Source: Leucoraja ocellata (Eukaryota). Taken from it: a stretch of DNA of 64,000 bases. The position numbers and the translations under genes were made by a program. How positions within the stretch are numbered: position 1 is the stretch's first letter; the number at the start of each line of letters is the position of its first letter. Below, one piece after another: positions 1 to 64,000 of this stretch. The stretch covers positions 1,116,001 to 1,180,000 of the forward strand of contig JAWMAR010000471.1 in assembly GCA_036785375.1 (NCBI GenBank), read 5' to 3'. The notes beneath the pieces are model-generated. The model did not search any database. It was not told where the DNA came from and saw nothing but the letters and a program-made list of their open reading frames with translations.

Positions 1-1095
1 ACTAAGTTACAGAGATAGGTTGAATAAGTTAGGTCTTTATTCTCTGGAGCGCAGAAGGTTAAGGGGGGAATTGATAGAGGTCTTTAAAATGATGAGAGGG
101 ATAGACAGAGTTGATATGGACAAGCTTTTCCCTTTGAGAATAGGGAAGATTCAAACAAGAGGACATGACTTCAGAATTAAGGGACAGAAGTTTAGGGGTA
201 ACATGAGGGGGAACTTCTTTACTCAGAGAGTGGTAGCGGTGTGGAATGAGCTTCCAGTGGAAGTGGTGGCGGCATGTTCGTTGGTATAATGTGGATAAGT
301 GTGAGGTTATGCATTCTGGTGGCAAAAACAGCAAAGCAGACTATTATCTAAATGGTGGCCGACTAGGAAAAGGGGAGATGCAGCGAGACCTGGTTGTCAT
401 GGTACACCAGTCATTGAAAGTAGGCATGCAGGTGCAGCAGGCAGTGAAGAAAGCGAATGGTATGTTAGCTTTCATTGCAAAAGGATACGAGTATAGGAGC
501 AGGGAGGTTCTACTGCAGTTGTACAGGGTCTTGGCGAGACCACACCTGGAGTATTGCGTACAGTTTTGGTCTCCAAATCTGAGGAAGGACATTATTGCCA
601 TAGAGGAGTGCACAGAAGGTTCACCAGACTGATAACACCAGACAAGGGTCGCAGCTTAAGGATAAGGGGGAAATCCTTTAAAACTGAGACGAGAAGAACT
701 TTTACACACAGAGTGGTGAATCTCTGGAACTCTCTGCCACGGAGGGTAGTCGAGGCCAGTTCATTGGCTATATTTAAGAGGGAGTTAGATGTGACCCTTG
801 TGGCTAAGGGGATCAGAGGGTATGGAGAGAAGGCAGGTACGGGATACTGAGTTGGATGATCAGCCATGATCATATTGAATGGCGGTGCAGGCTCGAAGGG
901 CCGAATGGCCTCTACTTCTGCACCTAATTTCTATGTTTCTATGTATCATTTAAAAATAAATTGGATAGGCATATGGATGAGAAGAGAATGGAGGGTTATG
1001 GTATGAGTGCAGGCAGGTGGGACTAAGGGAAAAAAAGTTGTTCGGCACGGACTTGTAGGGCCGAGATGGCCTGTTTCCGTGCTGTAATTGTTCCG
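1..1095 (+). mobile_element. Nested CR1 LINE 3' fragments (one CR1, ~283-944, inserted into another)
   Basis: ORFs give CR1 RT C-terminal motifs ([37 protein letters not shown]). Inner element ends in a (TTCTATGT)n tail at ~930-944, after which the outer element resumes. Confidence 0.9.
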
Positions 1096-1307
1096 TGCTG
1101 TAAACCAAACTATACTAAAGAAAACTAACCTAAACGAAATTAAATCTCCACTCGGCGAGGGAACAATTCAAGGATCCATAAATAACGTTTCCATACATTT
1201 TGCAAACATGTGATGAACTACCGGAGACGGTAACTAGTTTCTGTGTGTGTCACAGTCTCCAACAGTCAATGTTAAAACAATAACTATTCCCCTGTTATTT
1301 TCCGCAG

Positions 1308-1612
1308 ATACATTTCCGCGGGTTCCCAGAGTCCGCCTCAACAATCCTCTCTTTCTGGTGACACTGCCACCTTTAACTGCGTATATTCCGGATTCTGCTC
1401 GTACACAGTACACTGGTACCGACAGTTCCCAGGGCAGGCTCTGGAATTCCTGCTCCAAAGACACACTTCAGGAAAGCAAGACGAGGAAGAGGCTGCCGAA
1501 GGTCGTATTTCTGGTTCTCTCGATCCTGCCCAGAAAATCAGTCAGTTAACGCTCTCTGAATTACTGCCGAGCGACGAGGCTGTGTATTACTGTGGGATGA
1601 GTCCGCGCATCG
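1308..1612 (+). pseudogene. Supporting TCR-delta-like V segment, copy 1 (leaderless; 1-nt deletion just after the splice acceptor)
   Basis: Acceptor ttttccgcag ends at 1307. Near-identical to 13793-14098 but has atacatttccgcg where copy 2 has attccattttcgcg (frameshift). Other frame reads ..TFNCVYSGFCSYTVHWYRQFPGQALEFLL..DEAVYYCGMSPRI. Confidence 0.85.
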
Positions 1613-1651
1613 CACAGTGGCACAGCGCAGTGAGATAGCTGTACCAAAACC
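1613..1651 (+). promoter_or_regulatory. 23-RSS (CACAGTG-23-ACCAAAACC)
   Basis: Heptamer 1613-1619, 23-nt spacer, nonamer 1643-1651, directly after the V exon. Confidence 0.92.
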
Positions 1652-1815
1652 TCAGCGTGGCGGGATACAGGCACACAGCCCTGCAGAACATCTGGGGCGC
1701 TAACCGAGAACCTCAGTGTAGTATGGATTGTTTACACGTTGCCACGGAAGGAGGGAAAGACAAAATTATAAAGATAAATTATGTTGAGACATACAGAAAC
1801 ACAATTAGTCTGGGA

Positions 1816-2037
1816 NNNNNNNNNNNNNNNNNNNNNNNNNNNNNNNNNNNNNNNNNNNNNNNNNNNNNNNNNNNNNNNNNNNNNNNNNNNNNNNNNNNNN
1901 NNNNNNNNNNNNNNNNNNNNNNNNNNNNNNNNNNNNNNNNNNNNNNNNNNNNNNNNNNNNNNNNNNNNNNNNNNNNNNNNNNNNNNNNNNNNNNNNNNNN
2001 NNNNNNNNNNNNNNNNNNNNNNNNNNNNNNNNNNNNN
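1816..2037. other. Assembly gap (N run)
   Basis: Run of N. Confidence 1.
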
Positions 2038-3085
2038 GTCGACCCGCCCTAAGGGGCTTGCCTGTTTTCTACCGGGATGTGTTAAGAGTGAGGAATCTGG
2101 TTGTTTTCAGCCAGCGTGTTGCTCCACGAGGGGAGGGGGATGTTGCGGCTGCGGGAGTGGCCGGTCCTCAACAAATCATGGCGGGTGTCGAGGAGAGGCG
2201 TGCGCTAGAGTGGTGTTAAATGAGCTCTTACCCGCTCCGTCAGATCTGCTCATTGGGCCCCGGTTCCGGGATATATCTCGGGCACCGGTTCCACACAACT
2301 GAGCCGCCTTTCGGAGATGATTAGCGTGCCGTTTCGTGATGCGAAGAGACGCTCACTGTATAGAATGTTCCTGCACATTCTGCACCTCCGTGCCTTCGTC
2401 TCCCGTCCCGACACACCATGGCGGACGGTGATACCACCTGAAGGCGGGGAAAGTCCCCAGTGGGGGTTGCTCTACAAGCGAGTTGTCCCCCTTTACGTGG
2501 GGGACCTGGGGTGGAGAGTGCTGCACAGAGCTGTGGCGTGTAACAAACTTTTGAGTCGGTTCACGGACTCGTCCGCTGCCTGTATTTTTTGTGGCGAGGA
2601 AGAGACCGTGTTCCACATTTCTATGGAGTGTGAGAGGCTACTGCCCCTGTATCAATATCTGAAGGGGTTGTTCCTAAAGTTCTGGCTACATTTTCGTCCT
2701 ACGATTCTTGTGTTTGGACACAAGGCAGGGTGTGGGGAGAGCCAAGTGGGAGGGTGTGACCTACCTGTCGGTCTACTCCTGGGCCTGGCCAAGATGGCCA
2801 TACGCGGGTCCAGGCAGCAGGCGATGGATGGTAAGGCAGGAGTCGGCTGCTTGCCCCTCTTTCGGTCTACGTCCGTGCACCTGTGTCCTGGAGAGGGAAC
2901 ATGCGGTGCTCACGGGGACTTTGGAGGTATTCGTGGGCGCTGGTCACCGCGTGGTGTTGAGAGTATTGTGAATAATGATTGTAACGTTGTACTATAATGA
3001 CACGATATATTGTAAGTTCGTTTTGTGTATGACTTGTTCTGTTGTATTATTTGATGTGTTGAATAAAGTCTTTGAAAAAGAAATA
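2038..3085 (+). mobile_element. Tx1/L1-clade non-LTR retrotransposon, 3' end
   Basis: ORF 2317-2997 has the L1/Tx1 C-terminal zinc finger (GDLGWRVLH..ACIFCGEEETVFH..EC). Followed by AATAAA, an A-rich tail and (GA)n. Confidence 0.85.
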
Positions 3086-3374
3086 AAGAGAGAGAGAGAT
3101 AATCTCCCGCTTCCCTGAACGGAATCGAATTCGTACCCGGGAGCATGAGGGAAACTGGCTTAATTATTGTGCCTTAATCTACGTAACTCATCCTGGCCAT
3201 GGAAGGGAGAAAGAAGGGAGAGAGAACTGGAGAGGGAAGGGGAGTGGTTAGGGGTAGAGAAGGGGAAAGGAGTGGAGACAGTTTTAAATTTAACGAGATC
3301 AAGTGCAGACCGTTGGTTCTGGTCCCCGAACGTCCACAATAAGTGGGTTTCTGGTTTCCTAAGTGGTGCATGGG

Positions 3375-4003
3375 CTTTAGCATTCATAGCAATAGGATTT
3401 GAATATAGGAGCAGGGAAGTTCGGCTGCAGTTATACACGGTCTTGATGAGACCACAGCTGGATTATTGGTAGAGTTTTGGTCTCCAAATCTGAGGAAAGA
3501 TATTCTTGCCATAGAGGGGAGCACAGAGCAGGTTCACCAGACTGATTCCTGGGATGTCAGGACTTTCATATGAAGAAGACTGGATAGACTCGGGTGTACT
3601 CGCAAGAATTTAGAAGATTGAGGGGGATCTTATAGAACTTACAAATTGTTAAGGGGTTAGACAGGCTAGATGCAGGAAGATTATTCCCGATGTTGTGGAA
3701 GTCCAGAACAAAGGGGTCACAGTTTAAGGATATGGGGGAAATCTTTTAGGACCGAGATGAGAAAAAAGTTTTTCACAGAGAGAGTGGTGAATCTTTGTAA
3801 TTCTCTGCCCCAGAAGGTAGTTGAGGCCATTTCCTTGGCTATATTTAAGAGGAGTTAGATGTAGCCTTATGGCTAAAGGGGTGGAGAGAAGGCAGGAACA
3901 GGATACCGAGTTGAATGATCAGTCATGATCATATTGAATGGCGGTGCAGGCTCTAAGGGCGAATGGCCTACTCGTGCACCTATTTTATATGTTTCTATGT
4001 TTC
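3375..4003 (+). mobile_element. CR1 LINE 3' fragment
   Basis: FEYRSREV.LQLY and KKFFTERVVNL motifs; CR1 3' UTR and ttctatgt tail. Confidence 0.85.
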
Positions 4004-5224
4004 TCTGAGAGACATAAGCTCCGGAGATAAACATGCGATCGAACACGGGAACCACCCCCTCAGACCTGCGCAAGAAGCGTTGGGAATCAGCGTGGAGCTG
4101 AAAGAAAAACATTAAAGATTCATACAAGAAATTTTCACTTTTATTTAGCTGGATAGAAACTTCCAAATTTGTTTCACGAGAGATCAGAAATTTAAAAAAA
4201 AAAACACGTAGTAAGGCTTTGTAGAGTTAATCGGGAGAATCATCAATATTGTTATGGGGCATACAATATACTTTCAATGGAGACAAAAGCGGAGGGTAAG
4301 ATTTCAGCAACGGAATTCAAGCCATTTGGCCTAAGGAGCCTGCTGCATTCATAGAAACACACGAGTAGGTAAATGGACAATGGTCTTCGTTATGATTATC
4401 CCTACTAAATGGCGAGAAATATGGTTCAAAATTTTCCCCACCACACAGAATAATTCCGCTCACATTTACATGTCACGGAATGCGCGAATAAACATGTCCC
4501 CGTGAGGGGATGCTGCATGATAATGTTGGCAAAGTTGACATGTGGACACCTGGAGGAGTTTATTATCACTTAATATATTAGACATTGGTTTGTGAACGAC
4601 AGAGTGCACGAGCAATGTTTATTTTAGAACACGATAACTTCATTTTAATTCATAAATGGCAGAATATTTTATTTTCTTCACAGTTTGCGAGGGAAGAGGA
4701 GAAATAGGTAGATACAAAGTTAACCCCCCACCAGCCCCAATTTTGTAGTATCAGGGGAACATTATGCGGCTTGCCGCCTCTTGAGTGCAAATGAACAGCA
4801 GGCAGTATCTCTACAGGAAAAGGATAGATGACGGTTCTGGTCAGGATCCTTCTTCCGTCTGCAAGTAGGGCGAGGCCACTGGATGCAAGAGTAGGCCAGA
4901 ACGAGGCAGGGAAGGCAACACGTGACTAGGAAATGAAGGAGCCCATAATGGCCCATTGTTGGCTGTGGAATAAGTGGTCACACACAACTACAAAGATGCG
5001 AGCAGTACTACTAGTGTGATGACTATGTTGGGGGTGATTGTGAGAGAAATGGAGTCAAGCGACCTACGAGATGCTGTTCCTCCATTTTGTGCGTGGCCTC
5101 GTTCTAGCAGTTGAGGAGGACAACGACAGAATGGTTTATATGGGAATGGGTAGAGGTGTTAAAATGTTTGCCCACCTGGGAACGTAAAGGACAATGTGGA
5201 AATTGATTTATTACCGTAAATGGG

Positions 5225-5580
5225 AGCCACAGAGTCACAGAGTCACAGAGTGATACAGTGTGGTATCAGGACCTTCGGCCCAACTCGCCCACACCGGCCA
5301 ACAATATCCCAGACACACCAGTCCCACTTGCATGCGCTTGGTCCATATCCCTCCAAATCTCTCCTATCCAAGTAACTTTCTAACTGCTGCTTAAACGACG
5401 GGATAGTCCCAGGCACAACTACCTCTTGTCGCAGCTTGTTCCGTACATCCACTAACCTTTGTATGAAAATGTTTCCCCACCGAATCCTCTTAAATATGTT
5501 TCCCTTCTCCTTGATCCAATGTCCTCTGGTCGTAGATTCACTGGGCAAACGACTCTGTGCATCTAACCGATATATTCATC
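5225..5580 (-). mobile_element. Degenerate CR1 3' fragment (paralogous copies at ~16150-16500, 22060-22420, 52590-52950)
   Basis: TRGH..K.KG..F..RGNIFIQR.V..RNKL motif and CR1-type 3' UTR on the minus strand. Confidence 0.7.
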
Positions 5581-6205
5581 TCACGATTTTGTATTTCTGG
5601 CACTCCTCACCTATAGCTTTACTTTCGATAGACGTTTTCCATATACAGAAGGTATTTTAAACACGGTATCTGTATGAAACTTTGCACAATCCACATCATC
5701 CGCTGCTAAAACAGCAGATTCTCTTGAAGCCGAAAATCTCGTCAATGAGCAATTTTTAACGTTTTTTTTAATGATAAAAGGAATTCATCAAACAACACGT
5801 TGCACCTATTCAACTGAAAATATTCACTCGTTTTGAAAACAACATGTTTCAGCCTTATGTATACATATTCGTGAACACACAGAAGTTGGATGATTGAACG
5901 GGGCACATGGGAATACGTACACGAGTTGAGACTCAGTTGAGCCCATGAACCCCCGAAGCCGTTGGGCGTGTCCGACAGGGCGAATGGACATAAAATGCTG
6001 TATTTCCATATTTTATTTTTATTTTTTATTTAACCTTTATTTAACCAGGAGAAGTCTCGTTGAGATTAAAAATCTATTTTACAAGAGAGTCCTGGCCAAG
6101 ACTGACAGCAGCACAGTTCCACAGTTCCACAGTTCCACAGTTCCACATATACACCATACAGCAAAGGAACGCATGGAGACCAGCTGGTCACTCGTTTGTG
6201 TTATA

Positions 6206-7463
6206 TTATTTTAACTCACACTTTACCGATTTAAATATCTTTCCAGTGCAAATGATCGGATATGTTAGAACACGAAACAGCTCCTCTCTGAACTTGCTCT
6301 GGGTCACTGTGTAAATGGCCGTGTTGGTGCAGGAGCTCAGCAGCTGAAGCATAAATCCAACCCTTTCCAATCCACCCAAGGGGTTTCCCCAGGCCTTGTG
6401 CATAAACACATTCAAACATCGAACCGCAATAAACTGTGCAACACTTGTGGCCCAGAGCAGGATGAAGCAGCTCGAGATTGCCAGAAGTAAAACGACCGAC
6501 CGTCTGCGGTTCACCATCTCCTGGTCTTTCTTTTTCTCGCCACCGCTGAGGTCCCGGAGGTTCCTGCGGACCCGACTGGCCACGAAAATACGTCTGACGG
6601 TGAGCGCGTTAAACAACAAAATCAGGCAGAATGGAATCACCGGGGTGAACAACTGTTCGGCCCAAGAGAACACTATCCATTCGGGATCGACGTAGAAAGA
6701 TACGAGTTTCAGGCAGCCCACTTCTCTACCCGCACCGTAAAAAGTGGTGTATGCAAAGGGCAAGGGTAGATTTTTGAGGCAGATGAGCGGGCTCACGGTC
6801 AGGATAACAATCGTCGCGGTTCTCTCGGTACAATATTTGGTTTTCATTCTCTGAGTAGAAATCGCAACAAAGCGATCAAAGGTGAAAGCGACCGTGAACC
6901 ACACAGAACAATTAACAGAGACTGATGCCAGGTAGATTGTCATTTTACACACATGAGTGTAGGGCACGGAGGCATGCCACCAATACATATCAGCAATCCG
7001 GCGAAATATCACCTCACAGAGAATCACGGAGAGGTCCGCCGTCGCCATGGCTACCATGTAACGAGTGATGCACTTGGAGAGGCCGCACTTGCCACGGGAC
7101 AGGATCACAATCGCTATCAGATTCACTGGGAAAGAATGAAAACAGAAACGGATTAATTTTGAGGTGTACAGGTTGGTGGGATGGGAGCAGACGGAGAAAA
7201 CCGAAGATCTGGGGAAAACCCAAAAGGATACGGGGAGCAGTGCAATCTCCGTACAGACAAGCGCTGTAAGACAGTTACTCTAGCGCTGTACCAGCGTGCC
7301 GCCCGAACCCCCGCTGGGCTACTCACTATGTCCTCTTAACCTTTAATATTCTGCGCTTTTCAAACATGAGATGTGCCGACAATTACCTACCAGGTATACC
7401 GATTGCTGCCAGAATCGGATAATACACAAGTCCTATTTTTACCTCGATCGGAATACCGTGCAT
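6206..7463 (-). CDS. Class A GPCR, GPR139/GPR142-like, copy 1; exon1 7463-7391, exon2 7125-6206; 330 aa
   Basis: 7TM ORF with MAxAD (TM2), FTFDRF (DRY variant), TM3 and ECL2 Cys, and SSCTNTAIY (NPxxY variant). Exon 1 ATG..MHGIPIEVKIGLVYYPILAAIGIP|G gtaggt splices in phase 1 to acceptor ttctttcccag|TGAAT. Confidence 0.9.
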
Positions 7464-7542
7464 TTTAATACGGGGATCCAGGCGATCACTCCTTGTGCTG
7501 CAGTTCAGCGGTTGTCAGCCAAGCAAACAAATATCTGCCATA

Positions 7543-7548
7543 TTTATA
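7543..7548 (-). promoter_or_regulatory. Putative TATA box of GPCR copy 1
   Basis: TATAAA on the minus strand 80 nt upstream of the ATG; same offset in all four paralogs. Confidence 0.6.
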
Positions 7549-7649
7549 ATGCAAATGAAGGGAAAAACAGGCAACGAGATTACATCCCTGTGGACATCAC
7601 TTACACACTTTTGAACAAACATCTACGGTTTTGCATGTAATACTCAAAA

Positions 7650-10280
7650 TCACCTTAGTCTTAAACTGTGTCCCCTGGTTCTGCACGCCCCCAACATCGG
7701 GAACATGGTTCGCGACTCTAGCGTGTCCAAACCCTCAATAATCATATATGTTTAAATAAGAACCCCTCTCATTCTTCTAAATTCCAGAGTATACAAGATC
7801 AGCCGCTCCATTCACTCAGCATGTAACAGCCACACCATCCCGAGAATTAACCTTGTGAACCTACGCTGCATTCCCTCAGTAGCAAGAATATTGGACCGGC
7901 TAGATGCAGGAAAAATGTTCTGGATATTGAGAGTGTCCAGAACCAGATGTCCCAGTTTAAGAATAAGCGGTAGGCCATTTAGAAACATAGAAACAGAAAA
8001 TTCGATGCCGGAGTAGGACATTCGGTCCTTCGAGGCAGAACCGCCATTCAATGTCTTCATGGCTGAACATCTAAAATCAATACCTCGTTCCTGTTTTACC
8101 CCATATCCCTTGATTCCTTTAGTCCCAAGAGCTAAATCTAACGTTCTCTTGAAACGTCCGGTGAAAATTCCTCCACTCTATTCTGTGCCTGAGAATTCCA
8201 CTGATTTACAACTTTCTGGGTGAAAGAGACGTGCCCTCATCTCAGTCCTAAATGGCCTATCCTTATTCTTAAACATTGAACACTTATTTTCGACTCCCCC
8301 AACACCGGGAATATGTTTCCTGCATCTTGCCTTGCCAACCCTTTAAGAATGGTATATGTTTCTTTAACATTGCCTCTCATCCTTCCAAATGCCAGTGAAT
8401 ACAAGAACAATCAACCCGTCCTTTCATCATATGTCAGTCCCGCCATCGCGGGAATTAACCTGGAGAACCGATGCTGCACTTCCTCAATAGCAATCATGTT
8501 CTTCCTCAAATTAGGAGGTCAAAGTCATTCACACATGCGGTCTCACAATGGCCCAAAACACCTTAGGACTGAGATGAGGAAAATCTGTTTCACCCAGAGA
8601 GTTGTAAATCTGTGGAATGCTCTACCACAGAAGGCCGTGGAGTCCAATTCACTGGAATATTTCACAAGAGAGTTAGATTTAGCTCTTCGGGCTAAACGAA
8701 ACAAGGGATATGGGGAGAAAGCAGGAACGGTGTACTGATTTTAAATAGAAACATCGGAGCATAGAAATATAGGTGCAGGGAGAGGCTATAAGGCCCTTCC
8801 AGTCCGCGCCGCCATGATCATAGCTGCTCATCCACAAACAAATACCCGTGCCTTTCTTCTCCCCATGCCCCTGCATTCCGCTAGCCCCAAGACCTCTCGC
8901 TGTCTTTTAATTTCATCCAGTGAATTGGTCTCCACTGTCTTTTGTGGCAGAGATTTCCACAAATTCACAACTCTCTTGGTGAAAGAGATAATTCTCATCT
9001 CAGTTTTAAATGACCTCCCTTTTCTTCTTAGACGTTGGCCCCTGGTCTGTGCTCCCCCAGCATTGGGAACATTCTTCCTGCATCTAGCTTGTCCAGTACT
9101 TTTATAATTGTATATGTTTCTATAAGATCGCCCCCTCATCCTGCTGAATTCGAAAGAATACAAGCACAGTCTTTCTCATATTCCTCAAATGACAGACCTG
9201 CCATACCTGGGCTGGACCTTGTAAACTCCCTCAATAGCAAGGAAGTCCTTCCCCTAATTAGGAGACATAAACTGCACACAATATTCAACATGTTGTCTCA
9301 CCAGTGCCGTGTACAACTGCAGAAGGACCTCCTTACTCGTGTACTCAAATCCGCTCATTATGAAGGCCAACATGCCATTACATTTCTTTACTACCTGCTG
9401 TAGAACACCCAGGTCACGTTCCACTTCCCATTTTCCCCAATTGAAACCATTGAGATAATAATCTACCTCGATGTTCTTGTCGTCAAAGTGGATAATCTCG
9501 CATTTACCTGCATTAAACAGCATATGCCATGGCTTCCTTTACGCAGTTAAAACTGTCACCCAGCTTTGTGTCATCTGCAAATTTGCTCGTGTTACTTTTA
9601 ATTCCATAATCTAAATCACTAATATATATTATCAATAGTTACGGCCCGTGCACCGAGCCTAGCGGCACTCCACTCGCCACTGCCTGCCATTCTAACAGGG
9701 GCCTACTTGTTCCATTTTACTTGTCACATTCTCAAACATTCCAGATCGGAGTCAAGCAGGATTTCCCTTCCATAACTCCATGCTGACTTGGGCTAATCAT
9801 TTTACCGCTATCCAAATGCGTCGTTGTTACTTTAAAAATTGACTCTGGCATCTTCCCCAGTTCCGATATCAGGCTAACTGGTTTCTAATTTCCCGTTTTC
9901 TCTCTCCCTCCTTTCTTGAAAAGTGGGGTAACATTAGCTCCCCTCCAATCCACAGGAACTGATCCTGAAGCTATAGAACATTGGAAATGATCAATAAATA
10001 CGTCCACGATTTCTAGAGCCACTTCCTTGAGTAGTTGTGATGCAAACCATCACACCCTGGGTATTTAGCAGGCTACAGTCCCATCAGTTTACCCAATGCT
10101 ATTTCTTGCCCAATGCAAATTTATTGCAGTTCCTCTTTCTCCAGAGACCCTCTGTCCTCTAGTACACCTGGGAGATTGTTGTGTCTTCCCTAGCGAAGAT
10201 AGAACCAAAGTACCTATTCAACTCTTCTGCCATTTTCTTGTTCCCATAATTATTTCACCTGTTCTGCCTTCTAGGGACTG
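7650..10280. mobile_element. Mosaic of CR1 LINE fragments in both orientations
   Basis: Repeated CR1 motifs (TEMRK..FTQRVVNLWN, EYCVQF, GMLAFI) on both strands with stops and frameshifts. Confidence 0.8.
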
Positions 10281-10585
10281 ACATCTGCCTGAATGGTTCA
10301 GATGGTCTACTGAACGTCAGAGAAACGTGAAAGCCACGTCAGATGTTTCACATCAGATTCCGGGCCACCAAACAAATCAGCAGGTTTAACGGACCCCGTC
10401 TCTAATTCTCCGTCTATTCGCACATCGATTGGGATTTTTTCAAAACTCTCCAGGACAACACACTCACCGAAACGAACATACGAGCTGTTGCTCCAGCTCA
10501 GTTCTCCGGGATAGGCTGCAGGATCTGTCCGGCGACCTGGGTCCTGCCTCTCGCCAAGTAAACCATTTATCCCGGAGAAGGCGCG

Positions 10586-10628
10586 ATGGGAATCCTCCTG
10601 TTGTTTGTGCTGTCATTCTGCTTACGCC
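10586..10628 (+). CDS. Leader (L1) exon of the NAR-type V gene: MGILLLFVLSFCLR
   Basis: ATG at 10586, hydrophobic signal peptide, phase-1 donor C|gtgagt at 10629, ~140 nt upstream of the V exon. Confidence 0.85.
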
Positions 10629-10771
10629 GTGAGTACTCCCACACAATGCGGGTTTAACATAAAACTACTCGCGTCCACTCCGACCTGAATTTCAAACACT
10701 CCCCGTGATGTACCCTTCAGCCATGGTTCGCCTGGAATTCCCACTCACCTCTCCCTGTGTTTAATCCACAC

Positions 10772-11064
10772 ACTCCGTCAGTCAGTCAGTGACCCAGATC
10801 CCGAATGCGGTGACTGGAAAAGAGTGTGACCCCGTCACCATCACCTGCCTTTTCCAAGAAGGTTCCATTGGCAGCTACGTATTTAATGAAGGACATTTCG
10901 TCAAGCAAGCACAACCCGGTGCTACACGGCAGCGGATCACAACAGGTGGACGGATCGTTGTGTCGAACAATAAAGTGGAAAAGACATTTACGTTGAAAAT
11001 TCTTGGTTTGAGAGTTGAGGACATGGACACATATTACTGTCGAGCTGAGTACAAGTGGAGGAGG
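10772..11064 (+). CDS. NAR-TCR-type V segment (NTCRV-like); frame open but expected splice acceptor reads CAC rather than CAG
   Basis: QSVTQIPNAVTGKECDPVTITC..GHFVKQ..RITTGGRIVVS..KTFTLKILGLRVEDMDTYYCRAEY. Canonical Ig-V cysteines, the short C'-C'' region typical of IgNAR/NAR-TCR V, an extra FR1 Cys (KEC), and an RSS immediately downstream. Confidence 0.85.
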
Positions 11065-11102
11065 CACAGTGATGGGCCTGCGCTTCGCGCAGCACAAAAA
11101 CC
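11065..11102 (+). promoter_or_regulatory. RSS with 22-nt spacer (CACAGTG-22-ACAAAAACC)
   Basis: Perfect consensus heptamer 11065-11071 and nonamer 11094-11102. Confidence 0.95.
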
Positions 11103-13242
11103 CTCACTGCACATTCTGCTAGCAACGTGAAGACGGGAGGTGAACCCACCGGGTAAACCCACGGGCCCGCTTTGTCCCGCCTGCCCTGCATTCTTGGTTA
11201 CATGCGGATGAAATGCGTGCGATTCAAACAATGGGTTTTCTCCATTTGGCGAGTGCGGCCTAATGTCCCCTTTACTGAAAATGGTGAAAACGAACTGCCA
11301 TCGAGAATGACTGACCACTCTGATGCACTACTCCAGACGGGATCCAGTTACAGAAACTGCAATCTGAAAAATGCATTCGCTGAACGTTAATCTCCTGCCC
11401 GCCCGTCTCGCCGGGCGCCTGCGGATTTGAAGTGACGTGTAGCACCGGGTAGAGCAGAACGTATCCTTCTCAAGTCCAGCGTGTGTAGGCTTGGAGTTAG
11501 CAAACGCTTCTAACATGTCAATCTCCAAAGCCACCATATCCTTCCTCAGATACGGGGCCCAAAATTGCTCGCGATATTCCAAATGTGATCAAATCAGTGC
11601 CTAAAAAACATCTACCATTAGATCCGTGTTTTTATATTCTAGTCAACTCGAAATTAATTCTAACATTTAATTTGTCTCCCTGAACGACGATTCACACTGA
11701 AAATCCACAGTTTGGAGTTCCCGCACCTACATACACAAATCCCTTTGTACCTCCATTTCTGAATCCTCTCCCCATTTAGAAAATAGAAAAGCGCCGTTAA
11801 TTCTTCCGCCAAAGTGCATGCCCGTATAGTGTGGTGTGTAGTATTCCATCTGTCACTTATTTGCCCTCCCCCCCCCACCCCCTTCCAACCTGTTCAAGGA
11901 TTTTTTCAGTCTCCATGCTTACTCTACATTACCTGCCCCATCATCTATGTTTGGCATCGTCCGCGATATCAGCCGCAAAAGCCATTAATTTCAACATCCA
12001 GATCGTAACCATACAACGGGAGAGTAGTGCACCCAACATTGACCCATTTCTCAAAGGCAGCAAGCGGAAAATATCACTTTTATTCCAATATTTTGCCCTG
12101 CAACGGAAGCCTATCCTCTGTCCAGGCTGAAACCTCATCTCTAACACCAATACTCCAATTTTAATTATCCGCTTCGCGTCCGGCACCAAGAAAACTGCAT
12201 TTCTGGCTTTCCTTTGTGTACCCTGCTTGTTACTTTCATAAAATAATTTCAACAGATTTGTGGGGCAAGAACCCCCCTTGACTAGTTGTCGCTGACTTGC
12301 AGATTTTATCCTGTGCTTCCAGATAGCACTGACCCGCATTTTTAATAATCGTTTCAAAAATCTTATCAACTATTGAAGTCATGCTAGCCGCCTTATCATT
12401 ACAACTGGCTTATGAATTTATCCCATAAAATCTATGTGATTGATCCACGCCCGCTGTGAGCGAAAGCCTGGGAAACAATCTATTTCTTACTCCAGGAAAC
12501 AGGGGGAGGTTGGCGGGAGAGTAGATGGACTGTGAGTGAAGCTGAACCCTCTGTAAACATTCCACTAACTGAAATCAAACGGCAGCTGGCAGACCTGTTG
12601 AAACGGTTGGCTGGAGGCGGAAATATGAACCGCAAGCAGCAAAAAGCGGGCATTCTAGATTAAAAACCAAAACCGTTCTTCAATTAAATTAAAGTAAAAT
12701 GTAGAAGGACGTGGCCCAGTGAAGGAAAAAAACCCACAACTCTTGATACATAGAGGGCAAAGCATTTATACCGGGTTGTGGAAATTACACTTAAAAGTTG
12801 ACCTTCCAGTTGTTAAACACAGAAGGCTGTGGAGGCCAAGTCAGGAGGAAAATAAGGCAGCGATAGATAGATTTTTGATTAGTCGAGGCGTCGCAGGTTT
12901 TGACATTGCGGAGAAGGCAGGAGAATGGGGTTCGGAGGGTGACATAGTTCAGCCATTATTGGCCTAATTACACCGTTGAACCTTGACTATATCCAGGAAG
13001 GGATACACTTCAGTCAAGCTGTGGGGAGAATGACTAGTTCTATTGTTTTAACGCCAAGAACCAATTTCAAAATGCTAGAGAACCGAGTAACATAATTTGT
13101 CTCATTCACCGGATCCCGACTCACTGAATCAGCTCCACTATTGTCCCGTGCTCGCTTTGATTGTTCCCACAGCCTGGAATATTTCCAATTTCACTTTCAT
13201 AATCAGAGTTTGACCTCGCGGATATTCGTCAGTGATTTTCTC

Positions 13243-13620
13243 CACGGTGGCACAACGGTAACGGTAGAGGTGCTGCCTAATAGCGCGTTTAGCACCAGAG
13301 ACCCGAGTCCGATCCCGACTCCGGGTGTTGGTGGTACGGAGTTTGTATGTTCTCCACATAATCTGTGTGGGTTTTCTCCGAGATCTAGGGTTTCTTCCCA
13401 CACTCCAAATACGGACAGTTTTGAAGGTTTATTGGCGCTCTATAAATGTAAATAGTCCATCGTGTGCGTAGGATAGTGTTAATGTGCGGGAATGCAGGGC
13501 GGCGCGGACTTGTGGGTCGAAGGGCCCGTTTCCGCGCTGTGTCCCCAAACTAAAGTAAACTGAACTAAACTGAACTAATGTAAACTAAACCAAACTATAC
13601 TAAAGTAAACTAACCTAAAC
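13243..13620 (+). mobile_element. tRNA-derived V-SINE-like element with (ACTAA)n-like tail
   Basis: Head cacggtggcacaacggta..gagtccgatcccgac (A/B-box-like), V-SINE core ggagtttgtatgttctcc..gggttttctccg..ggtttcttcccaca, tail taaactgaactaaac. Confidence 0.75.
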
Positions 13621-13792
13621 GAAATTAAATCTCCACTCGTCGAGGGAACAATTAAAGGATCCATAAATAACGTTTCCATATATTTTGCAAAAATGTGATG
13701 AACTACCGGAGACGGTAACTAGTTTCTGTGTGTGTCACAGTCTCCAACAGTCAATGTTAAAACAATAACTATGCCCCTGTTATTTTCCGCAG

Positions 13793-14098
13793 ATTCCATT
13801 TTCGCGGGTTCCCAGAGTCCGCCTCAACAATCCTCTCTTTCTGGTGACACTGCCACCCTTAACTGCGTATATTCCGGAATCTGCTCGTACACAGTACACT
13901 GGTACCGACAGTTCCCAGGGCAGGCTCTGGAATTCCTGCTCCAAAGACACCCTTCAGGAAAGCAAGATGAGGAAGAGGCTGCCGAAGGTCGTATTTCTGG
14001 TTCTCTCGATCCTGCCCAGAAAATCAGTCAGTTAACGCTCTCTGAAGTACTGCCGAGCGACGGGGCTGTTTATTACTGTGGGATGAGTCCGCGCATCG
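13793..14098 (+). CDS. Supporting TCR-delta-like V segment (STCRDV-like), copy 2, intact, leaderless
   Basis: Acceptor ttttccgcag| then DSIFAGSQSPPQQSSLSGDTATLNCVYSGICSYTVHWYRQFPGQALEFLL..GRISGSLD..LPSDGAVYYCGMSPRI. Has Cys23, WYRQ, YYC and an extra CDR1 Cys; no leader exon evident upstream. Confidence 0.9.
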
Positions 14099-14137
14099 CA
14101 CGGTGGCACAGCGCAGTGAGATAGCTGTACCAAAACC
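14099..14137 (+). promoter_or_regulatory. 23-RSS (CACGGTG-23-ACCAAAACC)
   Basis: Heptamer 14099-14105 (CAC retained), nonamer 14129-14137. Confidence 0.9.
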
Positions 14138-14304
14138 TCAGCGTGGCGGAATACAGGCACACAGCCCTGCAGAACATCTGGGGCGCTAACCGAGAAACTC
14201 GGTGTAGTATGGATTGTTACACGTTGCCAGGGAAGGATAAAAAAGCAAAATATTTAAAAGATAAATGGTATTGAAATTTACAGAAACACAATTAGTCTGG
14301 GAAG

Positions 14305-14750
14305 AGTGTGTGTGTGTGAGAGAGAGTGAGAGAGACAGAGACAGAGACGGAGTCTGAGACGGAGACGGAGTGGTAGAGGTCGGGGGAGAGGGGGGGGGAG
14401 AGGGAGAGGGAGAGGGAGAGGGAAAGGTCGGGGGACAGGGGAAGGCGAGTGAGAGGGAGAGGGGAAGAGAGACGGAGAGGGGCCGAGGGAGAGGGAGAGT
14501 GAGGGAGAGAGGGTGAGGGANNNNNNNNNNNNNNNNNNNNNNNNNNNNNNNNNNNNNNNNNNNNNNNNNNNNNNNNNNNNNNNNNNNNNNNNNNNNNNNN
14601 NNNNNNNNNNNNNNNNNNNNNNNNNNNNNNNNNNNNNNNNNNNNNNNNNNNNNNNNNNGGGAGAAGGAGAGGGTGAGGGAGAGGGATAGGGAGAGGGAGA
14701 AGGAAAGGAGAGGGAGATGGAGAGGGAGAGGGAGAGAGAGAAAGAGAGGA
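14305..14750. repeat. (GT)n/(GA)n/GAGG-rich low-complexity tract containing N-gap 14521-14657
   Basis: Direct inspection. Confidence 0.9.
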
Positions 14751-15243
14751 GCTGAATGTAACCGATATATCTGGGGATAATAGGAGCTAAAGTTGAAAAT
14801 CGGTCCTGGCTTTAAATATCAGAGTAGGCGTTAGTGGCCGGGTAAACATCAGTCGCCGATTTTTATTCTCACCCTTTTTCACACACTCGAGCACAACGCA
14901 AACACGCACAGACACGCACAATATGCAGAAGGTGGGAGTTGCTCAGTTCCGCACTCGGGAAAAAAATCTCTCCCTTCCCTGAACGAAACTGGCATAATTA
15001 TTGATCCTTAATCTACGTAACCCATTCTGGCCATGGAGGAGGCTCAGAACATAGGCAGTCCCACCGCAAATTGGACAAGCGCAAGCGGCATCTCATATTT
15101 CGCTTGGGTAGTTTACACCCCAGCGGTATGAACATTGACTTCTCCAATTTCAGGTAGTACGTTTGCTTTCTTCCTCCATCCATTCCCCTGCCCCGCACTC
15201 CATAGGTACTGTTTCCGCCTCTTCCTTTCTTTCTTTCCGCCTC

Positions 15244-15274
<31 letters not shown>

Positions 15275-15361
15275 ACCCGCATCAGTCTGCAGCAGGGTCT
15301 CGACCTGAAACGTTATCTTTTCCTATTCCTTCTCCCGATAGATCCACGGTCGCCAGGCTCC

Positions 15362-15960
15362 ACCAAAGTGGACAACCTCACATTTATCCACATAATACAG
15401 CATCTGCCATGCATTTGCCCACTCACCCAACCTATCCAAGGCATCTTGCAGTTTCGTGTCATCCGCAAACCTGGAGATGTTGCATTCAATTCCCTCGTAC
15501 AAATCATTAATATATATTGTAAATCGTTGGGGTCCCAGCACTGAGCCTTGCGATACCCCACTAGTCACTGCCTGCCATACTGAAAAGGATCCGTTTACTC
15601 CTACTCTTTGCTTCCTTTCTGCCAGCCAGTTCTCTATCCACTTCAATACTGAACCCCCAATGCCGTGTGCTTTAAGTGTGTATACTAATCTCTTATGTGG
15701 GACCTTGTCGAAAGCCATCTGAAAGTCCCAGATATAACACATCCACTGGTTCTCCCTTATCCACTCTATTAGTTCCATCCTCGAAAGAATTCTATAAGAT
15801 TCGTCAGCCATGATTTACCTTTCATAAATCCGTGCTGACTGTGTCCAATGATTTCACTATTTTCCAAATGTTCTGCTATCCCATCTTTAATAACTGTTTC
15901 AAGCAGTTTCCCCACTACCGATGTTAGACTAACTGGTCTGTAATTCACCGTTTTCTCTCA
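15362..15960 (-). mobile_element. CR1 LINE RT fragment
   Basis: DFQMAFDKVPH, SGVSQGSVLGP..FTIYINDL and FADDTKL motifs. Confidence 0.9.
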
Positions 15961-17121
15961 GGGAGTCAAGCGATATACGAGATGCTGTTCCTCCATTTTT
16001 TCCTCCATTTTTTTGGCGTGGCCTCGCTCGCACAGTTGAGGAGGGCACGACAGAAAAGCTCATGTGGGAATGGGAAGATATGTCAAAATGTTTGCCCACC
16101 GGAAGAACGTGAAGGCAAATGCGGAAATTGATTTGTTACCGTACATAGGATCATACAATCACAGGGTCATAGAGTGATACAGTGCGGAAAAAGACCGCTT
16201 GTCTCAACTCGCCCACACCGGCCAACAATATCCCAGATACACTAGTCCCACCTGCCTGCGCTTGGTCCATACCCCTCCAAATCTCTCCTATCCATGTACC
16301 CGCCTAACTATTTCTTAAACGATGAGATAGTCCCAGCCTCGACTAGCTCCTGTGGCAGCTTGTCCCGTACACCCGCAACCCTTTATATGAAAATATTTCC
16401 CCACGGATTCCTATTAAATATGTTTCCCTTCTCCTTGATCCTATGTCCACTGGTCGTAGATTCACTGGGCAAACGACTCTGTGCATCTGACCGATATATT
16501 CATCCCACGATTTTGTATTTCTGGCACTCCTCACCTATAGCTATACATTCGATAGACGTTTTCCGTGTACAGAAGGTATTTTAATCACGGTATCTGTATG
16601 AAACTTTACACAATCCACATCATCCGCTGCTAAAACAGCAGATTATCTTTCAACCGAAAACCTCGTCAATGAGCAATGTTTAACGTTTTTTTCAATGATA
16701 AAAGAAAATCATCAAACAACACGATGAACGTATTCATCTGAAAAATCTTCACTCGTTTGGAAAACAATATGTTCCAGGCATATGTATACATATTCGTGAA
16801 AACACAGAAGTTGGATGATTGAACGGGGCACATGGGAATACGTACACGAGTTGAGACTCAGTTGAGCCCATGAACCCCCGAAGCCGTTGGTCGTGTCCGA
16901 CAGGGCGAATGGACATAAAATGCTGTATTTCCATATTTTATTTTTATTTTTTTATTTAACCTTTATTTAACCAGCAGAAGTCTCATTGAGATTAAAAATC
17001 TCTTTTACAAGGGAGTCCTGGCCAAGACAGGCAGCAGCACAGTTCCACAGTTCCACATTTTAACCCTACATCAAAGCAACGCATGAAGACCAGCTGGTCA
17101 CTCGTTTGTGTTATATTATTT

Positions 17122-18025
17122 ATACTGCATCTGCCACGCATCTGCCGATGCACTCAACCTGTCCAGGTCACCCTGCAACCTCCTAACATCCTCTTTCCAG
17201 TTCACACTGCCACCTAGCTTTGTGGCATCCGCAAACGTGCTAGTGTTGTTCTTAATTCCCTCATCCAAGTCATGAATTTACATGGTAAACAGTTGCAGTC
17301 CCAACAACGAGTCCTGCGGCACTCCAATAGCCACTGCCTGCCAATCTGAAAATGACCCGTTCACTCCTACTCTTTGCTTCCTGTCTGCCAACCAATTTTC
17401 TATCCATGTCAATACCCCAACCCCAATACCATGTGCTCTGATTTTACTCACCAGTCTCCCGTGCGGGACATTATCAAAGGTTTTCTGAAAGTCTAGATAC
17501 ACTGCATCCACTGGCTCCCCTTCTTCCATTTTACTTATTACATCCTCAAAAAATAGTCAAGCATGATTCCCCTTTCATAAATCCATGTTGACTTGGACTA
17601 ATCCTTTTATTGCTATCCAAATGCCCCATTATTACCTCTTTAATACTTGACTCCAGCATCTTACCCGCCACCGAAGTCAGGCTAACTGGTCTGTAACCCC
17701 GGCTCTTCTTTATCGCTCCGTTCTTGAACAGTGGGGTAACATTAGTTAACCTCAAACCCACAGGAACTGATCCTCAATCCATTGAACATTGGAAAATGAT
17801 CACCAATGCGTCTACTATTTCTAGAGCCACCTCCCTAAGGACCATGGGATGCAGACCATCAGGCCCAGGGAATCCTCATCCTTTAGTCCCATTGGCCAAC
17901 CCAAAACTATTTCTCGCCTAATGAAAATTTATTTCAGTACCTCTGAAGTATGATAAATCCCATGCACCTGGTGGTCTGCAATACTCCAGGTGTGGTCTCA
18001 CCAACACCCTGTACATCTGCAGGGT
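17122..18025 (-). mobile_element. CR1 LINE ORF2 fragment
   Basis: YRPVSLTS, QHGFMKG.SCLT, YLDFQKTFD.VPH motifs. Confidence 0.88.
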
Positions 18026-18054
18026 AGACGAATGGTAGAAGAATGGTAGAACAT

Positions 18055-20546
18055 CAGCATTATAAAGTGTTCAGCAGAGCTGTCACCTCCTGAAGTAGGC
18101 ACGCCTGCATCGTGTCGCTGCTTATGGCGGACACGTTAATGAAATGTAACGGCATGTCAGCCACGCTCACGGCCTGATAGAGCAAACGGCCTGGCGTAAT
18201 TTCCTGCAGCTTCGGGATCTCTGGCTGGGACGTCAGAGGCACCAGGAAGGCCACCCCACTCGAATTTGTGCTGAGGTGGCTCTTCCCATTCCATGAGACA
18301 GGTGGTTTCATCACTGACAACAGTATGCGCCTCTTGCAGAAAACTTACTGATATTTCCCCTCTTTGACGACTGATAGATGATGACATCGGCGATGGTCCC
18401 CCTTTCCGCCATTAATGGTTAGGCTATCAACTGCGATCTCCATGTTGAAGTCATACTGAGGGTTTTCCCTCACACTTCGTAGGAGTTGGGCTCCACTCTC
18501 TTAGGAGCATGCAAGGTCCCCAAACTGACGCGTCTCAGACTCGGGAAGTCCACTGTCTTTACTGCGAAGGATAGCATCAAGTGCCCGGTTAACTTTCGGC
18601 AGGTACACAAACATGCTGGAGAAACTCAGCGGGTGCAGCAGCATCTATGGAGCGAAGGAGATAGGTAACGTTTCGGGCCGAACCCTTCTTCAGACTGAAA
18701 GGGGGTGGCGGGGAGAAGGAAGGAAAAGGGATGGAGGAGGAGCCCGAGGGCTGGGGGATGGGAGAAGACAGCTCGAGGGCTAAGGAAGGGGAGGGGACAG
18801 CAAGGGCTAACACAATTGGGATAATTCAATATTCATGCCCGCCGGATGCAGTCTTCCCAAGCGGAATATGAGGTGCTGTTCCTCCAATTTCCGGTGTTGC
18901 TCACTCTGGCAATGGAGGAGACCCAGGACCGAGAGGTCGGATTGGGAATGGGAGGGGGAGTTGAAGTGCAGAGCCAGCGGGAGGTCAGATAGGTTCTTGC
19001 GGACCGAGCGGATGTGTTCGGCGAAACGATCGCCCAACCTCGGCTTAGTCTCACCGATGTAGATCAGCTGGCATCTAGAGCAGCGGATGCAGGAGATGAG
19101 GTTGGAGGAGATACAGGTGAACCTCTGTCGCACCTGGAACGACTGCTTGGGTCCTTGAATGGAGGCGAGGGGGGAGGTAAAGGGACAGGTGTTGCATTTC
19201 TTGCGGTTGCAACGCAACGGGGAGGGAGTGGTACGGGAGGGAAGGGAAGAATTGACAAGGGAGTTGCGGAGGGAGCGGTCTTTGCGGAAGGCAGCCATAG
19301 GGGGAGATGGGAAGATGTGGCGAGTGATGGGGTCACGTTGGAGGTGGCGGAAATGACGTAGGATTATATTAGTTTCGGCAGGTCCGGCCACTGTTTGCCA
19401 GCTGTCTGGACTTTGCTCCTACTGCACTTGTTTGCTTTCAGAAATTCCAGAAAGTGTCAGATACCGGCCCCAAAATACACAACAATGGAATTCAGGCATT
19501 CTGCCAACCCACTGATGCACGCAGCAGCATCTTCTCCCCTCACTACGCTCAAGCTCTGAGTTCGGAGGTCTGCAGCTGGCTACTAGCTCGCTCGCTCCCA
19601 TGCGTAAGCTGGATACATCGGGCTTCCCCACCTCCAGCATGATCCCACCCCCGGGATCAGTTTCGAGTGAGGGTCCGGATACCTCTGACACCGATGAGCT
19701 GGCCAGTGAATGGCCAGGCTCCTGCCCATTCCCACCACCCCCTACAACTGGGGCTGGGAAAGAATAAACTAGAGGCGTCCCTCGGCCCCGCGGTTCGCAG
19801 GCATCCCAGGAATCCGATTGAGGTTCACGACCCGAGACAGCCCCGTCCCCTTCCGCACCCAGGATACCCGCTCCAACAGTATCACCCTGAGAGACTACAG
19901 CCTCCGCCACCAGGGGAGTAACCTAACCATGGCCCACAGAAGGAGTCAGTGTTTCTGGAGTCTCCACTACTACATCAGTCGATGGGGCAGCACACCCCTC
20001 AGCTACTCGTGTGGGTCCAATGAGGAGCACAGGTTGGGAAACAACGCCTACACTACAGATTCCCCCTGCAGGTTGCCACCGCTTGTCCTCCATTCCAGGG
20101 GACATGCTTCCAAGGGAGCTAACCCCAGCAACTGGTGAGATAACACGCTCGGAACGTCACCGCTCTCGACAGCGGTGGAAGGTCTCGAGGAAAGTTGCCT
20201 CCTGACATTGAGCCCAGGGCCGTGCTCTCCCTCAAAGGACCCACGCCTTCTCTGTGTCCCGCTGAATTGCGGCGGTACGGTGACCTCCACAAACGAGTAG
20301 TCCTCTGCCTCCACACTGCCAGTTTTCTATTTTTCATCTCCCTGTTCAGCCTCCACAGCTCCCTTCTAAACCCTCCCTTGCCCCCTTCTGAACCTCCTCC
20401 ATTCCTTGCTGAACCACGCCTGGTGCCTCCTGGACCTCACTGTGATCAACCGGCACCCTTCAGGTGGGTTCGGGGTGTGGGCGTGGACAAATCAGCTTGC
20501 GGCTGACTTGCTTGGAGGTGTTTATTCCCCCCCCCTCCCCCCGTCC

Positions 20547-20578
<32 letters not shown>

Positions 20579-20950
20579 CGCCTCTCCGTCATCCGACACC
20601 GCATGTAGAGGACATCGGGGGCGGGGGGAAGTACTGCGCTGGGCTCCTTAGGTGGACCTGGAAGACCCAGATGGGTCAGCAGTGCCGCCCCTGGTAACCG
20701 AAGTGGAACTGGGAGCCCCGGATGGGCCAGCGGTGCTTTCCTGGGCAGCTGTGTTGGGATTTTTCGCAGCAGCCCGGCGATTGGATGCGGGCGAGTCGGA
20801 ACTACTTGCACGCATTCCCGCACTGAATGGAGATATTCTTTAAAAAGGAAAGTTTCCGCAGTCCAACGTTTGGTCAGACTTCGAACTCTCGCTGCCTCTG
20901 TCCCTCTTTGCTCCGACAAAAAACTTTTGAAAGTTCGCTTCGAAACCTCT
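18055..20950 (-). mobile_element. Degenerate Tx1/L1-like element (ORF1 remnants plus APE start), interrupted by a Penelope insertion
   Basis: MEIAVDSLTINGG..FLQEAH..GVAFL..GRLL..HFINV APE-like N-terminus at 18060-18450. Further copies at ~33900-37055 and ~54055-58995. Confidence 0.6.
18590..19372 (-). mobile_element. Penelope-like element 3' part, GIY-YIG endonuclease
   Basis: C..C..C zinc motif and NLI.CIRCSRCQLIYIGETK.RLGDRFAEH..G.LHPAGMNIE; flanking duplicated sequence matching (a)cctgccgaaa. Confidence 0.88.
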
Positions 20951-21311
20951 CAGCGTCGGAGCAGAGATTGACACCACCCCGTGGGGCCTGGCGACCGTGG
21001 ATCTACGGAGAGAAGGTGACGTTTCGGGTCGAGACCCTTCTGCAAACTGATGTGGGGGTGGGGGTGCGGGAAGAAGAATGGAAGAGGCGGAGACAGTGGG
21101 CTGTGAGGGAGCTGGGGAGGGGAGGGGAGGGAGGGAGAAAGCAAGGACTACCTGAAATTGGAGAAGTCGATGTTCATACCGCTGGGGTGTAAACTACCCA
21201 AGCGAAATATGAGGTGCCGCACCTCCAATTTGCGGTGGGACTCACTATGTTCTGGGCCTCCCCCATGGCCAGAATGAGTTACGTAGATTAAGGCACAACA
21301 ATAAGTCAGTT

Positions 21312-21355
21312 TCCCTCATGGTCCAGAGGTCCGGATTCGATTCCCGTTCAGTGAG
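21312..21355 (+). pseudogene. tRNA-Glu-like relic lacking the anticodon arm (copies at ~3110-3152 and ~53657-53701 on the minus strand)
   Basis: tccctcatggtccagagg (acceptor stem/A-box-like) joined directly to ccggattcgattcccgttcag (T-arm/B-box-like). Confidence 0.45.
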
Positions 21356-22541
21356 CCCCATACTGTTGGCAGAGTTGACATATGGACACCTGGAGGAGTG
21401 TATCATCACTTCATTTATTAACTGTTTGTTTGTGAACGACATATTGCACGAGCAATGTTTGTTTTTAGTACAATATATCTTCATTTTAATTCATAAATGA
21501 CAGAATATTTTATTTTATTCACAGTTTGCGAGGGAAGAGGAGAAATAGGTAGATACAAAGTTAACCCCACCAGCCCCAATTTTGTAGTATCAGGGGAACA
21601 TTATGCGGCTTGCCGCCTCTTGAGTGCAAATGAACAGCAGGCAGTATCTCTACAGGAAAACGATAGATGACGTTTCTGGTCAGGATCCTTCTTCCGTCTG
21701 AAAGTAGGGCGAGGCCACTGGATGCAAGAATAGGCCAGAACGAGACAGGGAATGCAACGCGTGACTAGGAAATGAAGGAGCCCATAATGGCCCATTGTTG
21801 GCTGTGGAATAAGTGGTCACACACAACTACAAAGATGCGAGCAGTACAACTAGTGTGATGACTATGTTGGAGGAGAGGGTGAGAGAAAGGGAGTCAAGCG
21901 ACCTACGAGATGCTGTTCCTTCATTTTGTGCGTGGCCTCGCTCTAGCAGATGAGGAGGACAACGACAGAATGGTTTATATGGGAATGCGTAGAGGTGTTA
22001 AAATGTTTGCCCACCGGGGAACGTAAAGGCCAATGTGGAAATTGATTTATTACCGTACATGGGAGCCACGGTGTCACAGAGTCATAGAGTGATACAGTGT
22101 GGTATAAGGACCTTCGGCCCAACTCGCCCACACCGGCCAACAATATCCCAGATACACCAGTCCCACTTGCGTGCGCTTGGTCCATATCCCTCCAAATCTC
22201 TCCTATCCAAGTAACTTTCTAACTGTTGCTTAAACGACGGGATAGTCCCAGGCACAACTACCTCTTGTCGCAGCTTGTTCCGTACATCCACCACCCTTTG
22301 TATGAAAATGTTTCCCCACCGAATCCTCTTAAATATGTTTCCCTTCTCCTTGACCCTATGTCCTTTGGTCGTAGATTCACTGGGCAAACGACTCTGTGCA
22401 TCTAACCGATATATTCATCTCATGATTTTGTATTTCTGGCACTCCTCACCTATAGCTTTACTTTCGATAGAGGTCTTCCGCATACAGAAGGTATTTTAAA
22501 CACGGTATCTGTATGAAACTTTACACAATCCACATCATCCG

Positions 22542-23305
22542 GTAAATTTACATGGTAAATGCTAGGGAATTGAAGAATGCAGGTGAACAGATGGATCTGG
22601 GAATAACTGTGCACAGTTCCCTGAAAGTGGAATCGCATGTAGATAGGGTGGTAAAGAAAGCTTTTGGGGTGCTGGCCTTTATAAATCAGAGCATTGAGTA
22701 TAGAAGTTGGGATGTAATGTCAACATTGTACAAGGCATTAGTGAGGCCAATTCTGGAGTATGGTGTACAATTTTGGTCGCCTAATTATAAGAAGGATGTC
22801 AACAAAATAGAGAGAGTACAGAGGAGATTTATTAGAATGTTGCCTGGGTTTCAGCAACTAAGTTACAGAGAAAGGTTGAACAAGTTAGGGCTTTATTCTT
22901 TGGCGCGCAGAAGGTTATGGGGGGACATGATAGAGGTCGTTAAAATGATGAGAGGGATAGACAGAGTTGACGTGGATAAGCTTTCCCCACTGAGAGTAGG
23001 GAAGATTCAAACAAGGGGACATGACTTGAGAATTAAGGGACTTAAGTTTAGGGGTAACTTGAGGGGAACTTCTTTACTCAGAGAGTGGTGGCTGTGTGGA
23101 ATAACCTTCCACTGAAGGTGGTGGAGGCAGGTTCGTTATTATCATTTAAAAATAAATTGGATAGTTATATGGACGGGAAAGGAATGGAGGGTTATGGTCT
23201 GAGCGCAGGTATATGGGACTAGGGGTGAATACGTGTTCGGCACGGACTAGAAGGGTCGAGATGGCCTGTTTCCGTGCTGTAATTGTTATATGGTTATTTG
23301 GTTAT
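22542..23305 (+). mobile_element. CR1 LINE 3' fragment with ATCCG target-site duplication
   Basis: ORF 22552-23115 is CR1 RT C-terminus; empty site catcatccgctgctaaaac at ~5700 and ~16625. Confidence 0.92.
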
Positions 23306-23686
23306 ATCCGCTGCTAAAACAGCAGATTATCGTCAAACCGAAAACCTCGTCAATGAGCAATGATACGTTTTTTCAATTATTAAAGGAAATCATCAAACAA
23401 CACGATGCACCTATTCAACTGAAAATCTTCACTCGTTTTGAAAACAATATGTTCCAGGCATGTGTATACATATTCTTGAAACGACAGAAGTTGAATGATT
23501 GAACGGGGCACATGGGAATGCGTACAAGAGGTGAGACTCAATTGAGCCGATGAACCTCCGAAGCAGCTGGGCGTGTCCGACAGGGCGAATGGACATAAAA
23601 TGTCCACACATTAAATGCGGTATTTCCACATAAACCCTGCAGCAAACCAACGCATGAAGCTCAGCTGGTCATTCGTTTTTGTTATA

Positions 23687-25967
23687 TTACTTTAACTTAC
23701 ACTTTAACGATTTAAATATTTTTCCAATGCAAATGATCGGATATGTTAGCACACGGAACAGCTCCTCTCTGAACTTGCTCTGGGTCACCGTGTAAATGGC
23801 CGTGTTGGTGCAGGAGCTCAGCAGCTGAAGCATATTTCCAACCTTTTCAAATTCTTCTGCGGGGTTTTTCCATGCCTTGAACACAAACAGTTTCCAACTT
23901 CGAACCGCAATAAAATGTGCGACACTTGTGGCCCAGAGCAGGATGAAGGAGCTCGAGATTGCCAGAAGTAAAACGACCGACCGTCTGCGGTTCACCATCT
24001 CCTGGTCTTTCTTTCTCTCCCCACCGCTGAGGTCCCAGAGGTTCCTGCGGACCCGGCTGGCCACGTAAATACGTCTGACGGTGAGCGCGTTAAACAACAA
24101 AATCAGGCAGAATGGAATCACCGGGGTGAACAACTGTTCGGCCCAAGAGAACACCAACCATTCGGCATGAACGTAAAAATATACGAGTTTGAGGCAGCCC
24201 AGTTCTCCACCCATTCCGAGATAAGAAGTGTATGCAAAGGGCAGGGGTAGATTTTTGAGGCAGATGACCGGGCTCACCGTCAGGATAACAATCGTCGCGG
24301 TTCTCTCGGTACAATATTTGGTTTTCATGTTCTGAGTAGAAATCGCAACAAAGCGATCAAAGGTGAAAGCGACCGTGAACCACACAGAACAATTCACCGT
24401 GACCGATGCCAGGTAGATTGTTATTTTGCACACAGGAGTGTAGGGCAAGGAGGCATGCCACCAATACATATCAGCAATCCGGTGAAATATCACCTCACTG
24501 AAAATCACAGAGAGGTCCGCCGTCGCCATGGCTACCATGTAACGAGTGATGCACTTGGAGAGGCCGCACTTGCCACGGGACAGGGTCACAATCGCCATCA
24601 GATTCACTGGGAAAGAATGAAAACAGAAACTGATTAATTGTGTGGTGGGTGGGACCAGACGCAGTCATTTAAACCTGTGTCGCCAGTGGTAGAGACTGTT
24701 TATTTAACGAATCAGTGTTTGGGTCAATCATCCGTCAATCGTTTGCCAGAAAGATGTTCATTCAGTAAATTATTAAATTTCTGATTAGCAAAATTAGTGG
24801 GATTGCCTTATGTAGAAAATAACTACATAAAGATGAAAATATTGGTACAAGAGGCAATCCGATTTTAGAAATCAGGAATTTAATCTGCAAATGGATAACA
24901 TACCGTTTACCAAGATTAGTGGGAGTGCCTTTTGTACTAATCTTCACAACATTATGCCAACCGTTTGATGTTGATGAAACATATAGAATATTTTCAAGCG
25001 GTGAGTCAGTGTCTCTAAAAAATTGAATTAACAATCCAAAGTACCGTCTATCAAATCAGAATTAAGAGGGGATCCCCCCCAATATAAAATATCTGATTTC
25101 AATTTCATAATGGGACATTCAAATGCGCAGTGTCGTTTTTATTGCTGAGAAGTGGGCAACTTTTGAGTCGGGGCATGTAGTCAATCGCGGCCTGGATTAA
25201 CGCGGTCTGTTTCCCATTGGGCCTTCGAGAATGCATCTCCCAACACGGGGCCAAGGAAAGGGATTCAGTGAAGCGCAGCAAATATAATTACAACCCCCCT
25301 TCGCAAACACGGCTAACAACATAACGGGCAGGTATTTTCTGCCGAGCAGCGGGCGGGCCTGTGTACTGCACCTGACAAGAGCCAATGGTGGTGTATCTCA
25401 GTGGCGCAAGTAATATCTCTGGAGGACATAGATAGGCGACCTAGTAAATTCAATACGGGCATTGATTTTAGTAAAAAGCCGGGAGGGCTACATTTTTGCC
25501 AGCTTCATTGAGCGGCATCCATCACATATACCAACGCGCTGCCTCGCTCCGGAGGTGGATATCGCTTACTTTATTTTAGTTTAGGAATACAGCGCGAAAA
25601 CACGACCACCGGCCCACCTAATCCGCACCGATCGCGCACACTCACAACAGCCTACACACACTAGGTACAATTTATTTTACTTTTATGGAGCGTGGGAGCA
25701 AATCGAAGATCTCGGGGAAAACCCAAAAGGATACGGGGAGAACGTACAGACTCCGTACAGAGAAGCGCTGTAAGACAGTTATTCTAGCGCTGTACCAGCG
25801 TGCCGCCCGAACCCCCGCTGGGCTACTCGCTATGTCCTCTTAACCTTTAATATGCTGCGCTCTTCAAACATGAGATGTGCCGACAATTACCTACCAGGTA
25901 TACCGATTGCTGCCAGAATCGGATAATACACAAGTCCTATTTTTACCTCGATCGGAATACCGTGCAT
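23687..25967 (-). CDS. Class A GPCR, GPR139/GPR142-like, copy 2; exon1 25967-25895, exon2 24606-23687; 330 aa
   Basis: Intact 7TM ORF; exon 1 MHGIPIEVKIGLVYYPILAAIGIP|G gtaggt; acceptor ttctttcccag; TATAAA at 26047-26052. Confidence 0.9.
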
Positions 25968-26159
25968 TTTAATGCGACGGTCCAGGCGATCAGTCCTTGT
26001 GCTGCCGCTCAGCGGTTGTCAGCGAAACAAACACATATCTGGCATATTTATAATGTGAATAAATGGAAAAACAGGCAACGAGATTACATCCCTGTGGACA
26101 TTACTTACACACTTCTGAACAAACATCTACTGTTTTCCGTGTAATACTAAAAATCACCT

Positions 26160-29100
26160 TAGTCTTAAACTGTGTCCCCTGGTTCTGCACGCCCCCAACA
26201 TCGGGAACATGGTTCGTGACTCTAGCGTGTCCAAACCCTTAATAATCGTATATGTTTAAATACGATCCCCTCTCATTCTCAGTATACAAGCTCAGTCGCT
26301 CCATTCTCTCAGCATGTAACAGCCCCACCATTCCGGGAATTAACCGAGTGAACGAACGCTGCATTCCCTCAGTAGCAAGACTGTTGGACCGGCTAGATGC
26401 AGGAAAATTGTTCCAGATATAGACAGTCCAGAAACAGATGTCCCAGTTTAAGGATAGGTGGTAGGCCATTAAGAAACATAGAAACATAAAATTCGATGCC
26501 GGAGTAGGCCATTCGGTCCTTCGAGCCAGAACCGTCATTCAATGTGATCATGGCAGATCATCAAAAATCAGTACCCCGTTCCTGTTTATTCCCCATATCC
26601 TACGATTCCTTTAGCCCCAAGAGCTAAATCTAACTCTCTCTTGAAACATCCAGTGAATTGTCCTCCACTCTATTCTGTGGCAGAAAACTCCACAGATTCA
26701 CAACTCTCTGGGTGAAATAGAATTTCCCTCATCTGAGTCCAAAATTACCTATCCTTATTCTTAAACGTTGACCCCCTGTTCTGGACACCCCCAACATCGG
26801 GAACATGTTTCCTGCATCTAGCCCATCCAACCCTTTTAGAATTGTATGTTTCTATAAAATCCCTCTCATCCTTCAAAATGCCTGTGAATACAAGCACACT
26901 CAACCCATTCTTTCATCATATGTCAGTCCCGCCATCGCGGGAACTAATCTGGAGAACCGATGCTGCACTTCCTCAATAATAATCAAGTCCTTCCACAAAT
27001 TAGGAGACCAAAATCATTCGCAAATGCGGTCTCAACAGGGCCCAAAACCACTTAGGACTGAGATAAGGAAAATCTATTTCACCCAAACAGTTGTGAATCG
27101 GTGGAATGCTCTACCACAGAAGGCAATGGAGGGCAATTCAGTGGAAGATTTCACGAGAGAGTTAGATTTAGCTCTTAGGGATAATTGAAACAAGGGATAG
27201 AAACATAGAAACATAGAAAATAGGTGCAGGAGGAGGCCATTGGGCCCTTCGAGCCTGCACCGCCATTCGATATGATCATGGCTGATCATCCAACTCAGTA
27301 TCCCATCCCAGCCTTCTCTCCATACCCCCTGATCCTTTTAGCCACAAGGGCCACATCTAACTCCCTCTTAAATATAGCCAATGAACTGGCCTCAACTACC
27401 TTCTGTGGCAAGGACTTCCACAGATTCACCACTCGCGGTGTAAAACATGATTTTCTCATCTCGGTCCTAAAAGACTTCCCTCTTATCCTTAAACTGTGAC
27501 CCCTAGTTCTGGACTTCCCCAACATCGGGAACAATCTTCCTGCATCTAGCCTGTCCAACCCCTTAAGAATGCTGTAAGTTTCTATAAGATCCCCCCTCAA
27601 TCTTTTGAATTACAGCGTGTACAAGCCGAGTCTATCCAGTCTTTTTTCATATGAAAGTCCTGCGATTCCAGGAATCAGTCTGGTGAACCTTCTCTGTACA
27701 CCCTCTATGGCAAAATTTTATTTCCTCAGATTAGGAGACCAAAACTGTACGCAATACTCCAGGTGTGGTCTCACCAAGACTCTGTATAACTGCAGTAGAC
27801 ACTCCCTACTCTTATACTCAAAACGTTATGGGGGGAGAAAGCAGGAACGGGGTACTGATTTTAAATAGAAACATCGAAACATAGAAAAATAACTGCAGGA
27901 GGAGGGTATATGGCCCTTCGAGTCAGCACCGCCATGCATATTGATCGTGGCTGCTCATCCACTATCGGTAACGCGTGCCTGCCTCCTCATGTGTCTTGAT
28001 TCTCCCAGCCCCAATAGCTCTATCTCCCTCTATTTTCATTTCATCAAGTGAATTGGCCTCCATCGCCCTTTGTGACAGAATTCCCCATATTCACAACTCT
28101 CTGGGTGAAAAGATTGTTCTCATCTCAATTTTAAATGCCCTCCCCTTTACCCTTAGACGATCGACCTTGGTTCTGGACTCCCATAGCAGTTGCAAAAAAA
28201 AATCCTGCATCTAGCGTGACCAGTCCTTTTATAATTGTTTCTGTTTCCACAAGGCGCCCTCTCATCGTTCTAAATTCCAGTGAATATATGCCCAATCTTT
28301 CTATTCTTTCCTCTTATGAGTCCCGCCATACCGTTGGTTACCCTTGTGAACCACGCTGCACTCCCTCCATAGCAAGGATTTCCTTCTCCAAATTGGGTGA
28401 CCAAAACTGCACACAATACTGCAGATGTTGTCTCACCAAGGTCCTGCACAACTGCAGAGGGACCTGTACTCCTATGCGCAAATCCTCACGTTATGAAGGC
28501 CAACATGCCATTAGCTTTCTTCACTACCTGGTGAACCTGAATGTTTGCATTAAGTGACTGGTGGACAAGGACACCCACGTCTCGTCGCACATCCCTTTTT
28601 CCCCAAATCTGACACCATTGAGATAATACTCACACACGCGTGAATGTGTGTGAATGTGCGTGAGTGTTTGGTGGTGGTCGGAGGGGCCGTAGGCGCAGAT
28701 TAGCAGCGACGCTTCCGTCAATCTGCCCCAGGGCAGCTGTGGTTACAGAAGTAGATCACCACCACCGAGTGTGACTGTGGAGTGAATGAATAATGCGATG
28801 TAAAGCGCCTTGAGTATCTAGAAAGGCGCTATATAAATTCCATCCATTATTATTATTATTAATAATCTGCTTCCATTCTCTTGCCGTCACAGTGGATAAC
28901 CTCACATTTACCTACATTATGCAGCATCTGCCATGAATCTGCCCACTCAGTCAACCTGTCCAGGCCACCTTACATCCATTTCGCATCCTCTTCGCAGTTC
29001 ACACTACATCCCGGCTTTGTGTCATCTGCAAATTTGCTCGTGTTACTTTTAAATCCATCAGATGTATCATTCATCTATATTGTCAATAGCTGCGGCCCCT

Positions 29101-30980
29101 GCATCGAGCCTTGCGGCATTCTACTCGCCACTGCCTGCCATTCTGACAGGTAAATCCTTCATCCATTTTACTTGTCACATTCTCAAAACATTCCAGAAGA
29201 TTTGTCAAGCAGCATTTCCGCTTCATAAATCCATGCTGACTTGGACCAATCTTTTAATTGTGTACAAACGCGCCGTTATTACGTCTTTGATAATTGACTC
29301 TAGCATCTTCCCCAGCTCCGATGTCAGGCCAACTGTTCTCTAATTTCCCGTTTTCGCTCTCGCTCCTTTCTTGAAAAGTGGGATAACATCAACTACTCTC
29401 CAATCCACACGAACTGATCCTGAATCTATTGAACATTGGAAATGATCACCAATACGTCCACGATTTCTAGAGCCACGACCTTGAGTCCCCTGGGATGTTG
29501 ACCGTCAGATCCTAGGGATTTATCAGCCTTCAGTCCCATCGGTTTACCCAATACTATGGCCCAATGCAAATTTCATCCAGTTTCTCCGTCTGTCTTATGG
29601 ACAATAGACAATAAACAATAGGTGCAGGAGTAGGCCATTCGGCCCTTCGAGCCAGCACCGCCATTCAATATGATCATGACTGATCATCCCCAATCAGCAC
29701 CCCGTTCCTGCCTTCTCCCCATATCCCCTGACTCCGCTATTTTAAGAGCCCTATCTAGATCACTCTTGAAAGCATCCAGAGAGCCCGCCTCCACTGCCAT
29801 CTGAAGTAGAGAATTCCATAGACTCACCACTCTCTGTGAGAAAAAGTGTTTCCTCGTCTTCGTTCTAAATGGCTTACTCCTTATTCTTAAATTGTGGCCC
29901 CTGGTTCTGGACTCCCCCAACATCGGGAACATGTTTCCTGCCTCTAGCGTGTCCAGGCCCTTAACTATCTTATATGTTTCAATGAGATACCCTCTCATCC
30001 TTCTAAACTCCAGAGGGTACAAAGCCAGCTGCTCTATTCTCTCAGCATATGAGAGTCCCGCCATCCCGGGAATTAACCTTGTAAACCTACGCTGCACTCC
30101 CTCAATAGCAAGAATGTCTTTCCTCAAATTTGGGGACCAAAACTGCACACAATACTCCCGATGTGGTCTCGCTAGGACTCTGTAATACGTCTCACTAGTC
30201 TTCTAGTACATATGGGAGATGTTTGTGTCTTAGTTAGCGAAAACGGAACTAAAGTACATGTTCAACTCTTCTGGCATTTCCTTGTTTCCCATAATAATAT
30301 CAACAGCTTCTGCTGTTAAGGGACCCACATCTGCCTTTCCTAATCTTTTTCTCTTAACATACCTAAATGTGTTTTTACAGCCCTTCTTTATATTCCTGGC
30401 GAGCTTACCTTTGTACTTCATCTTTTCACACCGTATTGCCCTTTCTGTTACTTCTGATGTTTCCCAATCATCTAGCTTCCCGCCATTCTTTGCTATTTTA
30501 TTCATCTTTTCGTTTAGTTTTATACCGTTCACAACATCCCTTGTCAGCCACGGTTGCCTCTTACTCCCCTTAGAATATTTCTTCATCTTTGGACTGAAAT
30601 GATCCTGCATCTTCTGCATAATGGACAGAAATTCCTGCTATTGCTGTTTCTTCGTCATTACTGTTTGAATCATTTTCCAGTCGACCTTGGCCAGGTCCTC
30701 TCCCATGCCGTAATTCCCCTTTGTTCAACCGCAACACTGTCTATTCGGATTTAACTTTCTCCCTCTCAAATTGCAGATTAAAACTTATCATATGATGGTC
30801 ACTACCTCCTTGCGGTTCCTTACCTAGATTCCCCTTACTAAATTTGGTGGATTAGACAACACTAAATCCAGAATTGCCTTCTCTTGTATGCTCCAATGCA
30901 AGTTGCTTTAAGAATCCATCTCAGAAGCACTCTACAAACTCCCTTTCTTGTGTTCCAGAACCAACCTGATTTCAGTCAGT
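26160..30980. mobile_element. Nested CR1 fragments (mostly minus strand) with an L2-tailed SINE at ~28630-28862
   Basis: CR1 motifs throughout; SINE ends gtaaagcgccttgagtatctagaaaggcgctatataa..(TTA)n. Confidence 0.8.
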
Positions 30981-31355
30981 CCCTCTGTCAACCCTCGCAA
31001 GGGCGTCCATTTCACCCCTCACCAACAGAGCTACCCCACCTGCAGTGCCCAAATGCCTGGATCATATTGAATGTCAGTTCTGTCTCGAAAGGAGAATGAC
31101 CTACGCCTACAATTATTTTCTGTGTTTCTGTGTTTCTCCATCCCTGCTGGTGACTGCATTCATTGCAATCTGTATGTTACCTTTCACTGGATCATTGACA
31201 GTCGGAATAATACCGGTACCCAGCCCGACTGGGGCCTCGCGTTGATCTCTCGTCGATGTTATAAGCCGCGGTGCAGCAATTCCCACCACCTTTGGCCGTC
31301 CAGCCTCTCATCAAACAAACAAACAAACAGGCCTTGCACTGGCCTTCCTGCATTA

Positions 31356-31461
31356 TTAACGCTATCTGTAGTACTGCCGGGCGACGAAGCTTTGTATTAC
31401 TGTGGGATGAGTCCGCGCATCGCATAGTGGCACAGCGCAGAGAGACAGCTGTACCAAAACT
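31356..31461 (+). pseudogene. 3' fragment (FR3-CDR3) of a supporting V with a dead RSS (CATAGTG-23-ACCAAAACT)
   Basis: LTLSVVLPGDEALYYCGMSPRI matches the 3' end of 13793-14098; heptamer 31423-31429 has CAT instead of CAC. Confidence 0.85.
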
Positions 31462-31529
31462 TCAGCGTGGCGGAATACAGGCACACAGCATTTACTTAAA
31501 GCTCGTGCGGCCTCGGCAGGGCTCGTAGC

Positions 31530-32299
31530 ATAATCAAGGGGGTAGATCTAAGGGGGTAGAGGAACTGAAAGACATTTCCATTAGGCGAGAAATAGTATTG
31601 GGTAGGCTAATGGGACTGAAGGATGATAAATCCCCAGGACCCGATGGTCTGCATCCCAGGGTGCTCAGGGAGGTGGCCCCAGAAATAGTGCTCGCATTGG
31701 TGATCATTTTCCAATGTTCAATAGATTCAGGATCCGTTCCTGTGGATTGGAGGATAGCTAATGTTATCCCAGGAAAGGGGCGAGAGAGAAAACGGGGAAT
31801 TACAGACCAGCTAGCCTGACTTCGGCGGTGGGAAATATGCTGGAGTTAATTATTAAATAGGTAATAACGGGGCATTTGGATAGCAGTAAAAGGATTAGTC
31901 CAAGTCAACATGGATCTATGAAAGGGAAATCATGCTTGACTAATCTTCTGGAGTTTTTTGAGGATGTGACAAGTAAAATGGAAGAAGGGGTGCAAGTGGA
32001 TGTAGTGTATCTACACTTTCAGAAAGCATTTGATAAGGTCCCGCACGGGAGACTGGTGACTAAAATTGGAGCACATGGTATTGGGGGTAGGGTGTTGACA
32101 TGGATAGAAAATTGGTTGTCAGACCGGAAGCAAAGAGTAGGAGTGAACGGTACCTTTTCAGAATGGCAGGCAGTGGCGAGTGGAGTGCCGCAAAGCTCCG
32201 TGTTGGGGCCGCAAATGTTTACCATATATATTAATGATTCGGAAGAGGGAATTAGGAACAACACTAACAAGTTTGCGGATGACACAACGCTGGGTGGCA
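31530..32299 (+). mobile_element. CR1 LINE ORF2 fragment, ending at N-gap 32300-32499
   Basis: KSPGPDGLHPRVLRE, KSCLTNLLEFFE, FQKAFDKVPH, FADDT motifs. Confidence 0.9.
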
Positions 32300-32786
32300 N
32301 NNNNNNNNNNNNNNNNNNNNNNNNNNNNNNNNNNNNNNNNNNNNNNNNNNNNNNNNNNNNNNNNNNNNNNNNNNNNNNNNNNNNNNNNNNNNNNNNNNNN
32401 NNNNNNNNNNNNNNNNNNNNNNNNNNNNNNNNNNNNNNNNNNNNNNNNNNNNNNNNNNNNNNNNNNNNNNNNNNNNNNNNNNNNNNNNNNNNNNNNNNNG
32501 CCGAATGGCCTAATTACACGTTGAATCTTGACTATATCCAGGAAGGGATACACTTCAGTCAAGCTGTGGGGAGAATGACTAGTTCTATTGTTTTAACGCC
32601 AAGAACCAATTACAAAATGCTAGAGAACCGAGTAAGATAATTTGTCTCAATCACCGGATCCCGACTCACTGAATCAGCTCCACTATTATTCCGTGCTCGC
32701 TTTGACTGTTCCCACAGCTAGAATATTTCCAATTTCACTTTCATAATCAGAGTTTGGCCTCGCGGATATTCGTCAGTGATTTTCTC

Positions 32787-33165
32787 CACGGTGGCGCAAC
32801 GGTAACTGTAGAGGTGCTGCCTAACAGCGCATTTAGCACCAGAGACCCGAGTTCGATCCCGACTCCGGGTGTTGTTGGTAGGAGTTTGTATGTTCTCCAC
32901 ATAATCTGTGTGGGTTTTCTCCGAGATCTGGGGTTTCTTCCACACTCCAAATTCGGACAGTTTTGAAGGGTTATTGGCGCTCTATAAATGTAAATATTCC
33001 ATCGTGTGTGTAGGATAGTGTTAATGTGCGGGGATTGCAGGGAGGCGCGGACTTGGTGGGCCGAAGGGCCCGTTTCCGCGCTGTGTCCTAAACTAAACTA
33101 AACTGAACTAAACTGAACTAATGTAAACTAAACCAAACTATACTAAAGTAAACTAACCTAAACGA
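32787..33165 (+). mobile_element. V-SINE-like element (paralog of 13243-13620)
   Basis: Near-identical to the SINE upstream of V copy 2. Confidence 0.75.
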
Positions 33166-33334
33166 AATTAAATCTCCACTCGTCGAGGGAACAATTAAAG
33201 GATCCATAAATAACGTGTCCATACATTTAGCAAACATGTGATGAACTACCGGAGACGGTAACTAGTTTCTGTGTGTGTCACAGTCTCCAACAGTCAATGT
33301 TAAAACAATAACTATTCCCCTGTTATTTTCGCAG

Positions 33335-33629
33335 ATTCCATTTCCCAGAGTCCGCCTCAACATCCTCTCTTTCTGGTGACACTGCCACCCTTAACTGCGT
33401 ATATTCCGGAATCTGCTCGTACACAGTACACTGGTACCGACAGTTCCCAGGGCAGGCTCTGGAATTCCTGCTCCAAAGACACACTTCAGGAAGCAAGATG
33501 AGGAAGAGGCTGCCGAAGGTCGTATTTCTGGTTCTCTCGATCCTGCACAGAAAATCAGTCAGTTAACGCTCTCTGAAGTTCTGCCGAGCGACGGGGCTGT
33601 GTATTACTGTGGGATGAGTCCGCGCATCG
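33335..33629 (+). pseudogene. Supporting TCR-delta-like V segment, copy 3 (9-nt in-frame deletion plus two 1-nt deletions)
   Basis: Acceptor ttttcgcag at 33334. Relative to copy 2 it lacks ttcgcgggt and has caacatcc (vs caacaatcc) and caggaagc (vs caggaaagc). Confidence 0.85.
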
Positions 33630-33668
33630 CACAGTGGCACAGCGCAGTGAGATAGCTGTACCAAAACC
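33630..33668 (+). promoter_or_regulatory. 23-RSS (CACAGTG-23-ACCAAAACC)
   Basis: Heptamer 33630-33636, nonamer 33660-33668. Confidence 0.92.
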
Positions 33669-33746
33669 TCAGCGTTGCGGGATACAGGCACAGCACTGCA
33701 GAACATCTGGGGCGCTAACCGAGAACCTCAGTGTAGTATGGATTGT

Positions 33747-33899
33747 NNNNNNNNNNNNNNNNNNNNNNNNNNNNNNNNNNNNNNNNNNNNNNNNNNNNNN
33801 NNNNNNNNNNNNNNNNNNNNNNNNNNNNNNNNNNNNNNNNNNNNNNNNNNNNNNNNNNNNNNNNNNNNNNNNNNNNNNNNNNNNNNNNNNNNNNNNNNN
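33747..33899. other. Assembly gap (N run)
   Basis: Run of N. Confidence 1.
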
Positions 33900-35045
33900 C
33901 CGACGCTGAGAAGTTTCGAAACGACCTTTCAAAAGTTTTGGCGGAGGGAAGAGGGACAGAGGCAGCGAGAGTTCCAAGTCTGACGTAACGTCGGACTGCG
34001 GAAACTTTCAATTTTAAAGGATATCTCCATTCAGTGCGGGAATTCCAGCGCTTTTATGGAGGGACGCGAGAGCAGGTGGATTGCCACTCGTACCTGGTGA
34101 CCGGGAATCGGAAAGTGTCGGTGTTTATATAGTTTCTAGCACATAACCCTGCTCCCATACCGATGTGCCCAGAGCAGGTCGCCTGGGCTTAAACGAGGAG
34201 ACGGTACTTATCGAATCCGGCAGATACCGGAGGCTCGGAAGGCCTAAGATGCCTCCCAAGAGATGCTCTCGGCAGAGAAGATGGACGTGGGTGTATTTAC
34301 TTGCTCGGCTGGAGAGAAAAGCATCTGCTTGGAGTGACTTACAGATCGCTCTTGAGCTGATACTGCTGTTATCTGCGGTGCTGGTTTGTAGCCCTGTCTG
34401 GATAGCGGCGGAACGGTCTCGGGCTCGGAGCCACGAAGTTGCGTTTAGGCTGCGTCTCCGGGGTCATTCGAGATGGAGCTTCATGTTGACTTGGGGGGGG
34501 GGGGGGGGGGGGGGGGGGATCCAATACGTGATCACGGTCCAAGCCGGGTGGATAGAAACACGATAGAAATGGGTCTGCATGACCTTTTCCTGAAGGATTG
34601 GTTCAATCACCGGATCCCGACTCTCTGAATCAGCTCCACTATTGCTCCACAGTTGTAGGAGGCGGTGGGAGAGTACAGGACCCTGGCCATTCACTGTCCA
34701 GCTCATCGCTGTCAGAGATATCGGGATCCTCCCTCGACACTGATCCCGGGGGTGGGATCATGCTGGAGGTGAGGAAGCCCGATGTATCCAGCTTACTCAG
34801 TGGAGCGAGCGAGCTAGCAGCCAGCTGCAGCCCTCCGTACTCAGAGCTTGAGCGTAGTGAGGGGGAGATGATGCTTCACGTATCAGTGGGTTGGCAGAAT
34901 GCCTGAATTCCAGTGCTGTGTCTTTTGGGGCCGTTATCTGGACATGCGGGAATTTCTGAAAGCAAACAAGTTCAGCAGGAGCACACGTCCAGACAGCTGG
35001 CAAACAGTGACCGGACCTGACGAAACCTAACCGGGCACTTGATGC

Positions 35046-35484
35046 CGTATACCTACTTGAACCCCTCCAATCTGGCTTTCGCCCCCTCCATAGCACAGAA
35101 ACTGCTCTCCTCAAATTCCGCAACGACCTCCTCACCTCTGCTGACACTGATTCCCTCAACATCCTCATCTCCTCGACCTGAGCGCAGCCTTCGATATAGT
35201 GAACCATAACATCCTGCTCACCAGACTCAAAGACCTCGGCATTGAAGGCTCTGCACTCAACTTGCTCCGTTCCTACCTTTCCAACAGATCCCACTTCATC
35301 TCTCTCCACAACCACACCTCTGCTACAGCCACAGTCACTCAAGGCTTTCCCCAAGCTCCGTACTCGGTCCCCTCCTCTTCATCATCTACATCCTCCCCCT
35401 TGGTCAGATACTCCGCCACTTCAGCCTGGACTTCCACTGTTACGCTGATGACACCCAGATCTACCTTGGCACCAAATCCTCCCA

Positions 35485-35515
<31 letters not shown>

Positions 35516-36517
35516 ACCCCCTCCCATATCAACTCCTGTTGTCAGCTATAAAAACCTGGATGCAACATAATTTCCTCAAACTCAACAGCGATAAAACAGA
35601 ATTCCTCCTCATAGGCTCCAAAGCCACACTCAGCAAAATCAATAACCCCACTCTCACCATCGACGGCACCACTGTCTCCCCATCTCCCCAGGCCCGAACC
35701 TTGCTGTGATCTTTGATTCCACCATCTCCCTTGAGCCTCACATCCGCCATGTCGTTAAAACCTCCTTCTTTCATCTCCGCAACATCGCCAAACTCAGACC
35801 CTCTCTCACACCTCCCGCTGCTGAAAGACTCATCCATGCCTTCATCTCCTCCAGATTGGACTATTGCAACTCACTTCTCCTTGGCATCAGCTCCACCTAC
35901 ATCAACCGACTCCAACTGGTCCCGAATGCAGCCGCCCGATTCATCACCCACACCAAATCCTGGCATCACATCACCCCAGTCCTCAAACAACTTCACTGGC
36001 TTCCCATCTCCCACCGGATCACTTACAAAATCCTGATCCTCACCTACAAAGCCCTCCACCATCTGGCCCCCCCATATCTCACTGACCTCCTCTCCCCCTA
36101 CCAACCCTCACGGTCCCTCAGATCCACATCTGCCTGTCTCCTCTCCATCCACAAGTCCAACCACCGCAGTTTATGGTACAGAGCTTCTCCAGGGCCGCTC
36201 CCAGGCTCTGGAACTCCCTCCCCAACTGATCCGCAATTCCGTGTCTCTCACCATCTTCCAGTCCCGCCTCAAGACCCATCTCTTCACCACTGGCCTATCC
36301 TTAGCCCCACGTCCCCCTCCCTTTTCATCTGTGCATTAATTGCCTTATTATTGTGTTTTGTATTGAATTCTGTCTTTACTTTGTGTACTAGTCATGTCTC
36401 TACTATTTATTTCATCCCCCTTACATGTTTTTCCTCTACCTGGTACATGTGTGTAAGGTGTCCTTGAAACTCTTGAAAGGCGCCCATAAATAAAATGTAT
36501 TATTATTATTATTATTA
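35046..36517 (+). mobile_element. L2 LINE, 5'-truncated, inserted into a Tx1-like element
   Basis: QSGFRPLHSTETALL, YADDTQ, SRLDYCNSLL.G, HITPVLKQLHWLPI motifs; (TAT)n tail at 36498-36517; empty site gcacttgatgctatccttcgcag at ~58455-58475. Confidence 0.9.
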
Positions 36518-37077
36518 TCCTTCGCAGTAAAGTTATTGGCCTTCCCCAGTCTAAGACGCGTCAGTTTGGGGACCTTGCGAAACTCCTATGAGTGAGGAGC
36601 CCCACTCCTACGAGAGTGTGAGGGAAAAACCTTAGTATGACTTCAACATGAAGATCGCAGTTGATAGCCTAACGATTAATGGCGGAAGGCGGGACCTTCG
36701 CAGATGTCATCATCTATCAGTCGTCAAAGAGGGGATATATCGGCCCGTTTTCTGCAAGAGGCGCATGCTGTTGTCAGCGATGAAACCTCCTGTCTCATGG
36801 AATGGGAAGAGCCACCACAGCACAAATTCGAGTGGGATGGCCTTCCTGTTGCCACTGACTTCCCAGCCAGTGATCCTGAAGGTGCAGGAAATTGTGCCAG
36901 GCCGTTCGCTCTATCTGGCCGTGAGCGTGGCTGACATGCCGTTTCATTTCATTAACGTGTCCGCCATACGCGTGCAGGCGTACCTACTTCAGGAGGTGAC
37001 AGCTCCGCTGAACATTTTATAATGCAGATGTTCTACCATTCTTCTACAATTCATGAACGAGGAACACGCATCAGTTT

Positions 37078-37345
37078 CATTTGATTAAGAAAGAACTGCA
37101 GATGCTGGATAAATGTAAGGGTGACAAAAATGCTGGGGAAACACAGCGGGTGAGGCAGCATCTGTGGAGCGAAGCCCCCCCCCCCCCCCCCGCCCCCACC
37201 CCAACAACAGTCTGAAGAAGGGTCTCAACCCGAAACGTAACCTGTTCCTTAGCTCCATAGTTGATGCCTCACCCGCTGAGTTTCTCCAGCATTTTTGTCA
37301 ACCTTCGATTTATCCAGCATCTGCAGTTCTTTCTTAATCAAATGG
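37078..37345. repeat. Palindromic Penelope-derived element: ~100-bp inverted repeats enclosing a hammerhead-like core
   Basis: catttgattaagaaagaactgcagatgctggataaat.. versus ..atttatccagcatctgcagttctttcttaatcaaatg; CTGAAGA..GAAACGTA at 37212-37239. Confidence 0.7.
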
Positions 37346-37489
37346 AACCTGTGCAGTTTGTGAACTACGGCGGGAAATGTAGGTCCAAATTATTTTGCCA
37401 ACTTGTTTTTCGTCCCCAGTTACAATTCCCTGATCATTAATTGGATTCCGCTGCCACTAAGTGCAGAGACATTTATTGGGTTTATGGAA

Positions 37490-37910
37490 GGACCTCCTGA
37501 TTGAGCCAAAGACTAAGCGGAAGCTCAGAGGGGACCGTGCCTTTGCTGTGTCGGCTCCGATATTGTGGATTGAATTGCCTCTGCACGTTAAACAGGCCCC
37601 TTCTCTAGCTGTTTTTAAGTCACCCCTGAAGACATATCTATTCTCCGTGGCCTTTGTAGACCAGTGAGGTGTTGAATTGTTTATTAACTTTATTTGCTTG
37701 GTTTTGCTGCGTTGTTCGTACTCGTGTTTTATGTTTTTTTAATTTATTGTTTGTATTTTTCGTATGTAATTTATGCGCCTCGTGTTAGTTGTATGTTCTG
37801 TTGTTCTGTCTGTTTTATGATGTCTTGCTTGTTTTCTATTTTCTGTACAGCACTTTGGTCAGCTTTGGTTGTTTTTAAGGTGCTTAACGAATAAATAATA
37901 ATAATAATAA
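37490..37910 (+). mobile_element. L2 LINE 3' end with (AAT)n tail
   Basis: PKTKRKLRGDRAFAVSAP.LW..LP..VKQAPSL..FKS.LKTYLF motif. Confidence 0.75.
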
Positions 37911-38638
37911 TCTTTATTTATATAGCACTTTTCAACAAAACCAGTATTTGAACCAAAGTGCTTTACAGAGATGGATTAAATTAATTGAACAGATCAAATG
38001 TCAATATATCCATACAAAACAAAAAAGAGAAAAAAGAAAAAAGACACAGAACAGTACACTATAGAAATCAACATGAAACGTCCCCCCACAGCAGCATTCA
38101 CTGTGAGGGAAGGCACTAAAAATATCCAGTTCTCCCCCTCATAGTATTATTATTATTAAGGTGCAGCCATAAGAGGTGGTGGAGAAAGGAACAGAAGATG
38201 CTGGTTTACACCGGAGAATGGGACAAACTGCTGCAGTGCGTCGGCGGGTAATGTGGCTTCGGTGGAGAAACGGGATGGATGATGTTTCTGGTCGGGACCC
38301 TTCTTCCGCCAGAAAGTAGAGCGGAGGGCACCGGAGGTCGGAAGCCCAGCTGCTCCATTCTCTCAGCATACGACAATCCCGCCATCTATGGAGCGAAGTA
38401 ATAGATTGATGGAGAAACTCAGCGGGAGAGGCAGCATCGATGGAGCAAAGGAACACCTATCTCTTCGCTCCATCGATGCTGCCTCACCCGCTGAGTTTCT
38501 CCAGCATTTTGTCTACCTTCCATTGTTCCAGCAGCTGCAGAACGTTCTCAAACTAATGTTTAAACTAAATGTTTGTATTTTCACATAAATCCGATAATCA
38601 AACCACTCACGTGTTGTTGTGATATTATTTTAATGATA

Positions 38639-41369
38639 TTATTTTACCAATTGCCCTATATTTTTAGCGCAACGGAATGGATATGTTAGCACACGGACCA
38701 ACTCATCTCTGAACTTGCGCTGTGTCACGGTGTAAATGGCCGTGTTGGTGCAGGAGCTCAGGAGCTGAAGCATAAATCCAACCTTTTCAAATTCGAACAG
38801 GGGGTTTATCCAGGACCTGCGTAAGGACAAATTAAAACATCGAAGCACAATAAAATGTGCGACACTTGTGGCCCAGAGCAGGATGAAGGAGCTCGAGATT
38901 GCCAGAAGTAAAACGACCGAGCGTCTGCGGTTCACCATCTCCTGGTCTTTCTTTTTCTCCCCACCGCTGAGGTCCCGGAGGCTCCTGCGGACCCGACTGG
39001 CCACGGAAATACGTCTGACGGTGAGCGCGTTAAACAACAAAATCAGGCAGAATGGAATCACCGGGGTGAACAACTGTTCGATCCAAGAGAACACTATCCA
39101 TTCGTGACGCATGTAAAAATATACATCTTTGGCGCAGCCCAGATTCAGTTCAGTTGGGAAATAGGGAACGTATGCGAAGGGCAAAGGTGTATTCAGAAGG
39201 CAGACGAACGGGGTCACTGTCAGAATAACAATCGACGCGGTTCTCTCGGTGCAATATTTGGCCTTCATATTCTTAGTAGAAATCGCAATAAAGCGATCAA
39301 ATGTGAACGCGACTGTGAACCATACAGAACAATCCACCGACACGGGAGCCAGGTAGAGTATTATTTTACACACAGGCGTGTAGGTCAATGAAGTAGGCCA
39401 CCAATACATATCAGCAATCCGACCAAATACCAAGTCAATGAGAAGCACAGAGAGGTCCGCGGTCGCCATGGCTACCATGTAACGAGTGATGCACTTGGAG
39501 AGGCCGCACTTGCCACGGGACAGGATCACAATCGCCATCAGATTCACTGGGAAGGAATAAAAACATAAAGTGGTGAATTGTGTTGGGGTTTGCGACGGCG
39601 GGTGAGGGTTATTTAAACGTGCGCATATTTGGGACGATCAAACATCAAAGTGTTCTATAAAGATGTTCAATCGTCAGCAAATGATTAAATACCTGATTAC
39701 CAAAACTAGTGAAATTTGAATGAATGAAAACTTTATTGTCATTCAGATATACACCTAGACACAGTGCACCTTGAACGAAATGTCGTTGCATTTGACTCTC
39801 CAAAATCAGGTAATAGTAAAAAGTGCTAGGTGCGTCCATAAAAAATGCCTCATGTGCATGGTTCTGTCAAATAAATATATATAAAAAGTTTTTAATAAGT
39901 GTCGATATTTAAAAAGTTCCTGCCACGGTTTTGTTGATTGTTCAGTAATCTTATGGCCTGGGGGATGAAGCTGTCCCAGAAATTTCCGTCTCTATTTATC
40001 TGCACATATTTATGCCAACCGTTTAATATTGGTGTGTTGTTATCCCGGCATGATCGCGGCAGCTGCAGTCTCTATTATCTGTACTTCAAAAACCTATCTT
40101 AAAATTGCCTTCCGACCTGAGGGGGAACATGTCTGGTTGTTCACAATGACGTTTTTCTGTTGGGTAAATTGTTCATACGATCTTCAAATCTCTCTGCGAA
40201 ATTATCCCTGTGGAATTTCAAGAGATCTACAGAAAAGGCAGTGCCAAGTTACGGGACGGGGTGCGTTTTTCTTTCTAGCGTGTGCAGGACGCACTGCGGA
40301 AGAAGTAGTCCCACACACAGCGAGGACGCCGTGTCGCTTGCCCCACCAACAGCACAGGTGCGGGGCATCTGTTGTGGCCAAACTCCGTGGAGGTTAAATT
40401 TGTACCAGAGTCTATGAGTGGCCACATGTCAAGATTCAAGATTCAAGATTCAAGATTCAAGATTCAAGATTCAAGATTCAAGATTCAAGATTCAAGATTC
40501 AAGATTCAAGATTCAAGATTCAATTTATTTGTCACTTGGACCCCTTGAGGTCCAAACGAAATGCCGTTTCTGCAGCCATACATTACAAACAAATAGACCC
40601 AAGACACAACATAATTTACATAAACATCCGTCACATCGCTGTGATGGAAGGCCAAAAAAACCTCTCCACTGCATTCTCCCCCCCCCCCTTTCCCCCCCGA
40701 TGTCAGAGTCAAAGTCAAAGCCCCCGACTGGCGATGGCGATTGTCCCGCGGCCATTAAAGCCACGCCGGGTGGTGCAAGGTCGCACACCGGGTTCTTGAT
40801 GTTAGAGCCCCGGCGTGCGCTCGCGGAGTCCCGCGGCCATTCCAAGCCGCGCACCCGTCATAGAGGCCAACGCATTTCGTCTCTCCTAAGAGTTGCCTTG
40901 GCTTATTTGAGTTTTGTTTAGATGTGCAGCCCCGAAGCGGGGCGTCCGGTTCATCGAGTCCTCGCCGATCAGCGATCCACGCACACTAACAATATCCGAC
41001 ACACACTAGCTATTTAAAATAAATATATACCAAATCAATTAACCTAAAAACCGATCTGTTTTGGAGAGCTGGAGGAAACCGAAGATCTCGGAGAAAACAC
41101 ATGTTGGTCACGAGGCGAACCTACAAATTCGGTAAAGACAAGCAACAGTTGCGGGGAGCGAGCCGTGCACCATCGCCGCTGAGACTTCGTGCAGCCCTTG
41201 ACCCTGCCGGGTTATTCCGTATGATCTCTTCATCTTTACTCCTCTGCGCTTTTCAAACTGTCTTTGTAAGTTCAATGAGATGTGCCGACAATTACCTACC
41301 AGGTACACCAATTGCTGCAAGAATCGGGTAATACACAGATTCTATATCCAGGATGTCACGATAATACAT
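38639..41369 (-). CDS. Class A GPCR, GPR139/GPR142-like, copy 3 (most divergent); exon1 41369-41300, exon2 39546-38639; 325 aa
   Basis: Intact 7TM ORF; exon 1 MYYRDILDIESVYYPILAAIGVP|G gtaggt; acceptor ttccttcccag; TATAAA at 41449-41454. Confidence 0.9.
40429..40519. repeat. (TCAAGAT)13 tandem repeat, probably a LINE 3' tail on the minus strand, within the GPCR3 intron
   Basis: 13 perfect 7-mers followed by caatttatt (AATAAA on the minus strand). Confidence 0.9.
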
Positions 41370-41959
41370 TTTAATTCGACGGTCTCGGCGATCACTCCTG
41401 GTGCTGCCACTCAGCGTTTGTCAGCGTAACAAACCAATCTCTGGCACATTTATAAAGGAAATAAAGGGGAAAATAGGCAATTAGGTAACATCCCTGTGGA
41501 CATTACTAACAGACTTTGGAACAAACAAGTACTGTTTTCAACGTAATATTCAGAAATCACAATCACGCCGGCGACCGCTCCAATACATTTCCAACAGCAG
41601 GCAGTGAAGCATGAATTTAAACAAAAATCCAAAGTAACGCACGCGCAGTGAAGTTGATCGCGAATGTTCCGAGCAGCGATTTATTTCCTAGACCCTTACA
41701 TCCGATGACGAGACAAGGACAGTTGCCGTTTCTGTGCAACTTTGAGACGGCAACAGCAGAGCCAGAGCGTAACGGCACCTGAGCATATCCACTGGGCACC
41801 TAGCGGCAGTTTTTGTTTTCAGAAAACAGGCGAATGGGGCGAAAGAGCATCAAAAGAGAGACGAAAAGTAGAATTTATCTAGCATTAATAAAACACGGAC
41901 ATGTAAATTAATTATCGTGGCAGCGTGGTTTGTCGGCTCCGTCCCAGAGTTAGCAGCCA

Positions 41960-43600
41960 GAAACATAGAAAATAGGTGCTGGAGGAGGCCATTCGGCCAC
42001 ACGAGCCAGCACCGCCACTCATTGTGATCATGGCTGATCGCCCCCTATCAATAACCCGTGCCTGCCTTCTCCCCATATCCCTTGAATCCACAAGCCCCCT
42101 AGAGCTCTATCTAACTCTCTCTTAAATCCATTCAGTGACTTAGCCTCCACTGCCCTCTGCGGCAGGGAATTCCATAAATTCACAACTCTCTGGGTGAAAA
42201 CGTGTTTTCTCACCTCAGTCTTAAATGACCTCCGCTTTATTCTAAGATTGTGGCCCCTGGTACTGGACTCGCCCAACAATAGGAACAGTTTTCCTGCATC
42301 TAGCTTGTCCAGTCCTTTATAATTGTATATGTTCCTATAAGACCCCCCTCATCCTTCTAAACTCCAGTGAATACAAGCCTCGCCTTTTCAATCTTTCCTC
42401 ATATGACAGTCCCGCCATCCCAGGGATCAATCTCGTGAACATACGCTGCACTGCCTCAATCACAAGGATGTCCTTCCTCAAATTAGGAGACCAAAACTGT
42501 ACACAATGCTCCATATATGGTCTCACCAGAGCCCTATACAACTGCAGAAGAACCTCCATACTCTTATACTGAAATCATTTTGTTATGAAGGCCAACATTC
42601 CATTAGCTTTCTTCACTGCCTGCTGTACCTGTAAGCCAACTTTCAGTGACCGGTGTACAAGGAGTACCTAACCCCATTGAGATAATAATCTGCCCCCTTG
42701 TTTTTGCCGCCAAAGTGGATAACCTCACATTTATCTATATTATACTGCATCTGTCACGCATCTGTCCACTCACTCAACCTGTCCAGGTCATCCTGCAAAC
42801 TCCTAACATCCTCTTCACAGTTCACACTGCCACCCAGCGTTGTGTCATCCGCAAACTTGTCAGTGTTGTTCCTAATTCCCTCTTCCAAATCATTAATATA
42901 TATGGTAAACATTTGCGGCCCCAACACGGAGCTTTGCGGCACTCCACTCGCCACTGCCTGCCATTCTGAAAAGGAACCGTTCACTCCTACTCTTTGCTTC
43001 CGGTCTGACAACCAATTTTCTATCCATGTCAATACCCTACCCCCAATACCATGTGCTCCAATTTTAGTCACCAGTCTCCCGTGCGGGACCTTATCAAATG
43101 CTTTCTGAAAGTGTAGATACACTACATCCACTTGCACCCCTTCTTCCATTTTACTTGTCACATCCTCAAAAAACTCCAGAAGATTAGTCAAGCATGATTT
43201 CCCTTTCATAGATCCATGTTGACTTGGACTAATCCTTTTACTGCTATCCAAATGCCCCGTAATTACCTATTTAATAATTAACTCCAGCATATTTCCCACC
43301 GCCGAAGTCAGGCTAACTGGTCTGTAATTCCCCGTTTTCTCTCTCGCCCCTTTCCTGGGATAACATTAGCTATCCTCCAATCCACAGGAACGGATCCTGA
43401 ATCTATTGAACATTGGAAAATGATCACCAATGCGAGCACTATTTCTGGAGCCACCTCCCTGAGCACCCTGGGATGCAGACCATCGGGTCCTGGGGATTTA
43501 TCATCCTTCAGTCCCATTAGCCTACCCAATACTATTTCTCGCCTAATGAAAATGTCTTTCAGTTCCTCTACCCCCTTAGATCTACCCCCTTGATTATGCT
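41960..43600 (-). mobile_element. CR1 LINE 3' half
   Basis: ORFs 42028-43529 with RT motifs; 3' tail agaaacatagaaa at ~41960. Confidence 0.9.
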
Positions 43601-43665
43601 ACGAGCCCTGCCGAGGCCACGCGAGCTTTAAGTAAATGCGGTGTGCCTGTATTCCGCCACGCTGA

Positions 43666-43770
43666 AGTTTTGGTACAGCTGTCTCTCTGCGCTGTGCCAC
43701 TATGCGATGCGTGGACTCATCCCACAGTAATACAAAGCTTCGTCGCCGGCAGTACTACAGATAGCGTTAA
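43666..43770 (-). pseudogene. Inverted 3' fragment of a supporting V with a dead RSS (CATAGTG)
   Basis: Reverse complement of 31356-31461; heptamer 43698-43704, nonamer 43666-43674. Confidence 0.85.
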
Positions 43771-44149
43771 TAATGCAGGAATGCCAGTACAAGGCCTGTT
43801 GTTTGTTTGTTTGATGAGAGGCTGGACGGCCAAAGGTGGTGGGAATTGCTGCACCGCGGCTTATAACATCGACGAAAGATCAACGCGAGGCCCCAGTCGG
43901 GCTGGGTACCGGTATTATTCCGACTGTCAATGATCCAGTGAAAGGTAACATACAGATTGCAATGAATGCAGTCACCAGCAGGGATGGAGAAACACAGGAA
44001 CACAGAAAATAGCTGTAGGCGTAGGTCATTCTCCTTTCGAGACAGAACTGACATTCAATATGATCCAGGCATTTGGGCACTGGAGGTGGGGTAGCTCTGT
44101 TGGTGAGGGGTGAAATGGACGCCCTTGCGAGGGTTGACAGAGGGACTGA

Positions 44150-47100
44150 CTGAAATCACGTTGGTTCTGGAACACAAGAAAGGGAGTTTGTAGAGTGCTT
44201 CTGAGATGGATTCTTAAAGCAACTTGCATTGGAGCATACAAGAGACAAGGCAATTCTGGATTTAGTGTTGTCTAATCCACCAAATTTAGTAGGGGAAATC
44301 TAGGTAAGGAACCGCAAGGAGGTAGTGACCATTATATGATAAGTTTTAATCTGCAATTTGAGAGGGAGAAAGTTAAATCAGAATTGTCAGTGTTGCGGTT
44401 GAACAAAGGGGAATTACGGCATGGGAGAAGACCTGGCCAAGGTCGACTGGAAAATGATTCAAACAGGAATGACGGAGAAAGAGCAATAGCAGGAATTTCT
44501 GTCCATTATGCAGAAGATGCAGGATCATTTCAGTCCAAAGATGAAGAAATATTCTAAGGGGAGTAAGAGGCAACCGTGGCTGACAAGGGATGTTGTGAAC
44601 GGTATAAAACTAAACGAAAAGATGAATAAAATAGCAAAGAATGGCGGGAAGCTAGATGATTGGGAAACATCAGAAGTAACAGAAAGGGCAATACGGTGTG
44701 AAAAGATGAAGTACAAAGGTAAGCTCGCCAGGAATATAAAGAAGGGCTGTAAAAACACATTTAGGTATGTTAAGAGAAAAAGATTAGGAAAGGCAGATGT
44801 GGGTCCCTTAACAGCAGAAGCTGTTGATATTATTATGGGGAACAAGGAAATGCCAGAAGAGTTGAACATGTACTTTAGTTCCGTTTTCGCTAACTAAGAC
44901 ACAAACATCTCCCAGATGTACTAGAAGACTAGTGAGACGTATTACAGAGTCCTAGCGAGACCACATCTGGAGTATTGTGTGCAGTTTTGGTCCCCAAATT
45001 TGAGGAAGGACATTCTTGCTATTGAGGGAGTGCAGCGTAGGTTTACAAGGTTAATTCCCGGGATGGCGGGACTCTCATATGCTGAGAGAATAGAGCAGCT
45101 GGTCTTGTACCCTCTGCAGTTTAGAAGGATGAGAGGGCATCTCATTGAAACATATAAGATAGTTAAGGGCCTGGACACGCTAGAGGCAGGAAACATGTTC
45201 CCGATGTTGGGGGAGTCCAGAACCAGGGGCCACAATTTATGAATAAGGAGTAAGCCATTTAGAACGGAGACGAGGAAACACTTTTTCTCACAGAGAGTGG
45301 TGAGTCTATGGAATTCTCTACTTCAGATGGCAGTGGAGGCGGGCTCTCTGGATGCTTTCAAGAGTGATCTAGATAGGGCTCTGAAAAATAGCGGAGTCAG
45401 GGGATATGGGGAGAAGGCAGGAACGGGGTGCTGATTGGGGATGATCAGTCATGATCACATTGAATGGCGGTGCTGGCTCGAAGGGCCGAATGGCCTACTC
45501 CTGCACCTATTGTTTATTGTCTATTGTCTATAAGACAGACGGAGAAACTGAAAGACATTTGCATTGGGCCATAAATAGTATTGGGTAAACCGCTGGGACT
45601 GAAGGCTGATAAATCCCTAGGATCTGACGGTCAACATCTCAGGGGACTCAAGGTCGTGGTTCTAGAATCCGTGGACGTATTGGTGATCATTTCCAATGTT
45701 CAATAGATTCAGGATCAGTTCATGTGGATTGGAGAGTAGTTGATGTTATCCCACTTTTCAAGAAAGGAGCGAGAGCGAAAACGGGAAATTAGAGAACAGT
45801 TGGCCTGACATCGGAGCTGGGGAAGATGCTGGATTCAATTATCAAAGACGTAATAACGGCGCATGTGTACACAATTAAAAGATTGGTCCAAGTCAGCATG
45901 GATTTATGAAGAGGAAATGCTGCTTGACAAATCTTCTGGAATGTTTTGAGAATGTGACAAGTAAAATGGATGAAGGAGTTACCTTCAGAATGGCAGGCAG
46001 TGGCGAGTAGAATGCCGCAAGGCTCGATGCAGGGGCCGCAGCTATTGACAATATAGATTAATGATACATCTGATGCATTTAAAAGTAACACGAGCAAATT
46101 TGCAGATGACACAAGGCCGGGATGCAGTGTGAACTGCGAAGAGGATGCGAGGTGGATGTAAGATGACCTGGACAGATTGAGTGAGTGGGCAGATTCATGG
46201 CAGATGCTGCATAATGTAGGTAAATGTGAGGTTATCCACTTTGACGGCAATAGCATGGAAGCAGATTATTAATAATAATAATAATGGATGGGATTTATAT
46301 AGCGCCTTTCTAGATACTCAAGGCGCTTTACATCGCATTATTCATTCACTCCACAGTCACACTCGGTGGTGGTGATCTACTTCTGTAGCCACAGCTGCCC
46401 TGGGGCAGACTGACGGAAGCGTGGCTGCTAATCTGCGCCTACGGCCCCTCCGACCACCACCAAACACTCACACACATTCACACACATTCACACGTGTGTG
46501 ATTATTATCTCAATTGTGTCAGATTTGGGGAAAAATGGATGTGCGACGAGACTTGTGTGTCCTTGTCCACCAGTCACTTAATGCGAACATTCAGGTTCAC
46601 CAGGTAGTGAAGAAAGCTAATGGCATGTTGGCCTCCATAACGTGAGGATTTGCGCATAGTAGTACAGATCCTTCTGCTGTTGTGCAGGACCTTGGTGAGA
46701 CAACATCGGCAGTATTGTGTGCAGTTTTGGTCACCCAATTTGGAGAAGGAAATCCTTGCTATGGAGGGAGTGCAGCGTGGTTCACAAGGGTAACCCACGG
46801 TATGGCGGGACTCATAAGAGGAAAGATTAGAAAGATTGGGCATATATTCACTGGAATTTAGAAAGATGAGAGGGCGCCTTGTGGAAAAAGAAACAATTAT
46901 AAAAGGACTGGTCACGCTAGATGCAGGATTTTTTTTTGCAACTGCTATGGGAGTCCAGAACCAGGGGCCATCGTCTAAGGGTAAAGGGGAGGGCATTTAA
47001 AATTGAGATGAGAAAAATCTTTTTCACCCAGAGAGTTGTGAATATGGGGAATTCTGTCACAAAGGGCAGTGGAGGCCAATTCGCTGGATGAAATGAAAAG

Positions 47101-48960
47101 AGAGGGAGATAGAGCTATTGGGGCTGGGAGAATCAAGACACATGAGGAGGCAGGCACGCGTTACCGATAGTGGATGAGCAGCCACGATCAATATGCATGG
47201 CGGTGCTGACTCGAAGGGCCATATACCCTCCTCCTGCAGTTATTTTTCTATGTTTCGATGTTTCTATTTAAAATCAGTACCCCGTTCCTGCTTTCTCCCC
47301 CCATAACGTTTTGAGTATAAGAGGAGGGAGTTTCTACTGCAGTTATACAGGGTCTTGGTGAGACCACACCTGGAGTATTGCGTACAGTTTTGGTCTCCTA
47401 ATCTGAGGAAATACATTTTTGCCATAGAGGGAGTATAGAGAAGGTTAACCAGACTGATTCGTGGGATGGCAGGACTTTCATATGAAAAAAGACTGGATAG
47501 ACTCGGCTTGTACACGCTGGAATTCAAAAGATTGAGGGCGGATCTTATAGAAACTTACAAAATTCTTAAGGGGTTGGACAGGCTAGATGCAGGAAGATTG
47601 TTCCCGATGTTGGGGAAGTCCAGAACTAGGGGTCACAGTTTAAGGATAAGAGGGAAGTCTTTTAGGACCGAGATGAGAAAATCATGTTTTACACCGAGAG
47701 TGGTGAATCTGTGGAACTCCTTGCCACAGAAGGTAGTTGAGGCCAGTTCATTGACTATATTTAAGAGGGAGTTAGATGTGGCCCTTGTGGCTAAAGGGAT
47801 CAGGGGGTATGGAGAGAAGGCAGGGATGGGATACTGAGTTGGATGATCAGCCATGATCATATCGAATGGCGGTGCAGGCTCGAAGGGCCCAATGGCCTAC
47901 TCCTGCACCTATTTTCTATGTTTCTATGTTTCTATCCCTTGTTTCGATTAGCCCTAAGAGCTAAATCTAACTCTCTCGTGAAATCTTCCAGTGAATTGCC
48001 CTCCATTGCCTTCTTTGTTAGAGCATTCCACCGATTCACAACTCTCTGGGTGAAATAGATTTTCCTTATCTCAGTCCTAAGTGGTTTTGGGCCCTGTTGA
48101 GGCCGCATTTGTGAATGATTTTGGTCTCCTAATTTGTGGAAGGACTTGATTATTATTGAGGAAGTTCAGCATCGGTTCTCTAGATTAGTTCCCGCGATGG
48201 CGGGACTGACATATGATGAAAGAATGGGTTGAGTGTGCTTGTATTCACGGGCATTTTGAAGGATGAGAGGGATTTATAGAAACATACAATTCTAAAAGGG
48301 TTGGATGGGCTAGATGCAGGAAACATGTTCCCGATGTTGGGGGTGTCCAGAACAGGGAGTCAACGTTTAAGAATAAGGATAGGTAATTTTGGACTCAGAT
48401 GAGGGGAATTCTATTTCACCCAGAGACTTGTGAATCTGTGGAGTTTTCTGCCACAGAATAGAGTGGAGGACAATTCACTGGATGTTTCAAGAGAGAGTTA
48501 GATTTAGCTCTTGGGGCTACAGGAATCATAGGATATGGGGAATAAACAGGAACGGGGTACTGATTTTAGATGATCTGCCACGATCGCATTGAATGGCGGT
48601 TCTGGCTCGAAGGACCGAATGGCCTACTCCGGCATCGAATTTTCTGTTTCTATGTTTCTTAATGGCCTACCACTTATCCTTAAACTGGGACATCTGTTTC
48701 TGGACTGTCAATATCCGGAACATTTTTCCTGCATCTAGCCGGTCCAACAGTCTTGCTACTGAGGGAATGCAGCGTTAGTTCACACGGTTAATTCCCGGAA
48801 TGTTGGGGCTGTTACATGCTGAGAGAATGGAGCGACTGAGCTTGTATACTCTGGAATTTGGAAGAATGAGAGGGGTTCTTATTTAAATATATAAGGTTAT
48901 TAAGGGTTTGGACACGCTAGAGTCACGAACCATGTTCCCGATGTTGGGGGCGTGCAGACC
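44150..48960. mobile_element. Nested CR1 fragments (mirror of 26160-30980)
   Basis: CR1 motifs; ORFs mirror those of the left arm. Confidence 0.8.
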
Positions 48961-49172
48961 CAGGGGGGACAGTTCAAGACTGGTGATTTTTAGTATTACA
49001 CGGAAAACAGTAGATGTTTGTTCAGAAGTGTGTAAGTAATGTCCACAGGGATGTAAGCTCGTTGCCTGTTTTTCCATTTATTTGCATTATAAATATTCCA
49101 GATATTTGTTTGTTTCGCTGACAACCGCTGAGCGGCAGCACAAGGAGTGATCGCCTGGACCGTCGCATTAAA

Positions 49173-51326
49173 ATGCACGATATTCCGATCGAGGTAAAAA
49201 TAGGACTTGTGTATTATCCGATTCTGGCAGCAATCGGTATACCTGGTAGGTAATCGTCGGTTCATCTCATGTTTGAAGAGCGCAGAATATTAAAGGTTAA
49301 GAGGACATAGCGAGTAGCCCAGCGGGGGTTCGGGCGGCACGCTGGCGCGTCGCGAGAGTAACTGTCTTACAGCGCTTGGCTGTACGGAGTTTGTACGTTC
49401 TCCCCGTATCCTTTTGGGTTTTCCCCGAGATCTTCGGTTTGCTCCCACGCTCCATATAAGTAAAATAAATTGTACCTTGTGTGTGCCGGCTGTTGTGAGT
49501 GTGCGCGATCGGTGCGGATTAGGTGGGCCGGTGTTGTGTTTTCGCGCTGTATTCCTAAACTAAAATAAAGTAAGCGATATCCACCGCAGGAGCGATATGT
49601 GATGGATGCCGCTCATTCAAGCTGGCAGAAATGTAGCCCTCACGGCTTTTTTTACTAAAATCAATGCCCGTATTGATTTTACTACGTCGCCTGTCGATGT
49701 CCTCCAGAGATATTACTTGCGCCACTGAGATACACCACCATTGGCTCTTGTCAGGTGCAGTACACAGGCCCGCCCGCTGCTCGGCAGAAAATATCTGCCC
49801 GTTATGTTGTTAGCCGTGTTTGCGAAGGGGGTTTGTAATTATATTTGCTGCGCTTCACTGAATCCCTTTCCTTGGCCCCGTGTTGGGAGATGCATTCTCG
49901 AAGGCCCAATGGAAAACAGACCGCGTTAATCCAGGCCGCGATTGACTACATGCCCCGACTCAAAAGTTGCCCACTTCTCAGCAATAAAAAAAATTTAGAG
50001 ACACTGACTCACCGCTTGAAAATATTATATATTTTACATCAACATCAAACGGTTGGCATAATGTTGTGAAGATTAGTACAAAAGGAACTCCCACTAATCT
50101 TGGTAAACGGTATTTTATCCATTTGCAGATTAAATTCCTGATTTCTAAAATCGGATTGCCTCTTGTACCAATATTTTCAGCTTTATGTAATTATTTTCTA
50201 CATAAGGCAATCCCACTAATTTTGCTAATCAGGAATTTAATAATTTACTGAATGAACATCTTTCTGGCAAACGATTGACGGATGATTGACCCAAATACTG
50301 ATTCGTTAAATAAACAGTCTCTACCACTGGCGACACAGGTTTAAATGACTGCATCTGCTCCCACCCACCACACAATTAATCAGTTTCTGTTTTCATTCTT
50401 TCCCAGTGAATCTGATGGCGATTTTGATCCTGTCCCGTGGCAAGTGCGGCCTCTCCAAGTGCATCACTCGTTACATGGTAGCCATGGCGACCGCGGACCT
50501 CTCTGTGATTTTCTGTGAGGTGATATTTCAGCGGATTGCTGATATGTATTGGTGGCATGCCTCCTTGCCCTACACATCTGTGTGCAAAATAACAATCTAC
50601 CTGGCATCGGTCACGGTAAATTGTTCTGTGTGGTTCACGGTCGCTTTCACCTTTGATCGCTTTGTTGCGATTTCTACTCAGAACATGAAAACCAAATATT
50701 GCACCGAGAGAACCGCGACGATTGTTATCCTGACGGTGAGCCCGGTCATCTGCCTCAAAAATCTACCTTTGCCCTTTGCATACACTTCTTATCTCGGAAT
50801 GGGTGGAGAACTGGGCTGCCTCAAACTCGTAGATTTTTACGTTCATGCCGAATGGTTGGTGTTCTCCTGGGCCGAACAGTTGTTCACCCCGGTGATTCCA
50901 TTCTGCCTGATTTTGTTGTTTAACGCGCTCACTGTCAGACGTATTTTCGTGGCCAGCCGGGTCCGCAGGAACCTCCGGGACCTCAGCGGTGGGGAGATAA
51001 AGAAAGACCAGGAGATGGTGAACCGCAGACGGTCGGTCGTTTTACTTCTGGCAATCTCGAGCTCCTTCATCCTGCTCTGGGCCACAAGTGTCGCACATTT
51101 TATTGCGGTTCGAAGTTGGAAACTGTTTGTGTTCAAGGCATGGAAAAATCCCGCAGAAGAATTTGAAAAGGTTGGAAATATGCTTCAACTGCTGAGCTCC
51201 TGCACCAACACGGCCATTTACACCGTGACCCAGAGCAAGTTCAGAGAGGAGCTGTTCCGTGTGCTAACATATCCGATCATTTGCATTGGAAAAATATTTA
51301 AATCGGTAAAGTGTAAGTTAAAGTAA
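49173..51326 (+). CDS. Class A GPCR, GPR139/GPR142-like, copy 4; exon1 49173-49245, exon2 50407-51326; 330 aa
   Basis: Intact 7TM ORF; exon 1 MHDIPIEVKIGLVYYPILAAIGIP|G gtaggt; acceptor ttctttcccag|TGAATC; TATAAA at 49088-49093; about 11 aa differences from copy 2. Confidence 0.9.
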
Positions 51327-51704
51327 TATAACAAAAACGAGTGACCAGCTGGGCTTCATGCGTTGCTTTGCTGCAAGGTTTATGTGGAAATACCGCATTT
51401 AATGTGTGGACATTTTATGTCCATTCGCCCTGTCGGACACGCCCAGCTGCTTCGGAGGTTAATGGGCTCAATTGAGGCTCACCTCTTGTACGCATTCCCA
51501 TGTGCCCCGTTCAATCAACTTATGTGTTTTCACGAATATGTATACATATGCCTGGAACATATTGTTTTCAAAACGAGTGAAGATTTTCAGTTGAATAGGT
51601 GCATCGTGTTGTTTGATGATTTCCTTTCATCATTGAAAAAAACGTATCATTGCTCATTGACGAGGTTTTCGGTTTGAGGATAATCTGCTGTTTTAGCAGC
51701 GGAT

Positions 51705-52470
51705 ATAACCAAATAACCATATAACAATCACAGCACGGAAACAGGCCATCTCGACCCTTCTAGTCCGTGCCGAACACGTATTCACCCCTAGTCCCACATA
51801 CATGCGCTGAGACCATAACCCTCCATTCCTTTCCCGTCCATATAACTATCCAATTTATTTTTAAATGATAATAACGAACCTGCCTCCACCACCTTCAGTG
51901 GAAGCTTATTCCACACAGCCACCACTCTCTGAGTAAAGAAGTTCCCCCTCATGTTACCCCTAATCTTCAGTCTCTTAATTCTCAAGTCATGTCCCCTTGT
52001 TTGAATCTTCCCTACTCTCAATGGGAAAAGCTTATCCACGTCAACTCTGTATATCCCTCTCATCATTTTAAAGACCTCTATCATGTCTCCCCTTAACCTT
52101 CTGCGCTCCAAAGAATAAAGCCCTAACTTGTTCAACCTTTCTCTGTAACTTCGTTGCTGAAACCCAGGCAACATTCTAGTAAATCTCCACTGTACTCTCT
52201 CTATTCTGTTGACATCCTTCCTATAATTAGGCGACCAAAATTGTACACCATACTCCAGAATTGGCCTCACCAATGCCTTGTACAATGTTGACATTACATC
52301 CCAACGTCTATACTCAATGCTCTGATTTGTAAAGACCAGCACACCAAAAGCTTTCTTTACCACCCTATCTACATGAGATTCCATTTTCAGGGAACTGTAC
52401 ACAGTTATCCCCAGATACCTCTGTTCACCTGCATTCTTCAATTCCCTTGCCATTTACCATGTAAATTTAC
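51705..52470 (-). mobile_element. CR1 LINE 3' fragment (mirror of 22542-23305)
   Basis: ORF 51788-52453 is CR1 RT C-terminus. Confidence 0.9.
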
Positions 52471-54610
52471 CGGATGATGTAGATTGTGTAAAGTTTCATA
52501 CAGATACCGGGATTAAAATACCTTCTGTATTCGGAAAACTTCTACCGAAAGTAAAGCTATATGTGAGGAGTGCCAGAAATACAAAATCACGAGATGAATA
52601 TATCGGTTAGGTGCACAGAGTCGTTTGCCCAGTGAATCTACGACCAGAGAACATAGGATCAAGGAGAAGGGAAACATATTTAAGAGGATTCGGTGGGGAA
52701 ACATTTTCATACAAAGGGTGGTGGATGTACGGAACAAGCTGCGACAAGAGGTACTTGTGCCTGGGACTATCCCGTCGTTTATGCAACAGTTAGAAAGTTA
52801 CTTGGATAGGAGAGATTTGGAGGGATATGGACCAAGCGCATGCAAGTGGGACTGGTGTATCTGGGATATTGTTGGCCGGTGTGGGCGAGTTGGGCCGAAG
52901 GTCCTGATACCACACTGTATCACTCTGTGACTCCGTGACTCTGTGGCTCCCATGTACGGTAATAAATCAATTTCCACATTGGCCTTTACGTTCCCCAGTG
53001 GGCAAACATTTTAACACCTCTACCCATTCCCATATAAACCATTCTGTCGTTGTACTCCTCAACTGCTAGAGCGAGGACACGCACAAAATGGAGGAACAGC
53101 ATCTCGTAGGTCGCTTGACTCCCTTTCTCTCACCCTCTCCCCCAACATAGTCATCACGCTAGTTGTACTGATCGCATCTTTGTAGTTGTTTGTGACCACT
53201 TATTCCACAGCCAACAATGGGCCATTATGGGCTCCTTCATTTCCTAGTCACGTGTTGCCTCCCTTGCCTCGTTCTGGCCTACTCTTGCATCCAGTAGCCT
53301 CGCCCTACTTTCAGACGGAAGAAGGATCCTGACCAGAAACGTCATCTATCGTTTTCCTGTAGAGATACTGCCTGCTGTTCATTTGCACTCAAGAGGCGGC
53401 AAGCCGCATAATGTTCCCCTGATACTACAAAATTGGGGCTGGTTGGGGGTTAACTTTGTATCTACCTATTGCTCCTCTTCCCTCGCAAACTGTGAATAAT
53501 ATAAAATATTCTGTCAATTATGAATTAAAATGAAGATATCTTGTACTAAAATCAACCATTGCTCGTGCACTCTCGTTCACAAACCAACAGCTAATAAATG
53601 AAGTGATGATACACTCCTCCAGGTGTCCATATGTCAACTCTGCCAACATAATGGGGCTCACTGAACGGGAATCGAATCCGGACCTCTGGACCATGAGGGA
53701 AACTGTCTTATTTATTGTGCCTTAATCTACGTAACTCATTCTGGCCACGGGGGAGGCCCAGAACATAGTGAGTCCCACCGCAAATTGGAGGTGCGGCACC
53801 TCATATTTCGCTTGGGTAGTTTACACCCCAGCGGTATGAACATCGACTTCTCCAATTTCAGGTAGTCCTTGCTTTCTCCCTCCCTCCCCTCCCCTTCCCA
53901 GCTCCCCACAGCCCACTGTCTCCGCCTCTTCCATTCTTCTTCCCGCACCCCCACCCCCACATCAGTCTGCAGAAGGGTCTCGACCCGAAACGTCATCTTC
54001 TCTCCGTAGATCCACGGTCGCCAGGCCCCACGGGGTGGTGTCAATCTCTGCTCCGACGCTGAGAAGTTTCGAAACGACCATTCAAAAGTTTTTTTTGTCG
54101 GAGAAAGGGGGACAGAGGCAGCGAGAGTTCGAAGTCTGACCTAACGTTGGACTGCGGAAACTTTACTTTTTAAAGGATATCTCCATTCAGTGCGGGAATT
54201 CCAGCGTTTTTCTGGAGGGCAGCGAGAGCAGCAGTGGCTGGTGGATTGCCACTCGTACCTGGTGACCGGGAGTCGGAAAGTGGCGGTGTTTATATCGTTT
54301 CTAGCACTATAACCCTGCTCCCATACCGATGTGCCCAGAGCAGGTCGCCTGGGCTTAAAGGAAGCGAATGTACTATTCGAATCCGTCAGATACCGGAGGC
54401 TCGGAAGGCTTGAGAAACGTCTCCCAAGAGATGCTCTCGGCAGAGCAAATGGGCGTGGGGGCATTTACTTGCTCGGCTGGAGAGAAAAACGTCTGCGGAA
54501 TGACTCAAACATCGCTCTTGAGCTGATACTGCTGTTATCTGCGGTGCTGGTTTGTAGCCCTGTAAGGATAGCGGCGGCACGGTCTCGGGCTCGGACCCAC
54601 GCAGCTGCGT

Positions 54611-55735
54611 TTAGAAACATATAAACATAGAACATAGTAATTAGGTGCAGGAGTAGGCCATTCGGCCCTTCGAGCCTGCACTGCCATTCAATATGATCAT
54701 GGCTGACCATCCAACTCAGTATCCTGTACCTGCCTTCTCTCCATACCCCCTGATCCCTTTAGCCACAAGGGCCACATCCAACTCCCTCTTAAATGTAGCC
54801 AATGAAATGTGTGGCCTCAACTACCTTCTACGGGAGAGAATTCCAGAATTCACCACTCTCTGTGTGAAAAAAGCTTTCCCCATCTCGGTCTTAAAACTGA
54901 CCCCCTTATCCTTAAACTGTGACCCCTTGTTCTGGACTTCCCCAACATCGGGAACAATCTTCATGCATCTAGCCTGTCCAACCCCTTAAGAATTTTGTAA
55001 GTTTCTATAAGACCCCCCCCTCAATCTTCTAAATTCTAGCGAGTACAAACCGAGTCTATCCAGTCTTTCTTCATATGAAAGTCCTGACATCCCAGGAATC
55101 AGTCTGGTGAACCTTCTCTGTACTCCCTCTATGGCAAGAATGTCTTTCCTCAGATTAGGAGACCAAAACTGTACGCAATACTCCAGGTGTGGTCTCACCA
55201 AGACCCTGTACAACTGCAGTAGAACCTCCCTGTTCCTATACTCAAATCCTTTTGCTATGAATGCTAACATACCATTCGCCTTCTTCACTGCCTGCTGCAC
55301 CTGCATGCCTACCTTTAATGACTGGTGTACCATGACACCCAGGTCTCGTTGCATCTCCCACTTTCCTAATCGGCCACCATTCAGATAATAATCTAGTTTC
55401 CTGTTTTGCCACTAAAGTGGATAACCTCACATTTATCCACATTATACTGCATCTGCCATGCATTTGCCCACTCACCCAGCCTATCCAAGTCACCTTGCAG
55501 CCTCCTAGTTTCCTCCTCACAGCTAACACTGCCCCCCTGCTTCGTGTCATCCGCAAACTTGGAGATGTTGCATTCAATTCCCTCTTCCAAATCATTAATA
55601 TATATGTAAATAGCTGGGGTCCCAGAACTGAGCCTTGCGGTACCCCACTAGTCACTGCCTGCCATTGTGAAAAGGACCCGTTTACTCCTACTCTTTGCTT
55701 CCTGTCTGCCAACCAGTTATCTATCCACATCAATT
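54611..55735 (-). mobile_element. CR1 LINE insertion specific to the right arm
   Basis: [30 protein letters not shown] motifs; tail at ~54612-54640; no counterpart in the left arm. Confidence 0.9.
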
Positions 55736-55894
55736 CTGAACACCCAATACAATAGAAATAGGTCTGCATGATCTTTTCGAGAAGGATGAGATTGCCTCCT
55801 CCGAGGTTGCATGGGGGAAGTGTGAGATTATATTAAATTCACGGCAGGATGTGGCCCTAGTTCTGGAGAAGTGGCTCACAGTCTTTGTACCCGT

Positions 55895-56420
55895 GGAAGT
55901 CCAGTCAAGTTTATTCGTCACATACATATACGACATGTGCAATGCAATGAAAAGTGGCAATGCTCGCGGACTTTGTGCAAAAACAAACGAACAAACAAAT
56001 AACCAGACAAACTACAAACATAATCACATATTCTTTTACATATTAAATATTGTGGGCGGAAAGAAAAAGGGGGGGGGGGGGACAGCAATTTAAAAAAAAA
56101 AGCAGTAGAGTGGTACAGTTAATTTAGTCCCTGGTGAGATAGGAGTTTAAAGTCCTAGTGGCCTCGGGGAAGAAACTCCTTCTCAAGCTCCCCGTTCTCA
56201 CAGCATGGTAACGGAGGCGTTTGCATGAACGCAGCAGCTGGAACAGTCTGTTGCAGGGGTGGAAGGGGTCCCCCATGATCTGGCTCTGGAGTTGCACCTC
56301 CTGATGTATAGTTCCTGCCGAGGGACGAGTGAAGTTCCCATAGGGTGTTCGGCCGAACGCACCACTCTCTGCAGAGCCTTCTTGGCCTGGGCAGAGCAAT
56401 TCCCAAACCAGATTGTAATC
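55895..56420 (-). mobile_element. Rex-Babar-like LINE 3' end
   Basis: DPFHPCNRLFQLLRS.KRLR....RT..LRRSFFPEA.R.LN motif; caagtcaagtttatt-type tail. Confidence 0.65.
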
Positions 56421-57659
56421 AGATTGCAATCAAATTGAACCGTGGGTGTCCACCGTGAGACCGGTTATCCTGCGCTGTATTCCCACTTTCACCCGGGACG
56501 CATAAATAAACACCTCCAAGCAAGTCACCCGGAAGCTGATTTGTCCACGCCCACACCCCCAACCCACCTGAAGGGTGCAGGTTGGTCACAGTGAGGTCCA
56601 GGAGGCTCCGGGCGTGGTTCAGCAAGGAATGGGGGGGTTCAGAAGGCGGCAAGGGGGGGATCAGAAGGGAGCTGGGGAGGCTGAACAGGGAGATGAAAAA
56701 GAGAAAACTGGCAGTGTGGAGGCAGAGGACTACTCCTTTGTGGAGGTCACCCTACCGCCGCACTTCAGCGGGACACAGAGAAGGCGTGGGTCCTTTGAGG
56801 GAGAGCACGGCCCTGGGCTCAATGTCAGGAGGCAACTTTCCTCGAGACCTTCCACCGCTGTCGAGAGCGGTGACGTTCCGAGCGTGTTATCTCACCAGTT
56901 GCTGGGGTTAGCTCCCTTGGAAGCATGTCCCCTGGAATGGAGGACAAGCGGTGGCAACCTGAAGGGGGAATCTGTAGTGTAGGCGTTGTTTCCCAACCTG
57001 TGCTCCTCATTGGACCCACACGAGTAGCTGAGGGGTGTGCTGCCCCATCGACTGATGTAGTAGTGGAGACTGCAGAAACACTGACTCCTTCTGTGGGCCA
57101 AGGTTAGGTTACTCCCCTGGTGGCGGAGGCTGTAGTCTCTCAGGGTGATACTGTTGGAGCGGGTATCCTGGGTGCGGAAGGGGACGGGGCTGTCTCGGGT
57201 CGTGAACCTCAATCGGATTCCTGGGATGCCTGCGAACCGCGGGGCCGAGGGACGCCTCTAGTTTGTTCTTTCCCAGCCACAGTTGTAGGGGGTGGTGGGA
57301 ATGGGCAGGAGCCTGGCCATTCACTGGCCAGCTCATCGGTGTCAGAGGTATCGAGACCCTCACTCGACACTGATCCCGGGGGTGGGATCATGCTGGAGGT
57401 GGGGAAGCCCGATGTATCCAGCTTACGCATGGGAGCGAGCGAGCTAGCAGCCAGCTGGAGACCTCCGAACTCAGAGCTTGAGCGTAGTGAGGGGAGAAGA
57501 TGCTGGTTCATGTATCAGTGGGTTGGCAGAATGCCTGAATTCCAGTGTTGTGTATTTTGGGGCCGGTATCTGGCAGTTTCGGGAATTTCTGAAAGCAAAC
57601 AAGTGCAGTAGGAGCAAAGTCCAGACAGCTGGGCAACAGTGGCCGGACCTGCCGAAACT

Positions 57660-58447
57660 AATATAATCCTACGTCATTTCCGCCATCTCCAACGTGACAC
57701 CATCACTCGCCACATCTTCCCATCTCCCCCAATGTCTGCTTTCCGCAAAGGCCGCTCCCTCCGCAACTCCCTTGTCAATTCTTCCCCTCCCTCCCCTACC
57801 ACCCCCTCCCCGGGCACTTTCCGTTGCAACCGCAAGAAATGCAACACCTGTCCCTTTACCTCCCCCTTCGCCTCCATTCAAGGACCCAAGCAGTCGTTCC
57901 AGGTGCGACAGAGGTTCACCTGTAGCTCCTCCAACCTCATCTACTGCATCCGCTGCTCTAGATGTCAGCTGATTTACATCGGTGAGACTAAGCGGAGGTT
58001 GGGCGATCGTTTCGCCGAACACCTCCGCTCGGTCCGCAAGAACCTATCTGACCTCCCGGTGGCTCAGCACTTCAACTCCCCCTCCCATTCCCAATCCGAC
58101 CTCTCTGTCCTGGGTCTCCTCCATTGCCAGAGCGAGCAACACCGGAAATTGGAGGAACAGCACCTCATATTCCGCTTGGGGAGCCTGCATCCGGCGGGCA
58201 TGAATATTGAATTATCCCAATTGTGTTAGCCCTTGCTGTCTCCTCCCCTTCCTTAGCCCTCGAGCTGTCTTCTCCCATCCCCCAGCCCTCGGGCTCCTCC
58301 TCCACCCCTTTCCCTTCCTTCTCCCCGCCACCCCCTTTCAGTCTGAAGAAGGGGTTCGGCCCGAAACGTTACCTATCTCCTTCGCTCCATAGATGCTGCT
58401 GCACCCGCTGAGTTTCTCCAGCATGTTTGTGTACCTGCCGAAACTTA
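57660..58447 (+). mobile_element. Penelope-like element 3' part, GIY-YIG endonuclease, ~13-bp TSD acctgccgaaact
   Basis: NLIYCIRCSRCQLIYIGETKRRLGDRFAEH; duplicated flank at ~57647-57659 and ~58433-58445; empty site at ~35015-35030. Confidence 0.9.
58340..58372 (+). ncRNA. Minimal hammerhead-ribozyme-like motif in the Penelope terminal repeat
   Basis: gtCTGAAGA-a-ggg(gttcgg)ccc-GAAAC-GTT: CUGANGA core, short stem II, GAAA, palindromic ACGT stem III. Confidence 0.55.
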
Positions 58448-59009
58448 ACCGGGCACTTGATGCTATCCTTCGCAGTAAAGACAGTGGACTTCCCGAGTCT
58501 GAGACGCGTCAGTTTGGGGACCTTGCATGCTCCTAAGAGAGTGGAGCCCAACTCCTACGAGAGGGAAAATCCTTGGTGTGACTTCAACATGAAGATCGCA
58601 GTTGATAGCCTAACCATTAATGGCGGAAAGGGAGACCTTCACAGATGTCATCATCTGCCAGTCGTCAAAGAGGGGAAATATCAGTACGTTTTCTGCAAGA
58701 GGCGCATACTGTTGTCAGTGATGAAACCACCTGTCTCGTGGAATGGGAAGAGCCACCTGAGCACACATTCTAGTGGTGTGGCCTTCCTGTTGCCTTTGAC
58801 TTCCCAGCCAGATATCCCGAAGCTGCAGGAAATTACGCCAGGCCGTTTGTTCTATCTGGCCGTGAGCGTGGCTAACATGCCGTTACATTTCATTAACGTG
58901 TCCGCCATAAGCAGCGACACGGTGCAGGCGTGCCTACTTCAGGAGGTGGCAGCTCTGCTGAACACTTTATAATGCTGATGTTCTACCATTCTTCTACAAT
59001 TCATTTACC

Positions 59010-60420
59010 CTGCAGATGTACAGGATCGTGATGAGACCACACCTGGAGTATTGCAGACCACCAGGTCCAGGGTATTTATCATCCTTCAGAGGTACTGAAA
59101 TAAATTTTCATTAAGCGAGAAATAGTTTTGGGTTGGCCAATGGGACTAAAGAATGAGGATTCCCTGGGCCTGATGGTCTGCATCCCATGGTCCTTAGGGG
59201 GGTGGCTCTAGAAATAGTAGACGCATTGGTGATCATTGTCCAATGTTCAATAGATTGAGGATCAGTTCCTGTGGGTTTGAGGTTAGCTAATGTTATCCCA
59301 CTGTTCTAGAACGGAGCGATAAAGAAAATCTGGGATTACAGACCAGTTAGCCTGACTTCGGTGGTGGGAAAGATGCTGGAGTCAAGTATTAAAGAGGTAA
59401 TAATGGGGCATTTGGATAGCAATAAAAGGATTAGTCCAAGTCAACATGGATTTATGAAAGGGAAATCATGCTTGACTATTTTTTGAGGATGTAATAAGTA
59501 AAATGGAAGAAGGGGAGCCAGTGGATGCAGTGTATCTAGACTTTCAGAAAACCTTTGATAATGTCCCGCACGGGAGACTGGTAAGTACAATTAGAGCACA
59601 TGGTATTGGGGTTGGGGTAATGACATGGATAGAAAATTGGTTGGCAGACAGGAAGCAAAGAGTAGGAGTGAACGGGTCCTTTTCAGAATGGCAGGCAGTG
59701 GCTAGTGGAGTGCCGCAAGACTCGTTGTTGGGACTGCAACTGTTTACCATATAAATTCATGATTTGGAAGAGGGAATTAGGAACAACACTAGCACGTTTG
59801 CGGATGACACAAACCCAGGTGGCAGTGTGAACTGGGAAGAGGATGTTGGGAGGTTGCAGGGTGACCTGGACTGGTTGAGTGCGTCGGCAGATGCGTCGCA
59901 GATGCAGTATAATATGGATAAATGAGTGGGTCTCCACTTTGGCGGCAAAACGAAGGGGGCAGATTATTATCTCAATGGGGTTAGGTTAGGTAAGGGGGAG
60001 GTGCAGCGAGAGCTAGGAGTCCTTGTACACCAGTCGCTGAATGATGGCGTATAGGTGTAGCAGGCAGTGAAGAGAGGTAATGGAATTTTGTCCTTCATAA
60101 CAAGAAGATTTCAGTATAGGAGTAAAGAGGATCTTCTGCAGTTGTATAGGCTCTGATGAGACGACATCAGGAATATTGTGTACAGTTTTGACATCCTAAT
60201 TTGAGGAAGGACATCCTAGTGAAGCAGTGCAGCGTAGGCTCACGAGATTGATTCCTGGTATGGTGGGGAAAAAATGTTCCCATTGTTGGGCGAGTCCAGA
60301 ACCAGGGGCCACAGTTTTAGAATAAAGGGGAGGCCATTTAAGACTGAGGTGAGAAAAACCTTTTCACCCCGAGAGTTGTGAATTTGTGGATTCCCTGTCA
60401 CAGAGGGCAGTGGAGGGGCA
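59010..60420 (+). mobile_element. CR1 LINE ORF2 fragments
   Basis: CR1 RT motifs; continues beyond the outer breakpoint of the inverted duplication. Confidence 0.85.
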
Positions 60421-60444
60421 AATCACTGGATGGATTTGGTCCAC

Positions 60445-60690
60445 AGAGAGAGGAGGGAGAGAGAGACAAGGGAAGGAGAGAGACGGGAGAGAGGGGGGAG
60501 AGGAGGGGAAGAGATAGAGAAGAGTGGAGAGAGAGAGAAGAGCGGAGATAGATGAGGAGGGAGAGATGATGGGACTGAGAGCAGGAGAGAGAAGAGGGGA
60601 GAGAGCGGAGGAGATAGAAGGGAGAGAGAGGAGGGAGAGTGAGAGAGGGGGGGGGGGAGAGAAGAAGGGAGAGAGAAGGGGAGACGGGAG
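60445..60690. repeat. GA-rich low-complexity tract
   Basis: Direct inspection. Confidence 0.9.
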
Positions 60691-61524
60691 CGTCGGGTTC
60701 ATTTCCCCACACAAGCCATAGGTGACTGGGCAATCTGAACTCAAGCACCAAGTTGAAATCGGCCGAAGGTGCGCATCCCTCAGGGCAGCCCCCACTCTCC
60801 CACGGCCACCCACCGCGGGCTGTGGGTCGGGTGGAGCGGAGGTTTGGGACAATGTTCATGCCTTCACAGTGATGTGATGGACGCGTGGGTCTGGACCAAT
60901 CGCTGACAAGTCCCATCCCCGGCAACGTTATGGACGTTATTAGACTTTTCTGTTGAGCAGTTCGTTGGCGCGTAGGCGACGCCGTCTTTCGGGTAGGTGG
61001 CGTGTCGACAGAGCGGCCATTCGGTACGTTTGCTTTTAGGCGACGCAGCCTTCCGGTAAATTGGCTTTTAGTCGTCCCATCCTGTCGGTTAGTAGGCGTG
61101 TCGCCTTCGTAATCTTTAAGTATATTGTCGTTTTGACCTCATTTCCATTCGGTTCTTTGGCTTCGATTTCTTTTCTTCGGCCTCTCTTCCGTCGGCGCAA
61201 CGTCCGCACACGGGTCAAATCACAGTCCCTGGAGAAGTAGGTTGGGGACAAAAGCAAGCCTGCTTTATCAAAGAGACAGGAGGAAATGCTGTGTGCTCTG
61301 TTTCACATTCACTCTTTCGGTTTATTGGCGTTTCGGCCTCGTTTTCACTCGGTTCTTGGGCTTCGACGTCTTTGCCTCGGCTTCTAGTCTGTCGGCGCCA
61401 CGACCGGGTACTGATTTGATCAGCTGACTGTTTGATCGTAGTCTCTTACGGTTCAATCTTAATTACAGGCCGCCCCGTCGACAAGTTATCTGGTCACAAG
61501 GGAAGCCGCCCCGTGGTTTCATTA

Positions 61525-64000
61525 GGGGATTGAGGGGGGATCTTATAGAAACTTACAAAATTTTAAGGGGTTGGACAGGCTAGATGCAGGAAGATTGTTC
61601 CCGATGTTGGGGAAGTCCAGGACAAGGGGTCACAACTTAAGGATAAGGGGGAAATCCTTTAAAACCGAGATGAGAAGAACTTTTTCCACACAGAGAGTGG
61701 TGACACTCTGGAACTCTCTGCCACAGAGGGTAGTTGAGGCCAGTTCATTGGCTATATTTAAGAGGGAGTTAGATGTGGCCCATGTGGCTAAGGGGATCAG
61801 GGTGTATGGAGAGAAGGCAGGTACGGGATACTGAGTTGGATGATCAGCCATGATCATATTGGATGGCGGTGCAGGCTCGAAGGGCCGAATGGCCTACTCC
61901 TGCACCTAATTGCTATGTTTCTATGTTTCTATGTTTCCTGGCACTGTACATGCTGTAGCTGCGACCAATTGGGAGCTGGGTGATTTCCCTGCAGTCCAAG
62001 AATCCCTGTCACTCGGTAGCTCTGTTACCATCATCATTGATCCAAATATGTTAAGAACTATTATATTTCATCCATTGCGGTTATGGTGCTGGCGTCAGAA
62101 CCAAAGATCCTATAGCGGAACAAATGGATCACTCCTAATTTGGGGAAAGACATCCTTGCTCTGGAATGAGTGTCGCGTACGTTCAAGGTAATCCCCGGTA
62201 TGGCGGGACTGTCATATGAGGAAAGGTGGGAAGGACTGGTCTTGTATTCACAGGAATTTAGAAGGATGAGAGGGCATCTTGCTGAAACAGAAAGAATCAT
62301 AAAAGGACTGGTCAATCTAGATGCAGGAACAATGGTCCAAATGCTTGAGTGGCCCAGAACCAGAGTCCACAGTCGAAGATTAAAGGGGAGGGCATTTCAA
62401 ACTCAGATGAAAAAACGATTTTTCATCCAGACAGTTGTGAGTTTCTGGAATGATTTGTCACAGAAGGCAGTGGAGGCAATTCATTGGATGGAATGAAAAG
62501 AGAGCGAGATTGAGCTCTTGGGGCTGCGAGAATCAATAGGCAGGAGGAAAAGACAGGCCTTGGTTACAGATAGTGGATGAGCAGCCATGGTCAATGTGCA
62601 TGGTCAACTGCGAGCGGGGTGCGAGGGGGGGGGGGCGGGAATACTGAGGTCAAATTATTTGAATGCGCGACGTATAAGAAATAAAGTGGACAAGCTTGAG
62701 GCTCATTTAGAAATTGGCAAGTATGATGTTGTGGGAAATACTGAGACATGGCTGCAAGAGGGCCAGGGCTGGTAACTGAATATTCAATCGTATGCCTCAT
62801 ATTGAAAAGGCAGACAGGTTCAAGTTCAAGTCAAGTTCAAGTGAGTTTATTGTAATGTGTCCCTGTATAGGACAATGAAACTCTTGCTTTGCTGAAGCAC
62901 ACAGAACATAGTAGGCATTTACTACAAAACAGATAAATGTGTCCATATACATTGATCTAAATATATACACACATGAATAAATAAATGTTAAAGTGCAAAT
63001 AACAGAAAGTGGTTGTTAATACTCAGAGTTTTGTCCGAGCCAGGTTCAATAGCCTGATGGCTGAGGGGAATTAGCTATTCCTGAACCTGGTTGTTGCAGA
63101 CTTCAGGCTCCTGTACCTTCTACCTGAAGGTAGCAGGGAGATGAGTGTGTGGCCAGGATGGTGTGGGTCTTTGAAAATACTGCCAGCCTTTTTGAGGCAG
63201 CGACTGAGATAAAACCCCTCGATGGAAGGAAGGTCAGAGCCGATGATGGACTGGGCAGTGTTTACTCCTTTGTAAAGTAGTGTGGGCAGAGGGCGTGGGG
63301 TGAGTCTGTTGGTGAGGAATGAAATTCAGTCCCTTGCAAGGGGTAACATTGAAACAGGAGATGTGGAGTCATTATGGATAGAACTAAAGATTTATAAGGG
63401 TATAAAGACTTGGGCTCTTAGTGGGACTAATCTACCGGCCCCAAAAGGGTAGCCTGGGCATAAGGTGCGTTGAATCAGGAGTTAAAATTGGCATGTAGCA
63501 AAGGTAATGCTGTGGTTGTTATGGGAGATTTCAACATGTAGGTAGACTGGGAAAATCAGGTTAGTACTGGATCCCAAGAAAGGGACTTTGTACAGTGTCT
63601 TCATGATGGATTGTTTGAGCAGCTTATATTGGAGCCTACCAGGGAGAAGGCAATTTTGGAGTTAGTGTTATGTGATGAACTGGATTTGATAAAGGAACTC
63701 GAGGTTAATGAGCCATTAGAAGGAAGTGGCCATAATATGGTCAGGTTTAATATACAATGGGAGAGGGAGAAGGATAGGTCGGAGGAGTCAGGGTTACAGT
63801 TGAATAAAGGTTACTATCGTGCCATGAAGGAGGAACTGGCCAAAGTTGACTGTAAAGATACCCTAGCAAGCATGGATGACAGTGGAACAACAATGGCAGG
63901 TATTTCCAAGAATAATACAGAAGGTGCAGGATCAGTTCATTCCTTGGAGGAAGAAACATTCCAAGGACAATAGGGGGCGACCGTGGCTGACAAGTGACGT
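61525..64000 (+). mobile_element. CR1 fragments (3' ends at 61525-61935 and 62120-62600; APE region from ~62640) with a Rex-Babar-like insert at ~62818-63275
   Basis: YLNARRIRNK..YDVVG.TETW, MGDFN and EPTREKAIL.LV motifs; caagttcaagtcaag tail of the inserted element. Confidence 0.8.

Follow-up and report, generated by a model that had tools for sequence, protein, structure and literature searches.

The 64-kb stretch of skate DNA analysed here (the window) raises the question of why intact GPCR genes stand among rearranging V segments. It contains four intact two-exon class-A GPCR genes (G1–G4), one NAR-type V, three copies of a supporting V (svA–svC) and two 134-bp V relics. The elements run in the order svA, G1, NAR V, svB, relic of a GPCR 3′ flank, G2, V relic, svC, G3, V relic, G4, which bears out the preliminary description of RSS-bearing V segments and relics interleaved with four intact two-exon GPCRs. 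Transposable elements are abundant across the region. No published description of such an alternation of GPCR genes and TCR V segments was found in the literature searched.

The window is composed of five contigs, and none of the four N runs between them interrupts a V or GPCR exon. Three of the four lie directly 3′ of the three supporting-V copies, where a GA-rich microsatellite is present in svB. The linkage of GPCR and V is independent of the gaps because contig 2038–14520 alone bears G1, the NAR V and svB; a single contig (33900–64000) likewise carries G3, a V relic and G4. svC lies on a 1247-bp island (32500–33746) flanked by two gaps, and its placement is therefore the least certain.

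A scan of both strands gave exactly four heptamer/nonamer RSS, at 1613, 11065, 14099 and 33630, all on the forward strand and hence in one shared orientation, with spacers of 23, 22, 23 and 23 in that order. The perfect RSS at 11065 had no equal in 100 shuffles. The V elements are the following.

~1309–1612, forward strand: svA, a supporting V exon of TCR-delta type, intact and leaderless, with a CDR1 Cys (open frame, V-set E 7.6e-15)
1613–1651, forward strand: 23-spacer RSS of svA (CACAGTG / ACCAAAACC)
10586–10628, forward strand: leader exon of the NAR-type V, with ATG, hydrophobic leader and GTGAGT donor (direct reading)
~10790–11064, forward strand: NAR-TcR-type V exon with an a-b loop Cys and without Trp at the WYRK position
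11065–11102, forward strand: 22-spacer RSS of the NAR V, heptamer and nonamer perfect
~13798–14098, forward strand: svB, an intact supporting V
14099–14137, forward strand: 23-spacer RSS of svB (heptamer CACGGTG)
31356–31489, forward strand: V relic L, remnant of a supporting V (last ~23 codons) with a dead RSS (heptamer CATAGTG)
~33335–33629, forward strand: svC, a frameshifted supporting V that has lost 9 nt in one deletion and 1 nt in each of two others, on the 1.25-kb island
33630–33668, forward strand: 23-spacer RSS of svC
43638–43770, reverse strand: V relic R, a mirror copy of relic L

The description of NAR-TcR reportedly originates with Criscitiello 2006. NAR-TcR is a TCR delta that undergoes double rearrangement and combines an N-terminal NAR V with a supporting delta V (PMC1845163, PMC3457774). 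In the sections of PMC1845163 on its sequence, the NAR V has a leader, a Cys in the a-b loop and no Trp at WYRK, and the delta V is leaderless with a CDR1 Cys. All five features are present in the skate cassette, in which the leaderless second V also has a splice acceptor, and the NAR-TcR-type assignment made in the preliminary description thus holds as far as those sections define the type. The NAR V leader is hydrophobic and 14 aa long, and its donor phase matches the acceptor at 10789/10790 (direct reading). The NAR V reads TGKECDPVTITC and has HFVKQ in place of WYRK. Its best single-domain PDB matches are VNARs (8hgi_C, E 1.5e-12; 7fbj_B; 4hgm_A; others), the only row above them being an scDb construct of four V domains, and its Pfam V-set score of 24.6 bits is slightly below the 26-bit cut-off. 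All three supporting-V copies begin immediately after ttattttccgcag and have SGFCSY or SGICSY as CDR1. In svA, ttttccgcag lies directly upstream and a leader exon is absent; ATGs upstream of the supporting Vs run into stops within a few codons, and the sole in-frame one (svB) gives no hydrophobic leader.

The skate window differs from NAR-TcR in two respects: the 2.7 kb separating the NAR V from svB yielded no NAR D or J, and a NAR V is in view for only one supporting-V copy of the three. The sections of PMC1845163 and PMC3457774 that deal with NAR-TcR make no mention of GPCR genes between cassettes. Even under relaxed criteria, 11103–13797 contained no 12- or 23-RSS pair and no J-like FGxG or GxGT motif, although diverged D or J segments may evade such consensus scans. 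The sole candidate there, at 13221–13275, proved to belong to a tRNA-like SINE, of which it is the head. The 64-kb window as a whole showed no D, J or C segment.

The supporting-V copies diverge from one another by only ~3–5%, and svA and svB have a pN/pS of 0.92, based on 8 changes only. The view that all GPCRs remain intact and most V copies decay is overstated: half of the V elements, three out of six, are intact, and a fifth GPCR unit has lost its coding region. Two of the three non-intact V elements are one duplicated relic and the third is the frameshifted svC. The 1-nt deletions in svC fall in homopolymers (A runs).

The GPCR ORFs are 302–306 aa long (6206–7126, 23687–24607 and 38639–39547 on the reverse strand; 50406–51326 on the forward strand) and all four match Pfam 7tm_1 (57.6–63.3 bits against a cut-off of 30.5; E 3.2e-17 to 1.7e-15). 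In every gene a first exon of 70–73 nt lies upstream, running from ATG to CCTG/GTAGGT and spliced to the acceptor cccag/TG (slashes mark exon boundaries), with identical splice signals throughout. A tblastn search of the window returned four matches, namely G1–G4, and no further coding GPCR copy.

6206–7125, reverse strand: G1 exon 2 (TM1 end to stop)
7391–7463, reverse strand: G1 exon 1 (24 aa + 1 nt, donor GTAGGT)
7464–7654, reverse strand: G1 promoter / 5′ UTR block, ~190 bp, with a counterpart upstream of exon 1 in G2, G3 and G4
23687–24606, reverse strand: G2 exon 2
25895–25967, reverse strand: G2 exon 1
38639–39546, reverse strand: G3 exon 2 (older subtype b)
41300–41369, reverse strand: G3 exon 1
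49173–49245, forward strand: G4 exon 1
50407–51326, forward strand: G4 exon 2

The promoter block of all four genes contains a TATA-like TTATAAATA and an invariant element, ATGTCCACAGGGATGT. Identity between the old subtypes is 79–82% over the ~190 bp before the ATG compared with ~40% in distal sequence. Values of dN/dS range from 0.27 to 0.68 across all six GPCR pairs. Exon 2 has no gap openings over 73 substitutions (G1–G2) or over 21 (G2–G4), compared with 23 gap openings per 331 substitutions in the non-coding flanks of G2 and G4, whose proteins differ at 10 amino acids. The G2–G4 pair by itself (21 substitutions) is weak evidence of constraint. Variable sites are more frequent in extracellular loops (45 of 73) than elsewhere (71 of 232; Fisher p 3.6e-6). 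We infer from these comparisons that the GPCR copies are working genes maintained by purifying selection, with variation concentrated extracellularly. Four RNA runs of coded tissue had zero depth on G1 (6195–7587) and on the NAR V alike, and the result for G1 is uninformative because the NAR V also had zero depth in those runs.

The GPCRs had been called GPR139-like, a name that holds for the family profile but not for a single sequence searched by itself. A 30-member family profile searched against the PDB has human GPR139 (7vug) at the top (E 1.8e-20, 76.5 bits), 26 bits ahead of the next match at 50.4 bits. With a single sequence GPR139 scores 22.3 bits (E 6e-4), behind seven other receptor entries that include adrenergic, 5-HT2A and opioid receptors. 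Homologs carry the automatic NCBI label ‘probable GPR139’. The best 120 matches to the family are all chondrichthyan proteins or unnamed sequences. At 50% identity, 98 clusters score at E <= 1e-30, and each chondrichthyan sampled shows expansions specific to its lineage. With these clusters and expansions, the family is not in one-to-one orthology with vertebrate GPR139. Human GPR139, an orphan class-A receptor, is the nearest solved relative of the family profile; it is a single-copy neuropeptide-type receptor, whereas the chondrichthyan family comprises ~100 clusters at 50% identity with lineage-specific expansions and has DRF and NTxxY motifs, the canonical class-A motifs being DRY and NPxxY. 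On sequence grounds G1–G4 are a skate-specific clade of a large chondrichthyan GPCR family that is distantly GPR139-like; no description of such a chondrichthyan-specific family was found in the searched literature. The closest database proteins are P0003 of Leucoraja (95.9%) and P0004 of Amblyraja (91%) for G3, and P0001 and P0002 for G1, G2 and G4; these relatives in two skate genera are probably orthologs, judging from similarity. Family paralogs are scattered genome-wide, on contigs of at least ~25 different lengths in Heptranchias perlo alone. Scattered paralogs with no enrichment near V segments had been put forward as evidence against a GPCR family tied to the V array; scatter is seen for the family at large, but the skate subclade adjoins V segments. 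It is the only subclade known to do so.

That GPCRs and V segments were copied together is evident from three arrangements. The G1 unit (4520–10290) is collinear with the G2 unit (21360–30336), which is followed by a V relic. A V copy followed by a GPCR 3′ flank occurs twice (1101–1815 then 4520–6211, and 13586–14302 then 15960–17121). Finally, 17120–32299 is repeated in inverted orientation as 59912–42828, with 95.6–96.6% identity. The preliminary proposal, from shared flanks, of a duplicated [V + GPCR] unit is upheld by these arrangements, and V relics L and R are a single event that was copied later.

17120–32299, unstranded: inverted duplication, left arm, which contains G2 and V relic L and terminates at an assembly gap
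42828–59912, unstranded: inverted duplication, right arm, which contains V relic R and G4
15960–17121, reverse strand: relic of the fifth GPCR unit, 3′ flank only (87% to 5051–6211), cut at the stop codon by a retroelement

The assembly is gapped and places the two arms on separate contigs, so that some of the copies could owe their existence to assembly. Divergence between the G1 and G2 units is uneven (3′ flank 5%, exon 2 7.9%, upstream ~18%). Given this, and the low divergence of the supporting Vs, gene conversion or several events are therefore needed rather than one clean duplication of the whole unit.

A precedent exists in mammals. As had been stated at the outset, OR genes neighbour TRA/TRD V arrays: in the relevant part of PMC4574546 they are placed among the first TRAV genes of human (OR10G2, OR4E2), mouse (Olfr1507-1509) and sheep, between TRAV1 and TRAV2. 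In both cases, to the extent that this source describes the mammalian one, class-A GPCRs that play no part in recognising antigen are located between rearranging V segments of TCR alpha/delta, and deletional joining of more distal V segments would excise them. The mammalian genes belong to a different GPCR family, and OR structures are absent from the 60 best PDB matches of the GPCR family profile used here. Mammals have two or three OR genes at the edge of the locus, whereas in the skate GPCR and V have been co-amplified as a repeat unit, four to five per 64 kb.

We consider it likely that the window is a V-region piece of a skate TCR alpha/delta-type locus (the NAR-TcR / delta-V part), with an embedded skate-specific GPCR clade as a non-lymphoid by-product. 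Segmental duplication in this TE-rich region copied blocks of ~10–15 kb, each with a V cassette and a GPCR gene, in tandem steps and one large inverted step. Deletions, TE insertions and probably gene conversion then drove the copies apart, giving a birth-and-death pattern. Each GPCR would be transcribed from a conserved TATA promoter of its own, and the cells concerned would most likely be non-lymphoid (sensory or neural), a proposal that is indirect. That the GPCRs stand among V segments would merely reflect the site of the family's founder, as for the OR genes within the mammalian TRAV array, and their loss through V(D)J deletion in T cells would be without consequence for the animal. The lack of D, J and C in the window stands against this explanation. 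It would also fit an orphon cluster, in which V cassettes and GPCRs were copied outside the functional TCR alpha/delta locus and the Vs never joined to D/J/C, as would the failure to find NAR D/J behind the NAR V, the frameshifted V, the two relics with a dead heptamer, the pN/pS of svA and svB (from 8 changes only) and zero NAR V reads in the four RNA runs. We regard an orphon cluster as unlikely, however, in that three V elements retain open frames and good RSS, and 64 kb without D/J is normal within a V array.

A partial assembly artefact, with contig 14659–32299 an alternative haplotype or misplaced, svC misplaced and a true count of ~3 GPCRs and 2 supporting Vs, appears quite unlikely. 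In its favour, the five contigs are joined by estimated gaps, that contig repeats a portion of contig 33900–64000 over 86% of its length, inverted and with 96% identity, and svC is a contig of its own whose frameshifts are 1-nt losses in A runs. However, ~4% divergence, a 2-kb insertion difference and 23 indels are high for alleles, the amino-acid differences between G2 and G4 argue likewise, and both interleaving and co-duplication hold regardless on the two contigs that bear GPCR and V together. It is highly improbable that the GPCRs have an immune function, being expressed in T or lymphoid cells with V(D)J deletion varying the GPCR complement between T-cell clones. The evidence for this is physical position: deletional joining from svA would remove G1–G4 because all intact V segments point to higher coordinates. 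Against it, the wider family lies on many contigs unrelated to the window region, the GPCR genes have conserved TATA promoters of their own, mammalian OR genes in the like position have an olfactory role, each rearrangement deletes from one chromosome, and paralogs persist.

The arrangement in the skate extends the mammalian oddity of OR genes among TRAV to a cartilaginous fish, with another GPCR family and a much tighter coupling, that of one amplification unit. If locus-wide mapping confirms this, the window would be a concrete case of the duplication machinery of an antigen-receptor locus driving the expansion of an unrelated gene family. Cartilaginous fishes have only a handful of OR, TAAR and ORA genes, and a sensory role may be worth considering for an orphan receptor family that is large and varies in its outer loops. 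We tentatively raise the possibility, doubtful at present, that the family is an undescribed, fast-evolving ligand-sensing (probably chemosensory) repertoire of cartilaginous fishes, of which the skate clade was amplified inside a TCR alpha/delta V array prone to recombination. V cassette and sensory receptor would then form one repeat unit and be born and lost together. OR promoters and enhancers have a homeodomain site adjacent to an O/E-like site, and the invariant promoter element of G1–G4, which resembles such adjacent sites, would in that case point to control of the olfactory-neuron type.

The four GPCR genes (G1–G4) each carry an open reading frame of 302–306 residues that matches Pfam 7tm_1 at 57.6–63.3 bits against a cut-off of 30.5 (4/4). 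This frame starts in every case at a splice acceptor (cccag, followed by TG) within TM1, and an exon 1 of 23–24 residues (ATG...CCTG, donor GTAGGT), located by tblastn with the N-termini of annotated skate homologues, lies upstream in 4/4 genes. The intervening intron measures ∼265 bp in G1, ∼1.29 kb in G2, ∼1.16 kb in G4 and ∼1.75 kb in G3. The preliminary description had all GPCRs intact, which holds for G1–G4, open and of two exons each, but not for a fifth unit that is reduced to its 3′ flank and interrupted exactly at the stop codon by an adjoining retroelement copy. No further coding GPCR copy was found in the window by tblastn. In one copy of the retroelement the open reading frame encodes a GIY-YIG domain (PF01541, 23.9 bits versus a cut-off of 22.6), which makes the element Penelope-like.

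6206-7126, minus strand, G1 exon 2 open reading frame
23687-24607, minus strand, G2 exon 2 open reading frame
38639-39547, minus strand, G3 exon 2 open reading frame
50406-51326, plus strand, G4 exon 2 open reading frame
15960-17121, 3′ flank of the fifth GPCR unit, 87% identical to 5051-6211
17120-20526 and 56505-59912, retroelement, with pieces at 34647-35026 and 36516-37054

Protein searches were carried out with the exon 2 products alone, exon 1 being placed separately. They returned 2,156 of 3,330 candidates within an E value of 1e-3, and the best 120 of these 2,156 come from chondrichthyans or are unnamed sequences, with almost all of them called 'probable/putative G-protein coupled receptor 139' (two are 'G-protein coupled receptor 15-like' and two nameless). 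When all 50%-identity representatives were searched, 98 were found at E≤1e-30, after which identity falls from >40% to <32%. Judged by these searches, the predicted receptors constitute a discrete, expanded family. DRF and N-T-x-I-Y are invariant across 30 aligned members; the canonical class-A motifs are DRY and NPxxY. Human GPR139 barely matches a single window sequence, at 22 bits, and after this result the name 'GPR139-like' was thought to be a mere automatic one. That view was discarded when a 30-member profile ranked GPR139 top by 26 bits (E value 1.8e-20); the Atlas's nearest named clusters bear the automatic name GPR139 too. The label in the preliminary description is accordingly kept as a fair one for the apparent nearest known relative, but not as a statement of orthology.

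A quick maximum-likelihood tree was built on 73 rows, made up of the four window genes and 69 of the 120 hits listed (51 hits excluded). In it, G1–G4 and the closest database skate proteins (P0001–P0004, from Leucoraja and Amblyraja) form a skate clade with an SH-aLRT of 100, divided into two subclades that each hold a Leucoraja and an Amblyraja member. This clade is nested within a batoid clade (99), adjoining separate expansions in Heptranchias, Pristiophorus and Mustelus/Scyliorhinus. G3 is 95.9% and 91% identical to its closest Leucoraja and Amblyraja proteins, respectively, which sets the window's skate apart from both of these species as annotated. The Leucoraja proteins P0001 and P0003 are from a 208-kb contig, the Amblyraja proteins P0002 and P0004 from one of 59.9 Mb and the Heptranchias cluster from one of 29.8 Mb. 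Heptranchias alone shows ∼25 distinct contig sizes among the hits listed, so the wider family is scattered genome-wide. Genome-wide scattering of paralogues had been set against a link with V segments; it applies to the wider family, but the skate clade sits among V segments and is the only clade known to do so.

Exactly four RSS were detected in the window by RSS scan, every one on the plus strand, and the perfect RSS at 11065 was equalled in 0 of 100 shuffles. The V elements comprise a single NAR-type V (NAR V), three copies of a leaderless TCR-delta-type 'supporting' V (svA, svB and svC) and two supporting-V relics.

10790-11064, plus strand, NAR V exon, with leader exon at 10586-10628
1309, plus strand, svA
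13798, plus strand, svB
33335, plus strand, svC
31356-31489, plus strand, V relic of 134 bp
43638-43770, minus strand, V relic of 134 bp
13221-13580 and 32765-33130, tRNA-like SINE upstream of svB and svC

NAR V has a Cys seven residues ahead of the canonical Cys and HFVKQ at the WYRK position, and its closest single-domain PDB relatives are VNARs. The supporting V lacks a leader exon, its V exon directly following a polypyrimidine-cag acceptor, and it has a CDR1 Cys and a Pfam V-set match (E value 7.6e-15); as a protein query it gave 1 match among 3 candidates, from Callorhinchus. The same feature set is listed in PMC1845163 for NAR-TcR V and the delta V associated with it, and the general NAR-TcR model is given in PMC3457774. 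NAR V and the supporting V share these V features. They differ from the known system in that neither RSS scans, strict or relaxed, nor scans for J motifs found a D or J for NAR V in 11103-13797. A J candidate at 13221-13275 ('TTVTVE + GT', accompanied by a weak 13-spacer RSS) was rejected as the head of the tRNA-like SINE, which recurs upstream of svC. This SINE head imitates a J segment and is a trap for J-finding.

The frames of svA and svB are open, the svB heptamer being CACGGTG, and the two differ by only 8 changes, with a pN/pS of 0.92. By contrast with the earlier statement that most V copies decay, three of the six V elements remain intact, and a single event underlies both relics, which mirror each other; what stands is that svC is frameshifted (one deletion of 9 nt, and two of 1 nt within A runs) and that the relics retain only the final ∼23 codons plus an RSS with its heptamer changed to CATAGTG. 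An in-frame ATG lies nine codons ahead of the V exon in svB (13771-13797), created by a single base that differs from svA and svC; it does not encode a hydrophobic leader.

Self-comparison bears out the proposal that V and GPCR were duplicated as a unit with shared flanks. The three supporting Vs are ∼95% identical together with their flanks, the order of supporting V followed by GPCR 3′ flank is seen twice, and the G1 and G2 units (4520-10290 and 21360-30336, respectively) are collinear. Beyond the G1 unit lie NAR V and then svB, and beyond the G2 unit an svB-like relic that is 91% identical to svB. We read the two units as putative copies of one ancestral arrangement of GPCR, NAR cassette and supporting V, of which the G2 copy would have lost the equivalent of 10290-14032. 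The segments 17120-32299 and 59912-42828 are inverted copies of each other (95.6–96.6% identity, the right arm having a 2-kb TE-rich insertion), and G2/G4 and both V relics therefore go back to one recent event. G3 shares with the other GPCRs only the coding sequence (84% at the nucleotide level) and ∼260 bp around exon 1, and on this comparison is an older subtype (b-subtype; G1, G2 and G4 are a-subtype). The G1 and G2 units diverge by 5.0% over 4520-5702 (versus 21360-22541), by 7.9% in exon 2 and by ∼18% upstream. Such unevenness argues against a single clean duplication and for gene conversion or multiple events, and suggests patchy gene conversion between the two units.

Four N runs join the five contigs of the window, and none cuts a V or GPCR exon.

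1816-2037, N run
14521-14658, N run
32300-32499, N run
33747-33899, N run

Three of the four gaps occupy the same relative spot behind svA, svB and svC (1816-2037, 14300-14658 and 33747-33899). At that spot svB, the best-preserved supporting-V copy, is followed by a GA-rich microsatellite, and a low-complexity GA-rich tract is probably the cause of these assembly breaks. The sides of gap 32300-32499 are unlike, with an RT-bearing TE to the left and a V copy's upstream flank to the right, so that continuity across it is only putative; svC itself lies on a 1,247-bp island flanked by two gaps.

Reads from four RNA runs (coded tissues, perhaps of related species) fell within 5200-11150 solely on TE fragments 95–99% alike; depth was zero on GPCR exons and likewise on NAR V, and the runs are hence uninformative. 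A search of the sequencing-run index found no RNA run containing the GPCR gene.

The preliminary description stated that mammalian TRA/TRD V arrays are neighboured by OR genes, and PMC4574546 gives their positions: human ones lie between TRAV1-1, TRAV1-2 and TRAV2, those of mouse and sheep between TRAV1 and TRAV2. Class-A GPCR genes within a TRA/TRD V array are thus a known kind of arrangement, which the skate window resembles in having such genes among TCR V segments. It differs in its GPCR family, in its taxon and in having V cassette and GPCR co-amplified as a unit, and these three features are new. No paper on the GPCR/V arrangement was found in a search that left supplements and many subscription papers outside, and literature on GPR139 and sharks, or on 'GPR139-like', held nothing bearing on it by title or abstract. 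The main text of PMC12227049, on elasmobranch TCR alpha-delta/Ig linkage, contains neither GPR139, GPCR nor 'G protein', although the coordinates in its table S1 may name neighbours. The importance of the arrangement would be much greater if the family were a sensory repertoire or T-cell expressed.

Exon 2 dN/dS (Nei–Gojobori) is 0.27 for the pair G2/G4 and 0.46–0.68 for the other five pairs. No a-subtype pair shows an exon 2 indel, whereas gap openings in the flanks number 23 per 331 substitutions, a rate at which about five indels would be expected for the pair G1/G2 (an unsimulated estimate). Conservation extends to ∼190 bp before the ATG, which are 79–82% identical between subtypes compared with ∼40% for distal sequence.

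7464-7654, minus strand, conserved block before the ATG
25968-26158, minus strand, conserved block before the ATG
41370-41560, minus strand, conserved block before the ATG
48982-49172, plus strand, conserved block before the ATG

This block contains an invariant ATGTCCACAGGGATGT, bordered by TAAT in two or three copies, and a TATA-like box ∼75 bp ahead of the ATG. Together ATGTCCACAGGGATGT and TAAT look like a homeodomain and O/E-like composite. As a lead only, it may resemble the side-by-side homeodomain and O/E-like elements in OR promoters and enhancers described in PMC7804114. The reading of the GPCRs as decaying passengers is rejected on the strength of the open frames, the dN/dS below 1 and the conserved promoters. 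Among the eight skate-clade proteins, variable sites are concentrated in the extracellular loops (45/73 versus 71/232 elsewhere, p=3.6e-6, with loop boundaries set by eye); these loops are more variable in any GPCR.

Follow-up and report, generated by a model that had tools for sequence, protein, structure and literature searches.

L-Trp and L-Phe are ligands of GPR139 and GPR142, two orphan receptors of vertebrates. The Mas-related (MRGPR) and the formyl-peptide receptors, which have a short N-terminus, tandem expansion, and a fast-evolving outer face, enable sensory and immune cells to sense foreign peptides. The GPR139/142 receptors have been grouped with the FMRFamide and MIP receptors, as given in the accessible part of PMC8514136, and an unnamed orphan of coelacanth, gar, and teleosts, 'GPR210', has been placed beside GPR139 and GPR142 (Rinne et al., PMC6504862). 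The site of GPR139 that binds Trp and Phe consists of F3x33, H5x43, W6x48, and N7x38 according to the accessible sections of PMC5430874. Only a few dozen chemoreceptor genes have been reported from cartilaginous fish; the available text of PMC11979771 gives 8 OR-type, 3 ORA, 3 TAAR, 2 TARL, and about 35 V2R-type genes for the catshark.

The window analysed here, a 64-kb stretch of the genome of the skate Leucoraja ocellata, contains four intact class A GPCR genes, G1–G4, with two exons each. G1 (6206–7463, minus strand) has a first exon at 7391..7463 that runs from the ATG to a GT donor in phase 1 and encodes the short N-terminus and the outer part of TM1, and a second exon at 6206..7125 that extends from the end of TM1 to the stop codon (protein of 330 residues; Pfam 7tm_1 E = 5e-15). 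G2 (23687–25967, minus strand; exons at 25895..25967 and 23687..24606) and its inverted duplicate G4 (49173–51326, plus strand; exons at 49173..49245 and 50407..51326; 7tm_1 E = 2e-15) both encode 330 residues and have a common type of ECL2 and ECL3, whereas G1 and G3 each have a type of their own. The type of G3 (38639–41369, minus strand; exons at 41300..41369 and 38639..39546; 325 residues; 7tm_1 E = 2e-14) is the most divergent. The first exons of all four genes are 70–73 nucleotides long with a GT donor in phase 1, the second exons are preceded by a pyrimidine-rich AG acceptor, and the proteins are 325–330 residues long. The three window receptors that were scanned score 54–57.5 bits against the 7tm_1 cut-off of 30.5; this profile was the sole match at E ≤ 0.001, and the olfactory-receptor profile was not matched. 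G2 and G4 are carried by a recent, approximately 96% identical inverted segmental duplication, which aligns in three pieces between a left arm at 17120..32299 (G2) and a right arm at 42828..59912 (G4). Therefore, the window provides only three independent receptor types.

The extracellular and intracellular loop sequences quoted in the initial annotation were all found in the window genes, and the FDRF, LLWAT, and NTAIY motifs are present in all four. The N-terminus, previously put at about 10 residues, has about that length or less, because the structural model of a closely related homologue has the start of TM1 near residue 4–6. It is free of N-glycosylation sites, as had been claimed, with a sequon in 0 of 4 window genes and 0 of 58 exon-1 peptides of intact copies; however, an NLS sequon is located in ECL3 of G3, which corrects the earlier picture of glycosylation.

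The modelled protein is the homologue P0003, which is 96% identical to exon 2 of G3. Its AlphaFold2 model, calculated with a 91-row alignment, has a seven-helix fold with a pLDDT of 79, and the single-sequence fold of the G4 exon-2 reading frame reached only 37. The P0003 model matches class A structures with Z scores of 25–28, among them peptide receptors and GPR139, and no single receptor stands out in the fold searches, in which several peptide receptors score as well as GPR139. Superposition on GPR139/GPR142 gives a Z score of 27.3 and an rmsd of 2.9 Å over 275 residues with 23% identity, which is tied with NPY4R. GPR139/GPR142 (PDB 7VUG, 9M42) are the top sequence match of the family profile in the PDB (E = 1.8e-18; next 1.2e-12). 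They have the phase-1 intron just before N1.50 in common with the skate family, as well as N5.58, F6.44, W6.48, N7.49, and Y7.53 and the lack of P7.50. By contrast, GPR139 does not have C3.25 and C45.50, which are present in 99 of 99 skate paralogs; R6.51 is not kept in the skate family, and P6.50 is mostly lost (7 of 99). Orthology to GPR139 is rejected, since identity is 19–21% and the tree places the real GPR139 of the genome, which lies on another contig (C465), outside the clade of the family. Of the four key residues of GPR139, only W6.48 is kept (97 of 99); the pocket columns in the window genes hold S/P, E, W, and F/N, with the asparagine in 8 of 99 paralogs. The pocket conservation thus gives no support to a prediction of amino-acid ligands, which was rejected.

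The nearest characterised relatives are the receptors of the GPR139/142-FMRFamide-MIP radiation, with the intron before N1.50 in common. Low-copy relatives occur in salamanders, coelacanth, teleosts, and amphioxus, so that a restriction of the family to cartilaginous fish is rejected; in the tree, salamander, coelacanth, and teleost proteins are successive sisters of the shark and ray family (100/98 and 98/96). The coelacanth and teleost sisters may correspond to GPR210 as it is described; the GPR210 paper deals with few genes and mentions shark or cartilaginous zero times. Atlas neighbours of another skate homologue, P0002, include FMRFamide-receptor-like clusters with the PF10324 Srw domain. 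However, the nematode srw/srz genes are a separate expansion in a different phylum, and the window proteins match 7tm_1 only. The accessible part of PMC2576165 gives no clear selection for srw. The OR, TAAR, V1R/ORA, and V2R repertoires of chondrichthyans are likewise clustered and dynamic in copy number, but their sequences are unrelated to the skate family, which is about 50 times larger than the catshark set by a raw motif count that includes haplotigs and broken copies. MRGPR and formyl-peptide receptors belong to a different class A branch, and their likeness to the skate receptors is one of analogy.

GPR139 is a conserved single gene, whereas the skate family comprises, by motif count, roughly 2,000 clustered loci. 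The TM3 motif has 2,044 matches (control 0) and the TM7 motif 2,258 (control 115). Most of these loci sit on contigs other than that of the window; exon 2 is intact in 23 and broken in 6 of 29 loci picked by motif. This is a large, clustered birth-and-death family, as is characteristic of chemosensory repertoires. N1.50, D2.50, the C3.25–C45.50 pair, D/E-R3.50, and Y7.53 are each present in 99 of 99 intact paralogs, and the switch residues are likewise invariant in all 99.

Variation among G1–G4 is concentrated on the outer side, where 29 of 47 positions in the extracellular loops and 30 of 87 in the outer halves of the transmembrane helices are variable. By contrast, the corresponding numbers are 7 of 90 for the inner helix halves and 10 of 64 for the intracellular loops with H8 (Fisher test, extracellular versus intracellular p = 7e-7; outer versus inner p = 2e-10). 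The ECL3-coding block of G4 (51117..51152, plus strand) is hypervariable, with 9 of its 12 positions variable in the window, and the ECL2-coding block (50778..50852, plus strand), which holds C45.50, contains five of the eight positively selected sites of the clade of the window; the boundaries of both blocks come from the structure model. The same asymmetry is present in clades A–D. The contrast between a variable extracellular and a nearly invariant intracellular face in the initial annotation therefore stands as an asymmetry; however, near-invariance applies to ICL1 (0 of 8 positions variable) and not to ICL2 (3 of 13), ICL3 (4 of 29), or H8 (3 of 14), and variability extends to ECL1 and the outer halves of the helices. 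Averaged over the 99 paralogs, identity to the most frequent residue is 0.92 in ICL1, 0.74 in ICL2, 0.67 in ICL3, and 0.66 in H8, compared with 0.47–0.55 in ECL1–3, and the sequences of ICL2, ICL3, and H8 differ from subfamily to subfamily.

Selection was tested in the clade of the window and in three independent clades, with codon-model code of our own and naive empirical Bayes site posteriors; the clades may contain allelic copies from duplicated haplotigs. Comparison of M1a with M2a gave 2ΔL of 30.3, 93.6, 74.4, and 15.3 for the four clades, with ω2 of 3.1–6.6, and M8a versus M8 agreed. Sites with a posterior above 0.9 number 40 in extracellular segments, 16 in outer helix halves, 7 in intracellular segments, and 2 in inner helix halves; the outer face thus holds 56 of 65, and all 12 flagged positions that recur in at least two clades lie on it. 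Under region-specific rates the likelihood-ratio statistic of the outer face is 18.5, 52.7, 55.4, and 13.9, and an inner-face signal is present in clade C as well (2ΔL = 10.2). Positive selection is thus found on the outer face in four of four clades and on the inner face in one of four, which supports the diversified ligand-facing surface that had been postulated. In small null sets of 6–20 replicates, simulations with conversion and a 2.5-fold outer rate reached the outer-face statistic in 0 of 13, 0 of 6, 0 of 8, and 0 of 9 cases. Simulations of conversion only reached the whole-gene statistic in 0 of 14, 0 of 6, 0 of 13, and 0 of 20 cases, and conversion alone is therefore rejected as the source of the signal; those with a faster outer rate reached it in 2 of 17 cases in clade A and 3 of 18 in clade D. 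The inner helix halves are under purifying selection (ω 0.15–0.33). The dN/dS check proposed in the initial annotation thus gives positive selection at individual sites of the outer face in all four clades; however, mean dN/dS of the extracellular loops is about 1. Region-level ω of these loops is significant in clade D only (3.67, p = 0.009) and does not exceed 1 in clade B (0.77) or in the clade of the window (1.17, p = 0.50), for which a region-level excess is rejected. A recombination-proof count of distinct variants gave 1.01 for the extracellular loops and 1.22–1.26 at cross-clade hot positions (p = 0.14 and 0.09, not significant).

Mosaic receptor copies were found, and other skate genera have the same types of block. 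Four-fold silent differences between G1 and G4 amount to 12 of 52 in outer, 6 of 76 in inner, and 55 of 686 in flanking sequence (outer versus flank p = 0.0013). These sequences suggest that the outer blocks predate their flanks and are shuffled among copies. Comparison of G3 with the other genes yields 2–3 silent changes in TM5i-ICL3-TM6i where about 8 are expected (p = 0.013–0.04), and 0–1 around ICL1 where about 4 are expected (p = 0.016–0.08); these tests reuse sequences, and their p values are uncorrected for multiple blocks. They suggest a partial homogenisation of the blocks encoding ICL1 and ICL3 through gene conversion. That coupling to G proteins is conserved is plausible, but part of the ICL1 and ICL3 identity is silent-site homogenisation, and ICL2, ICL3, and H8 differ from subfamily to subfamily; the block-wise pattern is a warning that an invariant intracellular face alone is no proof of conserved coupling.

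The receptor genes of the window lie among V segments. A VNAR-like segment at 10780..11102 (plus strand), with a 23-bp-spacer RSS at 11065, is part of a repeated unit and is probably a NAR-TCR-type V. TCR-like segments are located at 1312..1651 (plus strand), followed by CACAGTG-23-ACCAAAACC, and at 13795..14094 (plus strand), with the heptamer CACGGTG; context points to a TCR assignment of the former. A 264-kb region contains 17 receptor copies, 4 of them broken, interspersed with V segments, 12 of which are VNAR-like and 10 TCR-like. The receptor copies have TATA-containing promoters common to clades on other contigs, and an O/E-like site is present upstream of receptor genes. Upstream of G1 and G4 lies an octamer, which was rejected as a conserved element because it occurs in only 3 of 60 promoters. 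Seven RNA runs from related organisms (X6, X7, X9, X10, X13, X14, and X16; coded tissues, 1–25% of each sampled) yielded a few partly fitting reads in the conserved ICL1/TM3 stretches, the loose ends of which resemble distant paralogs, but no intron-spanning read and none on the VNAR-like V segment.

On balance, it is probable that the ligand-facing half of these receptors has been diversified by positive selection and segment exchange: G1–G4 differ mainly on the ligand-binding side, and the family therefore probably forms a large repertoire of sensors that respond to molecules from outside. The pattern could also have arisen from relaxed constraint and gene conversion, with loops that tolerate change, an inner half held by folding and conversion, and receptor copies that are passengers of V-segment duplication without a diversified function. 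The extracellular ω of about 1, the recombination detected in every clade (p = 0.002–0.03), the higher extracellular silent rate in clades A and B, the broken copies of the 264-kb region, and the repeated unit that V segments form together with receptor genes are in agreement with such passengers. However, the outer-face signal holds with region-specific rates above all simulated nulls, the eight flagged sites in the clade of the window hold 3–6 residues each, per-site change within segments is correlated between independent clades in four of six pairs (p < 0.05), and most motif-picked loci are intact, which makes this explanation improbable.

Somewhat less doubtful, although still rather unlikely, is that the receptors serve on leukocytes or epithelia as detectors of microbial or damage peptides, by analogy with formyl-peptide and Mas-related receptors. 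Positive selection is strong in every clade tested, whereas the accessible part of PMC2576165 gives it for a single one of 19 chemoreceptor families in nematodes, and the subfamily of the window is situated among V segments. The O/E-like site could be read by EBF factors both in olfactory neurons and in B cells. Against such an immune role, the majority of the loci are on other contigs, and the promoter module has been inherited by clades both on the contig of the window and elsewhere. The alternation of receptors and V segments would also fit a T-cell-specific role of the copies at this locus, in which V(D)J rearrangement alters the receptor that a clone keeps or expresses; however, the receptors are mostly oriented against the V segments, they have promoters of their own, and their selective pattern is the same as in clades on other contigs, so that this role is very improbable. 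The chemosensory reading has evidence against it as well: the available text of PMC11979771 gives no GPCR among the 50 genes most specific to catshark brain and olfactory tissue.

Under the favoured reading of diversified sensors, new receptor copies would arise through tandem duplication, and gene conversion would even out the ICL1- and ICL3-coding blocks while recombining exon 1 and the TM2-ECL1-TM3, ECL2, and TM6-ECL3-TM7 blocks. Selection would favour new residues at ECL1, ECL2, the top of TM6, ECL3, and 7.39, and would protect divergent blocks against overwriting. One activation path may be maintained by the conserved N1.50, D2.50, C3.25–C45.50, DR, N5.58, F6.44, N7.49, and Y7.53. Kinship with FMRFamide, MIP, and GPR139-type receptors predicts short peptides or similar molecules as ligands, signalling may proceed through one shared G protein, possibly Gq as for GPR139, and the putative site of expression is chemosensory cells.

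A paper describing the expansion of the family was not found in a full-text literature search, outside which most subscription papers fall. We propose tentatively that sharks, rays, and skates may run a further, unrecognised chemosensory system, which would comprise some thousand genes or more and derive from an ancient peptide-receptor lineage that is low-copy in bony vertebrates. New ligand pockets would be created in it by gene conversion, which would shuffle modular blocks of the extracellular side onto a common signalling framework. With about 2,000 loci and selection focused on the ligand face, the family would rank among the largest vertebrate GPCR repertoires; it is hidden in databases behind the label 'probable GPR139' given to its members. 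With this family, the basis of broad chemical sensing, or of broad innate recognition, in sharks and rays becomes testable.

The window contains four intact two-exon genes for class A G-protein-coupled receptors, which were located by ORF and self-similarity scans and are surrounded by LINE-type repeats. The coding exons of G1 (6206–7125), G2 (23687–24606), and G3 (38639–39546) are on the minus strand and that of G4 (50407–51326) is on the plus strand. Upstream of each is an exon 1 of 70–73 nt followed by a GT donor, the phase-1 intron ends just before residue N1.50, and the spliced proteins have 325–330 amino acids with no internal stops. G2 and G4 are carried by an inverted duplication with ~96% identity; therefore, the window contains three independent receptor types. 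Each arm of the duplication includes a GIY-YIG endonuclease ORF (18810–19418, minus strand; 57612–58226, plus strand), which we infer to belong to a Penelope-type element, and a zf-RVT retroelement remnant is positioned at 2224–2994 (plus strand). The nearest named proteins are from skates (77–87% identity for the top four), and of the 120 best among 2,286 homologues, 118 are assigned by name to cartilaginous fishes.

The extracellular face of the receptors varies more than the intracellular face, as the initial annotation proposed. With region boundaries taken from the AlphaFold model of the close homologue P0003 (pLDDT 79), 29 of 47 positions in extracellular loops and 30 of 87 in outer helix halves vary among G1–G4, compared with 7 of 90 in inner helix halves and 10 of 64 in intracellular loops and helix 8 (p = 7e-7). 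The N-terminus is indeed short, at no more than about 10 residues, and lacks a glycosylation sequon. The description of the intracellular loops as barely changing holds for ICL1, which is invariant, but not for ICL2, ICL3, and helix 8, the conservation of which is just 0.66–0.74 over 99 paralogs. Because the switch residues are invariant in 99 of 99 intact paralogs, the receptors would share one common activation path.

Exact motif counts across the genome place 836 (ICL1), 2,044 (TM3; control 0), or 2,258 (TM7; control 115) loci in the family; however, these counts include broken copies and probably duplicated haplotigs, so that the real total may be up to half of them. A protein search of the same genome scored 130 of 4,284 candidates, every one with at least 56% identity. 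In total, 111 copies were extracted from the 264 kb surrounding the window, from 14 additional loci of the protein search, and from 80 fetched stretches; 99 of them have an intact exon 2, as do 23 of 29 loci chosen by motif alone. On contigs C29 (1161–474624) and C59 (7372570–7821755), family members recur at even intervals of ~35 kb and ~65 kb, which suggests recent tandem amplification on a large scale; of three receptor copies sampled on C29, two are broken. An in-frame deletion removes most of TM7 from a copy on contig C1182 (L020). The inverted pair L012 and L013 (C471:1185292–1191787), with identical exon 2 and a two-residue insertion in ECL2, combines a G3-type exon 1 with a G1-type exon 2 and represents a very recent duplication or an assembly artefact.

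Selection was analyzed in codon alignments of four independent recent paralog clades, A (that of the window genes), B, C, and D, with 16, 26, 18, and 12 unique sequences, using GY94-type site models fitted with purpose-written code. Comparison of M1a with M2a gave 2dL values of 30.3, 93.6, 74.4, and 15.3, respectively, with omega2 of 3.1–6.6, and M7/M8 and M8a/M8 agreed. A posterior above 0.9 was reached at 65 sites, of which 56 lie on the outer face; 12 positions are shared between clades. In clade A, the flagged sites are 2.61, five in ECL2, one in ECL3, and 7.39. Recombination was detected in all four clades, and null simulations were therefore performed. The observed likelihood ratio was matched by none of the conversion-only nulls (0/14, 0/6, 0/13, and 0/20 for A–D) and by few of those with conversion and a 2.5-fold faster loop rate (2/17, 0/10, 0/13, and 3/18). 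When each region was given its own rate, a signal on the outer face persisted in all four clades, above every null (0/13, 0/6, 0/8, and 0/9), whereas an inner-face signal was present in C but not in A, B, or D. The elevated dN/dS anticipated for the extracellular loops is supported at individual outer sites in every clade, but not by mean loop omega (1.17, 0.77, 1.8, and 3.67), which differs from 1 in D only. A tree-free count of distinct variants gave 1.01 for loops and a non-significant 1.2–1.3 at cross-clade hot positions, and inner helix halves are under purifying selection (omega 0.15–0.33). The loop averages would suit relaxed passengers, an improbable reading when set beside the outer-face signal. 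On the best reading, strongly selected outer sites are a minority among neutral and constrained positions, and the inner half is under purifying selection.

Between G1 and G4, divergence is 8% both in flanks and at inner four-fold sites but reaches 23% at outer four-fold sites (p = 0.0013). The flanks of G3 differ from those of the other window genes by 15–22%; its ICL1 block has 0–1 silent changes versus about 4 expected, its ICL3 block 2–3 versus about 8, and its ICL2 block is fully diverged. Neighbouring copies are mosaics in which the exon 1, TM2–TM3, ECL2, and ECL3 blocks differ in type, and these block types are also found in other skate genera. Because of this silent-site pattern, the mosaics, and the cross-genus blocks, the outer blocks appear to predate the genes carrying them, and inner identity would partly reflect recent copying by gene conversion, which would thereby shape the contrast between the two faces. 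The silent-change excess outside, at unchanged four-fold codons, is significant in clade A only (p = 0.04).

GPR139 is the top solved-structure match of the family and has the same intron position; nevertheless, the database label 'probable GPR139' was rejected. The genome has a separate GPR139 on contig C465 with 19–21% identity to the window genes, the C3.25–C45.50 pair is present in 99 of 99 family members and absent from GPR139, and of four residues described as required for Trp/Phe activation the family retains W6.48 only (PMC5430874). Exon 2 of the true GPR139 occurs twice on C465 (L131 and L132), 47 kb apart, inverted and encoding the same protein, which is a real duplication or an assembly artefact. 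To find relatives, 1.84 billion representative sequences were searched with a profile, and names were obtained for 20 of 150 matches. In a 38-row tree, rooted at the midpoint only and with GPR139 as a long branch, salamander proteins are sister to the shark and ray family (100/98), followed by coelacanth and teleost proteins and then by two amphioxus proteins; GPR139 and invertebrate or unnamed receptors fall outside. The bony-fish relatives probably correspond to the orphan called GPR210 in PMC6504862. The wider group is described as the FMRFamide/MIP/myosuppressin/GPR139 radiation (PMC8514136), from which nematode srw chemoreceptors are reported to have arisen (PMC2576165). This kinship with peptide receptors suggests peptide-like ligands, and coupling to Gq may be expected by analogy with GPR139, which signals through Gq (PMC6367278).

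In all four window genes, an O/E-like TCCACAGGGA precedes the ATG by about 131 bp and a TATAAA precedes it by about 85 bp (7585–7594 and 7543–7548, minus strand, at G1; 49042 and 49088, plus strand, at G4; equivalent places at G2 and G3), with a TGTTTGTT box farther upstream. Clades B and D and some distant members carry related modules, and a TATA box preceded by an O/E-like site is present in 28 of 60 promoters, which are not independent, versus 3.3 by shuffle. The module is inherited in several clades and may be a pointer to the tissue of expression; the O/E-like site presumably fits olfactory and B-cell control alike and cannot tell them apart.

The window also contains VNAR-like and TCR-like V segments (1312–1651, 10780–11102, 13795–14094, 31356–31445, 33363–33652, and 43682–43744). 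The VNAR-like one has a canonical 23-RSS; the set includes one altered heptamer, one frameshift, and two fragments. A J-segment-like peptide, HGGTTVTVE, lies between VNAR-like and TCR-like segments at about 13230–13280 (plus strand), a stretch in which a scan found no clear RSS. The V(NAR)–V(TCR)–receptor unit recurs across at least 260 kb, and in the 264-kb region 17 receptor copies (four broken) alternate with V segments, of which 12 are VNAR-like and 10 TCR-like. This arrangement is consistent with the NAR-TCR-type region of sharks described in the available text of PMC12227049; that text does not contain the words GPCR, G protein, or GPR. Such neighbours could speak for immune or barrier sensing, which is possible but unlikely, and a T-cell-specific role is very doubtful. 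We slightly favour a chemosensory-type repertoire, in which ligand class, G-protein coupling, and tissue are predictions.

Expanded receptor repertoires with a fast outer face are an already known kind of system. A full-text literature search returned no paper on this family, its size, or its block-wise shuffling, and the available part of a catshark sensory study does not mention it (PMC11979771). New here are a selection test with controls, the signature of conversion, and the relatives in bony vertebrates and amphioxus. Duplication, conversion, and selection may together have given the family numerous ligand pockets that share a single activation path.

What the first reader, a model, noticed from the sequence alone, without database searches (positions are those of the whole stretch)
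10586..14137. NAR-TCR-like two-V cassette with complementary non-canonical cysteines
Seen: leader + NAR-type V (FR1 Cys in GKECDP, short C'-C'' region, F where the canonical Trp lies, 22-RSS). About 2.7 kb downstream lies a leaderless TCR V with a CDR1 Cys (YSGICSY), its own acceptor and a 23-RSS. Established: the doubly rearranging shark NAR-TCR has a NAR V on a leaderless supporting V-delta, with extra cysteines proposed to form an inter-domain disulfide. Inference: this is such a cassette.
Basis: partly seen in the sequence, partly recalled or inferred. Interest (0 to 1): 0.7.

Follow-up and report, generated by a model that had tools for sequence, protein, structure and literature searches.

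The report
Broken skate NAR-TCR cassette, pre-joined siblings
This is an apparently broken copy of a known shark-and-ray T-cell receptor gene unit that stacks an antibody-like domain on an ordinary one, and its closest sibling copies carry gene pieces already fused in the assembled genome, likely by the enzyme that normally cuts and joins them only in immune cells acting in the germline.

Summary
The two V exons, both extra cysteines and both RSSs are as described. They form a NAR-TCR cassette in a skate TCR alpha/delta locus, one of 18 compared. All 17 other cassettes hold D and J sequence after the NAR V; here about 1.4 kb with D and J is deleted. The NAR V splice acceptor reads AC, against AG in 15 of 15 readable paralogs. 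So this copy is likely a pseudogene; reads did not confirm or refute the lesions. The more interesting result lies next door: 4 paralogs have D fused to J and 3 have V fused to D. Both RSSs are cleanly gone, and the D-J joint keeps intact coding ends plus a 2-nt palindromic insert. The same D-J joint appears in 1 of 3 public contig sets laid. The window's V belongs to the D-J-joined clade. This looks like RAG acting in the germline on a TCR gene. The papers I could read report germline-joined TCR only in marsupials and a newt; three key shark papers were not held. An unchecked scan note reports a pre-joined NAR-TCR cassette in a shark.

The parts
10586..10628 (+). Leader exon of the NAR-type V (43 nt, phase-1 GT donor)
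10770..10771 (+). NAR V splice acceptor, AC instead of AG; the next two AGs (10781, 10785) are out of frame, the third (10789) is in frame and drops 6 codons
   Evidence: 15 of 15 other readable paralogs have AG; 2 of 18 cassettes were not read by the script
10772..11064 (+). NAR-type V exon, open frame, F at the canonical Trp position
10825..10827 (+). Non-canonical FR1 (A-B loop) cysteine codon
   Evidence: present in 18 of 18 NAR Vs
11065..11102 (+). V 3' RSS: perfect heptamer, 22-bp spacer, perfect nonamer
11423..11449 (+). Decayed remnant of the D 5' RSS; the heptamer has 3 substitutions and has lost the bases nearest the coding end that RAG needs
   Evidence: compared with paralogs; the homologous signal of an older family
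11449..11450 (+). Junction of a 1.2-1.4 kb deletion that removes D and J; its left end lies at the D 5' heptamer border
   Evidence: found once in G000
13791..14098 (+). Leaderless supporting TCR V with intact AG acceptor (phase 1) and open frame
13882..13884 (+). Non-canonical CDR1 cysteine codon of the supporting V
   Evidence: read in 11 of 14 supporting Vs, the other 3 being frameshifted before CDR1
14099..14137 (+). Supporting V 23-RSS (one heptamer mismatch private to this copy, one nonamer mismatch shared by the family)

Best explanation
The stretch is a NAR-TCR cassette of a skate TCR alpha/delta locus that lacks its D and J and has a non-AG V acceptor in this assembly, so it is likely a pseudogene, and it likely descends from a subfamily whose D and J were fused in the germline, probably by RAG. 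Shown from sequence: intact paralogs run leader, NAR V with 22-RSS, about 391 bp, one D between two 12-type RSSs, 378 bp, J with 23-RSS and GT donor, then a leaderless supporting V with 23-RSS. Established from the literature: each V domain is made by its own V(D)J rearrangement. Inferred: the NAR VDJ exon splices onto the rearranged supporting V, and the two extra cysteines would link the domains. Shown: four paralogs have D fused to J and three have V fused to D, with the intervening RSS pair and spacer gone and the outer RSSs kept, so one somatic join would finish the NAR domain. Inferred: these were two separate RAG events in germ cells, later multiplied by tandem duplication; the window's copy then lost the D-J block and decayed.
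For: Hallmarks of PMC1845163 met. 19 NAR V and 20 supporting-V matches in G000, mostly as tandem pairs. Conventional TCR Vs, a D with 12/23 RSSs, a long J array and a TCR-constant-like exon (E 0.002) lie on the same scaffold. D and J are present in 17 of 17 other cassettes: 10 split, 4 D-J joined, 3 V-D joined. D-J joint: the D matches a split D at 15 of 16 nt to its last base; the first 25 nt of J match a split J at 23 positions from its first base; 2 nt lie between, GC in one copy (the palindrome of the D end) and GT in three (one CpG transition away); the D-J frame is open in 4 of 4. These are the criteria used for RAG-made germline joints in PMC2193156 (passages). One contig of run X3, depth 139.9, carries the same GC joint. 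The window V groups with the four D-J-joined Vs at 98/97 support, and the three V-D-joined Vs form their own 100/100 group. The leader intron is retained in 6 of 6 joined copies the script read, so these are not retrocopies.
Against: Neither lesion of the window copy was confirmed in reads: the lay was swamped by repeats and listed no row or piece at 10771 or 11450. The deletion junction occurs once in G000. The window copy has 9 private transversions and 4 indels in 897 columns, against 1-3 and 0-4 in its four siblings, which fits decay but also poor consensus. The scaffold has many gaps and inverted duplications. The D-J joint was listed in only 1 of 3 contig sets, as one contig with 30 letters on its shorter side, and that run may be the assembly's own sample. 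The V-D joint was listed in 0 of 3, and its parent V end is unknown, so P or N bases cannot be read there. A 2-nt palindrome arises by chance about 1 time in 16. The four D-J-joined Vs are not a well-supported clade excluding the window V (72/74), so the window copy could descend from a split sister. C-delta was not found.
Confidence: 0.75

Rival explanations
1. The cassette is an intact, working NAR-TCR unit, and the missing D-J and AC acceptor are assembly errors.
For: Both V frames are open and the V RSS is perfect. The junction occurs once in G000. This copy has an excess of private transversions. The assembly shows frameshifts in 3 of 14 supporting Vs, plus gaps and inverted duplications.
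Against: The junction lies about 3 kb from the nearest N run. The lesions are several and of different kinds: a 12-nt intron deletion, the acceptor change, the heptamer decay, the 1.4 kb deletion and a supporting-V heptamer change.
Confidence: 0.12
2. The cassette has been turned into an ordinary two-domain TCR-delta V: with the NAR V acceptor and the J donor gone, the leader exon would splice straight onto the intact supporting V, which rearranges to D-delta and J-delta and carries a free CDR1 cysteine.
For: Leader donor and supporting-V acceptor are both phase 1 and give an open frame. A newt TRD segment is reported to borrow a neighbouring leader (PMC12698447 passages).
Against: Cryptic AGs lie 10-18 nt behind the broken acceptor. 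The supporting V heptamer has a private mismatch. An unpaired cysteine would be exposed (inference).
Confidence: 0.06
3. The joined siblings are not RAG products of the germline: they arose by ordinary deletion, or are lymphocyte rearrangements captured in the assembly.
For: Ordinary deletions do occur in this array (the window copy itself). The V-D joint has no outside support.
Against: The same joint stands in 4 (D-J) and 3 (V-D) copies whose V regions differ by 1-3% and which lie in tandem on two scaffolds. The D-J breakpoints fall exactly on both coding ends, with a palindromic insert. Both joints obey the 12/23 rule.
Confidence: 0.05
4. The first V belongs to an IgNAR antibody cluster or a non-rearranging IgSF gene rather than to a TCR.
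For: Its best single-domain PDB matches are VNARs. Two of five thorny-skate models carry automatic Ig heavy-chain names.
Against: A C1 profile found no Ig constant exon in 601 kb around the array, only one TCR-constant-like exon. The J is followed by a leaderless TCR-type V, 29-35% identical to the five conventional Vs of the locus. The V carries an RSS.
Confidence: 0.02

Closest known systems
NAR-TCR of nurse shark and elephant shark (PMC1845163, PMC12227049, PMC3149040: passages; Criscitiello 2006 not held)
   Same: NAR-type V with leader, A-B-loop Cys and no canonical Trp; leaderless supporting V-delta with CDR1 Cys; separate rearrangement for each V; location in the TCR alpha/delta locus.
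   Different: This copy lacks D and J and has a broken acceptor. Seven paralogs are partly joined in the genome, which none of the passages read describes for NAR-TCR.
Germline-joined Ig genes of cartilaginous fish (nurse shark NS4 light chains, PMC2193156 passages; VD-J and VDJ heavy-chain clusters, PMC6795676 passage)
   Same: RSSs fully excised, coding ends intact or lightly trimmed, P-type insert, joined and split genes side by side in one family.
   Different: Here the target is a T-cell receptor cassette, with two different partial joins (V-D and D-J) in one array.
Marsupial TCR-mu V-mu-j (PMC7615758, PMC3457774: passages)
   Same: Three-domain TCR chain with a germline-joined element.
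   Different: In marsupials the supporting V is fully joined, most likely by retrotransposition. Here the outer NAR domain is partly joined, the leader intron is kept, and the supporting V stays split.
Pre-joined TRD V-J of the newt Pleurodeles waltl (PMC12698447 passages)
   Same: Germline-joined segment in a TCR-delta locus.
   Different: A single complete V-J in a locus without D segments; not a NAR cassette and not a partial join.

Membership tests
NAR-TCR cassette | N-terminal V related to IgNAR V, with its own leader | tested here: met
   feature from PMC1845163
NAR-TCR cassette | Cys in the A-B loop of the NAR V and no canonical Trp | tested here: met
   Cys codon in 18 of 18 NAR Vs and in 5 of 5 thorny-skate models
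NAR-TCR cassette | Supporting TCR V without a leader | tested here: met
   None between 11105 and 13790. The same scan flagged 2 of 14 supporting Vs, 14 of 18 NAR Vs and 3 of 5 conventional Vs, so it misses some real leaders.
NAR-TCR cassette | Cys in CDR1 of the supporting V | tested here: met
   11 of 14 paralogs read in frame, 3 frameshifted upstream
NAR-TCR cassette | Own D and J for the NAR domain (first of two rearrangements) | tested here: not met
   Absent in this copy; present in 17 of 17 other cassettes
NAR-TCR cassette | Spliceable NAR V exon | tested here: not met
   AC acceptor; AG in 15 of 15 readable paralogs; not confirmed in reads
NAR-TCR cassette | Position in the TCR alpha/delta locus | tested here: met
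   Conventional Vs, 12/23 D, J array and a TCR-constant-like exon on the same scaffold; labels alpha and delta assigned from recalled motifs and layout
NAR-TCR cassette | Expressed on C-delta as a three-domain chain | tested here: inconclusive
   C-delta not located; see Tried and rejected for the RNA runs
NAR-TCR cassette | Inter-domain disulfide between the two extra cysteines | not testable with these tools
   Called putative in PMC1845163; the fold tools return no coordinates; no job sent
RAG-type germline-joined gene (sibling cassettes) | Both facing RSSs and the spacer DNA fully excised | tested here: met
   D-J joint removes 378 bp, V-D joint about 391 bp; no heptamer remnant read
RAG-type germline-joined gene (sibling cassettes) | Coding ends intact or trimmed, with P/N additions | tested here: met
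   D-J: both ends intact plus a 2-nt palindrome in 1 of 4 copies, one transition away in 3 of 4. V-D cannot be read because the parent V end is unknown.
RAG-type germline-joined gene (sibling cassettes) | Inherited rather than somatic | tested here: met
   Same joint in diverged tandem copies on two scaffolds; D-J joint in 1 of 3 public contig sets, V-D joint in 0 of 3
RAG-type germline-joined gene (sibling cassettes) | Not a retrocopy (introns kept) | tested here: met
   153-155 nt leader intron in 6 of 6 joined copies read, the seventh not read by the script; J donor kept
IgNAR cluster | Ig constant exons following J | tested here: not met
   No Ig C1 hit among 5249 ORFs of C471:996001-1597627 with a profile of 18 C1 domains from this genome

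The most novel reading that the evidence does not exclude
RAG has acted at least twice in the skate germline on a T-cell receptor gene, making heritable V-D and D-J pre-joined NAR-TCR cassettes that were amplified and are still used, each needing one somatic join and fixing half of CDR3; the window's deletion, which starts at the D signal border, is a third, failed germline RAG event.
Probability: 0.3. Interest if true: 0.72.

Novelty: new variant of a known kind. Interest (0 to 1): 0.46.

Why it matters
The cassette itself is a known system and this copy looks dead. The siblings matter more. RAG activity in germ cells has been argued from shark antibody genes (PMC2193156). [quoted passage not shown] Here split, V-D-joined and D-J-joined versions of one TCR cassette sit side by side at 84-94% identity, with readable coding ends. 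That makes germline RAG action on TCR loci datable and testable, and predicts NAR-TCR chains with a partly fixed CDR3, a handle on a receptor whose ligands are unknown.

Tried and rejected
Laying runs on window 10560-14200: repeats crowded the tables, so neither lesion was tested. No listed run holds half of the stretch's words (best 0.40), below the 0.51 that other fetched G000 DNA shares with it; this fits other animals or species lacking this copy, or assembly error, and was not used as evidence. No RNA holder was listed. Two RNA runs of unknown tissue, read at about 5 and 1 in 100, put no reads on V, D or J; uninformative. Homolog search with the supporting V at similar lengths found nothing at E <= 1e-10. 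C-delta was sought by ORF listing, motifs and a C1 profile and not found; the scaffold has gaps near the D. A J-like reading at about 13240 was rejected as the start of a high-copy repeat (depth). No convincing cryptic RSS was seen by eye at the right end of the deletion, so a RAG origin of the deletion is left open. The CDR1-Cys regex count (16) was dropped because it included a cassette without a supporting V; translations were used. One inverted NAR V cut by a gap (C471:1095612) was left out of the 18 cassettes. No fold or complex job was sent: no coordinates are returned and a V-V pass would be expected by likeness. Criscitiello 2006, Ott 2021 and Deiss 2019 were not held and may describe joined NAR-TCR segments. 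The one held supplement of PMC3964593 gave no hit for five terms.

Full report
OBSERVATION. The window is G000:C471:1116001-1180000. The first V's best single-domain PDB matches are shark VNARs. The second scores as a V-set domain at E 6.8e-14 and is 29-35% identical to five conventional TCR Vs of the same scaffold, against 24% to the first V. Four RSSs of this quality occur in the window; 40 Markov controls gave a mean of 0.025. No leader-like exon lies between the Vs, though the scan missed leaders for 2 of 5 conventional Vs.

FAMILY. PMC1845163 (passages) defines NAR-TCR V by a leader, an A-B-loop Cys and loss of the canonical Trp, and the supporting V-delta by loss of the leader and a CDR1 Cys; it calls the inter-domain disulfide putative. 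All four sequence features are met. The five named relatives are two-V gene models of the thorny skate at 78-82% identity, all five with both cysteines, so the animal is most likely a skate. G000 holds 19 NAR V and 20 supporting-V matches. Downstream on the same scaffold lie conventional TCR Vs, a D with 12/23 RSSs, a long J array and one TCR-constant-like exon at E 0.002; no Ig constant exon was found in 601 kb. C-delta was not located.

I compared 18 cassettes, leaving out one inverted V cut by a gap. Ten are split. In the eight of the main family the layout is V with 22-RSS, 390-392 bp, one 15-16 nt D, 378 bp, J with 23-RSS and GT donor; two older-family copies have the same order. The window copy has no D or J. 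Against its closest paralogs 1.2-1.4 kb is missing at 11449/11450, and the left end sits at the border of the D 5' heptamer, which itself has three substitutions. The V acceptor reads AC where 15 of 15 readable paralogs have AG, and the next two AGs are out of frame. As assembled it cannot make a NAR domain. Limits: the junction occurs once in G000; the copy carries 9 private transversions and 4 indels in 897 columns, more transversions than its siblings; the scaffold has gaps and inverted duplications; and the read lay did not reach either lesion. I put assembly error at about 0.12.

PRE-JOINED SIBLINGS. Four cassettes (C471:1031071, C471:1044127, C2754:19414, C2754:4823) have D fused to J. 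Three (C471:1004439, C471:1019948, C2754:30370) have V fused to D. In each the facing RSS pair and spacer are gone and the outer RSSs remain, so one 12/23-compatible join is left. In the D-J joint the D matches a split D at 15 of 16 nt to its last base, and the first 25 nt of J match a split J at 23 positions from its first base. Two bases lie between: GC in one copy, the palindrome of the D end, and GT in three, one CpG transition away. The frame through D and J is open in 4 of 4. PMC2193156 (passages) uses complete RSS excision and P region as the signs of RAG-like germline joining. The V-D joint is identical in 3 of 3 copies but cannot be parsed, since the parent V end is unknown. V regions sharing a joint differ by 1-3% and lie in tandem, so the joints predate duplication; C2754 may be a second haplotype of part of C471, which would leave at least two loci of each kind. 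Laying runs on a split cassette showed the same GC joint in one contig of run X3 (depth 139.9, 30 letters on the shorter side), not in X1 or X14; the V-D joint was listed in none. X3 may be the assembly's own sample. The window V groups with the four D-J-joined Vs (98/97) and the V-D-joined Vs form a separate group (100/100), so there were two separate joins. That the window copy itself once carried the D-J join is likely but not shown.

MECHANISM. Shown: anatomy, lesions as assembled, joints, tree. Established: NAR-TCR uses separate rearrangements for its two V domains. Inferred: splicing of the NAR exon to the supporting V, the disulfide, RAG as the author of the joints, their use in T cells, and pseudogene status. 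Unexplained: why the deletion starts at the D signal border.

COMPARISON AND NOVELTY. The cassette type is known. Germline-joined Ig genes are well known in cartilaginous fish. For TCR, PMC7615758 (passages) names marsupial TCR-mu as the only case and ascribes it to retrotransposition; PMC12698447 (passages) adds a newt TRD V-J. Nine searches (listings and abstract starts) and passages of PMC3457774, PMC5931798, PMC12227049, PMC6795676, PMC3149040 and PMC3964593 (one supplement file) showed no joined NAR-TCR segments. The three most relevant shark papers were not held, so absence from print is not established. An unchecked scan note on another genome, e1-9506562, reports a pre-joined NAR-TCR cassette in a shark; my reading was recorded before that look-up.

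VERDICT. Observation confirmed; interpretation partly supported. A likely dead copy of a known cassette, inside an array that holds an apparently unreported variant: two kinds of partly germline-joined TCR cassette. Interest 0.46.

Noticed in passing
window 1276-1654: Supporting V of the preceding cassette with a 23-RSS at 1613; frameshifted near its start in this assembly. Its NAR V, D and J lie just before the window (C471:1111915-1113281).
   Followed up: partly
window 33304-33671: Orphan supporting V with small deletions and a 23-RSS at 33630, just after an N run at 32300-32499; no NAR V upstream.
   Followed up: partly
window 31356-31489 (+) and 43638-43770 (-): Two 3' fragments of a supporting V with a decayed RSS, one in each arm of an inverted duplication.
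   Followed up: partly
window 20814-32299 against 42828-54199: Inverted duplication of about 11 kb at 96-97% identity, one arm ending at an N run; real or an assembly effect.
   Followed up: no
G000:C471:1111915 and 1217086: Two NAR V regions 100% identical, 105 kb apart and across gaps; recent duplication or a haplotype placed twice.
   Followed up: no
G000:C471:824331-829594 and 912163-917531 (minus strand; L078, L079): An older NAR-TCR family, about 59% identical in the V region, with canonical D heptamers; one copy open, one frameshifted.
   Followed up: partly
G000:C471:1232196-1241628: Two NAR V-D-J blocks in tandem before one supporting V; the first V has extra cysteines in CDR1 and at its 3' end, the second a damaged leader donor.
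   Followed up: no
L046:3760-3800 and paralogs: The D 5' RSS of the main family is weak (2 heptamer mismatches, about 5 of 9 nonamer matches) yet conserved; the NAR D uses an IgH-like 12/12 layout while the locus D at C471:1366947-1366961 is 12/23.
   Followed up: partly
G000:C471:1365400-1597627: The D, a frameshifted-looking J and the J array switch strand at 200-N gaps, and much of the J array appears twice in inverted form.
   Followed up: no
G000:C4490:17006-17378 and C1681:112472-112844: Supporting-V copies at 87% identity with no NAR V, D or J in the stretches fetched.
   Followed up: partly
G000:C471:1277121: A conventional TCR V that also has a Cys at the end of CDR1.
   Followed up: no
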